Shown one piece after another: positions 1 to 64,000 of a stretch of DNA of 64,000 nt. This DNA comes from an uncultured delta proteobacterium (GTDB lineage Bacteria; Myxococcota_A; Polyangia; Fen-1088). Below the pieces are notes generated by a model. The model did not search any database, was not told where the DNA came from, and saw only the letters and a list, made by a program, of their open reading frames with translations. Both the position numbers and the translations under genes were made by a program. Within the stretch, counting starts at the first letter, position 1; each line of letters starts with the position of its first letter. Location of the stretch: NCBI GenBank assembly GCA_963737265.1, contig CAVTRY010000011.1:1152001-1216000 (forward strand), read 5' to 3'.

Positions 1-151
1 TATGCGCTCGCCAAGCACCTCGCTCTCGTCGCTGGCCCGAGCTTGAACGTGCAGGAAGCCCGCGGCGACGATGACCGACGACCACGTGGTGTGAGCTTTG
101 CCGAGCAGATGTGGACCAGTGGCCGGACCACGGTGCGCATGTATCCTGGCA

Positions 152-589
152 TCAGCGCTGGGCTCGAGTTCTAGCCCGACGTCTAGCTAGCTTCCTCGCC
201 AACGGCACATCCGCCGGCGGCATCATCGTCTTCACCAGCTGGCGGCGCGGAACCCAGGCGAGCGCTTCGACCGTTACGGGACGGGCGAGGCCGGCGACGA
301 TGCGAGCGCGATACACCAGCATGAGCAGGTCGAAATCCGGGTAGGCGTGATACACGACCTCGACAATGTCATCCACGCGAATCGCACAGCCAAGCTCCTC
401 GCAGATCTCGCGCTGCAAGGCTGCCGCGGGTGATTCCCCCGCTTCCACCTTTCCGCCGGGGAATTCCCAGGCCAGTGGAAACGACTGATCGGCGCGGCGC
501 TGAGACAGAAGAATTCGGCCGCGTTGCTCGACCAGTGCCGCAACCACCAGCAGCCGCTGACGCTCAGGTTTGCGCCTGGCTCGCGCCAA
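152..589 (-). CDS. NUDIX hydrolase (MutT-like)
   Basis: Nudix box GGKVEAGESPAAALQREICEELG preceded by WEFP. Confidence 0.9.
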   Translation of the reverse strand: MARARRKPERQRLLVVAALVEQRGRILLSQRRADQSFPLAWEFPGGKVEAGESPAAALQREICEELGCAIRVDDIVEVVYHAYPDFDLLMLVYRARIVAGLARPVTVEALAWVPRRQLVKTMMPPADVPLARKLARRRARTRAQR

Positions 590-2562
590 CCCGGACCTCG
601 ATCAGCTCCAGAAGCTCGCGCAACTGGAACGGCTTGTTGATACAGGTGATGTCGGGATCTTCCAAAAAGCGCCGAGCCTCGGCGGAGAAGGCCCCGCCGG
701 TAATGAAGATGAATCGGTCGGCCAGCTCCGGCCATTGCTGCTTGACCGCGGTGTACAACTCGACGCCCGACATGTCGGGCATCTGCAGGTCGCACAGAAC
801 GACGTCGAAGCGCCGATCCTGACCGAAGTAGCGCAAGGCCTCGCGCGCGCCCAGCTTGGTTTCGATATCGTGATGGGACACCAACATGCGCTGAAAGGCC
901 TTGAGAAGGAGCGCCTCGTCGTCGATGGCAAGAACGCGCCGCCGCTGGATCGCCTTGAGGGAGGTCAAGCTGGTGCGCGTCCTGGCCATCGGCACCCCGA
1001 CGGCGGCGGGCAAGCGCACGCGAAAAATCGCGCCTCTGCCAGCCTCGCTCTCGGCGGTCAGCTCGCCGCCCGCACGACGGACGATATCCAGCGATATGGG
1101 AAGTCCCAGTCCCGTCCCTAGCTCGGGCGGCTTGGTGGTGAAGAACGATTTCGAAGATGCGCGGCATGATCTCGGGCGAGATGCCCGGCCCGTTGTCCTC
1201 GATCTCGACGACCACATGATTGCCGTCATCGCGGCTGCGCACGTACAGCCGATTTCGCCGCGGATGAAGATCCGCCAGGGCGTGCGCGGCGTTGACCAGC
1301 AGATTCAGGAACACCTGTCCGAGCCGGGCCGCGCTGGCGCGCACCAGTTTGGTCGCACGCAGACTTCGTTCGACCGTCGCACGGTAGCGCAGCTCGCTGC
1401 GCAGCATGGTGAGCGCGGAGTCCACCGCGGAATTCACGTCGGAAAGCGAATTGGCGTCGTCGTCGACGCGCGAGAAAGAATGCAAATCGCGGGCAATGCG
1501 ATGAATGCGCGCCATGCCTTCCTTCGACTCCTGCACCACGGTCATGGCGTCGAAAAGCATGGTCGCCAGGCTGCCATTGTTCGCGTAGATGTTGTCGAAG
1601 CGCAGAGTCTCGTCGACCTTACGCAGAATTCCGGCCAGCGAGTCCACGTTGGCTAAGACGAAAGACGCCGGATTGTTAATCTCGTGCGCTACGCCCGCGG
1701 CGAGCATGCCGATGGAGGCGAGCTTTTCCGACTGAAGTCGGCGCAGCTCACGGTCGCGTTCCTCGGTGACGTCGCGCACGTAGACCAGGGCTCGGCCGCC
1801 GGCCGCGGGATTCGCGCGCACGTCAAGTTGCCGTTCCTTCCAGGTAAGGGTGCGGTTGCACGTCGTGTTCTGCTGAATCGCCTCGCGCGCGAACTCGGCG
1901 AGCGAGTCGCGGAAGTTGCGGCGACTTGTCCCGTCGAGCGCATCCCGAAAGGACACCGGTTGCGGCGTCACCGACGGCTGATCGAGCAAACGACGCCCGG
2001 CTGTGTTCTCGATCAGCACCACGCCGTTGGCGTCGAGCAGAAGCAACCCGTCTTGAAAAACATCGAAGGTCTCGCGAAGAGCGTCGCGTTCGATGCGGAG
2101 CTCTCCCGCCAGCTCTTCCAGCTGGCGTGTCCGCTCGACGACCTTCTCCGCCAATTCGTGGTTGTGGCGTCGCACCTCGTCGGCGAGCGCCTTCGACCGC
2201 AGGGTGGAACCAATGCGGGCCACGATCTCGATCGAGTCGATCGGCTGCACGATGAAATCAGAGGCACCGCTGTCGAGACCGCGCTGGCGGTTTTCGGCCT
2301 GGCGGTCCGATCGGGCGAGAAGGATGACCGGCAGGTTGTTCGTGCGCACATCCGCCTGGATGCGGCGACACACCTCGAAGCCGTCCAGATCCGGCAGATC
2401 GGTCTGCACCAGCGCCAAGTCGCAGGGAGCTCGACCAAGCTCACGCAGAGCCTCGACGCCACTGCTGACGACAAAAACGTCGTGCGCGCTCCGCGCACGC
2501 AACGCCTCCACCACCGAAGACTGCTGCTCGCCGTCCTGTGCGACAAGCAGAATGCGAGCCAT
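564..2562 (-). CDS. Hybrid sensor histidine kinase (REC-PAS-like-HisKA-HATPase-REC), split by a 1-nt frameshift near 1150
   Basis: N-terminal receiver and H-box AHEINNP, N-box QVFLNLLVNA and G1 DNGPG in ORF 274..2658; FFTTK..GTGLGL and a C-terminal receiver continue in ORF 564..1229; one extra A in GAAATCG. Confidence 0.85.
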
Positions 2563-2578
2563 TGGTCTCGCGATCCCC

Positions 2579-3373
2579 TTAGACGGCGCCGACGCGGGTC
2601 TGTCCGGCGGATTCGGGAGAATGCGGCACGGTAAAGCTGAACCGCGAACCCGCCCCAACCGTGCTCGAAACCCACAAATCGCCCCCCATGCGAATGACCA
2701 AGCGGCGGCTCAAGGTCAGCCCCAATCCGCAGCCGTGCAGGTCCTTGCCCGGGCCGCTCTCGACTTGGAAAAAGTCCTCGAATAGTTTGGGGATCTGCGC
2801 GGCGGAAATTCCTATCCCGGTGTCGACCACGTGAACGGCCACCGACCGATCGTACAATTCGGTAGAAACCGTAACCTGGCCGCGGCCGGTAAACTTGATC
2901 GCATTCGCTACCAGGTTCGACAGGACCTGCACGACGCGAGCCGCATCCGCCAGCACGGCTGGCAATGCCCGCGCCGACGGTTCGACCACCAATCCAAGCT
3001 CCTTAGCGCGAGCCGCCGCTTTCTGCTGGCGCACAGCGGTCTGGATCGCATCTTCAAGATTCATCGGCTTGGGATGGAGTGCCAAGTCGCCGCCCTCGAG
3101 GCGCAGAAGATCGATGTAGTCAGCGACGCGCTGGGAAGTCCGCGTGGCGTTGCCCGCGAGGGACTCGATGCACTTGCGCTGCTCTTGAGTCAGCTTCCCG
3201 AGTGCCCCGTCGAGCAAGCGGCGGCACTGCTCGATGGATTCGTCAACGGGCGCGGCCACCTCGTCGCTGAGACGAGCCAGGATGGCCGATGTCTTTGAGC
3301 CGCCACCCTGAAATGCGGCGTGCTCTTGGGTTTTGCGAAGGCGTTTTGTCAGTATGCTTGATTCGTTGCTCAT
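2579..3373 (-). CDS. Histidine kinase-like ATPase
   Basis: QVLSNLVANAIKFT, DTGIG and GCGLGL boxes; H-box degenerate. Confidence 0.8.
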   Translation of the reverse strand: MSNESSILTKRLRKTQEHAAFQGGGSKTSAILARLSDEVAAPVDESIEQCRRLLDGALGKLTQEQRKCIESLAGNATRTSQRVADYIDLLRLEGGDLALHPKPMNLEDAIQTAVRQQKAAARAKELGLVVEPSARALPAVLADAARVVQVLSNLVANAIKFTGRGQVTVSTELYDRSVAVHVVDTGIGISAAQIPKLFEDFFQVESGPGKDLHGCGLGLTLSRRLVIRMGGDLWVSSTVGAGSRFSFTVPHSPESAGQTRVGAV

Positions 3374-3515
3374 GACTCCCCGTTCGGACGCCATTATCCG
3401 GCCAGAACCGCCACGGTTTCAACACCGAACGACGCAAAAGTGGAAATAGATCGGTCGTCGACGCCCGGTGGGGTCTATGCGCGTATCCCGCGGAGTCGTT
3501 GTATAGTTCCGTCCG

Positions 3516-4355
3516 ATGTATTCGGTTCGCGACGTTAGCGCGGTTCTTGGGATTAGCGTTGCGCGACTCCGATCCTACCTCCGCTCGGGGCTGGTGACGC
3601 CGAGCCGCGACGAGAGTCGAAGGTACCATTTCACCTTTCAAGACCTAGTCCTACTGCGCAAAGCGGAGGGGCTTGTCGATCAGCGCATTGCACCTCGACG
3701 AGTTCACCACGCACTACGCGCCCTGATTGAGCACATGCCGCATGGGGTTACCACCGCGGGCGTGCGTTTGTTTGGTGAAGGCAACGAGGTCGTTGTCGAT
3801 GACGGTTCCAGCCTGTGGCACGCGCGGTCCGGACAGACGCTCTTCGACTTCACCTCGCAACCGCTGGCAGACCAGGGGTCGCCGGTCATTCCCTTCAGCC
3901 AGGGCAAGCGCGCCGCGGCCGACGACCCGCAGTCCCCGGCTCTGACGGTGAACGAAATGTATGGACGAGCTTGCGCTCTCGAAGCCACGGCGCCGGAAGA
4001 AGCCAAGGTCGCGTACCGAAACGTTCTCGAACGCGAACCCGAATTCGCGGACGCACACGTCAATCTAGGCCGTCTTCTTCATGAGTCGGGCGAGGTCTAC
4101 GCAGCCCTGGTGCACTACCGCGCGGCTTTGTCCATTCGTCCGAGCGATGCTACCGCAGCGTTCAATGCTGGCGTCGCCCTCGAGGATCTGGGCGCGAACG
4201 CCGATGCCATCGCCGCCTATCGCCGCGCCATCGAAAGCGAACCGCGCAATCCCGACGCCCACTACAATCTGGCCCGGCTATTGGAACAGGCGGGAAAGCC
4301 CGACCTGGCAGTCCGCCACCTGCTGCTTTACCGCCAGCTGCTGAAGAAGCGATGA
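3516..4355 (+). CDS. MerR-type HTH / TPR-repeat protein
   Basis: N-terminal [23 protein letters not shown]; C-terminal TPRs (DAHVNLG, AAFNAG, DAHYNLA). Confidence 0.8.
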
Positions 4356-4843
4356 CCGACGGCGCCGCAAACCTACGATTGTGCGTCGGCACGGCCGCGG
4401 AGATGCAGCAGATCTCCGCGTCCCTTGGCCGCGTGGTCGAGGTGGGGGATGTCGTCGCCCTCACCGGTCCCCTCGGCGCCGGGAAAACCACCTTCGTGCA
4501 GGGCCTGGCCCGCGGCCTCGGCGTCCCCGCCGACCGCCACGTGGCAAGCCCAACCTTCGCGCTCGTCAACGAGCATCCCGGTCGCATCGACTTCGTTCAC
4601 GTGGACTTCTACCGCATCAGTAGTCCGGCCGAGCTCCCCGAGCTCGGCATCGAGGAAGCCTACGACCGCGCCGTCACCGCCATCGAGTGGGCCGAAAGAT
4701 TTCCTGACTGGCTGCCTACCGACACGCTGCACGTCACCATCGAGCCCGAGGTCAGCGGCGCGCGCGTCGTGTACGCCCGCGGCGGCGGCCCGCGCAGCCA
4801 GGCACTGCTTCGCCGTTGGGCGATTTTCGATGGCCAAAGCTGA
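4352..4843 (+). CDS. tsaE: tRNA threonylcarbamoyladenosine biosynthesis ATPase TsaE
   Basis: GPLGAGKTT Walker A, SPTF, HVDFYR and IEWAE motifs. Confidence 0.93.
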
Positions 4844-5000
4844 AGAACTGTCCAAAAATTGGACAGTTCTTCAGCAGCCGAGCCAAGGGCTCGGCCGCAG
4901 GTGGGGTGAAGTCCGCGAATTTACTTCGCGGACGAGGGGAGGGCAGCAGCCCTCCCTTCAAAAATCTTCAAGACGGGTCCATTTATGGACACGTCTTGAG
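4839..5000 (+). repeat. 162-bp multi-hairpin repeat, copy 1
   Basis: Near-identical inverted copy at 10232..10393; opens with palindrome GCTGAAGAACTGTCCAAAAATTGGACAGTTCTTCAGC. Confidence 0.92.
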
Positions 5001-5014
5001 GCCGCGACCGGTCC

Positions 5015-5554
5015 TCAACCCGTTCGGCACTCAAGAAAGGCCGCCGGCATCGGCACGGCGACCACTTCGCCTCGGGCCGTGGCAACTCCGCCGGCAAACA
5101 CCGTCGTCTCGATGGTGATCTTGCGCCCCTTGATTTCCTTTACCCTCCCGCGCAGCTCCAACTCGCCGTCGATCGGAGTTGGCTTGAGGAAGTCCACATG
5201 CAGCGCCGCCGTGACGTAGCGAAGCCGAGGCTCGGATTCCATGGCGCGACCTTCTGCCCGGTGGGCCGCCGCGGCTGCGGTTCCGGTCCCGTGGCAGTCG
5301 ATGAGAGAGGCGATGAGCCCGCCGTACACGAATCCGGGAATCGCCGTGTGGTACGGGCGCGGTCGGTAGCGAGTAACGCTCTCATCGCCCGCCCAGAAGG
5401 TCCTGATTCGCAGACCGTCTGCATTCAGGCGTCCGCACCCATAGCATTGGGCAACGTTTTCGGGATAGTGGTCCTGGAAAGCTTTTTCCGCCTCGGCAGT
5501 GTTTTGATTCGGATCGTTTGGAATGGCGTGATCGTCGTTACTCATGCTCGCCAT
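5015..5554 (-). CDS. PaaI/hotdog-fold thioesterase
   Basis: CYGCG..N..GL, GFVYGGLIASLIDCH and VTAALHVDFLKPTP. Confidence 0.85.
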   Translation of the reverse strand: MASMSNDDHAIPNDPNQNTAEAEKAFQDHYPENVAQCYGCGRLNADGLRIRTFWAGDESVTRYRPRPYHTAIPGFVYGGLIASLIDCHGTGTAAAAAHRAEGRAMESEPRLRYVTAALHVDFLKPTPIDGELELRGRVKEIKGRKITIETTVFAGGVATARGEVVAVPMPAAFLECRTG

Positions 5555-5652
5555 CTTGGTCGGTCGATTCACGCAAGTCACGCGGATCTCGACCGCTCCG
5601 CCGGAGTGCGCTCGCACGAGGGACATTCCGGCGGTGGCGGAAGAGTCAGCTA

Positions 5653-7251
5653 TTAGAAAATATAGAAGCCCGAGAACTGCACGCGGTTGTTGGTTCCCTT
5701 GGTACCGTCGAGGTAGGTCTGGCGGAACCAGGCGTATTCCAGGCCGAAGCGGATGGATTGGGTGGCGTCCACGAACAGGTTTCCGTCGGCGAAGTCCGAC
5801 TTGTCGAAGATCTTGCTCGTGGTGTTGGGGCCAGCCTTGTCGACGACGTTCGCGATGTCGTCCGAATTCATGTGCGAGTAGTTGCCGGAAATCCACATGC
5901 GGAACGGTGTGGTGGGGAAGTAGTACTGCACGCCGACGAGAATCGCCTGCCAGCGAATCGCGTGCATCTGGCCGTTGCCGGGCGTGAACACGACCAGTCC
6001 ATTGTCGATATCGGAGGTGAAGTTCGAGGTTGTTCCAGCAGCCGCGGCGGGCGTGGCAAGGCTGACGCCGCCCGTGAGGCCGGTGAACATGTCCGCAATC
6101 GCCTGTCCTCGCGCCAACGAACCCGTCAGGGTGAGGGCATTGTCCCAGTTCGACGCGGTGGCGGGAACAACCGGCAGCAGCGCGTCGACGGAGATACCAT
6201 ACCCGTCGATGGTCTGGGTCTGGTCCGCTGGCTGCACGGCATTGAAAATAGGCAGGCGGAAGCGGCGGGCGACTCCGGAAACGCCGACAGAGAGAGCATC
6301 GACCGACGTGCCCGTTCCACCGGCCGTGCGCATGCCCTTCCAGTCATTGACGATGAGGCGCAAGCCAGCTTGTCCATCCGGCAAGCCGGAATCACGCTGG
6401 GGCGGACGGACGGCCGCGACCGCGACTTCTACGTTCACGACATCGGTCTTGAACATGTGGCTCAGCCGCAATTGAGGCGCACGGGAGTACACCTGGCCCG
6501 GCAGGCCCTGCATGTCGACGCTGTTGGGGTGGAAGTTAGACTGCCATCCGAAGAGCTCCCAGTACTGACCGGCCAACACGTCGACGATGGGCGTCTCGAG
6601 CTTGAGTGCCATGTGGCGAATGCGAAAGGTCGGGCTGGCGAAATACGAGGATTCCGACACCGCGGGCGAGCCGGCCGGGCTGGGCGAGCCTTGCGGCTGG
6701 TTGCCGAGGAAGTCCATCTCGGCGATGCCCGAGGACTTGATCATTTCGCTTTCGGGGCCCTTGAGCTTGAAGCCGAGGCGCGAGTTGCGCGCACCGAAGA
6801 TCATGCGGTCATTGTTTGCCGCGAATGAACCGCTGCGTGCGATTGCAGCGTTTCCAGCCAGGTCGTTGAGGCTTTGGGTGGAGTCATGAATGAAGTCGGC
6901 CTCGACGAATCCGTAAAACGTCGCGCTGAATTTCGACGTCACCGACGGAGGGCCGGACGGCGCGGGCGGGATTGGACTAGTCGGCATCATGAGCGCGGAC
7001 GCCGGCATCGCTGCGGGAGCAGGCGCCGGAGCAGCGACCGGCGGGGCCGCTGCCGGGCTTGAAACAGCGGCGGAGCCGGCTGACTCCGTGGCAGGGGCAC
7101 TGGTTCCGCCGCCTTCCGTCCCTGCCTGGCTGTCGCCCGACTGGGCGAAGGCCGGAGAGGCAGTTGCCAATAGCAGAGAGCCGAGAAGCAGCGGGGACAA
7201 GTGCAAATGAAGCGCCAACGACGAGGCGCGACCCGGGATCTTTCGTTCCAT
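5653..7251 (-). CDS. Outer-membrane porin-like beta-barrel (DcaP-like)
   Basis: Signal peptide, Ala/Pro linker, FYGFVEAD..SRLGF strands, C-terminal aromatic FYIF; GGAG RBS. Confidence 0.7.
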   Translation of the reverse strand: MERKIPGRASSLALHLHLSPLLLGSLLLATASPAFAQSGDSQAGTEGGGTSAPATESAGSAAVSSPAAAPPVAAPAPAPAAMPASALMMPTSPIPPAPSGPPSVTSKFSATFYGFVEADFIHDSTQSLNDLAGNAAIARSGSFAANNDRMIFGARNSRLGFKLKGPESEMIKSSGIAEMDFLGNQPQGSPSPAGSPAVSESSYFASPTFRIRHMALKLETPIVDVLAGQYWELFGWQSNFHPNSVDMQGLPGQVYSRAPQLRLSHMFKTDVVNVEVAVAAVRPPQRDSGLPDGQAGLRLIVNDWKGMRTAGGTGTSVDALSVGVSGVARRFRLPIFNAVQPADQTQTIDGYGISVDALLPVVPATASNWDNALTLTGSLARGQAIADMFTGLTGGVSLATPAAAAGTTSNFTSDIDNGLVVFTPGNGQMHAIRWQAILVGVQYYFPTTPFRMWISGNYSHMNSDDIANVVDKAGPNTTSKIFDKSDFADGNLFVDATQSIRFGLEYAWFRQTYLDGTKGTNNRVQFSGFYIF

Positions 7252-7370
7252 GTAAGTCTCCTTTTCCTTTGGAATGTTGACCGGAACAGCATCCACGCGG
7301 CTTGTGACAAGAGTGTTACGATGCGGAAACAAATCGGTCTTGTTTCCGAGAGCGCGCAGCCAACCAGCAA

Positions 7371-7402
7371 CGCGCCCGCGCACAAAAAGATGCGCGGGCG
7401 CG
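7371..7402 (-). terminator. GC-rich hairpin, possible terminator
   Basis: 12-bp stem CGCGCCCGCGCA/TGCGCGGGCGCG; weak U-tract. Confidence 0.4.
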
Positions 7403-7432
7403 ATGAACGGTCAGGCGGAAAAATGAGCGCGG

Positions 7433-7907
7433 CTATTCGCTCGAACTGCTGCAGGGCCGCTTGAATGATCTGCGCCAGATCGACCTGCGGTTGGGCGGGG
7501 GTGCTCCCCGACGTAGACGATGTCGAACTGTAGCTTTGCACATGATGGTGGTGGTGGTGACCAGAAGCGCCTTGCTGCTGCCCAGCGGGCTGCAAATCGG
7601 GCATCTGACCGGTTTGTGCGGCCTGGTCGAACTTGTTGGCCAGATCGGTCAGGCGCTGTGCCTGCGGCCCGGTTGCATTCTGGGCGTCGGCTTTCAAAGT
7701 GTCCGCGATACTCGACATCACCGACTTGAACTTGTCGGGATCGGATTGCTGCAATTGCTGAAGCTGGTTGAGCAGGCTGGCCATCGGCGACATTTGGGTT
7801 GAGTCGCTGACGCTGGCACCGCCCGTGGCGGCCGTCTGTGCGGTCGCAGCTTGCGTGGGATCGAGTGTCGTAATGCCGTAGTTGTTGCCGATACTGCTGA
7901 TGTCCAT
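7433..7907 (-). CDS. Hypothetical Gln/Ser/Thr-rich protein with a natural His6 tract; 3' end probably frameshifted
   Basis: GGAGG RBS before MDISSIG; GHHHHHHV; a TAG at 7433 in the neighbouring frame just before the hairpin. Confidence 0.65.
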
Positions 7908-8085
7908 GGTGTCCTCCAAACGTGTTTCTCCCGGCCGTGCTGGCCTACCTAGGCTATCGGAGCTTAGCGAGCCGGTCCTGAGCGGCAATCTTGGCACCGG
8001 CGTGCACGGCCAATTTCGCAGCGGGACGTGCGAACTCTGCAGGCCGATCGGGATCGGCGGCAACCGGCCATCGGCGAAACGGGGG

Positions 8086-8574
8086 CTACGGGTTGGCCTT
8101 CTGAGCCGGCGCACGGTGAAGCTCGATGCGGTCGTTGCGCATCCGACCGGTCCTCGTCATGTTGGGCTCGATGGGATCCTCGGAGCCGCGCCCGGTGGCC
8201 ACCAACTGGTCGGTACCCGCACCTTTGAGCGCCAGCGCATATTTGATCGCCTCGGCTCGCTTCTTCGACAGCGCCAGATCCTTCTTGGCGTCGCCGTTGT
8301 CCGCGGTGTGGCTGACGATTTCCAAGCGAACCGTCGCCTCCCTTACCAGCGCGGCGGCCAAGGCATCCAAAAAGGGCTGTGCTGAATCCGATATCTTGGC
8401 CGTCATGCCGTCGAACCTGATTTCCCGCGCCCGGTCGAGCAGGTCGCTGACGGTTTGGACGTGCGCGGATGAACCGCCGACCTGGCCAGCGGTTCCTGCG
8501 TTACCAGCAAACACAGCCAGCGCGGGCAGCGCAAGGCCGGCGCAAACGAGTGCAAGAAAGCTATGTCGCCGCAT
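8086..8574 (-). CDS. OmpA-family peptidoglycan-binding protein
   Basis: Signal peptide; SHTAD..LSKKRAEAIK..GRGSEDP..RNDRIE. Confidence 0.85.
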   Translation of the reverse strand: MRRHSFLALVCAGLALPALAVFAGNAGTAGQVGGSSAHVQTVSDLLDRAREIRFDGMTAKISDSAQPFLDALAAALVREATVRLEIVSHTADNGDAKKDLALSKKRAEAIKYALALKGAGTDQLVATGRGSEDPIEPNMTRTGRMRNDRIELHRAPAQKANP

Positions 8575-8668
8575 CGTCGTCGAACCCCATCTGGTTAGGC
8601 CGCTAGTATAGCGCATCGGAACGACGACTTTTCTTGATTGAATCGCCGGCCGTACCTAACGTGAAGGT

Positions 8669-9370
8669 GTGGAGCTCTTCGAAGTCGCGCTGGGTGACTT
8701 GCACCGGGTGGTCGCCGCACCTTGGTGCGAGGTCATCTGCGTCGTCATGGCGTTCGTGTGTGGCGCCATCGTGGGGTTCGAGCGGGAAAAGGGCCACAAG
8801 CCGGCGGGCCTGCGCACGCAGATCCTCATTTGCGTCGGTTCGGCCATTTTCACGGTGATTTCCATGTCGCCCGCCCTCGGCGGCCACGAGCCCGCGCGCA
8901 TCGCCGCGCAAATCGTGACTGGCGTGGGATTTCTAGGCGCGGGCTCGATTCTGCGCGACCGCCACCAGATCACCGGGCTAACCACGGCGGCGACGATCTG
9001 GACGGTTTCCGCCATCGGCATGGCGGCGGGCGCCGGCTACGTCACCGCGGCAGTGCTGCTTTCGCTGGGGGTCTTGTTGGTCCTTGGCAGCTTCCGCAAG
9101 GTCGAGTTCCTGCTCGGCGGCCGTTGCACCTCGGCCAGCGTGGTGATTGTGTATCGTTCGGACCGAGGCAAGACCCGTGCCCTCATCCAAGACGTCCTCG
9201 ACGAGGCCCACGGTCCGGTTCACGTCGCCGCGGAGCAAGATCGCCCGGATGGCACGTCCGAGCTCGCCATGCGCTTCTGCGATAAACACCGCGATCACCG
9301 GGCATTCCTGGCCGTGCTGGCCGCCATGCCGGGCATCGAGGCTCTGGGAAAAGGCACGGCGCCGGAATAG
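8669..9370 (+). CDS. MgtC/SapB family membrane protein
   Basis: GFERE..KPAGLRT, RIAAQIVTGVGFLGAG, GLTTAATIW. Confidence 0.92.
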   Translation: MELFEVALGDLHRVVAAPWCEVICVVMAFVCGAIVGFEREKGHKPAGLRTQILICVGSAIFTVISMSPALGGHEPARIAAQIVTGVGFLGAGSILRDRHQITGLTTAATIWTVSAIGMAAGAGYVTAAVLLSLGVLLVLGSFRKVEFLLGGRCTSASVVIVYRSDRGKTRALIQDVLDEAHGPVHVAAEQDRPDGTSELAMRFCDKHRDHRAFLAVLAAMPGIEALGKGTAPE

Positions 9371-9415
9371 GGTTGCTTCCTGTATCATCGCGCACACGCT
9401 CGGGCTTGACTGCCG

Positions 9416-9976
9416 ATGAATCGCAGCTTGGAAAATCGCGCCCGCCGCGCGCTCGTCGGTGGCTCGTGGCGAATCGCGCTTGCGGCGGGCACCATCGCCG
9501 GGCTGGCGCTGTGGGGATACGCGGCGGGGCCGGATTCGCCGTGGTTTGCCACCACCGCCGGGTTCACCCTGCTCGGCCTTCTCGACCTGGCCCGATACTT
9601 CGTTCGCCTGTCGCCGCCCCTCGGCGGGGTCAGGCGCTGGGAGCGGCGAAGCGCCTTGTACCGCGTCCTCGGCGTGCGGGCGTTCGGAAGGCTGCTCCGC
9701 CGGCCACCGCGCCGGTTTCTTAATCGCCACGTCTATCGTGTCGCCAGCCACGACGGCAAGAGGCTGTTGCGCGAGCTCGAGGGCGCCGAAGCCGCCCACA
9801 CGATTGCCCTCCTGCTGGTCAGCGTCCACCTGGGACTGGCCGCAGTCGAGGGATGGTGGCGGGCCTTCGCAGGGCTCGCCATCCTCAACCTCGCGGGGAA
9901 TCTCTATCCGATCCTGCACCTGCGCCTGCGCCTCTCGCGCGCCCGCGTGGCGGCGCTCCCGGCGCGCGGTCATTGA
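9416..9976 (+). CDS. Membrane protein, CrtO-like acyltransferase family
   Basis: WE..LYRVLGV, AEAAH and NLYPI motifs with TM segments. Confidence 0.5.
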   Translation: MNRSLENRARRALVGGSWRIALAAGTIAGLALWGYAAGPDSPWFATTAGFTLLGLLDLARYFVRLSPPLGGVRRWERRSALYRVLGVRAFGRLLRRPPRRFLNRHVYRVASHDGKRLLRELEGAEAAHTIALLLVSVHLGLAAVEGWWRAFAGLAILNLAGNLYPILHLRLRLSRARVAALPARGH

Positions 9977-10231
9977 ACCAATATTGAGAAGAGAGGCGCC
10001 TTTCCAGGATCGACCCGCCAACCAGTCGGAGCGATGAATGGTGGTCGTAAACGTCGTCGTGGTCGTGGTGGTGGCCGTGGCCGACTGAATAGGTCAAGAC
10101 ATCTTTGACACTTTCGTGCCAAGACAATGGTTGACACGTATATGTCGGTGGGGACGTTTCCGGAAGGCATTTCCGACGCGGCGAACGGCGAGGACGGCCT
10201 GGCGGCGATGCCGAAAGAAGCCGACTCGGCA

Positions 10232-10393
10232 CTCAAGACGTGTCCATAAATGGACCCGTCTTGAAGATTTTTGAAGGGAGGGCCGCTGCCCTCCCCTCGT
10301 CCGCGAAGTAAATTCGCGGACTTCACCCCACCTGCGGTCGAGCCCTTGGCTCGGCTGCTGAAGAACTGTCCAATTTTTGGACAGTTCTTCAGC
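10232..10393 (-). repeat. 162-bp multi-hairpin repeat, copy 2
   Basis: Reverse complement of 4839..5000 with a few substitutions. Confidence 0.92.
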
Positions 10394-12635
10394 CGCCTTT
10401 CACCAGCGCCCGGAGATCCGCCTCGCCGCGTTTGCGCCCGTCCTCTTCGAACCACACCACGAATTTGCAGCCCTCGCGCCACCGGCTGCATCCCCAGCCG
10501 CGTTTGCCCACAATCACCTGGCCCTGCTTGCACGCGGGACAAACCAGATCGGCGATGCCCTGCCCGAGCTGCTGCGGCTCGCTGTCCTCAGCCTTGGCGA
10601 GCTTCCGGCGCGGTCGACGCGCGCCTGTTGCGCCGGTCGGCTTGTGCGCGGGCTTTTGCACCATGATGGGCACGTTGACCATGGGCCCGGACGCGCGGAT
10701 GGCATCGACGGTCTCCTTCACGTAGCGACCGATATCGCCCATGAAAACCGCTCGCTGCTCCTCGCCGCGCGCGATGCGCGCCAAGCGCGCCTCCCAGTTT
10801 CCCGTGAGCTCGGGCGAAGCCAAGCTCTGCGTCGGCAGCGCGGCGATGAGTCCCATGCCCATGGGCGTGGGCACGACGTGTTTGCCCTCGCGAACCACGA
10901 AGGCGCGCTTGAGCAAGGTTTCGATAATAGACGCGCGCGTGGCCGGCGTGCCAAGGCCGCTGTCCTTCATCGCCGCACGCAGCTCTTCGTCCTCCACCAA
11001 CTTGCCGGCGTTTTCCATGGCCGCGAGCAAAGTCGCCTCGGTGTGGCGCGACGGCGGTTTGGTCTTCTTGGCCACTGCCTCGAAGCTGCCAGCCAGCCGG
11101 TCTCCCTCGGCCAACGCCGGCAAGGTTGAGGTCGCACTTTCGTCCTCGTCCTCGTCCTTCTTCTTGCCCTTCTTGCCGGCCTTGTCGTCGGCGTCGTCGC
11201 CGAAACCGGCCACCTCCTGCCAACCCGCCACCAGGCGCACCTTTCCCCGCGCCAAGAACCGGTCGGGCGAAGGCGGCACGGCCAAGATGTTGCCGCTTTC
11301 GTCAGCGCTGGACGGCTTCGTCGGCGTCGGATGGTACGGACTGTCCGGTCCAACCCGCACGACGACTTCCGTCTGGGCGAATTCGGCGTCGGGATAGAAC
11401 ACGCCGAGAAACCGGCGCACCACGAGATCGAAGATGCGCTGCTCATCGCGACCGAGCGATTTCGGATCGATGGTCTTGCCGGTGGGAATGATCGCGTGGT
11501 GGTCGGAGACCTTGCTGTCGTCGAACACGCGTTTGCCAAGCTTGGGTGGCTGGTCGAGCAAAGGACGGGCGAGCTCGGCGTAGCCCGCAATATTTTCCAC
11601 GCCGCCCACGATGCGCGCCATTTCCTTGGCCATGTCGCCGGACAAGTGGCGCGAATCCGTGCGCGGATAGGTCAGCACCTTGAAACGTTCGTAGAGCGCT
11701 TGCGCGGCTTCCAGCGTCGCTTTGGCGGAAAGGCCGAAGCGCTTGTTGGCCGTGCGTTGCAGGGACGTCAGATCGAAAAGCAGCGGCGCCGGCTCGCGCG
11801 TCTTGCTTTGTTTCAGGCTCTCTACGATCGGCCCCAATGGATCGGCGGCCGAACCGTGCTCGCGATCTCGGTCGCGCACCGTCTCGGCCAGCTCGGCATT
11901 GGCGAAGTGGCTGGCCTTGCCGAGCACGAAACCCGCGGGAAATTTCGCGCCCCCAGAAGTGACGAATTCCGCCTTGAGCAGCCAAAAATCCTGCGGCACG
12001 AAGGCGCGGATTTGCTTTTCGCGCTCGACCAGAATGGCCAGCGTCGGCGTCTGCACGCGGCCGATGGAGAACAGGGTCGAGCTGTCGCCCTTGCGATGCC
12101 GGATGGTGACCGCTCGCGTGGCGTTGAGCCCGACCAGCCAGTCGGCCTCGGAGCGGCAGCGAGCCGCATCGGCCAGCGCTTCGAGGTCGCGCCCCGGCTT
12201 GAGCGCCGCGAATCCACGCCGAATCGCATCGTCGGTGAGCGAAAAGATCCACAAGCGCCGGATCGGCAGCCGGCTACTCGCCAGTTGGTAGACGTAGCGA
12301 AAAATCAGCTCGCCCTCGCGGCCGGCGTCGCAGGCGTTGATGACCTCGCTAAATCGCTGGTCACGCAAAAGATCGCACACCGCGCGCAACTGGTCGCGCG
12401 TGGACGGCACCGCCCGCAGCTTGAATTCGTCCGGCACCATGGGCAGCGTGTCCATGCGCCAGGCCTTCCAGCGCCCGTCGTAGCTGGCCGGCTCGTCCAG
12501 CTCGACCAGGTGGCCGATGCACCAGGTGATGACCTTGTCCTTGCCCTCGAAGCAAGCTTTGCCCGACGGGCGCACCTCCAGCACGCGCGCCAGGTCGCGC
12601 GCCACGGACGGCTTTTCCGCAATCACGAGTTGCAC
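10389..12635 (-). CDS. topB: DNA topoisomerase III
   Basis: IAEKPSVA, DAGREGE, GRVQTPTL, catalytic TYPRTDS, GLGTPATRA, C-terminal Zn ribbon. Confidence 0.93.
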   Translation of the reverse strand: MQLVIAEKPSVARDLARVLEVRPSGKACFEGKDKVITWCIGHLVELDEPASYDGRWKAWRMDTLPMVPDEFKLRAVPSTRDQLRAVCDLLRDQRFSEVINACDAGREGELIFRYVYQLASSRLPIRRLWIFSLTDDAIRRGFAALKPGRDLEALADAARCRSEADWLVGLNATRAVTIRHRKGDSSTLFSIGRVQTPTLAILVEREKQIRAFVPQDFWLLKAEFVTSGGAKFPAGFVLGKASHFANAELAETVRDRDREHGSAADPLGPIVESLKQSKTREPAPLLFDLTSLQRTANKRFGLSAKATLEAAQALYERFKVLTYPRTDSRHLSGDMAKEMARIVGGVENIAGYAELARPLLDQPPKLGKRVFDDSKVSDHHAIIPTGKTIDPKSLGRDEQRIFDLVVRRFLGVFYPDAEFAQTEVVVRVGPDSPYHPTPTKPSSADESGNILAVPPSPDRFLARGKVRLVAGWQEVAGFGDDADDKAGKKGKKKDEDEDESATSTLPALAEGDRLAGSFEAVAKKTKPPSRHTEATLLAAMENAGKLVEDEELRAAMKDSGLGTPATRASIIETLLKRAFVVREGKHVVPTPMGMGLIAALPTQSLASPELTGNWEARLARIARGEEQRAVFMGDIGRYVKETVDAIRASGPMVNVPIMVQKPAHKPTGATGARRPRRKLAKAEDSEPQQLGQGIADLVCPACKQGQVIVGKRGWGCSRWREGCKFVVWFEEDGRKRGEADLRALVKGG

Positions 12636-13119
12636 CTTGGCATTGTATCGGAAGCGAGCTCGAAGTTGTTGCCAACAAATGAACCCGATCGGTCAGGTAG
12701 CTTTCTCGCCCGGTCGCGCCCGGTCGTGAATACCTCCTTCCTCACATCCCTCGGGGCATCGTCACTTGGCGCGCGGCTTACAGGTCCGGCTCTTCTTGTC
12801 GCAGCTCAGCCCGGGACAGCAGGACTTGTCCTCTCGGCAGCGGTGGCGCTTGGGCGCGCCGAAGATGAAGTCGTTGTCCTTCAACGCGACCGGCTCACGC
12901 ACTCCGCGGGCAATGGCCGCATGTCGAGGAAACCTCTCATGGTCGAGCGCCGCCTCGACGAACATGGGCAGTGTGCGTTCGCCAAGGTCACGACGCTGGC
13001 GCGCTCCGCGCCGATGTCGAAGCCAGCAGAGGCGGATTCGATCACGACATTGGCACCAAGCGAAGCCGATACCGTGGGCGCCACCGTCGCCGCCACTCGT
13101 ACGAGGCGGTCGGTTCCCT

Positions 13120-13460
13120 CGGCCGGGCCTTCGGCCACCCCGAAAGAATGGATCTGGCAGTGGGTCTTTCCCGCAACCCGCACGTACACCGATCTCGCAA
13201 GTCGGGAAGTTCGTCGCCACCACCTGCACGAATCCGTCATCCAGCGCGCCGTTCGCCGCGCCGCCGTGGCCGCGCGCATTCCCAAGCTGGTCAGCCCCCA
13301 CACCTAGTGTCATTCCTTCGCCACCCACCTGCTGGAAGACGGCTACGACATCCGCACCATTCAGGAGTTGCTAGGCCACAAAGACGTGGCCACGACCATG
13401 GTCTACACCCACGTCCTGAACCGCGGCGCTGGCGGAGTCCGAAGCCCTCTCGACCACTGA
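13120..13460 (+). pseudogene. intI: Integron integrase, C-terminal remnant
   Basis: IntI-specific insert EWIWQWVFPA..RRHHLHES, then [42 protein letters not shown]; TAG at 13305 and R-to-C in the RH motif; no N-terminus. Confidence 0.92.
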
Positions 13461-13599
13461 CAACGGGCGCAAAGAACGTGGCTCCCATATTTATCCGGCC
13501 GCCGCGCCGTTATTATCAGGCAGGCCGGCTGGTCGCCTCGCATGAAGCAGACGCATCCAAGTCCGCGAAATGACTGGAACGGCACCCCCGCTTTCAGCC

Positions 13600-13661
13600 A
13601 TCACGGCGTGCATCCAGCGTTGGGATATTGATTATTCTTCGTGGGATAATGGTAGTTCGAC
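13600..13661 (+). promoter_or_regulatory. Putative attI (crossover G/TTCGAC at 13655) overlapping a possible extended -10
   Basis: ATAATGGTAGTTCGACGG; GTTCGACGG is complementary to CCGTCGAAC at the end of cassette 1; TGgGATAAT at 13642-13650. Confidence 0.6.
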
Positions 13662-13712
13662 GGAGCGGATCTTTTGTGGAACTCCCTTCAACTAGCGTTG
13701 TCTGAGATTGCT

Positions 13713-14339
13713 ATGGAACCAACGAACTCGACGCCCGGAGCATCTATTCCCCGCCGCTCCTTGCTTGCATCGGTTTTCGCGTTCCTACCGTTCTTCGTCT
13801 TCCCTCGCTGGACTCAGGCGGCTCAGCCAGTCAACGGGCATTGGAGGAACTCTCAGGCCTACAGCACCTCGACATCAGCAGCACTTCGAGCGGTCGCGAA
13901 CGATAGGACCCTGGACCGGAAGGCACGGGTGCGTGCGATCTTCTCGCTGTTCGCGAGCTATGTCCGGCCGCCGGCAAACGGCGCAACGATGGCCGATATC
14001 ATGAGCCCAGCAACATGGCTGGTCGAATGCCGCTTGGACGGGGTCTACGCTCTTGGAGGCAAGATTCCCGTCGAGATGGGCATTACCGAGACGGCTTTCT
14101 GTCTTCGTCTCTTCCCAAACTTGGAGGGCTGGAGCGAGTGGGTCATCTACTTCACGTTGCCAGGCGGGCGAGGAAGGCCGGTTTCGGACGCTCGCGACTT
14201 TCTTGCTGGCAAGGTACCTGGAAGTCAGGAACTCCGGATGAACGAATTCGCCTTGTGTTTTCCTGCCGAAGGCAAGGCACGGATGGGGCGCACGGAACGA
14301 TTCACCGCGAGAGGCATTGGTGTCTACGGTCCGTGGTGA
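13713..14339 (+). CDS. Cassette 1: exported hypothetical protein (possible Tat signal)
   Basis: PRRSLL plus hydrophobic segment; ends just before an attC. Confidence 0.7.
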   Translation: MEPTNSTPGASIPRRSLLASVFAFLPFFVFPRWTQAAQPVNGHWRNSQAYSTSTSAALRAVANDRTLDRKARVRAIFSLFASYVRPPANGATMADIMSPATWLVECRLDGVYALGGKIPVEMGITETAFCLRLFPNLEGWSEWVIYFTLPGGRGRPVSDARDFLAGKVPGSQELRMNEFALCFPAEGKARMGRTERFTARGIGVYGPW

Positions 14340-14499
14340 GCGCGCCCGTCGAACAAGCCGTTGCAGCGCTCGTAGGCAGTGCAAGTAAAAAGAACAGGGA
14401 GTGATTCGGGTCGTCTGGGCACACGAGATCCGTTCCGCGGTCAGGAAGATGCGGTGGAAAGGATCAGGTGCGCGAAGAAGATTTGAGCGGGCGAGAGAT

Positions 14500-14870
14500 C
14501 GGGAGGCAATCGGCCTGGTAATCGAAACGCTCCAGTAGGATGTCCGCGAGGGCCGGCATCGAGTCAGCTTGCAACGGAGATTGGGTCAGGTCGATGGATC
14601 CTCAGGGTGCCTCGAAACAGACAGCGCTCTTGCACAAGGCAGAGATGAGCTTCAACAGGAGGTCACCCGTCGGATATCTCACACGTTCAAGGAATTGGTT
14701 TGCTTTGGTTGTTTGCTCCTTTTCTGCAAGTGGGTCTGACCAAGATGGACAGGGTCAGATCAAAAATCCTCAGGGTGCCTCAAGACAGACGGCGCTCTTG
14801 CACATGGCAGAGATACGCTGCAACAGAAGGTCACCCTTCGGAAATCTAGAATGTTCAACATGGGTCGTCC
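14500..14870 (-). ncRNA. Candidate bridge/seek RNA region with duplicated target-binding loops
   Basis: Direct repeats 14583-14690 and 14752-14858, each forming stem/internal loop/stem with attC-like loop strands. Confidence 0.65.
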
Positions 14871-14884
14871 CCATACCAGCATGG

Positions 14885-16153
14885 CTACACCGTCACCTGC
14901 AGACGGCGGGTGTCGAAGAGCTTGCTGCTATCAAAGGTGCCACCGCGACCGACGTGGTACAGCCCCTTGGCCAGCTTGCGCATCAGCGCGACGGCAGCTC
15001 GCGAGGCTCGGCCGCCGTCTCGTTGCTTTTTGCGCTGGTACCAGGCGTTGGCGATGGGATCATCCTGAATCCAGCGGAAGATGGCGAGCCAGAGTAGCTG
15101 GCGTACGCGGGATGGACCACGCTTGGTGATCTTGATCTGACCGTGCATGGTACCGCTGCTTTTCTCCTTGAGGTTGAGGCCCATGGCTTTGAGGAAAGCG
15201 CGTGTACACGAGTACGATCGTGCATCACCGACCTCGGCGAAGATGGCGGCAGCGGTGGTGCGGCCGACGACGGGGGCAAGCGCGGCGGCGGGCGTGGTGG
15301 CGGCGAGTTTTTCGACTTTCGTCTTGGCCGTGCTGAAGGCCCGGTGGGCGTCATAGGCCTCTTCGGCGATTACCATCAAAGCGTCGCGTTCAAGCCCGAC
15401 CATCGGGACGCCGACGGAGGTGCTGGCCGAGGCGACAACGGCAGCAACGTCGTCGTCGGCAATCAGCCTGTGACTGATACCACGAAGGAGCTTCGTCGCC
15501 TTGTCCGGGGCAGCGGCGACATCGGCAGGACCGCCGATACGCGCGACCAGCGCCATAAGCGATGCCGAGGTCAAATCAAGCAGGCTGGGCAACTCGGGCC
15601 AGTGGCGAGCGAGCCAGCTTTCCAAGCGATGCACGAGCTGCAGGTAGCGCTCCTGGTGCAGATCCATGATGGCCAGTGCTGCCTTGAGCTGCCGACGTTC
15701 TGGGACTTCGTCAGGCAGGCGGGTGGAAAGGCCGTCGGCGTGCAGCCTGGCGATGATGGCGGCAGCCTTGGCGTCGTGAAGACTGGGCACGCCGTCGAAG
15801 ATTTCCTTCGCATCGTGGGTGCGCTTGCCGCTGACCATGAAGATCGGAAAGCGGTCCTGTTCGAGCTGGTGGCGAAGCACATCGCCGTAGGTTCCGGAAG
15901 GCTCCATGACGGCTTCGACGATGATGCCGGCGGTGCGGTAGCCGCGCAGGATGGAGAGCACCGTGGGGTTCTGCTCTGGGGCCTTCCAAGAGATGGTGTG
16001 CAGCACACGCCCGTCGGCGCCAGCGAACGCTGCAACCATGTCGACCTTGGCGACGTCGATGGCGAGGACCAGCTTGCCGCCCAGGTCGGCGGGCGAGATG
16101 CTTTGTGGTTGAAAATCATTGACGGGCATTCTGCGATAGATACGCTTCTTCAT
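14885..16153 (-). CDS. IS110-family recombinase/transposase
   Basis: AIDVAK, MEPSG, HDAKAA; C-terminal GLNLKEKSSG..ITKRGPSRVRQLLW; GAAGGA RBS. Confidence 0.92.
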   Translation of the reverse strand: MKKRIYRRMPVNDFQPQSISPADLGGKLVLAIDVAKVDMVAAFAGADGRVLHTISWKAPEQNPTVLSILRGYRTAGIIVEAVMEPSGTYGDVLRHQLEQDRFPIFMVSGKRTHDAKEIFDGVPSLHDAKAAAIIARLHADGLSTRLPDEVPERRQLKAALAIMDLHQERYLQLVHRLESWLARHWPELPSLLDLTSASLMALVARIGGPADVAAAPDKATKLLRGISHRLIADDDVAAVVASASTSVGVPMVGLERDALMVIAEEAYDAHRAFSTAKTKVEKLAATTPAAALAPVVGRTTAAAIFAEVGDARSYSCTRAFLKAMGLNLKEKSSGTMHGQIKITKRGPSRVRQLLWLAIFRWIQDDPIANAWYQRKKQRDGGRASRAAVALMRKLAKGLYHVGRGGTFDSSKLFDTRRLQVTV

Positions 16154-16308
16154 GGGGATGACATCCTTCGTCATGGTTTCGGACTTCGGCACTTTTGGGA
16201 CGTCCCCGTTTCCATTTGCAACTACCTTTAGCTGACTGACGCAGTCGCCGCAGGGGAATTGGGGTAACATCAAAGAACCGCTCGTGCGGCGCCCGCGCCG
16301 CTGAACGG

Positions 16309-18194
16309 GTGCGCCCAGCATGGGCGTCGTCTTGGGGGTGCAAGTCCCCCCGAAAGGAGACCATCCCAAACGAAGCGAACTGCAACTGCGAAAGGGCGAC
16401 CAATCGTGGGGAGGAAGCAGGGAGCGAAACCGCGGGCTGATGAACAAAAACCGGATAAGAGGCGGCGCCGAGCGGGGCGAGTGGGCCCGTTGCCACAAAG
16501 CCTCGATGGTCAAAGCTCAGGCTACGTAGATCCGGCGGTCGTGCGGGGAAGGACGACGTACTTACCTGGGGAGATCTCGCCTTGTGCCTGAAAGGGCGAC
16601 GGCGCGGACGCGACGGGGCGAGAAGTCAGCAGAGGTCGTAGTAGCGAAGTCGAAGCCGGGGCGGCGATATCACCGACGCCGGAAGTCTTTGGCGATGCGA
16701 AGGACTGAACGAGAAGGAGAGCGAAACGAACATGCGTCTCGGAAGCAAACGGCCTCAGATGACCAGGCAACTGGAGCTAACGTTTTCAAATAGGGGTGAA
16801 ACCCCGACGGGAAAACGAAGCGAGGAAGCGCCGACGGCGACGTGTGAAAACGAGCGCTCGGGAGCGAGCGGCCTGATGGAGAGGGTGTGCGAACGCCCGA
16901 ACCTTTTGGCCGCGCTGAAGCGAGTGAGAAGGAACAAGGGCAGTCCCGGCATCGACGGGATGACGGTGGATGAATTGCCGATACACCTGCGCGAATACTG
17001 GCCACGGCTGCGCGAGGAACTGCTCGCGGGGACGTACCAGCCCGCGCTTGTGAAGGAGCAACTCATACCGAAGGCCAGCGGAGGAATGCGCAAGCTTGGC
17101 ATTCCGACGGTGGTCGACCGATTCATCCAGCAGGCTGTATTGCAGGTTCTGCAACCGATGTTCGACCCGGACTTCTCAAAGCACAGCCACGGTTTCCGGC
17201 CTGGGCACCGTGCGCACGACGCCATCGTCGAGGCGCAGGGGTATATCCAGGGCGGACGCAAGTGGGTGGTAGACGTGGACTTGGAGCAATTCTTTGACCG
17301 CGTGAACCACGACGTGCTGATGGGAAGACTGGCGAAACGCATCGGCGACCGTCGTTTGCTGGGGCTCATCCGGCGTTACCTCGGGGCCGGCATTATGGCT
17401 GGCGGGGTGGCGACGGAGCGGTACGAGGGAACGCCACAAGGCGGCCCCTTGTCACCGCTGCTAGCCAACGTGCTGCTCGACGAAGTGGACAAGGAGCTGG
17501 AGAAACGCGGGCACGCATTCTGCCGGTACGCTGATGACTGCAACGTATACCTTCGGTCGCGGCGTGCGGGCGAGCGTGTGATGGGGCTGCTACGGCGGCT
17601 CTACGCGGGACTGCGACTTCAAGTCAATGAAACGAAAAGCGCGGTGGGCTTGGCGTGGAACCGGAAAATCCTGGGTTACACATTCTGGGTAAACCGGGAA
17701 GGAACGGTGAAGCGCGCGGTGGCAGACAAAGCCCTTGCCACGATGAAGGACAAAGTCCGGAACATCACGAGGCGGACGGGCGGGCAAAGCATTGGCCAGG
17801 TCTGCAAACGGCTGGGGGAATATCTGCGTGGTTGGAAGGAATACTTCCGGCTCGCGGACACGCCTCGGGTCTTTGGCAACTTGGACAAATGGATTCGCCG
17901 TCGCCTACGGGCTCTCCACTTGAAACACTGGGGACAACAATCGACCGTCTATCGGGAACTGCGGGCTCGGGGGATGTCCCATGACGCAGCAAGCGTAGTG
18001 GCCGTGAACTGTCGCCGCTGGTGGAAAAACTCGGCTAGTATGATGAACGTGGCATTTCCCATTCGCTACTTTGACCAGTTGGGGGTACCCCGGCTGGCCA
18101 CGTAACCTCAACTTCCCGAACCGCCCGGTGCGGACCCGCACGCCGGGTGGTGTGGCAGGGGTCCTTGACGATCTGTCGAGGCCCCTATGCCGAT
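16309..18194 (+). mobile_element. Group IIC intron inserted in attC
   Basis: 5' GTGCGCCCAGCATGGGCG; short DV GAACCGCCCGGTGCGGACCCGCACGCCGGGTGGTG (CGC triad); 3' CCTATGCCGAT. Confidence 0.95.
16732..18105 (+). CDS. ltrA: Group II intron reverse transcriptase/maturase, no endonuclease domain
   Basis: RKLGIPTVVDR, GTPQGGPLSPLL, RYADD, domain X ending YFDQLGVPRL. Confidence 0.95.
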   Translation: MRLGSKRPQMTRQLELTFSNRGETPTGKRSEEAPTATCENERSGASGLMERVCERPNLLAALKRVRRNKGSPGIDGMTVDELPIHLREYWPRLREELLAGTYQPALVKEQLIPKASGGMRKLGIPTVVDRFIQQAVLQVLQPMFDPDFSKHSHGFRPGHRAHDAIVEAQGYIQGGRKWVVDVDLEQFFDRVNHDVLMGRLAKRIGDRRLLGLIRRYLGAGIMAGGVATERYEGTPQGGPLSPLLANVLLDEVDKELEKRGHAFCRYADDCNVYLRSRRAGERVMGLLRRLYAGLRLQVNETKSAVGLAWNRKILGYTFWVNREGTVKRAVADKALATMKDKVRNITRRTGGQSIGQVCKRLGEYLRGWKEYFRLADTPRVFGNLDKWIRRRLRALHLKHWGQQSTVYRELRARGMSHDAASVVAVNCRRWWKNSASMMNVAFPIRYFDQLGVPRLAT

Positions 18195-18396
18195 CAAGGC
18201 GTTCGACAGACTGGGGAGTGGTATGGACCGCTGCCGCCTACGATCTCACCGTTGGGGGACCACTTGAGTAACCGGCATTGAGGGTAGGCTCGACCGGGAG
18301 TTCGTGATATAGGTCGGTTTCCTTGCTCGCGCAGGCCCTGTAAGCGAACAACAGGGCAAGCGTGTCGACTCAGCGAGGCTACAAAGGAGACCTCCG

Positions 18397-18771
18397 GTGA
18401 CAAAGCTCTTCATGGTCATGGCGCTGGTGATGACGATCGTGGCAGCCGGATCCGCCCTCGCCGGCGAAACGGTGCTGCTGAAGGACGGCTTCGACGCAGG
18501 TCAGCTCGCCCTCACCTTCACGGCCAAGGAGGAAGGAGCCAAGCTTGAGCTGAAAGTGAAGAACCAGACGAACGTAGCACTGATCGTCACCATCGAGTCT
18601 GGTACCACCACTTTTCATCTCGGCCAACAGACGATCGTCATCTCGACGAACGCGCCGAAGAAGCTGAATGTCGACGCTTCGGCGGAGTTGACCGTTCTGC
18701 TGGACCAGGGTGGTGGCGCACGTATGACCAAGGGATCGATGACGGTGAGCAAGAAGCCGCCCAAGAAGTAG
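18397..18771 (+). CDS. Cassette: secreted hypothetical protein
   Basis: AAGGAG RBS and signal peptide; cassette start GTTCGACAG matches end CTGTCGAAC. Confidence 0.75.
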   Translation: MTKLFMVMALVMTIVAAGSALAGETVLLKDGFDAGQLALTFTAKEEGAKLELKVKNQTNVALIVTIESGTTTFHLGQQTIVISTNAPKKLNVDASAELTVLLDQGGGARMTKGSMTVSKKPPKK

Positions 18772-18801
18772 GAGCGCAACCAACCGCGCCCCCGACGCGC
18801 T

Positions 18802-18905
18802 GTCGAACAAGCCGTTGCAGCTGACAATCCCGCCGCAGGGACATCGTGTAGAATAGAAGCGCCGACTCGGCGGCGGGCTTGCAGCTGAACGGCAAGGCGT
18901 TCGGC
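18802..18905 (+). other. attC (long family)
   Basis: GTCGAAC..GTTGCAGC..GCTGAAC..GTTCGGC; near-identical to 37788 and 43954. Confidence 0.93.
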
Positions 18906-18922
18906 AGACGTGAGGTGTACCC

Positions 18923-19537
18923 ATGCTGATGCAAAAGATGGTTCTTGGTCCTCGACTTGGCCCCGTGATGGCGGCCGCCTGCGAGTTCGAGTGGGCAATC
19001 CTCTTCCTCATCGACGCCCATCCTCAGGCGAAGAAACTCAGCACCGACTACCGCCACCGGATGGCCGCAAGCAACGGCTTCGCCAAGTTGAGCAAACTGC
19101 TCTCGATCCTGATGTCCAGCTGTGGAATCAGGAATCCGCAGGAGTCCGACTTTCTCGAGAGGTGCCTGCGTCTCAGGAATATGTTGGTTCATGGATCCTA
19201 CAGAAATGCGGCGCAGACGCTGAGTGAGTTGCCGCAGATGCGAGTCCTTGAGGAGAACGTGGTCTCTTTCGACCCCGCACGTGGCTTCGCGGTGCCGTCA
19301 TTCGAAACGGCACTCGGCGAAGCCATGATGTTCGTGAACGAACCCCGGCTAGGTGCTGCGATGATCGAAGCCTTCGATGCGGGATGCCTTCTCCTTCACC
19401 TTCGCATAGACCAGCACCATGCGAAGAGGCTTGGCACTTCGCCAACTATGACGGTCAAGGAACGCTCAAATTCTCAAAGCTCGGCCGATCCCGGGCCGAC
19501 GCACACACCAACTCTCCAAGGAGATTCCAATGATTAG
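18923..19537 (+). CDS. Cassette: hypothetical protein with RNxxxH (possible HEPN-like) motif
   Basis: GAGG RBS right after attC; LRNMLVHG. Confidence 0.6.
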   Translation: MLMQKMVLGPRLGPVMAAACEFEWAILFLIDAHPQAKKLSTDYRHRMAASNGFAKLSKLLSILMSSCGIRNPQESDFLERCLRLRNMLVHGSYRNAAQTLSELPQMRVLEENVVSFDPARGFAVPSFETALGEAMMFVNEPRLGAAMIEAFDAGCLLLHLRIDQHHAKRLGTSPTMTVKERSNSQSSADPGPTHTPTLQGDSND

Positions 19538-19733
19538 TCCGGTTCTTCTGGCCGTGATCCTCGGGCAGAGTGGTCAGCCACGCGATCTGACGGCGGAGAT
19601 GTACAGCCATGCCTGCAACACCGGTATGGCTGTGGCGCAGCGGGTACTGCCACAGGTCTCCGAGGAACAGCGGGCCGACTTTCTCCGTCGCGGATACGAC
19701 AGCTGTCGTGGAAGCCTATCGCGGATACAAAAG
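19530..19733 (+). pseudogene. Small exported protein truncated by ISL3
   Basis: AAGGAG RBS; reading frame runs into the ISL3 IR. Confidence 0.5.
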
Positions 19734-21145
19734 CGCCCATCACGCTTTCGGGTGAGCTTCCGTCGAGGGTCAGTGGCAGCATGAGAAATACAGGATCTGC
19801 ATGAGGTTGTCGGGGTTGCGGTAGCCGTGGCCACGCTGGCTGATGCCGCGAACACGTGAATTGTTGCCTTCGAGGGCTGCGTTGGAAAGACCGTGCTTGG
19901 CCCAGGCAATAACGCCCGACCAATGGCGCTTAATCATGTTCCAGAATCGCTGCCCCATACGACGTCGAACTGCTCCTTGAGCAGGTACGCTACCTGGAGA
20001 CGTCGGTTGAGGCGGAATAGCTCGTCAAGCTCGCGACGGCGACGCCAGTGAAGACGACGACGCTTCTTGAGCAGGAGGAACTTCTTGCCTCGGATGGCCT
20101 CGCGATACAGGCCACCCTTGCGCCAAAATTCCGCCTTGCGGACCTGGTCGACGGCGTCGGTGAGGTGGTGCTCGATGTGGAATCGGTCGAAGACGAGGTC
20201 AGCCTGTGGGGCATGTTCGCAGATGGCGTTGATGTAGCCTTGGGCCATGTCCAGCGTGACTGCCACCAGCCGATGCGACCGGCGCGGTCCCAGCTTCACG
20301 AAAAACTGCTTGAGTGTTTCCTCCTGCTTGCCCTCGCCGATCCAAACCACGTGTCCGGCCTCGTGGTCCCAGACGATGGTCAGATACTTGTTCTGGCCTC
20401 GGCCGTAGCTGACCTCGTCGACGCCGATGATGCGAAGCTTGCGATGGAAGCGGCGCTCGACCGCATCCTCGACCCAGTGGGTGATGAGGCGCATGACGGT
20501 AGTCCAGTGCAGCCCGAGTTGGCGGCACACGCCGGCAATGGAAGTCGTGCGGGCACGCCGCAGGACCTCCGCCTCGAACATGTGAGTCATGCGCGAGCCG
20601 GTGCGCGCCCACGGGACCTGTTCGACCCGGATCCCACAGCGGCGACAGCGCACGCGCCGCAGAGGCGCGATGACGACCGTGCGGATGCCCCAACCGTCGA
20701 GATGACGCCAGGCCCGGGCGCAATTCTTGATATCCAGCGCGCAGCGCTTGGTCTCTCCACAGCCGGAGCACACAGCCGACTGCCTGGTCGGATACAGGTG
20801 TACATGCCAGGAGCCATCGGTACCGCTGTAGCTGTCGAAACTGACACGCCAGCCGTTTGCAATGGCCAGCTGCAATGCCAAAATACCAGGGACGGACGTT
20901 CGTTGGGAGTTCCTCGTGATTTGCATAAACCCGAAGGATCACCGACGGACGTCCACTTTTCATTTCGCGCACCGTCGCGCGCGGCGACGAGATCCTCGTC
21001 GTCGCATAGCAGCACCTGAGCCGCCAGCGAGGAGGCCGTCACCCGTAGGGCCGGAGCGAAGCGGAGGAGGCGCGAAGCGCCTTGACGGCCCCCGGAGCGG
21101 CGGCTACGCCGTTGCCTTCGCAATCACCCGAACGCGCGATGAACC
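19734..21145 (-). mobile_element. ISL3-family IS, no flanking DR
   Basis: IRs GGTTCATCGCGCGTTCGGGTGA / CGCCCATCACGCTTTCGGGTGA. Confidence 0.8.
19770..20926 (-). pseudogene. ISL3 transposase with frameshift/deletion near 19950
   Basis: Zn finger CSGCG..CRRCG, IGVDE, DMAQGY, FDRFH; SNAALEGNN..GYRN in a second frame. Confidence 0.88.
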
Positions 21146-22062
21146 TGATTTTCTTGTCGCGCGTGCGGAAGACGACCTCGTTGTCATCGACGTGCAGCAG
21201 CCGCTGGTTGGAGATGGCGACCCGGTGGGTGTACAGGCCAAGGTATTGAAAGAGAGCATCGGGGTTTTGGAAGGGTGCCTTCGCATAGACCACCCAGTTC
21301 TTTTCGTAGAGAGCATTCTTGAGGTGGGCGAAGGCGGCGGGCTCGAACGAGAGCGGCGACGGCTTTGGGAGGGCGCAGACCGGGTTTGAGTTTGCCGTCG
21401 GCAACCAGGCGATTCAGGCCATCGAGGAATTTCCCGCGAAACAGTTTGCCGAGGACTTTGACCGGAAGCAGATACTTTTCAGGCGAATCGACCCACGCGC
21501 CGTCGGCGCCGAGGCCGCCGCCGGTGACGATGCAATGAAGGTGCGGGTGAAAGATGAGATTGCGTCCCCACGTATGGACGACGCCGGTGACGCCGACCAG
21601 TGCACCGATCCGTTGCGCGTCGTGTGCGAGTGCAAGGATGGTTTCGCTGGCCGCTTTGAACAGCAGGTCGAGAAGCAAGACCTTGTATTCGCGAACCAGC
21701 GGGCGCAATTCGGCGGGCAGGGTGAAGACGACGTGAAAGTGGCGCACGGGCAGTGCGCGCTCCATGCGCGCGGCGACCCAGCGGGCTTGTCGCAAAGCCT
21801 GGCACTTGGGGCAGTGCCGATTGCGACACGAATTGTAGACCACGCGCGCGTCGCCGCAGTTTGCGCACACGTCCTTATGGCCGCCGAGCGCGCCCGTGCG
21901 GCAGACGGAGATGTCCCGCAACGCCCGGCGCTCCATGGCGCCGAGCGCGTGAGTTTGCTGAAAGGCCTGCCCGTGGTCGCGGAATATTTTTCCGATATCA
22001 CGGGCAGACGAGAGCCCCCGCCCGGCCGCGCAGGCGGGAGACTCGTCGTGCGCCGACTTCAT
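21146..22062 (-). pseudogene. IS91-family (HUH/Y2) transposase, frameshifted and truncated by ISL3
   Basis: YNSCRNRHCPKCQ, FHVVFTLP, HPHLHCIVTGGG, YLGLYTHRVAISNQR. Confidence 0.92.
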
Positions 22063-22065
22063 CGG

Positions 22066-22308
22066 TCAGCGCGGTGGTTGCGGGTGTTTTACTTTTCGTC
22101 GTCGCAGCGTCGGGCATGCACTCGTCGCGCGGGCAAGGTCGACTTTGCCGTCGCCCAGGGCATCGAGCGGACTGGTCACGCTAGCCAAGTGCTGCTTCGA
22201 CACTTGCAGATAGCGTGTCGTGTTTCGGATCGACTGATGCCCCAGCAGGACCTGGATGGTGCGCAGGTCTTCGCCCGATTCGAGAAGATGCGTGGCGAAG
22301 GAATGCCT
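22066..22308 (-). pseudogene. C-terminal part of the tyrosine recombinase interrupted by the RIT
   Basis: [28 protein letters not shown] continues the 31691..32370 fragment. Confidence 0.9.
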
Positions 22309-23005
22309 GTTATGCCGAGCTCGGCATGACAGGCATTATGCCGAGTGCCCGGTTATGCCGAGTGAGTCTTTCGATCTCGCTCGATCATCGGAGATTCCCT
22401 CGGCAGATGGGCTTGCAGACTCGGCATAACCAGGGCGTCGTCGTCTCTTTCTGGCTACTGGGCCGAAGGAGGACACATGCCCCGGATGCACGACGACTTT
22501 GTGGAATGGCAACGACTGCGTAGCGGCCCCTTGGGTCCGCACCTGGACACGTTTGCGGCGACGCTCACCGAGAAGGGATATTCGCCCGCCACCGTGGCGC
22601 TGAAGGTGCGCGTGGCAGCGAAATTCGGACAGTGGCTTGGACGGCGAGGACTCGCTATCGGTGAGGTCGACGAGCAAGTCGTAGTCCGCTTCGTCCAGGG
22701 CCATCCTTGCTCGCCCCGGCGTGGGGACGCGGCGACACTGCGTGTTCTACTTGAACAGGTCCGTTCTGCCGGCCTGGCCCCGCCAGCCCCAACTAAGGTC
22801 GATGACACTGCGATCGGGCGGATCGTGAGCGAATTCGGCCGGTATCTGTTGGTAGACCGTGGCCTGTCCGTCTCGACTCGGATCAGCTACCTGTGCTGAG
22901 CGACAATTACATCTCCCCAAAGACGACAGCTACGTCGCCCCGCTTTGAGGCGCGACGGTGACCGTGAGGTAGACCTCCAAGCCCGCAAGCGGGCAGGAGG
23001 CACCT

Positions 23006-24505
23006 TTGAAGCCGGTCACCGACGCCCAAGTGAGGCGTTTGATGGAAGAGATGAGCAAGATTGGAAAAGTAGGCCAGGCCGCCATGAAGGCGGGCATGGA
23101 CCGGAAGACAGGGCGGCGATACATCGCCGCGGGCAAGCTACCGTCGGAGCTACGGCAGCCGCGGTGGTGGCGGACGCGCCCTGACGCGTTCGCCGAGGAC
23201 TGGCCAGCCGTGGCCAAGTTGCTGGAGGAAACGCCTGGGCTGGAGGCTCAGACGGTGCTGGAGCTGCTGGAGGCGAAGCAGCCAGGGCGGTACAACGAGA
23301 GCCATCTTCGGACAATGCAGCGGCGAATCCGTCGCTGGCGGGCCGAGCATGGTCCTGCGCGTGAGATTTGGTTCACGCAGGCGCATCGGCCCGGTGAAGC
23401 CGCGCAAACCGACTTCACGTCGACGGCGGAGCTTGGTGTGACGATCGTGGGCCAGCTATTTGTGCACCTTTTGTGCGTGACGGTGCTGCCGTACTCGAAC
23501 TGGCAATGGGCGACCGCGTGTCTGTCGGAGTCTCTGGCAGCGCTTCGGCGAGGGATCCAGTCGGCGCTGTTCCAGCTTGGGCGGGTGCCGCGATACCACC
23601 AAACCGACCACTCGACGGCGGCGACACATCAGATCGCTCGCGATGCGGAAGATCGCACTTTCAACGATGAATACAAGGCGGTCATGCGGCACCTCGGAAT
23701 GGAGCCACGAACTACAGCCGTCGGGGCCAAGGAACAAAACGGCGATGTGGAGGCCAGCAACGGCGCGCTCAAGCGTCGGCTTGAACAAGCGTTGCTGGTG
23801 CGTGGCAGCCGCGACTTCGCGGACCAAGACGACTACGAACGCTTCGTAGCCAAGGTGGTCCGCAAAGCCAACGCTTCGCGAGGCCCGCGCGTCGCCGAGG
23901 AGATCGAAGCCATGCGGCCGCTGGTGGTGGAGCGTTTGCCGGAGTACGCAGAAATGACGGCACCTGTGGCGTCGACGAGCACCATCCGGGTCAAGTCGTG
24001 CGCCTACTCGGTGCCGTCGAGGCTGATCGGCGCACGGGTGAGAGTCCGCGTGTTCGAGCACCGAATCGAGGTGTACTACGCCGACAACTTGGAATTGGCC
24101 TGCGACAGGCTGCGAGGCAAGACCGCGCGCATCGACTACCGGCACGTCATCTGGTCTTTGGTGCGCAAGCCGGGCGCGTTTTCTCGCTACGTCTACCGAG
24201 AAGAGCTGTTTCCAAGCGTGACTTTCAGGCGGGCATACGACGCGATCCAGGCGACCAAGCCTGGAATCAAAGGCGACGTTGAATACCTGCGCATTCTTCA
24301 CCTGGCCGCCAGCACGATGGAAGCCGATGTCGAGCAAGCGCTCACGACTCTGCTTGCCGATGGGACCATCTTGACGGCGGATGCAACCAAGAAGAGATGC
24401 ACACAGGCGACGGACAGTACCTATCCACCGAGCGTCCCCGCGCTCGAAGCACCGCTGGTCGATCTCGCGTCCTACGACCTGCTCCTCGAACAGGTGGCAT
24501 CATGA
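23006..24505 (+). CDS. istA: IS21 transposase IstA
   Basis: HTH, PGEAAQTDF, TDH, NGDVE, YSVPSRLIG. Confidence 0.92.
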   Translation: MKPVTDAQVRRLMEEMSKIGKVGQAAMKAGMDRKTGRRYIAAGKLPSELRQPRWWRTRPDAFAEDWPAVAKLLEETPGLEAQTVLELLEAKQPGRYNESHLRTMQRRIRRWRAEHGPAREIWFTQAHRPGEAAQTDFTSTAELGVTIVGQLFVHLLCVTVLPYSNWQWATACLSESLAALRRGIQSALFQLGRVPRYHQTDHSTAATHQIARDAEDRTFNDEYKAVMRHLGMEPRTTAVGAKEQNGDVEASNGALKRRLEQALLVRGSRDFADQDDYERFVAKVVRKANASRGPRVAEEIEAMRPLVVERLPEYAEMTAPVASTSTIRVKSCAYSVPSRLIGARVRVRVFEHRIEVYYADNLELACDRLRGKTARIDYRHVIWSLVRKPGAFSRYVYREELFPSVTFRRAYDAIQATKPGIKGDVEYLRILHLAASTMEADVEQALTTLLADGTILTADATKKRCTQATDSTYPPSVPALEAPLVDLASYDLLLEQVAS

Positions 24506-25351
24506 CCAACGTCTCCGTAGACACGGTCAAGCCGAGCGCGCTCGAACGCTCTGCTGGTGCTTCTGCGCGCGCTCAAGCTGCCTGCCTTCACCCGGCACGC
24601 CGAGGAGATCGCGATCAAGGCCAGCCGCGAGGGGTGGACCTTCAGCCAATACCTCCAGCACCTGGCCGAACTGGAAATCGAAGAGCGCCGAACCCGTCGC
24701 ATCGATCGCGCGCTTCGCGATTCGGACCTTCCCACGGAGAAAACCCTGGCCACCCTGGAACGTGGTCGGCTGTCACCCAAGGTGATGAAGCAGATGGCGA
24801 GCCTGTGTGAGGGTGGCTTTGTCGAACGTGGGGAGAACCTGCTCGTCTTCGGACTGCCCGGCCGAGGCAAAAGTCACGTTGTGGCTGCCATCGGCCACGA
24901 ACTCATCCGGCGCGGCTACCGGGTCCTCTTCACGCCGACCTTCGCGCTTGTCCAGAGGCTGCTGGCCGCCAAGCGCGACCTTCGCCTGGAACGAGAACTG
25001 GCCGCGCTCAACATCTATCACGCCGTGATCCTCGACGACATCGGCTACGTCCAGCAGAGCCGCGATGAAATGGAGGTCCTTTTCACCTTCCTGGCCGAGC
25101 GGTACGAACGCAAGAGCGTCCTCATCACCAGCAACCTGGTCTTCAGCGATTGGATCCGCATTTTCAAGGATCCCATGACCACCGCCGCCGCCATCGACCG
25201 ACTGGTCCACCACGCGGTCATCCTTGAGATGACCGGCCCCAGCTACCGCAGCGAAGAAGCACGAAAGAGAGGCGTCACCACCCCAGCGACAACTACGACA
25301 ACTACCGATCAACCAACGACAACTACCCCCGACAACAATGGGGCGATGTAA
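24502..25351 (+). CDS. istB: IS21 helper ATPase IstB; frameshift near 24550
   Basis: GLPGRGKSH, ILDDIGY, ITSNL, AAIDRLVHH; the ATG overlapping the istA stop is out of frame by 1 nt. Confidence 0.9.
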
Positions 25352-26515
25352 TTGACGTCACCGGGTGAATGTAGTTGACGTCCAGCACTACCTGCCCATT
25401 GTCCGCTCGTTCCTCGCGGAGCGGTTCGATGGCAGGAAGGTGCACCTCAATGCGCTCGGGCCCCAGGATGCGGGTGAATTCCTGGTCCGGCATGTTCACG
25501 TGGTCCATCCAAAGAGAGCCGCTCTGATGGTGACCGCCCTACGCAGTCTTCTACGGTGGGCGCATTTGAAAGGAGCCCTGGCAGCGGACCTAGCGGCGAC
25601 GGTACCCGCGGTCGCCTGCTGGCGCTTCTCAACGGTGCCGAAATCGATTCCGGCGCGGGACGTTCGAGCATCTTCTGCGCCGCTGTCGACGAAGAAGCTC
25701 CGAAGCCGGCCTGCGCGACCACGCGGTCCTGATGCTGATGGCACGACTCGGCCTTCGCGGTGGAGAAGTCGTGAGCCTGGATCTGGCAGACTTCGACTGG
25801 GCCGCCGGCACGGTGCGGGTCCACGGCAAGGGTGGGCGGCAAGACGTCCTCCCGTTGCCGTCCGATGTCGGCAAGGCCGTCGCCCGGTACTTGCGCCATG
25901 GCCGCCCAGCATGCTCGTGCCGGAGAGTCTTCGTCCGCGCGAGAGCACCACGACGTGGCTTCACAACCACGGGCGCAATCTGTACGATCGTGAGGCGTGC
26001 ACTGGAGCTCGCCGGACTGGACCCACCATGCAAGGGCGGGCACATTCTTCGCCATGCGCTCGCCTGCTCGATGCTGCATCGAGGAGCGACCCTCACCGAG
26101 ATCGGACAGGTCCTGCGACACCGTCGAGCCGACACGACGACGATTTACGCGAAGGTAGATCTCCAGGCACTACGTGCTCTCGCTCCTGCATGGCCGGGAG
26201 GCAGGCGATGAGTACGCTCTGCGAAGGCGTCGAGGCGTACCTGTCGCTGCGACGTCGGCTGGGCTACAAACTGGACCGCTCGTGTTCCGAGGCGGTGTGA
26301 GTGCGGCTGAGCGGCGGGAGATTGTGCTCCCTCCGTGATGGCATCGGTTGGACAATCGCCATCATTCCCGTCGTGGAAATGTTCATGGCGGCTTGCGGGG
26401 AATCAGGGTAGTGGCGGCAGGGAAAGGAGGAGCATCGGCATCTCGCTGGCCGCAGCTATGTAGGTGACCAGGAGGGCGTATCCACCACCCTGCCTGGTCG
26501 TGCTCCGCACCCGAC

Positions 26516-27148
26516 GTGAAAGGAAACGAAAGGAACGGAGCGCTTCAGACAATCGTGCATGGCAAGGTCGGGGTCAAGCTCTGGTTGGCGGCAGTGCCAG
26601 GCGTGGACTTGCTCAGACCGAGCACCTGCCCTCTATGTGGACGAGCTGGCTGTCCGCCGGGAGCAAGTCTTGGGATCATCGGGCACGGGCTGCGCTCAAG
26701 ACAGTTTTGGGGACCGCCAGGACCGGGGCAAGTGCCCAAGATGGTCTTGCTGCTCGTCCGTCGCTTTCTCTGCAAGTGCGGCGCCGTGCTCACCGTGGTT
26801 CCTTGCGAAACGATACCGGGACGGCTTTACACCTCGTCTGCGGTCGGGTGGGCGTTGGCCTTGTTCGGGGTGCAGAAATTGTCTATTGCGGAAGTGCGGC
26901 GACAGACGAGTCCGCGGACGATCATCGGCGAGACCGCCATCACCGGTTGGGCCACGTTGCGGCGCTGGATTCGCGCCATTCGTGCGGGCACGCTGCTGTC
27001 CGGACTGCGCGCTTCGCCGTCGGATTTCACCGCACGGCAGGCGGCTGAGCGGGCGGCGTTGGGACTCGCTTCACTCGGGCCGCCGCCCTCGAACGAGGCG
27101 TCTGTGGCAACCCGGGCTTTCCAAGGAGCGACGCTCGCTATGCGATGA
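26516..27148 (+). CDS. Zn-finger/HTH accessory protein (DUF6431-like)
   Basis: CPLCG..GHG..RRFLCKCG, WATLRRW. Confidence 0.6.
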   Translation: MKGNERNGALQTIVHGKVGVKLWLAAVPGVDLLRPSTCPLCGRAGCPPGASLGIIGHGLRSRQFWGPPGPGQVPKMVLLLVRRFLCKCGAVLTVVPCETIPGRLYTSSAVGWALALFGVQKLSIAEVRRQTSPRTIIGETAITGWATLRRWIRAIRAGTLLSGLRASPSDFTARQAAERAALGLASLGPPPSNEASVATRAFQGATLAMR

Positions 27149-27265
27149 CCATCAGACTTTTCCCGTCGCTGGGACTTCGCCCACCCGCGAAGATCCCTGC
27201 CAGGCGTGGCCGGAATGAAGCATGGCTTTACCTGCATCGCACACCGCGATTGCAGAAGGGACACC

Positions 27266-28630
27266 ATGACCGACCTACAAAGCCTGAAGCCCAAGGACCA
27301 TGCCGAGGAGGTAGCCATCTTTCGCAGCGAGATCGTCGGCGCACTCACCCGGCGAGATCTCGACCACGGAGAGTTGGCGGCGACGCTGAAAGATCTGGCC
27401 GCCGAGCGCTACCGGCCGCCGGGAGCGGACAGCACGCGCAGATTCTCCATTCCGACGCTGGAGCGTTGGTACTACGCCTACAAAGCTGGAAGCCTAGATG
27501 CCCTGCGCCCCGAACCACGCAGCGATAGTGGACGCGCGCAGGAGCTGACAGCGGAGCAGCGCACGCTTCTGTGCGACATCCGGCGCGAGCACCCCTCGGC
27601 TTCGGTGCCCTTGATCCTTCGCACCCTGACCCTCGACGGACGATTGAGCAAGGACGCGGTGTCGGCCTCGACGGTGCGGCGGCTTTTCGCCGACGAGGGA
27701 CTGGACCGCATTCCCATGCGCGATAGCAAGGGGCCGAAGACCAGGCTGCGCTGGGAAGCCGAGCGGCCTGGGGCGCTCTGGCACGGTGATGTCTGTTACG
27801 GCCCGGCGATTTCGGTCGACGGCAAAAACATGCCGGTGCGAATTCACGGACTTCTCGACGATGCCTCTCGCTTCATCATCGCGCTGGAAGCGCACCACAC
27901 CGAGCGCGAGGTGGATATGCTCGGCATGTTTGTGCGCGCCCTGCGCAGGCATGGGCCACCCGATGCCTTGTACCTCGACAACGGCAGCACCTATCGCGGC
28001 GACATCTTGTCCACGGCTTGTGCGCGCATGGGCGTCTCCCTGTTGCACGCGCGTCCCTACGACCCGCAGGCACGTGGAAAAATGGAGCGCTTCTGGCGCA
28101 CCCTGCGCCAGGGATGTCTCGACTTTCTTGGCCAGGTGTCGTCGTTACACGACATCAACGTGCGACTGTGGGCCTTTCTCGACGAGCACTACCACAAGGC
28201 GCCGCACGCGTCGCTGCTCGGCCGCGCGCCCGCGCGCGTGTACGAGGCAGCCGAACGTCCCACCGACCGCTTTGACGAGCACAAGCTGCGCGAGGCGCTG
28301 ACCGTGCGCGTGCGCCGCCGCGTACGCCGAGATACCACGCTGCCACTGGAGGGTACGGACTGGGAGCTTGACCAGGGCTTCCTCGCAGGGCGACTGGTCA
28401 TGGTGGCCCGTTGCCTCGTCGACATGAACGAAGCTCCGTGGGTCGAGCACGAGGGAAAGGCGCTGCCTCTTCATCCCGTCGACCCTGCTAAGAACGCCCG
28501 CCGAAAGCGCTCAAATCGTGGCGGGGGACATGCGACAAAAGCCTCGCGACCGGTGCCCTTCGATCCGCCCTCCGTGCTGCTCGACCGAGCCGTCGGCCGA
28601 AACCCTTCGCCACAAGGAGGTGACCGATGA
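27266..28630 (+). CDS. DDE (rve/Mu-like) transposase
   Basis: HTH, LWHGD, LDDASR, LYLDNGS, RGKMERFWRT, Mu-type C-terminus. Confidence 0.9.
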   Translation: MTDLQSLKPKDHAEEVAIFRSEIVGALTRRDLDHGELAATLKDLAAERYRPPGADSTRRFSIPTLERWYYAYKAGSLDALRPEPRSDSGRAQELTAEQRTLLCDIRREHPSASVPLILRTLTLDGRLSKDAVSASTVRRLFADEGLDRIPMRDSKGPKTRLRWEAERPGALWHGDVCYGPAISVDGKNMPVRIHGLLDDASRFIIALEAHHTEREVDMLGMFVRALRRHGPPDALYLDNGSTYRGDILSTACARMGVSLLHARPYDPQARGKMERFWRTLRQGCLDFLGQVSSLHDINVRLWAFLDEHYHKAPHASLLGRAPARVYEAAERPTDRFDEHKLREALTVRVRRRVRRDTTLPLEGTDWELDQGFLAGRLVMVARCLVDMNEAPWVEHEGKALPLHPVDPAKNARRKRSNRGGGHATKASRPVPFDPPSVLLDRAVGRNPSPQGGDR

Positions 28631-29442
28631 CGCCTGCCTATCTCGGCCACTTCGCCCTCGAACGCGCCCCCTTCTCCAAGGAGATTGCCGACGTCGACCT
28701 GTGGATGCCGCCTTCCAAGGAGGCCCTGGTACACGAGCTGTGCGAGGCGCTCCATGAGCGTGCGTCCATTATCCTCACTGGCGATCCCGGCGCCGGCAAA
28801 ACCTGCGTCCTGCGTGCCTTGCGCCACAGGCTGCCGCAAACTGGTTTCCGTCTGACCTACTGCCACAACGCCACTCTCGGCCGCCGCGATTTCTATCGCC
28901 AGCTTTGTCTCGCCTTGGGGCTCGCGCCTTCCGCCGCCGCCGCGGCTCTCTTCTTCGCCGTCTCCTCCCACGTCGAAGATCTTGGCCGCGAGCGTGTTCA
29001 CCCGGTCTTCCTCTTGGATGAGGCCCACCTGCTCCACCAAGACATGCTGGATCATCTGCACATTTTGCTGAACTACCAGTGGGACAGTAGGGCGCTCCTG
29101 TCCCTCGTCCTCGTCGGCCTGCCAGAACTTTCCGACAGGCTCGTCCTCCGTCGCAATCGATCCTTGTACTCGCGCATTTACACCCGGCTCAATGTCGCGC
29201 CCCTGACCCCGGACGACACCGCCGACTACATTCGCTCCAGACTCAAACAATCAGGCTGCGACCGCGAGCTTGTCACGGCCGACGCCTTGGCCATGCTCCA
29301 CGAAGCCGCCGCCGGATCTTTGCGCGACCTCGACCGGCTCGCCACCGCCGCCCTTCGCGACGCCGCCCGCAGAAAGCGAAAACTCGTCGAGCGCGATGCC
29401 ATCACCCGTATCGTCGACTCCGAACCCAGGGATCCAGCATGA
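28627..29442 (+). CDS. ExeA/TnsC-like AAA+ ATPase
   Basis: GDPGAGKT, LLDEAH, LVLVGLPEL. Confidence 0.9.
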   Translation: MTPAYLGHFALERAPFSKEIADVDLWMPPSKEALVHELCEALHERASIILTGDPGAGKTCVLRALRHRLPQTGFRLTYCHNATLGRRDFYRQLCLALGLAPSAAAAALFFAVSSHVEDLGRERVHPVFLLDEAHLLHQDMLDHLHILLNYQWDSRALLSLVLVGLPELSDRLVLRRNRSLYSRIYTRLNVAPLTPDDTADYIRSRLKQSGCDRELVTADALAMLHEAAAGSLRDLDRLATAALRDAARRKRKLVERDAITRIVDSEPRDPA

Positions 29443-29663
29443 GGCGCCCACCGCCACCACACGCCCAGATCCATCTGCCTCCAATGGACGCATCGTATGC
29501 CCTGACCATCGTCGACGTGTTCGAGCGGGCCATCGCAGCCATCTGGCGTGCCCATGGCGATGCCATCGCCGACCTGCAGGCGTTGCGCGGGATCGAAACA
29601 CCCAGGCCCCCTGACGCCGTCTGGGAATCTGTCCCCGACGGCCCTCACGACGACTGCTTCTGA
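29439..29663 (+). CDS. Small hypothetical protein of the transposon
   Basis: ATGA overlap with the ATPase; acidic end DDCF. Confidence 0.6.
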   Translation: MRRPPPPHAQIHLPPMDASYALTIVDVFERAIAAIWRAHGDAIADLQALRGIETPRPPDAVWESVPDGPHDDCF

Positions 29664-30631
29664 ACCGACCCAATGATGGGCATCACGGAAGTGACAGGCA
29701 CCCTGTCACCTTCGCGATGCCCATCTGCTATCTGGACCGCAAACCCATCAGCCTGTTTGCGTGGCAACAGCTCGGGACGGTTACTGCTGCAGTTCGTGTC
29801 CTTCATGGAGCAGCGGAAGGCGCCGTTCATCACCAGCGATCTGGCCCGCGAGTGGGCCATGCTGCCGACCAAGGCCCAGCCCGGGTATTGGGCCAGCCGC
29901 CTCTCGGCGGTTCGGCTCTTTGCGCAGTATCGGCGCGCCACCGATTCTCGCACCGAGGTCCCTGCCCTCGGGCTCCTCCGGGCTCGGTATCAGCGCAAGC
30001 GCCCCTACATATACAGCGAGGACGATATCGCGCGGCTGATGGGTGCGGCGGTACAACTTGCATCACCGACGGGCCTTCGTGCTCAGACCTATGTCACGCT
30101 GCTTGGCCTGCTCACCGTGACCGGCTTGAGGATCAGCGAAGCGATCGCTCTCGACCGCGAGGATGGCGATCTCGAAGGCGGGATCCTGACGATCCGCCAG
30201 ACCAAATTCGGGAAGACCCGGCTGGTGCCCGTTCATAGATCGACATCGCTGGCTCTGCGCCGGTACGCACGTTTCCGAGATGGCGTTCATCCCAGACCAC
30301 GGACGAGTAGCTTCCTGGTCGGCGAGGCAGGTGCCCGGTTGGTGAAGAACACCGCAGAAGACACCTTCGTCCAACTATCTCGCCGAATTGGACTTCGTGG
30401 TCCTGAAGGTCGTCACGGTCATGGTCCGCGTCTGCATGACCTTCGTCATCGGTGGGCCGTGGACACCATGCTGCGCTGGTACCGGGCAGGCCTCGATGTG
30501 GAGCGGCACCTGCCGCAACTGTCGACCTACCTCGGGCACACTCACGTGAGCGACACCTACTGGTACCTGACCGCAGTGCCGGAGTTGATGAGCCTCGCCA
30601 TGTCGCTCCTGGAGCGAGATAGGACGTCGCC

Positions 30632-31597
30632 GTGAGGCCCTCCCCTGAATTCCCTGCGCTGCTCGAGTCCTTCTTCGTGGACCATCTTCTGCGCCAGCGC
30701 CGGGCAAGTCAGCATACGGTGCAGAGTTATCGCGACACTTTCCGCCTGCTGCTAGCCTTCACAAAGCAACACCTGAAGAAGGCTCCCTCGGCGCTCGCAC
30801 TGGACGACCTCGACACGCCAGCGATTAGCGCGTTCCTGGATCACATAGAGAAGGAGCGTGGCAACTCTCCGCGCACGCGAAACGCCAGGCTCGCGGCGAT
30901 CCACTCCTTCTTCCAGTACGCCGCCCTGCAGGCGCCCGACCACAGCGCCGTCATCCAGAGGGTCCTGGCCATACAGGGCAAGAAGTACGATCGCGAGATC
31001 GTCCACTTTCTGTCCCGGCCCGAGATCGACGCGCTCCTCGAAGCTCCCGACAGAGCCACATGGTCCGGCAGGCGCGATCGCGCCCTGCTTCTCGTGGCCG
31101 TGCAGACCGGACTGCGCGTATCCGAGCTGACCGGGCTCCGCGTGCAGGACGTGGTCCTCGGAATCGGTGCGCACGTCCACTGCCTCGGCAAGGGTCGCAA
31201 GGAACGCTGCACGCCTCTGCGCAAAGAGGCCGTCGCTGTCCTCCGGGCGTGGCTGCGCGAACGCTCCGCCACCGCGACCGAGCCCCTCTTCCCCAACGCG
31301 CGGGGCGGTTTCCTCAGTCGCGACGGCGTCGAGTACCTGCTCGCGAAACACGTGCAGACCGCTCGGATCCGTTGCCCATCGCTGAAGGAGAAATGTGTGT
31401 CTCCGCACGTGCTGCGCCACTCGACGGCGATGGATCTCCTTCAAGCCGGTGTCGATAGCTCGGTGATCGCGCTCTGGCTTGGTCACGAGTCGGTCGAGAC
31501 CACGCAGATCTATTTCGCTGCCACGACGCCCTCGGGGACGCGACCCACTCGCTTCCGTCCCGATGACAAGCTCCTCGCCTTCCTACAGAGCCTTTGA
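30632..31597 (+). CDS. RitC tyrosine recombinase (short deletion near the C-terminus likely)
   Basis: TGLRVSE, GKGRKER, PHVLRH, WLGHES..TTQIY, DDKLLAFLQSL. Confidence 0.88.
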   Translation: MRPSPEFPALLESFFVDHLLRQRRASQHTVQSYRDTFRLLLAFTKQHLKKAPSALALDDLDTPAISAFLDHIEKERGNSPRTRNARLAAIHSFFQYAALQAPDHSAVIQRVLAIQGKKYDREIVHFLSRPEIDALLEAPDRATWSGRRDRALLLVAVQTGLRVSELTGLRVQDVVLGIGAHVHCLGKGRKERCTPLRKEAVAVLRAWLRERSATATEPLFPNARGGFLSRDGVEYLLAKHVQTARIRCPSLKEKCVSPHVLRHSTAMDLLQAGVDSSVIALWLGHESVETTQIYFAATTPSGTRPTRFRPDDKLLAFLQSL

Positions 31598-31690
31598 TTA
31601 TGCCGAGTCGGGTACTTAAACGAACCCGGAATCCTCGTGATTCCTGCATCCGATGGCGAACAACTCGGCATAACCGGGCACTCGGCATAA

Positions 31691-32370
31691 TGCCTGAAGG
31701 CGCGGATGGTCACACGACGGGTGATGCCGAGCTCGGCCGAGGCGCGGTGGACAGCGCGACGGACGGTGTCGGGGCAGAGCTGCTTGGCCGGGTTTTGCCC
31801 TGGGAACACCAGCGGCCCTGGCGGTTTGGCGAGCCGCCAATAGTCGCGCAGGGATTCGAGCAGCCGCTTCGGCAGCGTGACCAGGCGTGGGCGGTCGCCT
31901 TTGCCGTGGCGTACGTGGATGAGCCCCGTCTTGCCGTCAATGTCACCGCATTCGAGCGCCAGGATCTCCGAGATGCGCAGGCCGGTTCCGTAGGCGGTCA
32001 TGACGACCATGCGGCACACGAGGGGCTCGATTTTTCCGAGAAGTGCCTCGACCTCGGCGCGGCTGACGACGGCCGGAAGCTGCTGCTTGACCCGTGGCCA
32101 CGGGATGTTTTCGACCTCGGCGGGACGCTCCAGCGTGACCGCGTACAGGAAGTGCAAGCTGGCGACGTACAGTTTGATGGTGGATGGACTCTGCCCGCGC
32201 TCGTGCTGCGCGAGCAGGAATTGCCTGATCTCGGGCATGCCCATCTCGCCAGGTGGGCGCATGAAATGCCGAACGAATTTCGTTGCGCACCACAGGTAGC
32301 TTTCTTGCGTGCGAGGGGAGTACTCACGCAGCTTGAGATCGGACGCCATTTTCTCGTACAGTTGACCCAT
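31691..32370 (-). pseudogene. Tyrosine recombinase of the IS91-like element, N-terminal part
   Basis: SAM-like N-terminus YSPRTQESY, GTGLRISE, HGKGDRPR; stops at AFRH at the RIT junction. Confidence 0.9.
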
Positions 32371-32472
32371 GTTTCATCTCCTTGTGTCTGCCGGCGCCCG
32401 CCCATCGGGCGCCGGTACTCACAAGGTCAACCACAGACAAGCAAGCTCCGAAACTGCCGCGCTAGCGGCTTG

Positions 32473-32546
32473 GTTCAACAAGCCGTGGCACCTGACGATC
32501 GGTCGCCTTCGGCGCCCGCTCGCAGGTGAACGCCAGGGCGTTGGGC
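32473..32546 (+). other. attC fused to the end of the IS91-like element
   Basis: TAGCGGCTTGGTTC-AACAAGCCGTGGCACC..GGTGAAC..GTTGGGC. Confidence 0.85.
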
Positions 32547-32561
32547 GGACCAGGATCGATC

Positions 32562-33090
32562 ATGAACTCAGCAATTGTAAGCAAGCTGTTGACAGCCGGC
32601 GACCGAGGTCGTCTCGAGGACCTGTGCCGCGAATGCACCGATTTTTTTTGAGCTCGTCGAGGGCCAGCCGGGTGGAAGTGAGACGGCAGCCGAGATTCTC
32701 GGACCGCTTCCCTCGAACGTCACGTCTGGGGCAAAGAGCATCCTCGGTTTGGAGCGAGGCAAAGAGTTGATCGGTGTTGTGGAACTGTTGGCTGGATTTC
32801 CACTGCCCAATGAGTGGTACGCAGGTTTGCTCCTCCTTCGGCCTGATGCCCGATGTTCCGGTGTTGGAACAACTGTCTGGGAAAACTTGCGGGAAAGGAT
32901 GAAGATTGATGGCGCCGTGGCCACTCGACTCATCGTCCAAAAGCAGAACCCAGGAGCCAGACGATTTTGGGAACGGCAGGGCTTCGCTCTGGAGAAGGAA
33001 ATCGTAGCGAAGGTCGGGAAGCTGGAGAGCCAAGCCTGGCAGCTTCGTCTTTCCTTCGAAGCGGCCGCCCAACAAGCCGTTGCAGACTGA
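32562..33090 (+). CDS. Cassette: GNAT acetyltransferase, frameshifted in a T8 run (32642-32649)
   Basis: LLLLRPDARCSGVG..N..ARRFWERQGF; the upstream ATG frame joins if one T is removed. Confidence 0.8.
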
Positions 33091-33138
33091 CGGTCGGCCG
33101 CAGACGGCCGCCCGCCGCTGAACGGCAAGGCGTTCGGC
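33067..33138 (+). other. attC (short family)
   Basis: GCCCAAC..GTTGCAG..GCTGAAC..GTTCGGC. Confidence 0.93.
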
Positions 33139-33149
33139 GGACGCCGCGC

Positions 33150-33178
33150 TGGACGATGTTGTGAACATCGTTCATACT
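33150..33178 (+). promoter_or_regulatory. Cassette promoter with palindromic operator
   Basis: TGGACG-17-CATACT, 6 nt before the ATG; ACGATGTT-GTG-AACATCGT. Confidence 0.7.
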
Positions 33179-33184
33179 GAACGC

Positions 33185-33415
33185 ATGACGAAGCGCCTGC
33201 AGGCAATCGGAAACAGTGCCGGGATCATCATCGATCGGCCCATCCTCGACCTGCTCGGGATAACGCAGGATACTGACCTCGACCTCAAAACCGACGGGAA
33301 GCGACTGATCATCACCCCACTGGAGGGCGAGCGCTCCCGAGCAGGAAGGCTGGCAAAGGTACAGACGCGTGCACTGCGAAGGCATGCTGGGACATTCCGG
33401 AAGCTCGCGAAGTGA
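33185..33415 (+). CDS. AbrB/MazE-type antitoxin
   Basis: KRLQAIGNSAGIIID..LIITP. Confidence 0.88.
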   Translation: MTKRLQAIGNSAGIIIDRPILDLLGITQDTDLDLKTDGKRLIITPLEGERSRAGRLAKVQTRALRRHAGTFRKLAK

Positions 33416-33819
33416 AGACTGATACTGTCTTCCTGACGGTCAGCGAGGTGCTGGGTTTGCACTCCGACCAGATCCAAGAATTTGGTGGAGCTGCGGGGAT
33501 TCGGGACGAAGGACTCCTGGAGTCCGCAGTGGCCCAGGCGAGCACGACCTATGATGGCGAGTACCTGCACAACGGCCTATTTGAAATGGCGGCGGCGTAC
33601 GCGTTCCATATTGCGGAGAATCAGCCATTTCTCGACGGAAACAAGCGGACTGCCTTGAACGCCGCCATCGTCTTCCTGGGGCTGAACGGTTTTGATGTTG
33701 TAGATGACGAGGGCATGCTGTACGCCGCCATGATTGGCCTTAGCACCGGCGAATGGTCCAAGGGACGGATGGCAGCGCTGCTCGAACGTTTGTCGGAGCC
33801 GTGGAAAGACGCCATCTGA
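33412..33819 (+). CDS. Doc/Fic-family toxin
   Basis: GIRDEGLLESA, NQPFLDGNKRTA. Confidence 0.9.
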   Translation: MKTDTVFLTVSEVLGLHSDQIQEFGGAAGIRDEGLLESAVAQASTTYDGEYLHNGLFEMAAAYAFHIAENQPFLDGNKRTALNAAIVFLGLNGFDVVDDEGMLYAAMIGLSTGEWSKGRMAALLERLSEPWKDAI

Positions 33820-33828
33820 CTAAACGCC

Positions 33829-33890
33829 GCCGAACAAGACGTTGCAGACTGATGATCCCGCCGCAGGGACATTGGTGTAACATCAACGGG
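33829..33890 (+). other. Left half of an attC (interrupted)
   Basis: GCCGAACAAGACGTTGCAG..; no right arm follows. Confidence 0.8.
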
Positions 33891-33961
33891 GCTTTGATCG
33901 CCAATTCGGTTTTCGGCCCGAATTGCCGTGCAGCCAAGATCAATGCCAGGCAGCGAGAAAA

Positions 33962-34246
33962 TCATCGTGCCGCCACCGGAAATTCTGCACCATGACCACA
34001 GTGCGGACACGCGCCGGGAGGAGGATACTTTCCCGCGATCAGATCGTCGAACGGAACCATTGTCAGTCGCGAAACCTGAAAGGCCAGGTTGACGCTCACG
34101 GGGACTCGCTTCTTCTTCACGTTGATCATGGAGCCCATTGCAAACCCTAGAACCTTCGATAGCACCTTCCACCCGCCGGTGCGAATGCGCAGGAAGCGCA
34201 AGGCTACCCTTACGTGCTCCTGCTCTTCGGAGGTCAGCCTCTTCAT
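33962..34246 (-). CDS. Small XRE-like HTH protein with a CPHC knuckle
   Basis: GGAGG RBS; MKRLTSEEQ..GGWKVLSKVLG..CPHCG; overlaps the transposase stop. Confidence 0.65.
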   Translation of the reverse strand: MKRLTSEEQEHVRVALRFLRIRTGGWKVLSKVLGFAMGSMINVKKKRVPVSVNLAFQVSRLTMVPFDDLIAGKYPPPGACPHCGHGAEFPVAAR

Positions 34247-35481
34247 GCTGCAATCCTCGCCGAAAAGATCGGCTCGATGCCAAGCTCGCGCATGGCTTGC
34301 GCCAGCACGGCGAGGTTGTGGCACAAGATCTTGCAGAGGACTTCGTTTACCTGGGCGACGAACTTCTTGGAACGAACCGCGCCACCGAACTTCCTTTTGA
34401 CCGACGAGAAGACAGATTCGACATTCGACCGAAGGTGGTAGTGCGCCTGGAATTCGTCCTGACGGTAGATGAAGCAGCCCCACATCTTGCGCCACGACGC
34501 CGGGCCGCTTCCCTTGCTGTTGCTCTTGAAGGGGATGTAGGGAACCGCGCCAGCCGCTTCGACGGCGTCCAGGTTGGCACGCGAGAGATAGCCCTTGTCG
34601 GCCGACAGCTCGGCAACATCGAAGCGTTCCGCAGTCGAAGTGAGCAGCGCGGGAAGCTCCGGACAGTCGTTCGAGTTCGAGCCAGTGACCTTGATGGCGG
34701 TGACGATGCCGGTCTTGACTCCGACCATGGCGTGCGCCTTCAACCAAGCGTGTTCGCACATTTCCTTTCCGTACTTGGCGTCATACCAGCGGCGGTAGGT
34801 CGAAGTACCGAAGCCGGTCGAATCCACCGCGAAATTGCTCTCGATAGCGGCCAACGGGGCGGCGCTTTCCTCGATGAGCTTGATCAAGAGCGGCGCCATC
34901 TCGGCATTCTCGAAACGCTCGAACAGAGTGTTGAACTTGGGAGCCTTGGTGATGTGGCCGGCTTCGGCACACGCCTTGAGGTCGGTGCTGGCCCGGCGTC
35001 CACTGACCGTCGTGTAGATCTTCATGACCATCGCGTAGACGGCGTCAGAGAGTGGGATCGGCTTGGGGCCACGGCCGGTGTGCTCCGGGTTCTGGATGCC
35101 TTCGCAGAGGCCGTGCAAGAGATCCTGGACGATGCTCTTCTCGGAGCACTGGGCATCGTTGTAGTTCACCCAATCCTGGGTATATGTCTTGCGGGTCAGC
35201 GTGACGGACTCGGTGACGACCTGGGTACCGTCAGGCGTCGTCTCGATGGTCTTCGAGAGTTCGACGGCTTCCACGGCCCATATATGTTTGCACTTGCAGC
35301 GACGGGTTTCGTGGTCTGGGCAGGTGCAAGTTCCGGTCAGGGTGTTCACGAGATAGCCACCCGACGGCTGGGTCTGAGAGGGCACCATCCAAGTCATACC
35401 CGCGACCCGCTTGATGCGCTTGTCCGAGGAGAGAAGCAGTCCGCGCTCTTGCCGTCCGTCTTTCTTCATCGTCGATGTCAT
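34243..35481 (-). CDS. DDE transposase with N-terminal SWIM finger (IS5/ISNCY-like)
   Basis: CTCPD..CKH; AVDSTGF, SADKGY, YHLRSNVESVFSSVK. Confidence 0.88.
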   Translation of the reverse strand: MTSTMKKDGRQERGLLLSSDKRIKRVAGMTWMVPSQTQPSGGYLVNTLTGTCTCPDHETRRCKCKHIWAVEAVELSKTIETTPDGTQVVTESVTLTRKTYTQDWVNYNDAQCSEKSIVQDLLHGLCEGIQNPEHTGRGPKPIPLSDAVYAMVMKIYTTVSGRRASTDLKACAEAGHITKAPKFNTLFERFENAEMAPLLIKLIEESAAPLAAIESNFAVDSTGFGTSTYRRWYDAKYGKEMCEHAWLKAHAMVGVKTGIVTAIKVTGSNSNDCPELPALLTSTAERFDVAELSADKGYLSRANLDAVEAAGAVPYIPFKSNSKGSGPASWRKMWGCFIYRQDEFQAHYHLRSNVESVFSSVKRKFGGAVRSKKFVAQVNEVLCKILCHNLAVLAQAMRELGIEPIFSARIAA

Positions 35482-35567
35482 GTCTACAGTGTAGCCACAC
35501 CGTGGGCACACGTCAAGGAGAAAAAGAATGCTTGACCAAGATCCACATTGTGGCTACGCTGTAGCAC
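35482..35567. promoter_or_regulatory. Back-to-back sigma70-type promoters with a shared operator
   Basis: (+) TTGACC-17-TACGCT; (-) TTGACG-17-TACACT; both contain TGTGGCTACRCTGTAG. Confidence 0.8.
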
Positions 35568-35780
35568 ATGAGCAAGAAGAGCCAGCCCAAGACGCACAGA
35601 GTCATGCCATCGGCAAAACCAGTCAAGGACGAGATGATCCGGATGCGGATACCTGAGGATCAGAAGGTGGCCCTGGAAGCTGTAGCGAGCGGAGAGGGGT
35701 TGGATCTGTCTACCTGGCTTCGGCAATTGGCCCTACGGACAGCGGGGCTCCTACCAGGGGTCAGGACGGATCAGCGCTAA
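35568..35780 (+). CDS. Ribbon-helix-helix DNA-binding protein
   Basis: KDEMIRMRIPEDQKVALEAVASGEGLDLSTWLR. Confidence 0.75.
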   Translation: MSKKSQPKTHRVMPSAKPVKDEMIRMRIPEDQKVALEAVASGEGLDLSTWLRQLALRTAGLLPGVRTDQR

Positions 35781-37162
35781 TGGCGAACGAACGCCTTACG
35801 GAGAACATCGTTCGTGATCATCTTCGTCTCAAGGGAGGAGATGGGATCAAGGTTGAAGAACAGGCCAGCTTGGACCCTGTGATAGCGGCCGCTATGAAGA
35901 AGGCCAGCAAACACGGTGCTGGCACCGGAAAACCAGAGTTCATCGTTACACATCAAGAGGCACCTGACGAAGTCATCTTGTTCGAGTGTAAAGCTGATTC
36001 CGGTTTTCATGAAAGCGCGAGACGACGCGCCGGACAGGATTCCACCCCGGCAGATATCACAGCTTGCGCCGTCGACGGTGTTCTACACTACGCCAAGATC
36101 CTAGCCGCACATCGCAACGTGATCGCCGTTGCGGTAAGCGGCCAAAAGAAATCGGAACTTCGCGTTTCCACCTATCGCTGTGTCAAGGGTGCGGATACCC
36201 CAGAACCTCTACTAGAGGCGGATGGACGCCAAGTTGAACGACTGCTTTCTGTCAAGGAATACCTTCATCTGTTTAGAATGGATCGAGCCGTTATCCACCA
36301 AAATGTGGATCAGTTGATGGCACACACACGAGAGGTGCATAATTTTCTTCGTGACTACGCAAAAGTAACCGAGGCCGAAAAACCGCTTGTCATTTCGGCC
36401 ATCCTGTTGGCTCTTCAGCATCAAGCGTTCAAGAAGTCATGGAGCGTAACGACCGACCAAGATCTAGCCACAGCAACCTATGAGGCCGTAGAGAAGAGTG
36501 TACGACGGGCCATCAACGCATCGAAGCGCGAACTGATGATGGCCGCCTACTCTTTCTTAAAGACGCACCCAGAACTAACAAAGGAACGAACCCTCCACCC
36601 GAAGGGCCAACCCGCCATTGAGCAATCGCCGCTTCGTTATCTCATCCAGGACATCGAAGCTCAGGTCTTACCGTTCGCAGAGATGTACCCAGACTTCGAT
36701 GTAATCGGGCAGTTCTACGCGGAATTTCTGCGGTACACCGGCGGGGATGGCAAGGGACTCGGCATTGTGCTTACGCCTAGGCATCTGACCGAATTATTCG
36801 TCGAGATCTCTCAGGTGAACAAGAAGGACACGGTGCTGGACCCGTGTGCTGGAACCGGCGGGTTCCTCATTTCCGCGATGATGGCTATGGACCGCCAGGC
36901 GCGCGGAGACGAGGAGATGAAGAAGGCAATTCACGAAAATCAGATCATCGGTGTTGAGCAAAGATCCGACATGTTCGCGTTGTGTGTATCGAATATGGTG
37001 CTCAGGGGTGACGGACGATCAAACCTTCACCGTGGTGACTGCTTCGATTCTGCAATTGCGGACCAGATCAGCAGTCCGTCGCGTGCGAAGATGCATCGAC
37101 CAAACAAGGGACTTCTTAATCCCCCATTCGCTCAGCGTGGTGAAGATCAGCATGATGCATGA
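35780..37162 (+). pseudogene. Fused endonuclease/N6-adenine methyltransferase (BcgIA-like), truncated after NPPF
   Basis: PE..FECK nuclease motif, GIVLTPRH, DPCAGTGGFL, NPPF, then stop. Confidence 0.8.
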
Positions 37163-37370
37163 TCCGACGGAACTGCTCAAAGTCGCCGAGCTTTCAGGAC
37201 TCCTCGACGCGGCCAGCAGTGCGGTGCAAACAAACTGGGCGACCGTGAAGGACTGGAAACTTGAATCGCGCTACACTCGTTCGGTGAATCCCGCCACCGT
37301 CATCGCCTTTCTCGACGCGCTTGATCATCCCACGGATGGGGTACTTCCATGGCTTCGCAGTCACTGCTAA
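37155..37370 (+). pseudogene. C-terminal fragment of a HEPN-like protein
   Basis: HDPTELL..NWATVKDWKLESRY..GVLPWL. Confidence 0.6.
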
Positions 37371-37759
37371 ACGCTCAGGTTGAGCAGGGAAAGACGACCT
37401 TGTCCGCATTGGATGCGGCGGGTCTGGACGTCCGCGCGGCCTTCTGGATATTTGATGAGGAGAGCCAGACGTGGCGCTTCACGGTAGCGGAGCCAACAGT
37501 CGACACGAGGGGAACCCACGCGCTGTATGAGCTGATGGCTCGGGGTTTGGCCGGACAATCGGATGCGCTTCCCCTCCGTGAGATCTACGTGGTCTCATCG
37601 GATGACCAACTCGTTTCGCTCGTTCGAATGGCAATCGCCACACCCGGAAATGCGATCAGCGGGATCACCTTTTCCGGCAACGTCGTCATGGGAAACAGGA
37701 TCCCTGACATGTTCATCTACCGGATGTACAGGCCCCCAATCGCTAGAGCGGCCCCGTAG
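37349..37759 (+). CDS. Hypothetical protein, likely partner of the HEPN-like gene
   Basis: AAFWIFDEESQTWRF..MFIYR; overlaps the HEPN fragment and precedes an attC. Confidence 0.65.
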   Translation: MASQSLLNAQVEQGKTTLSALDAAGLDVRAAFWIFDEESQTWRFTVAEPTVDTRGTHALYELMARGLAGQSDALPLREIYVVSSDDQLVSLVRMAIATPGNAISGITFSGNVVMGNRIPDMFIYRMYRPPIARAAP

Positions 37760-37787
37760 CCAGAGGGCTCCACGGGCCGCGCGAGCC

Positions 37788-37891
37788 GCCGAACAAGCCG
37801 TTGCAGCTGTCAATCCCGCCGCCGGGACATCGTGTAGAATCGAGGCGCCGACTCGGCGGCGGGCTTGCAGCTGAACGGCAAGGCGTTCGGC
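37788..37891 (+). other. attC (long family)
   Basis: Near-identical to 18802 and 43954. Confidence 0.93.
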
Positions 37892-38102
37892 GGACGACGG
37901 ACGAGTCTCGGCGAAGAAGATGCGACGAAGCATTCTATTGTGCTGAACCGGGGGCGAGGGCGCCATCTCGCACTCCATGACGGTGGTGTCACGGTTGCGT
38001 CTTGGACGGCTACGCAACCCTTGAGGTTTGCCATGGCGCCTGCTTTGCGTAGGGCGCTCGAGAACACTGGAGACCAGAGACACGTTACGAAAGGCTTCAA
38101 CG

Positions 38103-38999
38103 ATGAGGAACACTGAAGTGCCGAGCCCTGTTGCCAATGATGGAAGTATCATCCGCATTACCAAGGGAAGATCGACTGGCTGTGGCCGTAGGCTGCACCA
38201 TGAGCCATCCACGGGCTCGCTTTGGGCAATCGGTTGCCTGCTTGTCGCGGGGTGGGCTTGCAGCAAGTCCGGAGGATCGTCCCAACGAGACGCGACGATC
38301 GATGCCGTGATGCCCTCAGGCGGAACAGCGGGTTCCACGATTCCGGGCGAGGTCGGAGGTACCACGCCCTCTGGGGGAGCCGCGGGCGCCAGCATGGGAG
38401 GGAACTCCGACTCGGACGCGCGTGCGGGTGGTTCAGGCGGCATCGGTGGCCTGCCTGGCGGCGGGGGCGCTCAAGGCACAGGTGGAATCGCCCCAACGGG
38501 CGGTACGATAGCGACTGGAGGAATTCAGGCGACAGGAGGAATCGCTGCAAGCGGCGGCACGTTGAATGCTGGCGGAACGCAGTCCACTGGGGGTATCGGT
38601 TCCACAGGCGGAATTCTGGGCACTGGAGGAATCACTACTCACGATGCAGCCGCGGACGTCAGCCAACTGATCAACGAAGCCGGCAATCCAATCTGTGGAG
38701 ACACGCTCTGTGGAACAGCCCAGTACTGTTGCAACAGCCCTTGCCAGCAATGCATGCCGAGCCCTGACACGTGCTCATTGCTCGTCTGTGGAACCGCAGA
38801 CGGCGGCACCTTCGATTCCTACCCCTCCGACTGCACTGCTGGGTACTCCGGAGACTCCACCTACTGCGGGACGTCCGCCACAACACCCCATTCCATCCAC
38901 TTCTACCAGTGTTCGACCAGCGTGTTGGCTCTGCCCTGTCGGAAGTTGTCGGTCGGCACAACTGGCGGCGCCTTTTGCTGCCCGGGAGCGACGTACTGA
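38103..38999 (+). CDS. Cassette: putative lipoprotein with GGxxxT repeats and a Cys-rich C-terminus
   Basis: LLVAGWAC lipobox-like segment, TGGxxx repeats, many Cys; start codon uncertain. Confidence 0.7.
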   Translation: MRNTEVPSPVANDGSIIRITKGRSTGCGRRLHHEPSTGSLWAIGCLLVAGWACSKSGGSSQRDATIDAVMPSGGTAGSTIPGEVGGTTPSGGAAGASMGGNSDSDARAGGSGGIGGLPGGGGAQGTGGIAPTGGTIATGGIQATGGIAASGGTLNAGGTQSTGGIGSTGGILGTGGITTHDAAADVSQLINEAGNPICGDTLCGTAQYCCNSPCQQCMPSPDTCSLLVCGTADGGTFDSYPSDCTAGYSGDSTYCGTSATTPHSIHFYQCSTSVLALPCRKLSVGTTGGAFCCPGATY

Positions 39000-39144
39000 A
39001 GCACGGGACAAGATCCGAATGGAATCGATCACTGGAAAGCAGCTCACTTTGACCTGCGCTCTGACGCCGTCGAACAAGCCGTTGCAGACTGATGGTCGGC
39101 CGCGGACGGCCGCTCGCAGCTTAGGCGCCGTCAAGAATTAACAT

Positions 39145-40564
39145 TTACAGCTTACGTGCTCGCCTGGGATGGATTGTGTAGTTCCATTCACCGTGGAACG
39201 GCAACCGGGTGATACTGAGTTCCGCCAATTCCTCGTCAGTGATCCGTCGGCCGACTGGGTACTTGCGCCGATCGAGACGACACTGGACTGCGAGTCCCTT
39301 TGCTGTGGTCGTTCCTGCAATCAGGCCCACGATTGTCTCGTAGTCACGTAACGGCTCACCCCGCCAGTTCGACGAGATGAATGAAAAGAGCCGGTGCTCG
39401 ACCTTGTTCCATTTGCTCGTTCCTGGCGGAAAGTGGCACACCTTGATCGATAGACCGGTCTGATCGGAAAGTCGCTGCAGTTCGACCTTCCACAAGCGCA
39501 GCCTGTAGCCGTTGCTGCCGCCAGAGTCAGCCGTGACCAGCAGCTGGGTGGACTGAGGATACAAGTGCCTTCCTTCGTGCTGCCACCATCCGCGTATCGA
39601 CGCTACCGCGAACGCCGCCGTGTCGTGGTCGGTTCCGACATTCACGAATCCCGTGTTGCGTGCCATGTCGTAGATGCCATATGGGTACGCGCGGGGCACT
39701 GACGGATCCGGGAAGTCGTGGCCGTTCACCACGTCGGCAGTCCCGTTGAGTCGCCACTGCTGTCCGGCGTTTCGATAGTTTCCGACGAGTTCTTTCTTCT
39801 TGGTGTCCACCGAAATCACAGGGCACATCTCCGCCATCGTACGTCGCACCTCTCGATTGATGTGCCGAAACTGGGCATCGCGATCCGGATGATCCTCCCA
39901 GGGCCATCGCATCATCCTACATCGACGCAGGATCCATCAGAGTCTCGGCCATTTCTGGAAGGTTTTCCCCTGGGGTCGGTGCGCGCGCCGGTGTGCAGGC
40001 AGGTTCGGCAGCGCGCACGGGCGCGGAGACCGGCATAACTATCGGCATCTCCGCAAGATCACTTACAATTTAGATGCGTTGGCCCTGATGATCCTCCCCC
40101 TCTTCGGTCTTCCTGTTCCCCTGCAAGCTATAGTCCATGTCTCGTAGAAGTTGGGCAACCTTCTCGTGGCTTATTGGGTGGCGGCGCGCAGTCAACTCCA
40201 GAGCGAGGGCCCGAGTGCTCTTGCATGTCCACCGAAGCGGCGATTCCGGATCGCCGAGGGTAAGCGGCTCCACCAGCGACTCAAGCAGCCGCGGCAGCTC
40301 GGGATCGTATGTCACCAGTTTCGGGCGTCCGGCTCCCTTCCGTCGAACTCGCTCTCCATGCAGAGGTTTCTGTCGCAGTTCCTTCACGCCCTTCGTAATG
40401 GTCACCCGTGACAGGCCGCATGCGCGACTCACGAGACTCACGCCGCCATAGCCAATATTGGTGGCCTCCGCCGCCGCAAGCATACGCCGAGCACGCTCAC
40501 TCAAGTGTGGCCACACCAGACGGAACTTCCCTTTGAGACTTTGTGTCGGGTCCAATCGGCTCAA
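39145..40564 (-). pseudogene. ISAzo13 transposase interrupted by a MITE
   Basis: GDPESPLRWT..EEGEDH | PDRDAQF..ISVDTKKKE..ADSGGSN..SKWNKVEHR..GEWNY. Confidence 0.92.
39899..40087. mobile_element. 189-bp MITE / internally deleted IS
   Basis: IR CAGGGCCAWCGCATC; 10-bp DR ATGATCCTCC. Confidence 0.9.
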
Positions 40565-41063
40565 ATGGTACTGCGGCAGACGCTCATGTAAAGTTTATTT
40601 CTTGACGGCACCTTAACGGCAATCGTTCGACAATCGGGACCGCGACTTGGGGCGTTTGGAGTTCTGGCGGCGAAGGCCATTGCTGCTCGGTCGCAATTCG
40701 GCCTTCGCCCGACAACGATCTTCTCGGTTGGGGCGGTGGCCTCCAGGATTCTGGGCCGACTGTGAAGGGCATTGATCGCCGGAATTGCCCCGAAGGAGCT
40801 GCGACTCCGCCGCTGCAATCGGGGCTGTGCAGGCCACACGTTGGCGCCGACCGGCGTAGATTCGGCGCCGACATCACCACTCGGGCGACTGATCTCACGG
40901 TCGTGCTTCCGCGGGAACGCAGTGGCCGGCGTGCTGACGCCGAATATGGGCGACCATCGCAGGTTTTCGACAAGCGCGTTCTGCGTCCCCGCGGAAATCA
41001 TCTCGGCTTGTGGATGCGTCTCTGCCGCGATGGCCGGCCGAAGTTTGAAGGGGCGGTCCCGTT

Positions 41064-41226
41064 GTCGAACAAGCCGATGACGACGAAGGCCGTCAGCTCT
41101 CGGTCGGAGTCCAACTAGCCGGGGCCGCGCGGCTCAACAGATCAACGGTGGGCGCCGCGCGGCCCCGGCAGTGCTACTATCGAGCCGCCGGGACGGCCCT
41201 CGCCGCTTATCGGCAGATCGTTGGAC
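41064..41226 (+). other. Long atypical attC (163 bp)
   Basis: GTCGAACAAGCCGATGA..CCGGGGCCGCGCGGC/GCCGCGCGGCCCCGG..TTATCGGCAGATCGTTGGAC. Confidence 0.8.
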
Positions 41227-41592
41227 GGACCGATCATCGGTGATTGAGAAATGAACCTCAGCACTTGCCAAAATCCCATTCACTGCTCCTCTGCGCTCTA
41301 CTTTCAGGATGCGGCACGGGCGGCGCATCCAAGAGCAGTGCCGCTCGCAGCTTCTCGGTGGACCCCAGCAGCAGATATTGGCGCGCTGGCGCGCCAATTG
41401 GGTCTCTGTAGACGGCGGACGACTTCCGTCGTGATCTGACGGTCGACAGCGTTACCGCTTCTTGCGTTGGGCCGAACGGAATCCCGGGAGGGCTCGTGAT
41501 CGTGGTCGAACGGGTGCGTCCCGCGCCTCGAGTCAGCGGTGATGTGCAGCTCGCAGCAGCAGCGCCTTGGACGGATGCGTGTCACTTTGGGC

Positions 41593-41647
41593 TTGCACCT
41601 CCGCTACTAAGCGTTACTATGTACCTGTAGTCAGTGACGTTAAGTAG
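41593..41647 (+). promoter_or_regulatory. Promoter and inverted-repeat operator of the padR unit
   Basis: TTGCAC-16-TACTAT; CTACTAAGCGTTACT..AGTGACGTTAAGTAG. Confidence 0.6.
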
Positions 41648-41665
41648 ATCATCAAGGAGCTGTTC

Positions 41666-41995
41666 GTGGGCAAGCAAATAACGGAAATGCTTAAGGGAAT
41701 CCTAGAGGGCATCGTCCTCGCGATCCTGTCTGTGCGGCCCGCGTACGGCTACGAGATCACGGCGCGGCTTCGAGCGCAGGGCTTCTCCGACATCGCCGAG
41801 GGCACCGTCTACGCCCTGCTCGTCAGGATGGAGCAGCGCGACCTCGTCGACGTGGAGAAGGTCCTGTCCGAGAAGGGACCGCCGCGGAAGGTGTACTCGC
41901 TCAACGCTCGGGGGCGGGAATACCTCGAAGAGTTCTGGAGAACCTGGAGCTTCCTCGCTGAACGCCTGGAACAGCTCCATGAAGGAGGCAGATGA
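41666..41995 (+). CDS. PadR-family regulator
   Basis: LKGILE..AYGYEI..EGTVYALL..GPPRKVYSL. Confidence 0.93.
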   Translation: MGKQITEMLKGILEGIVLAILSVRPAYGYEITARLRAQGFSDIAEGTVYALLVRMEQRDLVDVEKVLSEKGPPRKVYSLNARGREYLEEFWRTWSFLAERLEQLHEGGR

Positions 41996-41996
41996 C

Positions 41997-42392
41997 ATGT
42001 TCATTTCAAAGTTCATAGCGAAGGTGATTGGCGAGAAGGGGCAATGGCGGCAGTACAAAGCGCGCGCAAGACAACTTCCCGCGAGCTATCGCACGGCAGT
42101 TGAGGCGCTGGAGCGGTACCTGATGTACCTCGGGGGCGGGGATGACGGGACTGCGATTTTCGCGGACCTCGTCGACCTGTTCGAACAGAGCGCGGCGAAC
42201 CGGACCCCGATCCGCCAGATCGTCGGGGAAGACCCCGTCGAGTTCATCGAGACGTTTGTCCGAAACTACCCGAACGGTCAGTGGATCACCAGGGAGCGAG
42301 AACGGCTGACCAACGCCATCCAGCGCGCCGCCGAAGAAGAAGCGAGAGAAGCGAGCTCAAATCCTCTGGAAAAGAAAGGCGGGGAAAAATGA
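41997..42392 (+). CDS. DUF1048 protein
   Basis: EKGQWRQYKAR..LPASYR..DLVDLFEQSAA..IVGEDPVEF. Confidence 0.85.
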   Translation: MFISKFIAKVIGEKGQWRQYKARARQLPASYRTAVEALERYLMYLGGGDDGTAIFADLVDLFEQSAANRTPIRQIVGEDPVEFIETFVRNYPNGQWITRERERLTNAIQRAAEEEAREASSNPLEKKGGEK

Positions 42393-43633
42393 TTCGGACG
42401 ACGAGCGAAACACTCTTGCGGGGACACGTCGAGGACGGCTGGGGGAAGGTGGCCGATGTCTTCCGGGCGAACTTCGAAGGGAGCCCCGGAGAGGTCGGCG
42501 CGGCGTGCTGCGTCTACGTGGACGGCCGCCCCGTCGTCGACTTGTGGGGCGGCCTCGCCGACCGAGACACGAACCGGCCGTGGGACAGGGACACCATCGT
42601 TGCCGTCGCATCCACGACCAAAGGCGCCGCCGCGATCTGCGCGCATCTGCTGGTCCAGCGAGGCAAGCTGGATCTGGACGAACCGGTGGTCAGGTACTGG
42701 CCGGAGTTCGGCGCTGCCGGCAAGGAGCAGATTCCGGTGCGCTGGCTGCTCTCACACCAGGCCGGCCTGCCGATCGTCGACGGACCGCTGACCTTCGAGG
42801 AGGCCTGCGCTTGGCATCCGGTAATCCGGGCGCTCGAGGCGCAGAAGCCGTTGTGGCAGCCGGGCACCGAGCACGTCTACCACAGCATGACCTTCGGGTT
42901 CCTGGTCGGAGAGCTGGTACGGCGGATCACCGGCAAGTCGCTCGGCACGTTCTTCGCCGAGGAGATCGCCGCTCCGCTTGGGCTGAGCGCCTGGATCGGG
43001 CTGCCCGAGGAGCAAGAGGGACGGGTGGCCGGGGTCGCGTACGCCGCTCCGTTCACGATGGAGGAGATGACCGCCGGGATGATCGAGACCACTGGCCTCG
43101 ATAGGGCCACGGTCATCGCCTGGATGAACGCCGTGTGGAGTCCGGACTCCGTGCAAGCCCGCGCCGGCGTGCTCGGCGGCGCTCTCGATCCCGCCAGCGG
43201 TTACATGAACACGCGGGCCTGGCGCGCTGCCGAGTTCCCGGCCGCGAACATGTGGGCGGACGCTCGATCGCTGGCCCGCATGTATGCGGCCACGGTGAGC
43301 GAGGTCGACGGCGTGCGGCTGCTGGAACCAGCCACGGTCGAGAGAATGATCGTCGTCCAGACCGACAAGACACGGATGAACGGCCTGCCGCCGGGACTCG
43401 ATATTCCGGCCAACCGCTCCTTCTACATGTCGCTCGGGTTCTGGCGGGCATGCCCACCGATGCCCTGGGCCGGGCCGCGCTCGTTCGGCCACCCCGGCTC
43501 CGGCGGATCGGTCGCCTTTGCCGAGCCCGATGCCGGTGTCGGCTTCGGCTACGTGACGAATCTGTGGTCATTCAGGATTGGCGAACCGCGCGCGTCGAAC
43601 CTGGCCGCGGCGGTCGTGGCCTGCCTCGGGTGA
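42389..43633 (+). CDS. Serine hydrolase, beta-lactamase/esterase family
   Basis: SxxK (STTK), LLSHQAGL, YHS, FGHPGSGG. Confidence 0.92.
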   Translation: MIRTTSETLLRGHVEDGWGKVADVFRANFEGSPGEVGAACCVYVDGRPVVDLWGGLADRDTNRPWDRDTIVAVASTTKGAAAICAHLLVQRGKLDLDEPVVRYWPEFGAAGKEQIPVRWLLSHQAGLPIVDGPLTFEEACAWHPVIRALEAQKPLWQPGTEHVYHSMTFGFLVGELVRRITGKSLGTFFAEEIAAPLGLSAWIGLPEEQEGRVAGVAYAAPFTMEEMTAGMIETTGLDRATVIAWMNAVWSPDSVQARAGVLGGALDPASGYMNTRAWRAAEFPAANMWADARSLARMYAATVSEVDGVRLLEPATVERMIVVQTDKTRMNGLPPGLDIPANRSFYMSLGFWRACPPMPWAGPRSFGHPGSGGSVAFAEPDAGVGFGYVTNLWSFRIGEPRASNLAAAVVACLG

Positions 43634-43953
43634 TGTATCACCTCCTCGCGTATGACGGGTCGTCTGAGTTGCTGAAGCTGGTCCACGTCCGGATGCTGGC
43701 CGAGGCAGGCGTCCCGCTGGCCGAGATCGGAGCCCTGCTCAACCGTCATTTTTCGACGGATTCACATTGCGGTCTACACGTCCCCCAGCGATTTGCTCCG
43801 GAGGTGGAGTTTGTGTGGAGCATGACAGGCAACATTGTGTCGGAGGTCCACTCGTGGCTCGGCGGCGGACCGTTCAATGGGGCGGGCCTAGCTAGCGGTT
43901 ACGACGTACTGGATCCGACCGTGCGGATGCAACCTCACGATCTCTTCGCGGCC

Positions 43954-44058
43954 GTCCAACAAGCCGTTGCAGACTGACAATCCCGCCGCCGGGACATCGT
44001 GTAGAATCGAGGCGCCGACTCGGCGGCGGGCTTGCATCTGAACGGCAAGGCGTTCGGC
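43954..44058 (+). other. attC (long family)
   Basis: GTCCAAC..GTTCGGC; R'' complementary to the cassette start GTTGGACGG. Confidence 0.93.
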
Positions 44059-44108
44059 GGACGTGTCATCGCGGGGACCATACGTCGGCGATGTGCTATT
44101 CTTCCACC

Positions 44109-44309
44109 GTGCTAGCAACGAAGCAAAGGGTGAAGGATCTTCTCGATCGGCTGCCTGATGATTGCAGCCTTGAGGATGTCGTCTACCATCTGTACGTCAT
44201 TCAGAAAGTCGAGGCCGGGCTTGCTGACGTGGATGCCGGCAGGCTGATCCCCCACGATGTTGTCGCTGCGGAGCTTCGTCGTAAGTGGCTGGCGGGAAGC
44301 GAGCAGTAG
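44109..44309 (+). CDS. Putative antitoxin
   Basis: LLDRLPDDCSLEDVVYHLYV..GLADVDAGRLIPH upstream of a RelE/ParE gene; TGcTATTCT before the GTG. Confidence 0.8.
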   Translation: MLATKQRVKDLLDRLPDDCSLEDVVYHLYVIQKVEAGLADVDAGRLIPHDVVAAELRRKWLAGSEQ

Positions 44310-44596
44310 TTTGGACTCCCGCCGCGCGGGACTGTCTCGACGAGGCATTGCAGTTCATCGCGGCCGATTCACCAGCCGCAGCTGCAAAGGTTCTGGAAGT
44401 CGTGCTTGCCGCTGCGGAATCATTGTCGGTCTTCTCCGAACGCGGTCGCATGGTCCCGGAGATTGGGAGCCGGTCCGTCCGCGAGATCTTCGTCTATCGG
44501 TTTCGGGTTATGTATCAGGTCTCGTCGCGGGAGGTGTGTATTCTCGCGGTCTTGCACGGAGCGATGGACTTCGATCGATGGCTTCGACACACGTAG
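44285..44596 (+). CDS. RelE/ParE-family toxin
   Basis: VVWTPAARDCL..GRMVPE..VREIF..FRVMY..ILAVLHG. Confidence 0.9.
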   Translation: MAGGKRAVVWTPAARDCLDEALQFIAADSPAAAAKVLEVVLAAAESLSVFSERGRMVPEIGSRSVREIFVYRFRVMYQVSSREVCILAVLHGAMDFDRWLRHT

Positions 44597-44600
44597 CGCC

Positions 44601-44666
44601 GCCGAACAAGCCGTTGCAGTCGACGGTCGCCTTCGGCGCCCACCGCTTAACGGCAAAGCATTGGGC
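44601..44666 (+). other. attC (short) with mutated core ATTGGGC
   Basis: GCCGAAC..GTTGCAG..GCTTAAC..ATTGGGC. Confidence 0.85.
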
Positions 44667-44705
44667 GGACCTACTCTCTCGGCGGGCTGCTAGTCTAGCG
44701 GCTTG

Positions 44706-44831
44706 GTTCAACATGCCGTTGCAGCTCTCGTAGGCAGTGCAAGTAAAAAGAACAGGGAGTGATTCGGGTCGTCTGGGCACAGATGGTCGGCCGCGGACGG
44801 CCGCTCGCAGCTTAACGGCAAAGCGTTAGGC
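44706..44831 (+). other. attC carrying a ~56-bp IS110 end remnant (44726-44781), preceded by an IS91-like end remnant
   Basis: TAGCGGCTTGGTTCAAC..GTTGCAGC|TCTCGTAGGCAGTGCAAG..GGGCAC matches 14368 onward; right arm ends GTTAGGC. Confidence 0.85.
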
Positions 44832-44849
44832 GTATTCCACGGAGTTCAA

Positions 44850-45182
44850 ATGGTCAGCTGCTATTTGCGATATGTCATTGATCCTCACAAGCTTCCCGAA
44901 TTTGAAGCGTACGCGAAGATGTGGATCCCGTTAGTCGAGCGGTTTGGTGGTCAACACCACGGCTACTTTCTTCCACACGAGGGCCCCAACAACATCGCAA
45001 TAGCACTGTTCAGCTTCCCGAGCTTGGCTGCCTACGAGGACTACAGGCGTAAGGCAGCGACTGATCCAGAGTGCCAGGCAGCCATGTCCTACTACAGGGA
45101 GACACGCTGCTTTCTGAGCTTTGAACGCAGTTTCATGCGCCCGGTGCTCGGGGAAGGAAACGCCCAACAAGTAGGCGTTTGA
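44850..45182 (+). CDS. Cassette: NIPSNAP-family protein
   Basis: CYLRYVIDP..FEAYAK..GGQHHGYFLPHEG..FPSLAAYEDYR. Confidence 0.88.
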   Translation: MVSCYLRYVIDPHKLPEFEAYAKMWIPLVERFGGQHHGYFLPHEGPNNIAIALFSFPSLAAYEDYRRKAATDPECQAAMSYYRETRCFLSFERSFMRPVLGEGNAQQVGV

Positions 45183-45762
45183 TCCGGCCGCAGCCATAGA
45201 TATTCCCCTGACTGGCTGAATTCGCGCGCGGCCGGATTGAACGTCTGGTTGAGCCAAGCCGCGGGTTCGGGAGGAGAAGTGACTCTTCTGCCCATGGGCA
45301 AAGCAGGTCGACTTTTCGAGCAGCGGGGCGATCGGGACGATGCTTTTGCTGGGGTCGGAGGTTGTCGACGGTCGCGAGTGAACCGAGAAAACGAGAATCG
45401 TGCGTGCTCGAAGGCGCGGGAAACCCGTCGCCCACGACGAACGCACAGAGGTTTCCATGGCCGTCGAAATGAAGACGACAGCCTGGTTGCAGGCGACAGC
45501 TCCAAGCGAGAGGACATTCATGACGAGTCGAGCGGCGGGGCGCGCCCAATCTTGCTATGCCAGCGCGCGAATTCGACTGCCTCGGACTTCCAAGGCTTGC
45601 CTCATGACCTCAACCATCCGAACCGCCGGATGCGGACCCGCATGTCCGGTGGTGTGGGAGGGGCGCAGCGGGCAATTCCGCTGCCCCCTATCCCGATCAA
45701 GGCCTTGCGTCCGACGATCGGCCGCGGACGGCCGCTCGCGGGTGAACGCCAAGGCGTTCGGC
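45162..45762 (+). other. attC interrupted by unknown DNA and an intron remnant
   Basis: GCCCAACAAG..; rest of the site (CAAGGCCTTGC..GGTGAAC..GTTCGGC) at 45698-45762. Confidence 0.7.
45571..45697 (+). mobile_element. 3' remnant of a second group IIC intron
   Basis: FDCLGLPRLAS*, DV GAACCGCCGGATGCGGACCCGCATGTCCGGTGGTG, DVI ending CCTATCCCGAT. Confidence 0.9.
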
Positions 45763-45784
45763 GGACATCCGAAGCCACGCGAAT

Positions 45785-45829
45785 CCGGTACAGGCTAGAC
45801 CGGTACAGGCTAGACCGGTACAGGCTAGA
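45785..45829 (+). repeat. 15-bp tandem repeat x3
   Basis: CCGGTACAGGCTAGA repeated exactly three times. Confidence 0.95.
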
Positions 45830-45844
45830 CCTGCCGGTGCCAAG

Positions 45845-46866
45845 CCCGACGTGCTACTATCCCCTTGGCCAGTTTGCGCATGAGCGCGACGGCCGCGCGC
45901 GGGGCGCGGCCACCGTCCCGCTGCCTTTTGCGCTGGTACCAGGCGTTGGCGATGGGGTCGGCCTGAATCCAGCGAAAGACGGCGAGCCACAGAAGCTGGC
46001 GCACGCGAGATGGGCCGCGCTTGGTGATCTTGATTTGGCCCTGCACGGTGCCGCTGCTCTTCTCCTTGAGGTTGAGGCCCATCGCCTTGAGGAAGGCGCG
46101 GGTGCCAGAGAACGACCTTGCATCGCCGACCTCGGCGAAGATCGCGGCGGCGGTGGTGTGGCCGACGACGGGCGCGAGAGCGGCGGCGGGCGTGGTGGCG
46201 GCGAGTTGGTCGACCTTAGTTTTGGCCGCGGCGAAGGCGCGATGTGCTCGATACCCCGTCGGCGATGGCCATCAAAGCGTCGCGTTCAAGGCCGACTAGC
46301 GGGACGCCGACGGATGTCCTGGCCGATGCGATGACGGCGGCGATCTTGTCGTCGGCAATGAGCCTGCGGCTGATACCAAGCAGAAGCTTGGTGGCCTGGT
46401 CCGGGGCAGCGGCGACAGCGGCTGGCCCGCCAATGCGCGCGAGCAGCGCCATGAGCGACGACGAGGTCAACTCGATCAGCGTGGGCAACTCAGGCCAGTG
46501 GCGAGCGAGCCAGCTTTCCAGGCGATGCACGAGCCGCAGATAGCGCTCCTGGTGCAGGTCCAAAATGGCGAGCGCTGCGTGGAGCTGGCGGCGTTCTGGA
46601 ACCTCGTCGGGCAGGCGGGTGGACAGGCCATCGGCGTGCAGCCTGGCGATGATGGCGGCAGCCTTGGCGTCGTGAAGACTGGGTACGCCGTCGAAGATTT
46701 CCTTGGCATCGTGGGTGCGCTTGCCGCTGACCATGAACACGGGGAATGCATACTCTTCGAGCTGGTGGCGAAGCACATCGCCGTAGGTGCCGGAAGGCTC
46801 CATCACGGTTTCGACGGTGATGCCAGCGGCGCGGAACCTGCGCCTTTTTCATCAACTACCTTTAGC
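45845..46866 (-). pseudogene. Degenerate second IS110 copy (deletions, frameshift)
   Basis: Closely similar to 14885..16153; same end CAACTACCTTTAGC abutting an attC right half. Confidence 0.9.
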
Positions 46867-46917
46867 TGAATGTCGGCCGCAGACGGCCGCCCGCCGCTGG
46901 ACGGCAAGGCGTTAGCC
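46867..46917 (+). other. Right half of an attC
   Basis: GTCGGCCGCAGACGGCCGCCCGCCGCTGGACGGCAAGGCGTTAGCC, like the 33067 site. Confidence 0.85.
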
Positions 46918-46964
46918 CGAGCTCGGGAAATCGTCGCAAATAGTATCTCCTGTGATACCATAAG

Positions 46965-47381
46965 ATGGTGCGTGTGGTTCTTGATACTTGCGTGCTTGTC
47001 GCGGCCTGGCGATCCAGCCTGGGCGCTTCATTTGAGATCATGCGGCTTCTCCGACGGAGAAGGTTCGAGATCGCCGTGTCTGTTCCCCTGGTCGTCGAGT
47101 ATGAGTCCGCATTGCTGCGCCACCTTTCCTCGGCCCGCCGGGCGGCCGACGTCGCGTCCTTCGTCGACTACCTGTGTCTCGTCGCGCACAAGCAGGACAT
47201 CTTCTTTCTGTGGCGTCCGTTGCTTCGAGATCCGAACGACGACATGGTGGCAGAGCTTGCGGTCGCGAGTCGTGCCGACGCGATCATCACGCACAACCTG
47301 AAGGATTTCTCTGCCGCGGCCAACCTTGGTATTCGAGTCCTCACGCCAGGTTCCTTTCTGCTTCATCTTTCACGGAGATAG
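46965..47381 (+). CDS. PIN-domain toxin
   Basis: VVLDTCV..EY..LRDPNDD..LAV..IITHNLKDF. Confidence 0.92.
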   Translation: MVRVVLDTCVLVAAWRSSLGASFEIMRLLRRRRFEIAVSVPLVVEYESALLRHLSSARRAADVASFVDYLCLVAHKQDIFFLWRPLLRDPNDDMVAELAVASRADAIITHNLKDFSAAANLGIRVLTPGSFLLHLSRR

Positions 47382-47385
47382 GTAC

Positions 47386-47673
47386 ATGTCCACGCTCAGT
47401 CTCAGACTTCCCGTATCGCTTCATCGCAAGCTGTCCGATCTTGCGGAGAACGAAGGCGTTTCATTGAACCAGTTGATCAGCTCGGCTGCCGCAGAGAAGG
47501 TAGCCGCGTTGATGACCCAAGAGTACCTGTTGAATCGAGCCGGCCGCGCATCGCGGGACAAGTTCGACGCCGTGCTAGCGCGGGTTCCGAAGGTGTCCCC
47601 GGTTGCAGGTGACGAGATTCCCGCTGCGTACTTGAAGCGCCCACGCAGGAAGGGCGGGCTAACAAGCCGCTGA
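47386..47673 (+). CDS. HicB-like/RHH antitoxin
   Basis: MSTLSLRLPVSLH..AENEGVSLNQLI. Confidence 0.88.
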   Translation: MSTLSLRLPVSLHRKLSDLAENEGVSLNQLISSAAAEKVAALMTQEYLLNRAGRASRDKFDAVLARVPKVSPVAGDEIPAAYLKRPRRKGGLTSR

Positions 47674-47680
47674 CTGACTA
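47657..47680 (+). other. Truncated final attC
   Basis: GGCTAACAAGCCGCTG; GGGCTAAC complements the cassette start GTTAGCCC. Confidence 0.65.
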
Positions 47681-47760
47681 GCATCGTAGGAGCCATACCG
47701 TACCGAAGATGTCGTCTCTTGGCCCCCGCTAACGCTCGCGTTCTGACAGTGGCGCCATGT

Positions 47761-48345
47761 CTATTCGCCCCGCTTCACGAGAACGCGTTCGATGCGGCGG
47801 TCGGGCACCAACCACACCAAAGCGACGAACAGGAAAAGCCCGTTGGCAAGCCACGGACTTACGAACGCGAGCGGAATCGCCGTCAGGTAGCACAGCGGCG
47901 AGAGTTTTCCTTTCCAGTCGCGCCCGACCGCTGCCGCGAGCAACGAACCTGGCCCCTGCTGCGCGATGATGCTGCGTTGAAGGACGTAATAGGCGATGGC
48001 CGCCATCAGCAGGACGAAACCATAGATGGCGGCGGGCGTGGGCGCGCGGTAGTTCTCGCCCATCCAAGCCGTGGTGAAGGGAAAGAGCGACAACCAGAAC
48101 AGCAGATGCAGGTTCGCCCACAGAATGCCGCCGCTCACGTACCGGGTGGAATGGAGCATATGGTGGTGATTGTTCCAATAAATCCCGACGTAGAGAAAGC
48201 TGAGAACATAGCTCGAAAACACCGGCAAGAGCGGCTTAAGCACCCCCACGTCGCCCCCGCGCGGCACCTTCAATTCCAGCACCATGATGGTGATGATGAT
48301 GGCCAACACGCCATCGCTGAAGGCTTCCAGCCGGTTCTTTTCCAT
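47761..48345 (-). CDS. TMEM175-family potassium channel
   Basis: RLEAFSDGVLAIIITIMVLE; YWNNHH. Confidence 0.93.
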   Translation of the reverse strand: MEKNRLEAFSDGVLAIIITIMVLELKVPRGGDVGVLKPLLPVFSSYVLSFLYVGIYWNNHHHMLHSTRYVSGGILWANLHLLFWLSLFPFTTAWMGENYRAPTPAAIYGFVLLMAAIAYYVLQRSIIAQQGPGSLLAAAVGRDWKGKLSPLCYLTAIPLAFVSPWLANGLFLFVALVWLVPDRRIERVLVKRGE

Positions 48346-48348
48346 GGA

Positions 48349-49428
48349 CTAGCCGGACCCCAAGAGTTTTCCCCCGCTCCTGTGCTCGTGCACCGGCTTG
48401 TGCAGGACGATGTTGCGGCCGGCCTCGCGGCCGTGCTCGTAGGCAGCGGTCAAGCGCACGCCGATGCCGCCGCCGCCGCTGCGCCGGGGGTAGCGCTGGT
48501 GCAGGAAGCCTTCCAGTCCAGGATCGCCCACCCAGATCAAACCCTCGCGACGGCTCTCGGCAACACCCGCCTTCAGCTTCTCGTCGAAGCCGGTCATCAC
48601 GCCGACCAGGAAACGCCGCCGCTCCTTGTCGCTGTCGATGCGGTGGCTGCGCTTGTGCTCGCGCCACAGGCGTTCACCGGTTTCGAGCAAAAATCCGTGC
48701 ACGTAGGACGCGACTTCCAGATTCGACAGCTTGCCGCACAGCTCGAGCACACGGCCGCTGCGTGCCTCGCTAGCCAGGTACGCGGGCACCCAGATGGCCT
48801 CGACGAAAAAATGGCGCGCCAAGAGCCCGGCCAGCACGTGCTCGGCCGCCTCCACGCGCCGGCGCGGCACGCCCAAGTGGACGAAGGTGTAGCCGTCGCT
48901 GGCCGCCGCCACCGTGGCGTCGATGTTGTGCTTGAGCATCAGTCGCTGCGCGGCCTTCATGGCAGCCTCGGCCTCGTGGACATTGGGGCTCTCGGCCAAG
49001 GCGAGCAGACGCGAGATCCGCCGCAGCACCGGGCTGCCTCCCTCGGCGCCCGCGGGCGCCGCCGGCAGGCCGGTGGCGCGCGCGTCGATGCCGAAGCGGC
49101 GGCACACGTCGTCGAAGGCGGGACCGTGGGCTGCCTGGTCGCGCACGTTCAAGATCTCGTCGACAAACTGGTGGGCGATCTCGTGCTTCAAAACCTCGCG
49201 CACCACGCTCCACGGTTGCTCGAACACCAAGGTGCGATCGACCGCGATGGTTCTGGTGGACGAATTCCACTGGCCGAGGCGCCTGCCCACGTCGGACAGC
49301 GCCAGCACCGGCGGCCGCATGCGCCGGTGAAAATGATTCGCGTTAATCTCGCGCCAGGTGGCGGAAAGCTCGCGCAGCACTGCCGCGGTCACATCGGTGC
49401 GAATATCCTGATTCATGGGCGCGACCAT
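48349..49428 (-). CDS. SprT-like metallopeptidase / DUF2786 protein
   Basis: HEIAH..HGPAF; LLALAESPNVHEA. Confidence 0.85.
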   Translation of the reverse strand: MVAPMNQDIRTDVTAAVLRELSATWREINANHFHRRMRPPVLALSDVGRRLGQWNSSTRTIAVDRTLVFEQPWSVVREVLKHEIAHQFVDEILNVRDQAAHGPAFDDVCRRFGIDARATGLPAAPAGAEGGSPVLRRISRLLALAESPNVHEAEAAMKAAQRLMLKHNIDATVAAASDGYTFVHLGVPRRRVEAAEHVLAGLLARHFFVEAIWVPAYLASEARSGRVLELCGKLSNLEVASYVHGFLLETGERLWREHKRSHRIDSDKERRRFLVGVMTGFDEKLKAGVAESRREGLIWVGDPGLEGFLHQRYPRRSGGGGIGVRLTAAYEHGREAGRNIVLHKPVHEHRSGGKLLGSG

Positions 49429-49530
49429 TGTGACATGTAACCACTCGATTTCACGTGCTCCACCCGATCCGAATTTCCGCACCGAAGATCAAGCCTGGAT
49501 CGCAGACTTGTTTTGAGTAGCTTGCCTGCC

Positions 49531-51921
<2,391 letters not shown>

Positions 51922-52112
51922 CTGCACATAATGCGCACGGCGGAGTTGCCGAGTGGCAACCGGCGGCCCAGACTCAGATCAATCGAGAAATCGCCATGTC
52001 CGGGTTTTCTAAAGACGTGTGGAAGCGCAAAGCAGCGCCGCCGATCATGGCAATTATTGCCACCATGGCGGCCTAATTCCGCCTACGCGCCGGGATAGCG
52101 AGGAAAACTGAA

Positions 52113-52910
52113 ATGACTCTGGCGGGCCTAGTCAGGCAGGCGGCCCCGGTGAGGGCCATTCGCCGCGAGCGCTACCGTCGCTGCTTCGAATCCTCGAAGG
52201 GCTTCGCCATGCACTCCGGCGTCTTTCGCACTTTTGAAGAAGCAATCGCCGCGGCGCCGAGCTCCGCCGGTTTCAATCAGGCTAGATCTGCTTCGGATTT
52301 CGTGGACAGGCTCGATCGCGTGTTCGCCTATGATTATCCGGTCTTGTTCTGGCTGCAGCGGATCTTTCGGGAATCGACTTCCCTCCGATTGCTCGACATC
52401 GGAGGCAACATAGGCGTTCACTATTTTGCGTACGGGAAGTACATCGACTTTCCGTCGCAACTTAAATGGCGGGTGGCGGAAGTCGAAGAAGTCGCCAAGT
52501 CCGGCCGAGTTCGCGCCCAGAAGATGGGCGACGCGAACTTGGAGTTCACAACGTCCTTCGAGGATCTCGACACGCCGGCGACCGATATCATCCATTCAGC
52601 GGGGGCGCTGCACTACATAGGCCGACCGTTCCTGTGGGACGTCATTGCGCGCGCAAAATCGAAACCACGCGATATCATCCTCAACAAGCTTCCGCTCTAC
52701 CAGGGCGCCGACTTCGTATCGCTGCAAAATATTGGCGCCGGATTTTCTCCGCTCCATGTATGGAATCGCCCAACGTTCATCGCGCGTTTCGAGCAATTGG
52801 GCTACCAACTCGTCGACGACTGGAGTGTGCCCGAGCGACACTTTGAGATATTCGACGATCCAATCCGATCGTTTGGTGCGTTCAGCGGAATGTACCTACG
52901 CCAGAAGTGA
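52113..52910 (+). CDS. Putative methyltransferase (TIGR04325-like)
   Basis: DYPVLFWL, LLDIGGNIGVHY, GALHY. Confidence 0.75.
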   Translation: MTLAGLVRQAAPVRAIRRERYRRCFESSKGFAMHSGVFRTFEEAIAAAPSSAGFNQARSASDFVDRLDRVFAYDYPVLFWLQRIFRESTSLRLLDIGGNIGVHYFAYGKYIDFPSQLKWRVAEVEEVAKSGRVRAQKMGDANLEFTTSFEDLDTPATDIIHSAGALHYIGRPFLWDVIARAKSKPRDIILNKLPLYQGADFVSLQNIGAGFSPLHVWNRPTFIARFEQLGYQLVDDWSVPERHFEIFDDPIRSFGAFSGMYLRQK

Positions 52911-52923
52911 TTGCGGCCTGGAT

Positions 52924-54291
52924 TCACAACATCTTCGCAAATCCGGCCACGCGCTCGGCTAGCTTCATCGATCGGCTGACCAGCTCGGGAACTCCGGCGT
53001 TGCGATAGGCATTGCCGTGGAAGAACAGCCCCGGATGGCGGCGTTCGCCCTCTTCCAGACCGGCCACGCGATCCATGTGTCCCAGGGTGTACTGGGGCAA
53101 GGCGCGCTCGTGACGAACGATGTGAACGAAAGACGGCCCAGCGGTGAGGCCGACGAGACCGCGCAGCTCGCGGTCGGCCAATGCGGTGACGTCGCTGTCG
53201 GGCATGGTGAGGGCTTCGAGATGGCGGGCGCCGCCGGTGCGCACTGAAAAAAGGTGGAAGCCCGCAGGTGCGCGCCGGCCGAAAAACTGCGACGGGAAGA
53301 TGCCGCCGAGCACGCGCAGGGGTTGCGACGGCGGAACAAAAAATCCATACGCCTCGGCCGGACGCGAAAGCGCGGAAACGGGATAGCCGAGGTGAACCAG
53401 CGTAACGGGCACGTAGGGAATTTGAGCGAGAATGCCGGCGATGCGTTCATCAAGCGCTGCCAGGATGACAGTCGCGACATGCGCAGGCAGCGCAACCACC
53501 ACGGCGCCCGCTTCCTGCGTCTCCGTCCGCCCTTGCTCTTCCACCGTAACCCGGTAGCCGGCCGAGCTTTCGGCGACGCCACACACGCGCGCGCCCAAAC
53601 GCAGATCTTGGCCAAGGTGTACCGCCAGCGCGCAGGTCAGCTCGTCGAGCCCGTTTTCAAACGAGGACAATCGCGGTGCATCCTTCCGTTCAGCAGCGGC
53701 GAATTCCCCGCGCATGGCCAGCAAGAAACTGCGCTGGTCGCGTTCCATCTTCGCAACCAGGGGAAAGGCCGACGGCAAGCTGACCTGTTCGGCGTCGCCC
53801 GCGTAGAGCCCGGAAACCAGCGGCTGCAGCAGCCGTTCGCCCGCGATCGCACCGAGTCTCCGACGAGCGAACGCCGCGACCGATTCGTCCCCGCCGTGCG
53901 CCGACGGCCCCCGCGGTAGGACCAAATCCACGGCCGCACGAAGTTTCGCCCGCCATGGCAACAGCGACGACTTTGCGAACGCCCAGGCGGTCAGCGGCGT
54001 GTCGTGCAAGCGGCCGTCTGCCGCCACCAATCGCCGCTCGGCCGCGCCGCCGGCCAGCACCACGCGATGCTCGATGCCCAGGGTCTTGGCCAGCGCCGAG
54101 ATGGCGCCCGACCGATCAAGATAGCTTGCCGGTCCACGCTCGCATAGATAGCCATCGCGATGATCGCTTTCGATCTTGCCGCCGGCGCGCGCTTCGCTTT
54201 CAAAAACCAACACTGGCACGCCCAGTCGGCGCAATTCGAAAGCAAGGGCAAGTCCGGAAATCCCGGCACCGGCGACGATCACTGGCTTCAT
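52924..54291 (-). CDS. hemY: Protoporphyrinogen/coproporphyrinogen oxidase
   Basis: GAGISGL FAD motif, ERGPAS, GLYAGD, ALPQYTLGH. Confidence 0.9.
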   Translation of the reverse strand: MKPVIVAGAGISGLALAFELRRLGVPVLVFESEARAGGKIESDHRDGYLCERGPASYLDRSGAISALAKTLGIEHRVVLAGGAAERRLVAADGRLHDTPLTAWAFAKSSLLPWRAKLRAAVDLVLPRGPSAHGGDESVAAFARRRLGAIAGERLLQPLVSGLYAGDAEQVSLPSAFPLVAKMERDQRSFLLAMRGEFAAAERKDAPRLSSFENGLDELTCALAVHLGQDLRLGARVCGVAESSAGYRVTVEEQGRTETQEAGAVVVALPAHVATVILAALDERIAGILAQIPYVPVTLVHLGYPVSALSRPAEAYGFFVPPSQPLRVLGGIFPSQFFGRRAPAGFHLFSVRTGGARHLEALTMPDSDVTALADRELRGLVGLTAGPSFVHIVRHERALPQYTLGHMDRVAGLEEGERRHPGLFFHGNAYRNAGVPELVSRSMKLAERVAGFAKML

Positions 54292-54356
54292 GGGTCGGGC
54301 GGAACTTTACATAATTCAACCGGGCGGCGCAGATCATTCACCAAAAGCTCCAGACT

Positions 54357-55193
54357 GTGCATAGCTTGGTCGCCGTGCCCATCGACCTTCACTTCTTGAC
54401 CGAATCGACGCTCGACGACGCGCGGATTGCGGACTACCGCGATCTACAAGATCGGCGGCTGGGCGAAGACAGCGGGCGTTTCGTGGCCGAGAGCGAGCTT
54501 ATCGTGCGCAAGCTGCTGGCAACGAATCTTCGCATGTGCTCGGTACTGCTCACCGCACCTCGCCTGGAAACGCTTGAGCCCGCTCTCGCAGCGGCGCGCG
54601 GCGATTTTCCGGTCTTCGTGGTGGCGCAGACGGTGATGGACCAAATCGCCGGCTTTCACGTCCACCGTGGCTGCTTGGCCATTGCCGAGCGACCGCGGCG
54701 AACGGACCTCCCAGCCAATGCACGGACCGTTGTGGCGCTGGTGGATCTCGTCGACGTCGACAACTTGGGCGCCATGGCTCGCAACGCCGCGGCCTTGGGA
54801 GCGGATGCCATGTTGCTATCGCCCCGCTGTGCCGATCCGTTCTATCGCAAGGCCGTGCGCACCTCGGCGGGCGCGGTGTTGTCGCTGCCCATCGTTCGGG
54901 CCACGCGCTGGCCCGAGGATCTGCTGGCTTTGCGCGAAACGCACGGGCTGACGCTCGTCGGCGCCGTGGTGAACGAGCAAGCTGTTCCTCTCGCCAGCTT
55001 CCTACCCCCTGCCCGGCTGGCCATTCTCTTCGGCGCCGAAGGACCTGGCCTCGCCCCGGAAATTCAGCGCGTTTGCGATATCCTCGTGACCATTCCCATG
55101 GCGCAAAGACCGGCCGTCGATTCCCTCAACGTCGCAACCGCAGGCGCGGTGTTCCTGTACCACGTGAGCCAACTGGCGAAGCGAAATGGCTAG
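54357..55193 (+). CDS. TrmH/SpoU RNA methyltransferase
   Basis: DNLGAMARNA, FGAEGPGL, IPM..DSLNVA. Confidence 0.92.
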   Translation: MHSLVAVPIDLHFLTESTLDDARIADYRDLQDRRLGEDSGRFVAESELIVRKLLATNLRMCSVLLTAPRLETLEPALAAARGDFPVFVVAQTVMDQIAGFHVHRGCLAIAERPRRTDLPANARTVVALVDLVDVDNLGAMARNAAALGADAMLLSPRCADPFYRKAVRTSAGAVLSLPIVRATRWPEDLLALRETHGLTLVGAVVNEQAVPLASFLPPARLAILFGAEGPGLAPEIQRVCDILVTIPMAQRPAVDSLNVATAGAVFLYHVSQLAKRNG

Positions 55194-55281
55194 ACGCCTG
55201 CGTGTCCGATCTGTTTGCTCTTCGCGGGCAGGCCCACGGGTTCAACATGCAGGCTGCGACTCGCGTGGCCGCCACCGCCGG

Positions 55282-57768
55282 TCATGGAGTCGGCGCGACC
55301 ACGACCGTGTAGAAGCTGTTGGCGGTGCTCCCTCCGTTGCCGAGCGTAACGGTGGAGCCAGTCACGAAACTCTTCTTGAAAAGGCTAAACGTCCTGGGGG
55401 GCGCCTCGCTGTTCACCAGGTTCATGCCCGAATCCGTGAAGGCGGAGAGCCAGGATGGCGGGGGGGTTGTGAGGTCGTTGAGGGCAACGTAGACATCGGC
55501 GTTTCCGGTCACCCTGAACGTCGCGATCGTCGCTCCCGTGAAGGCTTTCGAGGAGTTGGCGGTCCGGATCCAAGCCGAACCGGCGAGGGTACTTGGCACC
55601 GTCGTCAAGGTGAACGTCCGATCTCCGTACTGGTTCGCACCGACCGCGAGGCTCGATTGAATCGACCAGTTTGCGGCGTTGGCCGTATCGTTGACGACGA
55701 GATTGCTGATAAGGGGAGTCGGCGCGACGACGACCGTGTAGAGGCTGGCGCTGGTGTTGCCTCCGTTGCCGAGCGTAACGGTGGAGCCCGTCGCGAAACT
55801 TTTCTTGAGAAGGTTAAACGTCTTGGCGGGCGCCTCGCTGTTCACGAGGCTCATGCCCGAGTCGGTGAAGCCGGAAAGCCATGACGGCCTGGGGGTGATG
55901 AGGCTGTTGAAAGCCACGTAGACATCGGCGTTTCCGGTCACCGTGAACGTCGCGGCCGTCGCTCCGGTGAAGGCTTTCGACGCGTTGGCGGTCTGGATCC
56001 AAGCCGAACCGGCGACGGCGCTTGGCACCGTCGTCAAGGTGAACGTCCGATCGCCATACTGGGCATCGCAGACCGCGAGGTTGGCTTGAATCGACCAGTT
56101 TGCGGCGTTGGCCGTATCGTCGACGACGAGATTGCCAATAAGACTGACAGCTCCTGAGCCGAACCCGAGGACCCGCCCGTCGGCGGTTCCGACGTACACG
56201 CGGCCGCCCGCGATCCCGGGCGACGCGAAGTTGGCCATCTTGCCGATGGACCCGTGCCAGAGCTCGTTCATGACACCGCTCGCCGGCACGGCGTCGTACG
56301 CCCGAAGATCGGCACCGCAGCTGCCCCCCACCGCGTATTCGACCCACACCAGGGCGCTCGCGGCCGTCGATCCGTTCGAGCTGACCAACGGCGAGCCCGA
56401 GCCCGTTCCGAACGTTCCGCTCGACTTGCCGCTGAAGGTGAACGTGGGCTTCCCCGAGCCGTCGAGTCCATAGCTGAACGCGCGAAGATACGCAGGACTG
56501 CCGCTCTCCGAGGATTCGACCGTGTAGACATACCCACCGTCGCCGGGCCACACGCCTGGCTTCGTCCACATGCCCACCGCGCCGAGGGTGTTCGGGGAGA
56601 ACGGACCTATCTCCTCGAGCGCCGCGTCGCCTCCGGCGATGCCTTGCCCGCGTCCACCCAGCGCATCGCGGTTCAGCAAGTAAAGGACTCCCCCTTTGCT
56701 CCCGGCCATCATCAAGTGCGGGATGGCCGTCGTTCCGAAGGTCGACGGCAAAAGCAGCGGCGAGCTCGAGCCGAAGTCCCAGTCGTTCGTGTCGAGGGCG
56801 GCCGTGTCGGACGGGCTGAAGTAATCGGTCGCCTTGAGCGAGCCGTCGGTCTGCACCGTGAGGCGCACGGCCGCCTCGGGCAGCGCCGACGGAGGCGACG
56901 TCCCCGGGCTGGTCGTCACCGGTGACGAGACGCCGTTCCCCGTGACGAAAAAGATTTGCCCGGTACCGTCGGAGGCCAGGGCGCCCGGTGCCCACACCGA
57001 CCCGAGCGGAGTCTTGTTCGAGCCTGCCTCGGTCGTCCAGAGCGTCTTGACGACCTGTCCTGACGTCGGCACTCCGACGATCCATCCCACCGCGGGCGCC
57101 TGGTCGCAGTGGCTGCCGAATCCGGCGTAGACAACGCCGTTCAAGAGCAAGAGGCCCGGACGCTGGAGCTGGGCCTGCGCGTTGAAGGTCTGGGACGAGT
57201 CGTTGGTCGCGCTCCCCTGGATACGCACGGGGAAGCCGCTGACCTCGCTCCCGGTGGCGACGTTGATCCCGTGCGCGAAGTACCCGATCGTCCCCGACGA
57301 GCCGCTCACGTACGCCTTCGACAGGAGGTACGCGGTGTTCGTGGACGAGTCGATGACCGGGGTTCCGGTGATGCCGACGGTCGGAGAGATGTTGGGGCAC
57401 TGGTTCGGAAGGTCACGTATCGCCACGGCCGTGGCCAGCGTGCGTGTCCAGATCTGCGTTCCTTTCGCTGGGTCGAGGCCGTAGACGACGTTGTTCTCAG
57501 TCGCGATGAACAAGATCCCCTGCGATACGAGCGGCTGGGCGTAGACTTGCCCGGAGATGGGCGTGGCGAAAAGCGGCCCGAAGCTACCCCCGCCGACCGT
57601 GGCCGGCGCCAGAGCCGCCTCGTCCGAGTACCATCCCGTCCGGAGCTCGTCGCCCGCGAACGTCACCGAAATCGTGCTGAGGGCGCTGGCACGCCGTTCT
57701 CCCGAGAGCACCGTCAGCGACGCAACCAACGAAAGACGCAGCCAATAAGTTCGATTGCGAGAAGTCAT
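55282..57768 (-). CDS. Secreted PQQ-like beta-propeller protein with two C-terminal repeat domains
   Basis: Signal peptide, GQVYAQPL, GITGTPVID, QRPGLLL, DWDFGS; duplicated ~140-aa module. Confidence 0.78.
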   Translation of the reverse strand: MTSRNRTYWLRLSLVASLTVLSGERRASALSTISVTFAGDELRTGWYSDEAALAPATVGGGSFGPLFATPISGQVYAQPLVSQGILFIATENNVVYGLDPAKGTQIWTRTLATAVAIRDLPNQCPNISPTVGITGTPVIDSSTNTAYLLSKAYVSGSSGTIGYFAHGINVATGSEVSGFPVRIQGSATNDSSQTFNAQAQLQRPGLLLLNGVVYAGFGSHCDQAPAVGWIVGVPTSGQVVKTLWTTEAGSNKTPLGSVWAPGALASDGTGQIFFVTGNGVSSPVTTSPGTSPPSALPEAAVRLTVQTDGSLKATDYFSPSDTAALDTNDWDFGSSSPLLLPSTFGTTAIPHLMMAGSKGGVLYLLNRDALGGRGQGIAGGDAALEEIGPFSPNTLGAVGMWTKPGVWPGDGGYVYTVESSESGSPAYLRAFSYGLDGSGKPTFTFSGKSSGTFGTGSGSPLVSSNGSTAASALVWVEYAVGGSCGADLRAYDAVPASGVMNELWHGSIGKMANFASPGIAGGRVYVGTADGRVLGFGSGAVSLIGNLVVDDTANAANWSIQANLAVCDAQYGDRTFTLTTVPSAVAGSAWIQTANASKAFTGATAATFTVTGNADVYVAFNSLITPRPSWLSGFTDSGMSLVNSEAPAKTFNLLKKSFATGSTVTLGNGGNTSASLYTVVVAPTPLISNLVVNDTANAANWSIQSSLAVGANQYGDRTFTLTTVPSTLAGSAWIRTANSSKAFTGATIATFRVTGNADVYVALNDLTTPPPSWLSAFTDSGMNLVNSEAPPRTFSLFKKSFVTGSTVTLGNGGSTANSFYTVVVAPTP

Positions 57769-57879
57769 GGCTTCTCAGATGGACAAACCTTGTCAATCGG
57801 TTCAGGGAAGTTTGTAAATAGCTTGTAACAAGACCTCGTCGACCTTTTCTGCTCCTCGCTGTCGCAATTGGCAAACCAT

Positions 57880-58644
57880 CTAGACGCGTGCGTGGAGCAC
57901 CGCGAAGGGCCAGTCGAAGTCGACCGGCGCTGGCGCCGCGATGGTGACCGGCGGTCGATCGCCGAAAATCGCGGCCAGGGCGCCCCGGCTGTCAAGGACG
58001 TCGAGCAACTCGCCGCCGTTGGCGAAGCGCTCGCGGACCACAACCTGGACGTGCCTGGCCACACGCACCTCACCAGGTAGCAAAGCGGAAACATCATCAA
58101 AGCGAAGGCCCTGGCTCGATGTGCGGGTGAAATAGCGGCGCCCGGCCAGAAGCGCGTGCGCCAGCGCTCGATTGCCCGACGTTCGTGAAAACCAGCGCAG
58201 CGGCACGCTGGCCAGAAGCCAGCCGCCCGGCCGCAACACGCGCCGCACTTCGGATCCCGCGCCCGAGCCAAACCAGTGCCAGGAAAAATTGGCCACCACG
58301 AGATCGAAACTGCCGTCTGCAAAAGGCAAGGCCTCGGCGCGCGCTTGCAGCAGCGGAATGTGCGCCAGTCCAGGCTTTGCCCGCGCCACAGCCAGCATTC
58401 TGCTGGAATAGTCCACCGCCTGCCACGACACGTGCGTGGCCTCGTTGGCCAGAATTTCCGTCGAGAATCCCGTGCCGCAGCCAAGGTCCAGCCCGCGACC
58501 GACGAGCTCCGGTGCCCCGTCGAGGAGGCGCGCCAACACGGTTCGGTAGAAGGCGCGATTCGCCTCTCGATCGTAGCGTCGCGCGCGCCCGCCGCCCGAC
58601 CAGCACGCGCCCGAAGACAAGTCCACCTGCGTTTTGCCGACCAA
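57880..58644 (-). CDS. Class I SAM-dependent methyltransferase
   Basis: LDLGCGTG, LPFADGSFDLV, VLRPGG. Confidence 0.88.
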   Translation of the reverse strand: MVGKTQVDLSSGACWSGGGRARRYDREANRAFYRTVLARLLDGAPELVGRGLDLGCGTGFSTEILANEATHVSWQAVDYSSRMLAVARAKPGLAHIPLLQARAEALPFADGSFDLVVANFSWHWFGSGAGSEVRRVLRPGGWLLASVPLRWFSRTSGNRALAHALLAGRRYFTRTSSQGLRFDDVSALLPGEVRVARHVQVVVRERFANGGELLDVLDSRGALAAIFGDRPPVTIAAPAPVDFDWPFAVLHARV

Positions 58645-58657
58645 ACGAACGGTGCCC

Positions 58658-58957
58658 CTAGTCGAGCAGCGGATGCAACTCCGCCTTTAGCGGCGCCACG
58701 CCACCATCGGCGACGGTAATCTCGGTGAAATACGAGTAATACCCCGGGCACCTGATTTCCACGCGATAGAAACCAGGACGAATGAATTTGTTCTCCTTCA
58801 CCAATTCCGACGCGCGGCCGATCATCGCATCGTCGAGCAGCACGACGGCCTCGGGCACGTTGCATTCGACGTGGAGGGTAGCCGCACCTTCCGGCTTCAT
58901 CGTCGCGCATCCGGCCGACAAAATGAAAAACACAACAACAACGGCCAATGCCTTCAT
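58658..58957 (-). CDS. PEGA-like lipoprotein
   Basis: LSAGC lipobox; NVPEAVVLLDD..PGFYRVEI. Confidence 0.7.
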   Translation of the reverse strand: MKALAVVVVFFILSAGCATMKPEGAATLHVECNVPEAVVLLDDAMIGRASELVKENKFIRPGFYRVEIRCPGYYSYFTEITVADGGVAPLKAELHPLLD

Positions 58958-58961
58958 GACT

Positions 58962-60104
58962 TCACCGATTCTCCTCGAGGGATGACGAGTCTGCGTTGCG
59001 CACTTGCATTTCCAAACGATCGACGGTGGCTCGGGTGGAAACCATGGCAAGCTTGTTTCCCACCTCGCGCACAAGCACCTGCGCAAGCGCGGGACCACCG
59101 ACGCGCGTGAAGATGCGGATCTCTGCCATCGTGGCGGTGACGTGGCGGACCTCGCTGGCCGTCACCGCCCCCAGTCGTTTCAGGGCTTGCAGAATGACCG
59201 AGATTGCCCCTGGCTCGACCACGTCGAGTTGCAAAGTGACGAAGGGAGCCGCCACCGTGGGCGCGTGCGCGGCACTCGCCACCGCGCGCGCCACCGTGCT
59301 TGCCACGCGCTCGAAGCAGGCGATCCGCGCGGCGCCTTCGTCCGCAGCAAACCCGCGATCCTCGTCGTTGCGATCCACGGCCGGCCCGCGCGGTCCCTGG
59401 GCTCCGGCCTGAAATAGACGCGTGCTCACGCTGCACTTGACGGAAATGCGACCGACCCCACGCACGATACCCTCGGTGGTCGCTTTTCCGACCGCGAAAA
59501 GGCCATAGGCGTTTTGCTTGGCCGCGCTGGCCGCGAGCTGCGCTTCCCCCGGCGCGGGATCCAGTTGCGCCTTGACGCCGTTCACCGTTAGCGCGCCAAC
59601 TAGCATCGGCGCCACGCCGGCCGGAAGCGGGCCGGCGACGAGCACCAAGTTGGCCGCTGACTTCACGACGGGTGCCCGGACCACCGGGGTCGCGGCGCCC
59701 CGGGCGCGCTCCAATTCTCGGCGCAACAAAACCGTGTCCACGTCCGCTTCCACCATCACATGGAGAATCCCGTTCTCGTTCTCCTGTTCGAGCAGGCGAT
59801 AGCTGCGAATGAACCGCTGCGCCGCATTGGCCAGCGACGCCTTGAGCTGGGCCACCGTCGGAGAAACCGGTCCCGGCGGCGCGTCGCTCTGACCGATCAA
59901 CTCTGCCAGTGAACGTTCGGCTGCCTGGCGAAAAGCATCAGCCAGGGCGCGCTTCTTGGCCGTGACCGCGTTGCCGGCGACGATGGGCGCCTCGGCGCGC
60001 ACCACCCGTTCGTTGGGCTCGGCCGGCTGTGCCGATGCCGCGCTGGCCGCAAGCAGGCCAACCAACCAAACTGGAGTGAAAACGACGTTCCAAATCCTCT
60101 TCAT
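58962..60104 (-). CDS. Exported hypothetical protein
   Basis: Signal peptide; AKKRALADAFRQA; operonic overlaps. Confidence 0.65.
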   Translation of the reverse strand: MKRIWNVVFTPVWLVGLLAASAASAQPAEPNERVVRAEAPIVAGNAVTAKKRALADAFRQAAERSLAELIGQSDAPPGPVSPTVAQLKASLANAAQRFIRSYRLLEQENENGILHVMVEADVDTVLLRRELERARGAATPVVRAPVVKSAANLVLVAGPLPAGVAPMLVGALTVNGVKAQLDPAPGEAQLAASAAKQNAYGLFAVGKATTEGIVRGVGRISVKCSVSTRLFQAGAQGPRGPAVDRNDEDRGFAADEGAARIACFERVASTVARAVASAAHAPTVAAPFVTLQLDVVEPGAISVILQALKRLGAVTASEVRHVTATMAEIRIFTRVGGPALAQVLVREVGNKLAMVSTRATVDRLEMQVRNADSSSLEENR

Positions 60105-60714
60105 GGTCGCGCCGCCTCAAGGTAGATCACAACCGCCGCGCCGGCGAGTGATTCGATGAGGTTCGCGTGGCCTGCCGGCAAGACGAGGCGCCCCTTGTCG
60201 TCGCGGCGAACCGACACCGCATCCCTGGCAGCGGACGACATGGGCCGATAGGTTGCGCGGGCAACTCGAACCTCTTTGTCGTCGGCCGCGATCGTCGGAG
60301 CGAATTCGAACGGTGCGGTGGCGACTTGCACAGCGACGCTCGCTTCCTTGGCGGGCATGATGTCAGCGAAACGCAGCCCAAGCCACAGCACCACGCCACC
60401 GTCGGACTGGTATTCGATCCTGGACGTGGCGGCGTTCTTGATCGCGGCGTTGTCGTCCGCAGTCTTGCCCAAGCCAAGGGCGCGCAGGGCCGCGCGTAAC
60501 TTTTCTTCGGCGGTAGCACGCGCGCGCCGCTCGGCGCCCGGCCGCGCGGCGTTCGGTCCGGGCATGCGAATATCGGCCGCCGAACCGGCCTGCGCCGTGA
60601 TCGTGCCCGCGGTCCAGTCGACCTCGGCGCCCGCGACGGTGCGCTTGAATGCGGCCGGTTCCTTGGCCTGTGCCGCGCCTGCCAGCAAGGCCAGAAGCAG
60701 CGGCAGAAGCCGAA

Positions 60715-60724
<10 letters not shown>
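60101..60724 (-). CDS. Exported hypothetical protein
   Basis: Signal peptide; overlaps the guaA stop. Confidence 0.65.
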
Positions 60725-62262
<1,538 letters not shown>

Positions 62263-62320
62263 TTGATCTCCCGTAAGAACCCGCAAAGGGTTCTGACCTA
62301 CTCACGCGAGTATTTCGCGC

Positions 62321-63790
62321 CTACTGTTCCACGCGGTAGTTGGGGGCTTCCTTGGTGATGATGACGTCGTGGACGTGCGATTCGCGCAGGCCGGGCGTGG
62401 TGATCTTGATGAAGCGCGTTTTGGTGCGCATTTCGTCCAGGTTCTTGCATCCGCAATAGCCCATACCGGAACGCAGGCCACCGATGAGCTGGTAGATCGA
62501 CTGCGACAGGCTGCCACGGTAGGGAACGCGGCCCTCGATGCCCTCGGGCACCAGTTTGGCTTCGGTCGTGACTTCGGACTGAAAGTAGCGATCCTTGCTG
62601 CCCGCGCGCATGGCGCCGACCGATCCCATGCCGCGGTAGAGTTTGTAGCTGCGGCCTTGATAAAGGATGATCTCGCCCGGCGCCTCGTCGGTACCGGCGA
62701 AGAGGCTGCCGATCATCACCGTGTGGGCGCCGGCGGCGATGGCCTTGACCATGTCGCCGGAATACTTGATGCCGCCGTCGGAAACGATGCGCACGTCGGT
62801 CTTGGCCAGGGCGCGCGCGCAATCCGAAACCGCGGTCACCTGGGGCACGCCGATGCCGGCGACCACGCGCGTGGTGCAGATCGATCCCGGTCCCATGCCG
62901 ACCTTGATGGCGTCCGCGCCTGCCTTGGCCAACGCCAGCGCGCCCTCGGCAGTCGCGACGTTGCCGGCGATGATCTGCGCCTTGGGAAAGGTCTTGCGAA
63001 TATCGGCGACGGCTTCCTGAACGGCTTTCGCGTGACCGTGGGCTGTGTCGACACAGATGACGTCGCATCCCGCGTGCAGCAAACCCGACACGCGCAGCTG
63101 GAGATCCGCCCCCGTGCCGACCGCGGCGCCCACGCGCAACCGCCCCAAATCGTCCTTGGCGGCGTGCGGGTGCTGCTGCGCTTTCTCGATATCCTTGATG
63201 GTGATGAGCCCGTGCAGCTTGCCGCTGCTGTCGACGACGAGGAGCTTCTCGATGCGGTTCTTGTGCAAAAGCTCCTTCGATCCCTCGAGGCTCATGCCCT
63301 CCGGCGCAGTGATGAGGTTCGTCGTCATCACGTCGCGCACCGGCTGATCGAGGTTGCGTTCGAAACGGACGTCGCGGTTGGTGAGAATGCCCACCGGTTT
63401 GCCGTCGCGAGCTACGACGGGCAGGCCCGAGATGTTGTGCCGCCGCATCAGCTCGAGTGCCGTGAAAAGCTTCTGATCGGGATCGATGGTGACGGGATCG
63501 ATGACCACGCCCGTCTCGGCCTTCTTCACCTTGGTGACTTCAAGAACCTGCTCGTCGACCGTCATGTTCTTGTGGATGACGCCAAGCCCGCCCTCGCGCG
63601 CCATGCAAATGGCCGTGGGAGCTTCGGTCACGGTATCCATCGCCGACGAAAGAATCGGCATGGCCAGGGTGATGGTCGCGGTCAGGTGCGAACGAACATC
63701 GACGTCCTTCGGCAGAACCTCGCTTTCCGCAGGCACAAGCAGGACATCGTCGAACGTGAGAGCTTCGCGCAAAGGACCGTCAGGCAGCAT
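62321..63790 (-). CDS. guaB: IMP dehydrogenase
   Basis: [11 protein letters not shown] pair, [22 protein letters not shown]. Confidence 0.97.
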
Positions 63791-63871
63791 CTCGGGAGAC
63801 TATACATTTGCCGTGCACCCTTCAAGAGATTCGCGCACGAATCCCGTGGCAACGCGCGCAAGCGGGCTCGC

Positions 63872-64000
63872 TTAGCGCGGCTTCTTGGCCAATCGACGGA
63901 CCAACTCTTCGAGTCCAACCATCTGAATGTCCAAGGTACCGATGCGTTTCGCCATCGGCCTGTCAATATCGGTCGCGACCAGCAGGCTTTCTCCGTCGGG
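63872..64000 (-). CDS. 3' end of a gene running off the window
   Basis: Open frame ..[31 protein letters not shown]. Confidence 0.45.

Follow-up and report, generated by a model that had tools for sequence, protein, structure and literature searches.

Insertion sequences of the IS1111-attC group (ISPa21, ISPst6, ISKpn4 and ISPa25) are reported to integrate site-specifically near the 5′ end of integron attC sites, antisense to the gene cassettes (PMC3001079; PMC11616780). According to the description in PMC11187229, a long non-coding region located 3′ of their transposase gene gives rise to a seekRNA that matches both strands of the attC target. Neither the targeting of attC by elements of the IS1111 family nor the existence of their guide RNAs is new to the literature. 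Two further elements of this family, IS4321 and IS5075, have as their target the inverted repeats of Tn21-type transposons (cited in PMC11187229). The bridge RNA of IS621 and the IS110 group is described as having two internal loops, in which 5′ and 3′ guides address opposite DNA strands flanking the cut, together with handshake guides (PMC11208158). Another type of mobile element specialized on attC is represented by the group IIC-attC introns, published examples of which lie antisense to the cassettes (PMC3001079); unlike the insertion sequence (IS) described here, these are retroelements and use a different mechanism.

The whole 64-kb stretch of DNA analyzed here (the window) contains an IS with several features of the IS1111-attC group. 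It too is inserted close to the 5′ end of attC and in antisense to the cassettes, it has a long non-coding region 3′ of the transposase gene and a candidate subterminal inverted repeat, and it makes no target duplication. Its lineage differs from this group in its hosts, which are Myxococcota-type genomes from metagenomes. With the element named ISPa21 in pME-1a it shares the same geometry, the right end being directed towards R″. The lineage is set apart from ISPa21 by its transposase, which has 429 aa versus 347 aa and aligns with that of ISPa21 by BLASTP only at a non-significant level (E 0.24), by insertion at the 3′ edge of the L″ box, about 8 bp further than the 5′ edge used by the one ISPa21 copy compared (AATTC^...^TTCAAGCC), and by one to three tandem target loops within about 520 nt of non-coding DNA, as opposed to about 270 nt in ISPa21. 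IS4321 and IS5075 have the same IS1111 architecture and likewise insert in a site- and orientation-specific manner into a repeated structured site, but their target is different and the shared transposase stretch comprises only 70 aa at 37% identity. The two-loop guide layout is common to the bridge RNAs of IS621 and the IS110 group, as are handshake-like letters beside one guide that match the partner DNA. However, the RNA region follows the gene instead of preceding it, top- and bottom-strand matches come in the order reported for IS1111-type elements, there is no CT core, and the target loops are in tandem. The transposases show no sequence similarity beyond a weak match at the C-terminus (E about 2e-3).

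We consider it very probable that the traces found in the window are independent insertions of IS110-superfamily elements with IS1111 architecture, site-specific to the 5′ arm of attC, antisense to the cassettes and guided by an RNA of the bridge/seek type. Insertion is truly site-specific, and guidance by an RNA is consistent with it.

Intact element and its insertion site

An intact element of the IS110/IS1111 type was identified in the window (Table 1), with junctions corresponding to GTTGCAGC^TGAC of a plus-oriented attC. Its start, directly 3′ of the L″ box, agrees with the first-pass annotation, while the far end, previously placed at 16232, was corrected to 16236. The genome carries four full copies, each with a 429-aa ORF and an identical end B (...CCTTTAGC-TGAC-TGAC). 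The four bases outside GTCAGCT are variable in relatives (GTCA, GACA, ATCA) and unoccupied attCs read GTTGCAGC-TGAC, which assigns the inner TGAC to the IS. The terminal GTCAGCT of the left end copies the target letters that flank the insertion point. By eye, a candidate inverted repeat of imperfect form, GTAG(0-3 nt)TGCAA, can be made out in subterminal position, at a distance of 11 nt from the tip on the left and 4 nt on the right; repeats of the IS1111 group measure 7-17 bp. The non-coding segments measure 520 nt after the transposase stop codon versus 62 nt before its start, which is the layout of the IS1111 group.

The transposase was recognized by the C-terminal profile PF02371 (Transposase_20; 54.3 bits, cut-off 21.3). 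The N-terminal DEDD/RuvC-like profile PF01548 spanned 154 of its 155 positions at 26.9 bits, under the cut-off of 29, and the whole-protein IS110 model NF033542 gave 112 bits, under the cut-off of 140 (IS4321 reaches 338 bits and ISPa21 298 bits). The translated protein contains GLNLKEKSSG, an S/T-G motif as defined in PMC11187229. Its length and that of its relatives (421-467 aa) are outside the 330-350 aa of the IS1111 group. A tblastn search of 72,556 plasmid records yielded 63 weak partial matches and no close relative.

Table 1. Features of the insertion sequence, its target sites and related traces, in window coordinates
Feature	Position	Strand	Basis or remarks
attC 5′ part: R″-like GTCGAAC, spacer, L″ box GTTGCAGC (14360-14367)	14348-14367	+	Near-identical 16-20 nt before the IS end in every copy
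Intact IS, 1,869 bp, GTTGCAGC^TGAC, no target duplication	14368-16236	-	Four full genomic copies compared
Predicted donor-binding loop: outer stems, inner hairpin, two guide strands	14503-14603	-	Fold and compensatory changes
Predicted target-binding loop 2, 82% like loop 1: 5′ guide GUUGAAGC (14649-14656), 3′ guide (14616-14624)	14605-14668	-	Fold and covariance model
Predicted target-binding loop 1 with outer stem and inner hairpin; guides GUUGCAGC (5′, 14817-14824) and CCGUCUGUC (3′, 14784-14792)	14773-14836	-	Fold and covariance model
Transposase gene including the stop codon; 429 aa, start codon ATG at 16174	14885-16174	-	PF02371, PF01548 and NF033542 profile scores
Short IS left end; terminal GTCAGCT is the reverse complement of 16230-16236	16175-16236	-	Copy junctions compared
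Rest of the occupied attC, to L′ GCTGAAC + GG	16237-16308	+	Sequence reading
56-nt right-end remnant of the full copy's IS in a second attC	44726-44781	-	L″ at 44718-44725; attC resumes at 44782
Related IS, truncated; its left end AGCTGAA is joined to the distal attC half (46871-46917)	45830-46870	-	Sequence comparison

Remnant and truncated copy in the window

IS1111-attC elements reportedly leave degenerate footprints in cassette arrays, as noted by Tetu and Holmes in 2008. The short remnant in the window is identical (100%) to the IS end over positions 2-56 and is flanked by GTTGCAGC before and by the remaining attC after it. The end remnant of about 56 bp reported earlier at the same attC point was recovered.

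The decayed copy is also a real trace, although it ends at 46870 (...CCTTTAGCTGAA, followed by the distal attC half) and not at 46866 as first given. Missing from it are the right end, the non-coding region and some 250 nt close to the gene start, and its reading frame carries frameshifts and one stop. Identity to the full copy is 85.8% over 1000 nt, with a dN/dS of 0.16 over 329 codons; it is equally distant from relatives in another genome (85.2%). The decayed copy belongs to a related but different IS, and the original assignment of all three traces to the same IS was wrong in its case. Since its other end and non-coding region have been lost, no L″ box adjoins it, and the same attC position can only be inferred from its left-end junction.

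Insertion sites across the genome

Searches for attC with loose motifs were noisy (779 hits; 167 for a motif of the 3′ half, mostly noise), so a two-part search was combined with inspection of the listed sequence contexts by eye. Across the genome, 11 of 12 end-A junctions abut GTTG(C/A)AGC in attC context, nine of them at GTTGCAGC and two at GTTGAAGC. The twelfth junction, located in another array, belongs to a diverged remnant whose flank deviates from this pattern. The first-pass annotation had expected GTTG(C/A)AGC(A/T)GAC sites at all copies, and none of the copies or traces in the genome was located at a site of an unrelated kind. The predicted GTTGAAGC sites were also found, in two remnants of this genome and in many relatives elsewhere. 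In the 6.55 Mb of sequence, counted on both strands, the octamers GTTGCAGC and GTTGAAGC occur 310 and 236 times, respectively. According to the context listing, nine attCs of the GTTGCAGC type are occupied or scarred and eight empty, two of the GTTGAAGC type are scarred and four empty, and none of five GTTGCAG(A/T) attCs is occupied (all scored by eye). In other genomes, the right end adjoins an attC-like 16-mer in 15 of 20 related loci. The orientation opposite to the cassettes was confirmed as well: the transposase is encoded on the minus strand, whereas the plus strand carries every attC of the array and each of the five cassette ORFs with Pfam support.

The three traces in the window could in principle be copies of one ancestral insertion, multiplied by segmental or cassette duplication. 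Two remnants of about 55 nt (window 44726-44781 and C7:296180-296233) with a nearly equal inner end point would agree with this. However, blastn comparison of the 11 end-A flanks (400 nt each, beyond the 20 nt nearest to the IS) revealed no match, the decayed copy represents another member of the family, and the attCs of the remnants are unlike in L″, spacer and distal half, which leaves duplication barely credible. As the flanks beyond attC are unrelated, the insertions are independent and site-specific.

Spread of the IS by homologous recombination or gene conversion between repeated attC halves, with no transposition involved, would account for the near identity of the 16-20 nt on the L″ side in all copies. 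On the other side, the flanks diverge directly after TGAC in all four full copies. The central parts of the attCs also differ, whereas conversion tracts reaching L′-R′ would have homogenized them, and identical centres were not seen. The same junction, moreover, recurs in unrelated genomes and metagenomes. Gene conversion is thus very unlikely, and independent transposition into attC is the preferred reading.

Predicted guide RNA

The non-coding region 3′ of the transposase gene is predicted to adopt a bridge/seek RNA-like fold with two tandem target loops and a donor loop (Table 1). The 5′ strand of the donor loop, AGCUGAC (14563-14569), is complementary to the IS left end GTCAGCT. Its 3′ strand, CCUACUGGAGCG (14528-14539), has the same sense as the right end (CCTACGAGC + G) and covaries with the right-end letters, as judged by eye. 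RNAalifold predicted 31 pairs, 10 of which show compensatory changes, with pairing in 95.4% of alignment cells versus 36-48% when the partners were slid. One helix proposed by this program (alignment columns 152-155/162-165) was rejected as a stem, as it shows no compensatory change, and was read as guide.

Because MAFFT shifted the inner hairpin by one column in four divergent modules, a covariance model was used for the target loops. In the resulting alignment, which is fitted to the model and hence leans towards structure, 98.7% of cells pair and 10 of 15 pairs show compensatory changes; none of 500 shuffles reached this level. In 82 sources the model recognized 113 modules. Within the 64-kb window it returned the two expected ones and no others, and the ISPa21 locus gave no hit. 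Elements of the lineage carry from one to three tandem target loops. No description of such loops in print was found in narrow literature searches, and the word "tandem" does not occur in PMC11208160. Contigs from four RNA-library runs cover positions 14369-14667, although DNA carry-over is possible; in three studies the contigs end at 14667. Positions 14702-14768 have no cover in three of the four runs, and as the contigs carry no depth, strand or end information, such gaps prove nothing.

Covariation of guides and targets

In about 100 related loci, changes in the guide letters go along with changes in the adjacent attC letters and in the ends of the IS. For the right junctions (41 unique), the best guide matched 6.27 of 8 letters versus 5.63 +/- 0.11 for shuffled guide sets, and for the left junctions (45 unique) 4.87 of 6 versus 4.15 +/- 0.10; none of 5000 shuffles was as high in either case, and these values are not strict probabilities, because guide sets are inherited and the attC repertoires of hosts may correlate with IS lineage. 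Eight of the 41 rows, with the junction call out of register, were kept in the test (L015, L021, L025, L031, L036, L067, L082 and L089), including both "discordant" single-loop rows, L025 and L089, and deduplication by identical 20-nt flanks also removed some independent events. Several relatives have been retargeted: guide and site both read AATGAACC in L024 and ATTGCAGC in L022, while in L110 guide CCTCCCTC accompanies site CCTCCCCC. Among single-loop elements, the letter before the cut equals the 3′ guide letter in 17 of 21, and in L072 and L075 a GUG in the guide accompanies the left end GTGAGCT. Together with the compensatory changes in the two-loop fold, this covariation supports the guide reading proposed in the first-pass annotation.

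The match is not perfect. All four full copies are located at ...GTCA|, while both 3′ guides read GUCU, and the seventh guide letter frequently differs from the site. The copy at C13 has GTTGAAGC in both loops, yet its site is GTTGCAGC, and the site of L068 departs from both of its own guides at letter 5.

Imperfect guide matches at two positions would be in line with direct reading of the attC sequence or folded hairpin by the transposase or a host factor, the RNA-like region serving, for example, in end recognition or regulation. The attCs are structured, and several unrelated elements target them, including a group II intron in the same attC. Nevertheless, the guide letters covary with the flanks on both sides of the cut across lineages, including the non-canonical L024, L110 and L070-L077, and the architecture equals that of bridge/seek RNAs experimentally proven in the work described in PMC11187229 and PMC11208158. 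Direct recognition is therefore unlikely, and guidance by the RNA is favoured.

We propose the following mechanism. The element encodes a DEDD-type transposase, and the region downstream of the gene would be transcribed into a bridge/seek-type RNA used to select the site. The 5′ guide of a target loop, equal to the L″ octamer GTTG(C/A)AGC, would pair with the bottom strand of attC, and the 3′ guide (CCGUCNG + UC), of bottom-strand sense beyond the cut, with the top strand; the letters that follow in this guide are those with which the IS left end begins, so that it may resemble a handshake guide. The donor loop would address the joined IS ends in like manner. Recombination between a putative circular IS and attC would then place the IS between GTTGCAGC and TGAC with no duplication, splitting attC and immobilizing the cassette. 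Neither a circle junction nor a tandem IS was present in the genome or any related locus, though assemblies would seldom hold one.

More tentatively, all one to three tandem loops may be functional, offering alternative addresses (attCs of the GTTGCAGC and GTTGAAGC types) on one natural multi-guide bridge RNA, with attC targeting acquired independently of the IS1111-attC group at the opposite L″ edge; we regard this extended reading as rather doubtful. Since a copy in the same genome has GTTGAAGC in loop A too, a GTTGAAGC remnant is no proof that the loop termed "loop B" works. If all tandem loops do work, this would be a natural case of several target addresses per guide RNA.

For integrons, the lineage would represent a second, very distant group of RNA-guided ISs specialized on attC. 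By splitting attCs, such elements would freeze cassettes in the large chromosomal arrays of soil bacteria, where recognizable scars remain. For research on bridge recombinases, the family provides a natural, ready-made series of retargeted guides, including handshake-like letters that track the left end.

The group II intron found in the very same attC as the full IS copy is in sense orientation.

Boundaries and coding capacity of the IS110/IS1111-type element

The full copy of the element lies between GTTGCAGC and TGAC of an attC, and target duplication is absent. All four full copies in the genome of origin (25 contigs, 6.55 Mb; 100, 100, 99 and 98% identical, with the 429-aa ORF intact in each) share the end ...CCTTTAGC-TGAC-TGAC and diverge only beyond it. 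In empty attCs of this genome, GTTGCAGC is followed by -TGAC, -TGTC, -TGAT or -AGAC, and in relatives from other genomes the left-end tip GTCAGCT is constant, while the four bases outside it are GTCA, GACA or ATCA. The element therefore occupies 14368-16236: the start proposed in the first-pass annotation is retained, and its end (16232) is extended by four bases. In a contig of another sample, ...CCGTTGCAGCG is joined straight to window position 16238, the arrangement expected if a relative of this attC were empty. The right end, which faces the L'' box, is polymorphic at its last base (C or A in the genome of origin, G once elsewhere).

The transposase contains a C-terminal IS110-family domain; the match to the N-terminal DEDD domain (PF01548) is full-length and, at 26.9 bits, below the cut-off of 29. 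Features of the region are summarized in the table.

Features of the element and its surroundings (window positions)
Feature	Position	Strand	Remarks
Topoisomerase gene	10389-12635	-	
Integron-integrase-like gene, C-terminal part	~13150-13440	+	…HLHESVIQRAV…; in-frame stop
L'' box GTTGCAGC	14360-14367	+	preceded by R''-like GTCGAAC and spacer
IS, full copy	14368-16236		1,869 bp; transposase on -
Donor loop	14503-14603		
Loop 2	14605-14668		
Loop 1	14773-14836		
Transposase ORF	ATG at 16174, stop 14885-14887	-	429 aa; PF02371, 54 bits
Group II intron	16309-18194	+	
Intron RNA match	16390-16561		Rfam RF02001
Intron reverse-transcriptase ORF	16732-18105		YADD motif
Group II intron remnant	45621-45697		
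Tandem repeat	45785-45829		15-nt unit CCGGTACAGGCTAGA, three times
Right-end remnant	44726-44781		56 nt
Decayed copy	45830-46870		

The genome also carries a series of remnants and one copy interrupted by another IS. In the latter (contig C17, 109224-112275), the interruption is within the 3′ end of the transposase gene; the inserted element measures 1,368 bp, has terminal inverted repeats and contains a 390-aa ORF.

Site specificity and orientation

Flanks of the copies were compared across the genome, as the first-pass annotation had proposed, and 12 right-end junctions were found: GTTGCAGC adjoins nine and GTTGAAGC two, the twelfth belonging to an 82%-diverged remnant with a deviant flank, located within another array. 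GTTGCAGC itself occurs 310 times in the genome, and a 12-mer including attC context 19 times. When attCs were inspected by eye, those with GTTGCAGC were occupied or scarred in nine cases and empty in eight, those with GTTGAAGC were scarred in two and empty in four, and none of the five GTTGCAG(A/T) attCs was occupied.

Recurrence of the same junction could also arise by segmental duplication, named in the first-pass annotation, or by gene conversion. Both were rejected because the flanks are not shared: blastn among eleven 400-nt flanks, taken from beyond the 20 nt adjoining the element, gave no match, and on the other side the only matches were short (25-82 nt) and of attC type.

The nine attCs of the window array and its five Pfam-supported cassette ORFs (NIPSNAP, ParE, PIN, beta-lactamase-fold protein and N6 methylase) are all on the plus strand. 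Since the same IS end always faces L'', each trace is antisense to its cassette, in agreement with the earlier reading.

The first-pass annotation had described three traces of the same IS at the same attC position, and this holds for the full copy and the remnant. The remnant corresponds to IS positions 2-56 and follows GTTGCAGC of a different attC, whose distal half is directly next. The decayed copy retains the left end (AGCTGAA), joined to the distal attC half; missing from it are the right end, the entire non-coding region and ~250 nt near the gene start. Its identity is 85.8% with the full copy and 85.2% with relatives from another genome, and dN/dS is 0.16 (329 codons, dS 0.46), so it diverged largely while under selection, in a lineage of its own. 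It is a different family member rather than an aged copy of the same IS, and its evidence for the same attC position is thus independent, though its L'' side is gone.

A second right-end remnant of similar length (54 nt; contig C7, 296180-296233) is located in a GTTGAAGC attC. In both remnants GATGG of the attC is next, and their inner end points are nearly identical. Shorter scars, of 8 and 30 nt, are present at C6:119071, C11:2913 and C7:295600.

Predicted RNA structure

The 520 nt after the transposase stop codon comprise two modules, 82% similar, followed by a third structured region. Alignment with relatives distinguished in the modules an outer stem (GGGUG-A-CCUY with RAGG-CACCC), a 5′ single strand with an octamer, an inner hairpin and a 3′ single strand CCGUCNGUC. 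The outer stem was obtained in 18 of 20 modules by single-sequence folding. A covariance model of the module identified 113 copies in 82 sources and, within the whole window, the two expected copies only. In the resulting alignment, which is fitted to the model, 98.7% of cells pair (39-53% with slid partners), and compensatory changes occur in 10 of 15 pairs, a level reached in none of 500 shuffles. In the third region, compensatory changes affect 5/7 pairs of the outer stems and 3/7 of the inner hairpin. Its 5′ strand contains AGCUGAC, complementary to the tip of the left end (GTCAGCT), and its 3′ strand CCUAC..GAGCG, i.e. the right-end tip in sense plus the next base. For relatives whose right ends are CAAGT, CAAGA and CGAGA, the latter strand reads, by eye, UAAGUG, UAAGAG and GGAGAG.

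On the basis of these models, the layout is that of a putative bridge RNA, with a target-binding loop in one, two or three copies and a donor-binding loop. The predicted RNA has the top-strand match 5′ of the bottom-strand match, the order given for IS1111-type seekRNAs in PMC11187229. The stretch 14369-14667 is represented in contigs of four RNA libraries. In three studies, whole RNA-library contigs terminate at 14667, in the first bases of loop 2, and reach 14554 or 14488; such ends would fit an RNA of loop 2 plus donor loop, which is a weak hint. A circle junction was searched for in the genome of origin and all loci, and none was found.

Covariation of guides and flanks

Scored against 41 unique right junctions, an element's own best guide matched 6.27 of the eight letters of the site (exactly in 13 cases, at seven or more letters in 27), compared with 5.63 ± 0.11 for shuffled guide sets, and at 45 unique left junctions 4.87 of six, compared with 4.15 ± 0.10; neither value was reached in 5000 shuffles. 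Eight rows in which the junction had been misplaced remained in the test. Among single-loop elements, guide letter 5, either C or A, agrees with the site in 13 of 15, both exceptions being misplaced rows, and the letter before the cut equals the 3′-guide letter in 17 of 21. The clearest cases come from retargeted relatives: guides AATGAACC, ATTGCAGC and GATGAAGC are found at sites AATGAACC, ATTGCAGC and GATGAAGC, respectively, and a 45%-identical relative has guide CCTCCCTC at site CCTCCCCC. After the cut, the three 3′-guide letters agree with the IS left end rather than with the target: 67 modules combine GUC with GTCAGCT, and two combine GUG with GTGAGCT. In this they resemble the handshake guides of IS621 described in PMC11208158. 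These junction matches and the compensatory changes in the RNA fold support the guide reading of the first-pass annotation.

The correspondence is not complete. The site is ...GTCA| in all four full copies, yet both 3′ guides read GUCU; guide letter 7 frequently mismatches the site, and at locus L068 letter 5 of the site is unlike both own guides. Compared with the window copy, the full copy at C13:374894-376762 has C replaced by A in the loop-1 guide (GTTGAAGC in place of GTTGCAGC), and further changes are clustered in its distal non-coding region. It has GTTGAAGC in both loops and is located at GTTGCAGC, so the remnant C7:296233, which is 100% identical and lies at a GTTGAAGC site, is no proof that loop 2 works. 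Sites of the second type, anticipated earlier, do exist (two junctions), but do not prove use of the second loop. Outside this genome, elements that combine a C-type loop 1 with an A-type loop 2 are mostly found at C-type sites; loci L097 and L041, at A-type sites, are the one fairly clean indication that loop 2 may be used.

Relatives and comparison with known systems

At least 1,356 protein relatives, mostly of 421-467 aa, were detected in metagenome-derived collections, and 80 metagenome loci were retained. Species-representative genomes yielded 20 loci, nearly all with Myxococcota-type labels and one labelled Tepidisphaeraceae; an attC-like 16-mer adjoins the right end in 15 of them. At L021, L031 and L036 extra pieces (12 nt, a GAGC repeat and a GTACGAGC repeat, respectively) separate the right end from L'', which suggests imprecise events. 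In loci L073, L074 and L100 the transposase match is preceded by a target-loop module, so a second IS copy appears to be present in the neighbouring attC.

The principle of such targeting is already known. In the literature, IS1111-family elements insert near the attC 5′ end, antisense to cassettes (PMC3001079; PMC11616780), seekRNAs of IS1111-attC elements match the attC target (PMC11187229), and bridge RNAs of IS1111 elements are predicted in the right end (PMC11208160). The present element would work like the IS1111-attC group; tests of membership in that clade were negative. The single direct reference, located after the smr cassette of pME-1a and named ISPa21 in PMC6739498, has the same orientation and geometry. 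However, its 347-aa transposase shows no significant BLASTP similarity to the 429-aa protein (E 0.24), NF033542 scores 298 bits for ISPa21 and 112 here, and the module covariance model gave no match on the ISPa21 locus. The ISPa21 site, AATTC^...^TTCAAGCC, is at the 5′ edge of L'' in the one copy compared, whereas the present element is inserted at the 3′ edge. With IS4321, the similarity of the transposase is limited to 70 aa (37% identity). A tblastn search of 72,556 plasmids with the present protein gave 63 weak partial matches; IS4321/IS5075 is present in at least 5,000 of these records. We regard the finding as real and its interpretation as supported. Its new aspects are the lineage, very distant and with a long transposase, the different attC cut point, the target loops in tandem and the large natural series of covarying guides.

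Other elements around the array

The attC occupied by the IS also contains a group II intron, located between GCTGAACGG and CAAGGCGTTCGAC. The same intron start follows another attC at C13:213437. This intron is in sense orientation, whereas published IIC-attC introns are antisense to cassettes, as stated in PMC3001079. The integrase-like fragment, encoded on the cassette strand, closely precedes the first attC. It seems to lack its N-terminal part, next to the topoisomerase gene. On one side the tandem repeat is bordered by an attC 3′ half and on the other by the decayed copy at its truncated end.

Follow-up and report, generated by a model that had tools for sequence, protein, structure and literature searches.

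Our analysis suggests, with a probability that we put at about 60%, that a divergent IS110-family element lodged in an integron attC site is guided by a bridge RNA (seekRNA) with two alternative target loops and one donor loop. The element lies within the window, the 64,000-nt stretch of DNA that was analysed, and its 3′ noncoding region would encode, on the transposase strand, three guide modules: target-binding loops A and B and then the donor loop. In the proposed mechanism, the 5′ strand of a target loop would pair with the top strand of the core and the right target (the attC L″ box), and the 3′ strand, which has the same sequence as the left target and core, would pair with the bottom strand; the donor loop would pair likewise with the joined ends of the excised circle. 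Loop A would be set for attC sites with the L″ box GTTGCAGC (predicted target ..GTC-AG-CTGCAACGG..) and loop B for the structurally compensated class GTTGAAGC (predicted target ..GTC-AG-CTTCAACGG..), so that the duplication would widen the range of attC sites that can be entered. Either target loop could pair up with the single donor loop, because the target and donor loops of one IS621 synaptic complex come from different bridge RNA molecules; separated IS621 loops were also assayed in vitro, according to the available text of the same study (PMC11208158). The element can probably use two versions of the attC site.

A divergent IS110-family element within an integron attC site

The C-terminal domain of the 429-aa transposase matched PF02371 at residues 301–380 (54.3 bits; cutoff, 21.3), while the N-terminal match to PF01548 (26.9 bits, E = 4.6e-6; cutoff, 29) and the match to the NCBIfam equivalog NF033542 (112.2 bits; cutoff, 140) fell below their cutoffs; relatives of the transposase bear precomputed PF01548 matches. 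Over its C-terminal 120 aa, the transposase resembles those of IS621 and ISCro4, for which structures are solved, at E about 1e-3 (2e-3 for IS621), and all 1352 homologues found at E ≤ 1e-10 among 8000 candidates scored are called "transposase" or are unnamed. The noncoding region comprises 516 nt downstream of the transposase gene (14369–14884) as against 61 nt upstream (16175–16235), and an imperfect GTAG..TGCAA match between the element ends can be seen by eye. The element is a divergent member of the IS110 family. The earlier note had described it as an attC-targeting IS110, but it is not a typical IS1111: its transposase, weakly similar to the family models, lies outside the 330–350 aa type given for IS1111 transposases in the available text of Siddiquee et al. 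2024 (PMC11187229). In a tblastn search, 0 of 72,556 plasmid records reached at least 80% query coverage, the best match having 39% identity over 26%. The collection searched presumably holds the named IS1111-attC members ISPa21, ISKpn4, ISPst6, and ISPa25.

The element body is 1867 bp long and has four further copies in the same genome; identity among the copies is 97.6–100%, and the flanks of the five differ. It sits within the attC between the L″ box and the attC centre. IS1111-family elements at attC were reportedly described by Post and Hall in 2009 and by Tetu and Holmes in 2008. In the 5′ part of the interrupted attC, the flanks of the element copies diverge up to 14366, and 14348–14366 is also present in the genome's empty attC sites. 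On the other side, the left target differs between copies and aligns in length with the empty sites, which read ..GTTG(C/A)AGC-TG(A/T)C... At the right-junction core position, C, A, or G is found among copies of one element and AG in empty sites; a 2-nt (A/C)G core fits this comparison of occupied and empty sites, which are different loci and whose first core base differs between junctions. The occupied site of the relative L015 and the genome's empty attC (C17:104464) fit a target of the form LT-AG-RT (left target, core, right target) and a donor of the form ..CCTACGAG-(A/C)G-TCAGCT.., and relatives both near and far keep the TCAGCT that starts the left end. Every in-register junction falls between L″ and the attC centre, in a single orientation; the counts of element–site pairs given below leave out five out-of-register junctions (L014, L020, L029, L044, and L111).

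Comparison of the copies alone had given an element of 14352–16241 with a GCT core. This boundary model was dropped because the empty attC sites showed AAGCC-GTTGCAGC to belong to attC, and it is also contradicted by the left-end TCAGCT kept in relatives that use other targets. The earlier note had read the occupied attC as GTTGCAGC followed by TGACTG (12/14), a misreading: GTTGCAGC (14360–14367) is attC, TGACTG (16232–16237) combines the final bases of the element's own left end with the 2-nt core, and attC resumes at 16238. In the excised circle, TTGCAC of the right end would stand 17 nt from TAAAGG of the left end, across which we infer a promoter; the same −35/−10 geometry is found in distant relatives (TTGACT-17-TATAGT).

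The attC sites have been struck by two kinds of RNA-dependent mobile elements side by side, the IS110-family element and a group II intron. Apart from a single chance-level sRNA match, an Rfam scan of 13000–18000 returned only models of the group II intron.

Table 1. Coordinates of the element, its insertion site, and its candidate guide modules in the window (.., no strand assigned: ".")
Feature	Position	Strand	Basis or remark
Interrupted attC, 5′ part; right target (RT) in element orientation	14348–14366	+	
R″ box of interrupted attC	14348–14354	+	
Spacer of interrupted attC	14355–14359	+	
L″ box bases of interrupted attC	14360–14366	+	
Core dinucleotide copy, right junction (CG in element orientation)	14367–14368	.	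Approximate crossover
Element body	14369–16235	−	Copy identity and different flanks; ends set by occupied versus empty attC sites
Right end: last 10 nt (14369–14378) and −35-like TTGCAC (14379–14384)	14369–14384	−	Read from sequence
Candidate donor-binding loop: 5′ strand with AGCUGACU (14562–14569), hairpin, 3′ strand	14524–14579	−	
Candidate donor loop, 3′ strand CCUAC..GGAGCG	14528–14539	−	
Module B, predicted second target-binding loop	14597–14678	−	Covariance model, 96.6 bits
Module B guide strands	5′, 14648–14657; 3′, 14616–14626	−	
GAAAAGGAGC motif in spacer between modules	14715–14724	−	Kept in all nine aligned relatives, including one-module L023
Module A, predicted first target-binding loop	14765–14846	−	Covariance model, 99.3 bits
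Module A guide strands	5′, 14816–14825; 3′, 14784–14794	−	
Transposase/recombinase gene, 429 aa	14885–16174	−	Pfam, NCBIfam, C-terminal similarity
Left end TCAGCUAAAGG (element orientation), with −10-like TAAAGG (16225–16230)	16225–16235	−	
Core dinucleotide copy, left junction (AG in element orientation)	16236–16237	.	
Left target (LT) in element orientation; first bases of remaining attC	16238–16247	+	

Fold and target register of the repeated modules

The 3′ noncoding region of the element contains a direct repeat of 93 nt with 85% identity (14598–14690 versus 14766–14858), which blastn stretches to 108 nt with 82.4% identity (14583–14690 versus 14752–14858), in line with the two repeats of about 108 nt and roughly 80–85% identity in the earlier note; the sequences it gave for the loop strands of A and B are likewise correct. 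On the minus strand, both copies can be drawn with a large internal loop set between an outer stem GGGUGACCU/AGGCACCC and an inner stem CUCUGC/GCAAGAG. A single covariance model matches both modules over their full length (Table 1), with two matches in each of the five element copies of this genome. In 21 modules, 95.5% of cells are paired under this fold versus 89.5% in shuffles, none of 500 of which reached the observed value, and five pairs change on both sides; slid controls gave 33–53%. Single-sequence folding gave z-scores of −2.02 for module A and −0.09 for module B, and the minimum-energy fold in a 346-nt context retained A but not B (z = +0.15). We relied on comparison because single-sequence folding gave module B no support: the fold claimed earlier draws on the covariance model and the paired changes, with no signal from thermodynamics alone. 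In a genome-class scan of 151 genomes with the module model, matches were confined to two, the genome of the window and another from its genus, so that the scan had little statistical value.

The register of the predicted target loop emerges from about 100 related elements, in which the 5′ strand is complementary to the core and right target and the 3′ strand equals the left target plus core. In the window, the 5′ strand of module A matches the core and right target of the occupied site at 9/10 positions, and its 3′ strand matches the left target, core, and 2 further nt at 8/11. When complements to the core and right target are sought throughout the 516-nt noncoding region, the 5′ strand of module A comes out on top (9/10) and that of module B second (7/10). 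The 14-mer into which the strands had previously been joined placed guide and target in the wrong register; the 3′ strand corresponds to the left target, the core, and 2 nt.

The same register yields 10/10 matches in relatives that are only ~40% identical. In 17 distant relatives (38–46% aa identity), the 10 nt that follow the right end are complemented exactly by the 5′ strand of the single module, and the 3′ strand in distant relatives equals the left flank followed by AG and TC. The 5′ strand of one group of these reads AGGGGCGCGC; in a reprogrammed group, L101–L103, it reads AGGAACGAGC in L101 and L103, and L102 matches only in part. Among close relatives, the guide variants GUUGCAG, GUUGAAG, GAUGAAG, GUUGCACCC, and AUUGCAG adjoin matching sites. 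The mean best match between guide and site in 41 elements is 8.32/10, compared with 7.82 in 5000 site shuffles, none of which reached the observed value, a significance that is overstated because the elements are related; for the last module alone, 178 of 5000 shuffles were as high, so that its match exceeds the shuffles weakly. Covariation between guides and insertion sites, which the earlier note had put forward as a check, is thus found both in matches beyond the shuffles and in the reprogrammed distant group. Both repeats are supported by these comparisons as paralogous target-binding loops. The guide code now given belongs to a deep, previously unnamed branch of the IS110 family.

Loop number among relatives and the role of loop B

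Of 59 tabulated loci, 46 include the donor loop as well as the transposase end and were counted as complete, modules being counted where they carry the pattern. Two target loops were found in 36 of these, one in 9, and three in 1, while all 17 distant relatives have one module. Two-module loci span about 80–93% transposase identity, A and B orthologues remain distinguishable across relatives, and module B occupies the position of the lone module of one-module relatives. Across 27 first, 28 second, and 9 single modules, the stems have entropies of 0.05, 0.06, and 0.00 bits, respectively, as against 0.28–0.48 in the guide strands, so that the earlier contrast between conserved stems and differing guides holds at both positions; the count of modules per element that was then proposed gives one to three target loops. 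In a global alignment, the spacer between modules has 1.05 bits versus 0.29–0.31 in the stems. Comparison among relatives thereby shows the loops, their register, a separate donor loop, and a variable loop number, as well as selection on both target loops; we infer that both loops are transcribed, bound, and used. Six metatranscriptome runs held 10–13% of the sampled words, and four were compared at ≥85% likeness: each of the 30 bins, among them those of both modules and of the donor loop, is covered by contigs of relatives, and one contig skips 14691–14909, as a one-module relative would. Since contigs cannot show transcription, ends, or strand, they count neither way.

Among the sequence classes of attC, a change in one of the paired boxes, L′ or L″, is compensated in the other. 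Host attC sites have the L″ box GTTGCAGC in 16 cases and GTTGAAGC in 5, with the L′ box GCTGAAC in 10 and GCTTAAC in 7. The guides of module B, for example, a 5′ CGUUGAAGCG with a 3′ CGUCGAC-AG, would predict an attC of the GTTGAAGC class. This variant had been thought missing from the attC sites of the window, and none lies on the window's contig, but five are found elsewhere in the genome, two of which carry right-end sequence of the same IS family. Elements that combine a GCAAC-type A guide with a TCAAC-type B guide form 19 element–site pairs, 16 at GCAAC sites and 3 at TCAAC sites (L049, L085, and L112), and B fits better in all three of the latter. Over 34 pairs, with the ambiguous first core base omitted, A fits better in 22 and B in 5, with 7 ties; the clear loop-B cases are L049 (7 versus 5 of 9) and L112 (9 versus 6). 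The A and B guides differ at only 1–4 of 10 positions, the left-target arm does little to tell the modules apart, and weak preferences of fit say little because one-base mismatches are tolerated (L071 and L003 lie in GCAAC sites without a GCAAC guide). The idea of a duplicated and reprogrammed target loop that widens the attC range is therefore upheld as far as the paralogous loops, the separate donor loop, the one to three loops per element, the presence of both attC classes in the host, and a minority of insertions that fit B are concerned, but A explains most of the sampled insertions, and the guides are only a few bases apart.

In an unlikely alternative, loop B is conserved and functional without being an alternative target selector (serving, for example, RNA folding, processing, recombinase loading, excision from occupied sites, or decoy tuning), and A does all of the targeting. 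A is at least as good a fit to the occupied site as B in 29 of the 34 pairs, selection on the stems is explicable by any RNA function, and B stands at the ancestral position beside the donor loop with an almost invariant 5′ guide (CTTCAAC type in 25 of 32 multi-module elements), which could reflect a constraint other than targeting. Yet the module at the B position of one-module relatives is clearly their target loop and matches the site, at 10/10 in L074 and at 9/10 (right target) and 9/9 (left target) in L075; moreover, B guides vary among relatives in the same columns as A guides, B guide pairs spell a real attC class on both arms, and A fits the sites of L049 and L112 poorly (5 and 6 of 9).

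Improbable is the suggestion that loop B (or A) is a neutral, decaying remnant of a tandem duplication of noncoding DNA. Such duplications have been reported for IS110 loci, a guide mutation in L003 no longer matches its own site, and in L018 the second module has lost its 5′ flank; against this stand the two-module state of 36 of the 46 complete loci at about 80–93% transposase identity, stems that hold to 0.05–0.06 bits at both positions versus 1.05 bits in the spacer, and the distinguishable orthology of A and B. Because A and B are both of the target type and aimed at two attC classes, there is also a slim chance that the recombinase loads loops A and B together, with no donor loop, and recombines two attC sites. 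If this is true, integron cassettes would be deleted, inverted, or shuffled under RNA guidance with no need for the integrase, and the ~70-nt solo right-end remnants that are present in attC sites would be by-products of these side reactions.

Under the preferred reading, with two alternative target loops, the donor would be recognized by a third structure. The segment AGCUGACU is the best complement to the core and left end in the whole 516-nt noncoding region, with 8 contiguous bases, and the candidate donor loop that contains it is among the better conserved parts of that region. Compensatory changes are seen in its hairpin, and covariation of its left-donor side in distant relatives, where the homologous 3′ strand is UAUGACAGG and the right end is TATGAC, AG, and G. 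Likewise, GGAGAG goes with the junction AG in L023 and L062, as GGAGCG does with CG in the window, and in L078 a U-to-C change in the donor loop stands opposite an A-to-G change in the left end. The left-donor side of the window's loop matches at only 6/9 positions without a 2-nt bulge, and in some relatives a base that faces the core or right donor is uncompensated. Because this separate, conserved loop lies downstream, repeat B is not taken to be the donor loop. That B is a donor-binding loop, target-like only through the resemblance of donor and target, is accordingly the most improbable of the alternatives: the left end TCAGCT does mimic a target TC-AG-CT around the core, and the 3′ strands of both modules hold GAGCGC, like the right end GAGCG (6/9), but in the module register B matches only 3/10 positions of the core and right donor and 2/7 of the left donor (pairing with the circle junction being what the earlier note had named as fatal to its reading), B strands vary where the element ends are nearly invariant, the best donor complement lies in the separate loop and covaries with the ends, and one-module elements keep that loop.

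Relation to described RNA-guided elements

The element resembles the IS621/IS110 bridge RNA systems, for which the available text of Durrant et al. 2024 (PMC11208160) and Hiraizumi et al. 2024 (PMC11208158) describes a DEDD/Tnp recombinase with a noncoding RNA that base-pairs, through its internal loops, with the two strands of target and donor alike around a 2-nt core, a promoter whose halves meet at the circle junction (putative here), and target and donor loops as separable modules. Here, unlike in IS621, the RNA region is downstream of the gene, (A/C)G takes the place of CT as the core, and the 429-aa recombinase is similar over the C-terminal 120 aa only (E = 2e-3). The order of the predicted loop strands is also reversed, with the top-strand match 5′, as for IS1111-type seekRNAs, and one donor loop is accompanied by two target loops (one to three in relatives) where IS621 has one.

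With the IS1111 seekRNA elements ISKpn4, ISPst6, and ISPa25, it shares a target at one end of attC, a long noncoding region downstream of the transposase, and short RNA segments that match the two target strands in turn, top before bottom, and the IS1111 attC elements are reported to have a longer RNA (about 150 nt) and a shorter one (about 80 nt), all as given in the available text of Siddiquee et al. (PMC11187229). It differs from them in its transposase (429 aa versus 330–350 aa), in having no close relative among the plasmid records searched, and in its two target-matching modules, where the text sections of that paper, figures and supplements aside, describe one.

Tandem duplication of noncoding units beside the transposase is a feature shared with the expanded IS110 loci of a recent preprint (10.64898/2026.08.14.744561). 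In the available text of that source, however, repeats of at least 95% identity were required, and the multiple loops are donor-binding and tied to partial circles, whereas the repeats here are old (82–85% identical), differ mainly in their guide strands, and would be target loops conserved across a whole clade. More generally, bridge RNA and seekRNA recombinases are described with one target loop and one donor loop. Our literature search, outside of which lie supplements and figures that could hold one, found no description of a natural element with several target loops; the match for two bridge RNAs concerned two engineered RNAs per site.

If the preferred reading is true, a natural element with differently programmed target loops would mean that evolution already multiplexes the bridge RNA system, and it would show how an RNA-guided transposon handles a target that the integrase reads through shape and not sequence. 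It would also supply a testable design rule for engineering, in which several target loops and one shared donor loop are placed on each transcript. By analogy only, the arrangement recalls the guide arrays of CRISPR and TIGR systems, in which variable guides stand in tandem on a conserved repeat scaffold; unlike in those systems, there are only one to three units and no spacer-acquisition machinery, and the guides would direct the element's own insertion, not defence.

The element, its gene and its ends

Sequence comparison supports, as a real feature of this window, two target-binding loops and one donor-binding loop in a divergent IS110-family element that targets attC; the arrangement is conserved across a clade of Myxococcota elements from soil and peat. 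Of the IS110-family domains, the transposase matches the C-terminal one (PF02371, 54.3 bits) and, below threshold, the DEDD one (PF01548, 26.9 bits); the NCBIfam IS110 model scores it at 112 bits against a cutoff of 140, and the solved IS621 and ISCro4 transposases match it across the last 120 residues only (E about 1e-3). The tandem direct repeat that the earlier note described in the non-coding end is borne out by 93 nt at 85% identity (14598-14690 versus 14766-14858), which blastn lengthens to 108 nt at 82.4%. The window's genome (G000) holds five copies of the element, 97.6-100% identical across about 1.89 kb and with differing flanks, and both repeats are present in all five. One IS copy (L007/L005, G000 C17:109198-112275) is split near the transposase 3′ end: other DNA, about 1.37 kb long, intervenes, and a repeat of some 13 bp marks the joint.

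Comparison with the genome's empty attC sites indicates that the shared stretch includes attC sequence besides the element: empty sites read R''-AAGCC-GTTG(C/A)AGC-TG(A/T)C(A/G)A.. and occupied sites ..GTTGCAG-CG|CTCGTAGG .. CCTTTAGCTGA|CT-GAC... The best model, in element orientation, has a target LT-(A)G-RT (left target, core, right target) and a predicted circle junction ..CCTACGAG-(C/A)G-TCAGCUAAAGG... Because two cases fit this model exactly, namely the occupied site of relative L015 against an empty attC of the window's genome and relative L073 in a long attC of a class found empty in the window, the body is assigned the limits in the table. The core's first base varies, with AG at the left junction and mostly CG at the right one, and the crossover is not placed to the nucleotide. 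The circle junction would space TTGCAC and TAAAGG 17 nt apart, an end geometry comparable to that of distant relatives (TTGACT-17-TATAGT), and we infer that a promoter may form there.

Features of the element and its surroundings (window positions unless a G000 contig is named)
Feature	Position	Strand	Remarks
Tyrosine recombinase C-terminal fragment	13311-13457	+	PF00589, E 4.8e-13; in-frame TAG before it
Cassette ORF	13674-14339	+	same strand as recombinase fragment; no Pfam match
Element body	14369-16235	minus	occupied versus empty attC comparison
Core copies	14367-68 and 16236-37		flanking element body
Candidate donor loop	14524-14579	minus	
Module B (second)	14597-14678	minus	
GAAAAGGAGC motif	14715-14724	minus	
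Module A (first)	14765-14846	minus	
Transposase gene	14885-16174	minus	429 aa; both repeats downstream
Group II intron	16390-18105		Rfam RF02001 100.6 bits (16390-16561); RF01998 weak
Reverse transcriptase/maturase ORF of group II intron	16732-18105		
Solo right-end remnants	about 44726-44785; G000 C7:295621; G000 C7:296253		one in GTTGAAGC-class site
Second transposase fragment	45846-46843		86% DNA identity to 14949-15947

Target-binding and donor-binding loops

A covariance model of the target module, built on 21 modules, recovers both repeats full-length (99.3 bits for A, 96.6 bits for B). Across these modules 95.5% of cells are paired, versus 33-53% in slid controls, and five pairs are altered on both sides; this covariation upholds the common fold that had been claimed for the two repeats. 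Minimum-energy folding did not recover module B. The 5′ guide strand is the 10 nt that follow the outer stem, and it reads as the reverse complement of the core and the right flank's first 8 nt; the 3′ guide strand, 11 nt that follow the inner stem, comprises 7 nt of left flank, the core and UC, the last being also the left end's first two bases. Module A matches the occupied site in the window at 9/10 and 8/11 positions, the top matches in the entire non-coding region, and the identical register is seen in 17 relatives at 38-46% protein identity, which carry one module each.

In one group of these distant one-module relatives the guide GCGCGCCCCU stands opposite AGGGGCGCGC, and the distant relatives' 3′ strand reads ..GCUA-AG-UC at the left junction. 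Close relatives have guide variants that follow site variants; L074 reaches a guide-site match of 10/10, and the first module of L021 follows a GCAAT site. When sites were shuffled among 41 elements, none of 5000 shuffles reached the observed mean best match (8.32, versus 7.82 shuffled), a significance that kinship among elements overstates. By comparison, register and guide-site correspondence show that each repeat is a target-binding loop. Relatives from Methylococcales and Nitrosomonas records (L024-L027, L095-L118; about 40% identity) also lie in attC-like sites, on the opposite attC side (R'' on the left flank), and their guide differs. Their subgroup L101-L103 has a changed right-hand target and is reprogrammed, with GCUCGUUCCU opposite AGGAACGAGC in L101 and L103 and a partial match in L102.

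The candidate donor loop, downstream of module B, is among the better conserved parts of the non-coding region, and consists of a hairpin, itself with compensatory changes, between two strands. Its 5′ strand carries AGCUGACU (14562-14569), the top complement to core and left end in the 516-nt region; its 3′ strand resembles the right end in the window only if a 2-nt bulge is allowed (6/9 positions ungapped). The donor 3′ strand of distant relatives is UAUGACAGG, with right end and core TATGAC-AG-G. GGAGAG accompanies an AG junction in L023 and L062, and GGAGCG a CG junction in the window; in L078, a U-to-C change in the donor loop lies opposite an A-to-G change in the left end. That module B might itself be the donor loop, pairing with the circle junction, was raised in the earlier note and is rejected, because by our own reading it matches only 3/10 and 2/7 donor positions in the module register and its strands vary among relatives while the ends are near-invariant. 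In one relative, L085, about 100 nt of inserted sequence interrupts the donor-loop hairpin (L085:690-790).

Loop number and the two attC classes

Transposase end and donor loop are both present in 46 of 59 tabulated related loci; 36 of the 46 have two modules, nine have one and one (L021) has three. One-module relatives keep their lone module where B lies, some 130 nt ahead of the donor loop, which argues that A is the added copy. In a model-based alignment the stems have entropies of 0.05 bits (27 first modules), 0.06 (28 second modules) and 0.00 (nine single modules), and the guide strands 0.28-0.48 bits; when 26 two-module regions were aligned globally, the inter-module spacer gave 1.05 bits and the stems 0.29-0.31. 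These values point to the same kind of constraint on both loops. The GAAAAGGAGC motif, which is conserved in the inter-module spacer and, in one-module relatives, ahead of the lone module, resembles a ribosome-binding site; no start codon follows it.

Two attC classes, whose boxes compensate each other, occur in the host genome: 16 sites have GTTGCAGC as their L'' box and 5 have GTTGAAGC, and the L' box is GCTGAAC in 10 and GCTTAAC in 7. IS-family right-end sequence is found in both classes. Judged by its bases, the guide of module A is set for the GTTGCAGC class and that of module B for the GTTGAAGC class, which second modules such as those of L112 and L065 spell on both arms. Removal of five out-of-register cases from 39 two-module element-site pairs left 34, partly non-independent, as four are copies in the window's genome, and the loci L053 and L087 may represent a single place. 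Nineteen combine a GCAAC-type A guide with a TCAAC-type B guide; 16 of their sites are GCAAC and three are TCAAC or TCATC (L049, L085, L112), and B is the better fit in all three. Over the 34 pairs, with the ambiguous first core base omitted, A fits better in 22, B in five (those three, L043 and L050) and seven are tied, the margin for B being clear in two only (L049, 7 versus 5; L112, 9 versus 6). Against use of B stand the tolerance of single mismatches (L071, L003), the near constancy of its 5′ guide (25/32) and a left arm that discriminates poorly. For the proposed guide array that widens the attC range, comparison supports two target loops, a separate donor loop and both attC classes in the host; the reading that A and B each steer insertion into a different class is moderately favored, with a probability of roughly 0.6.

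Contigs in four RNA libraries cover relatives of the entire element, although contigs are no proof of transcription. In a 99%-identical copy (L003:2902-2983, G000 C13) the first-module 5′ guide carries a C-to-A change (GUUGAAGC) despite a GCAAC site, reflecting either drift after insertion or mismatch tolerance. Solo remnants of the IS right end, about 55-70 nt long, lie within attC with the rest of attC directly after; deletion, abortive recombination or a miniature element are possible origins.

Known systems and neighboring elements

The arrangement parallels the IS621 bridge RNA, with loops that match both strands to either side of a 2-nt core and would behave as separable modules; PMC11208158 describes two loops of one complex deriving from different RNA molecules, and assays of separated loops. 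It also resembles IS1111-type seekRNAs, with the RNA downstream of the gene, the top-strand match first and attC as the target of some members (PMC11187229). The element is not a typical IS1111: its transposase has 429 aa, versus 330-350 aa in IS1111. A search of 72,556 plasmids turned up no close relative. Donor-binding bases lie in a multi-loop of many IS1111 RNAs (PMC11208160), and a 2026 preprint (10.64898/2026.08.14.744561) describes non-coding units repeated in tandem, at 95% identity or more, beside IS110 genes and several predicted donor loops at one locus. A description of several differently programmed target loops was not found in the literature, figures and supplements aside.

The tyrosine recombinase fragment is probably a broken integron integrase. 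The second transposase fragment, near which the covariance model finds no module, is probably a decayed relative. A group II intron (16390-18105) lies in the 3′ half of the IS-occupied attC, separated from the left end of the IS by about 150 nt, and two different RNA-dependent mobile elements therefore share one attC; a 96%-identical intron copy adjoins another IS copy (L002).
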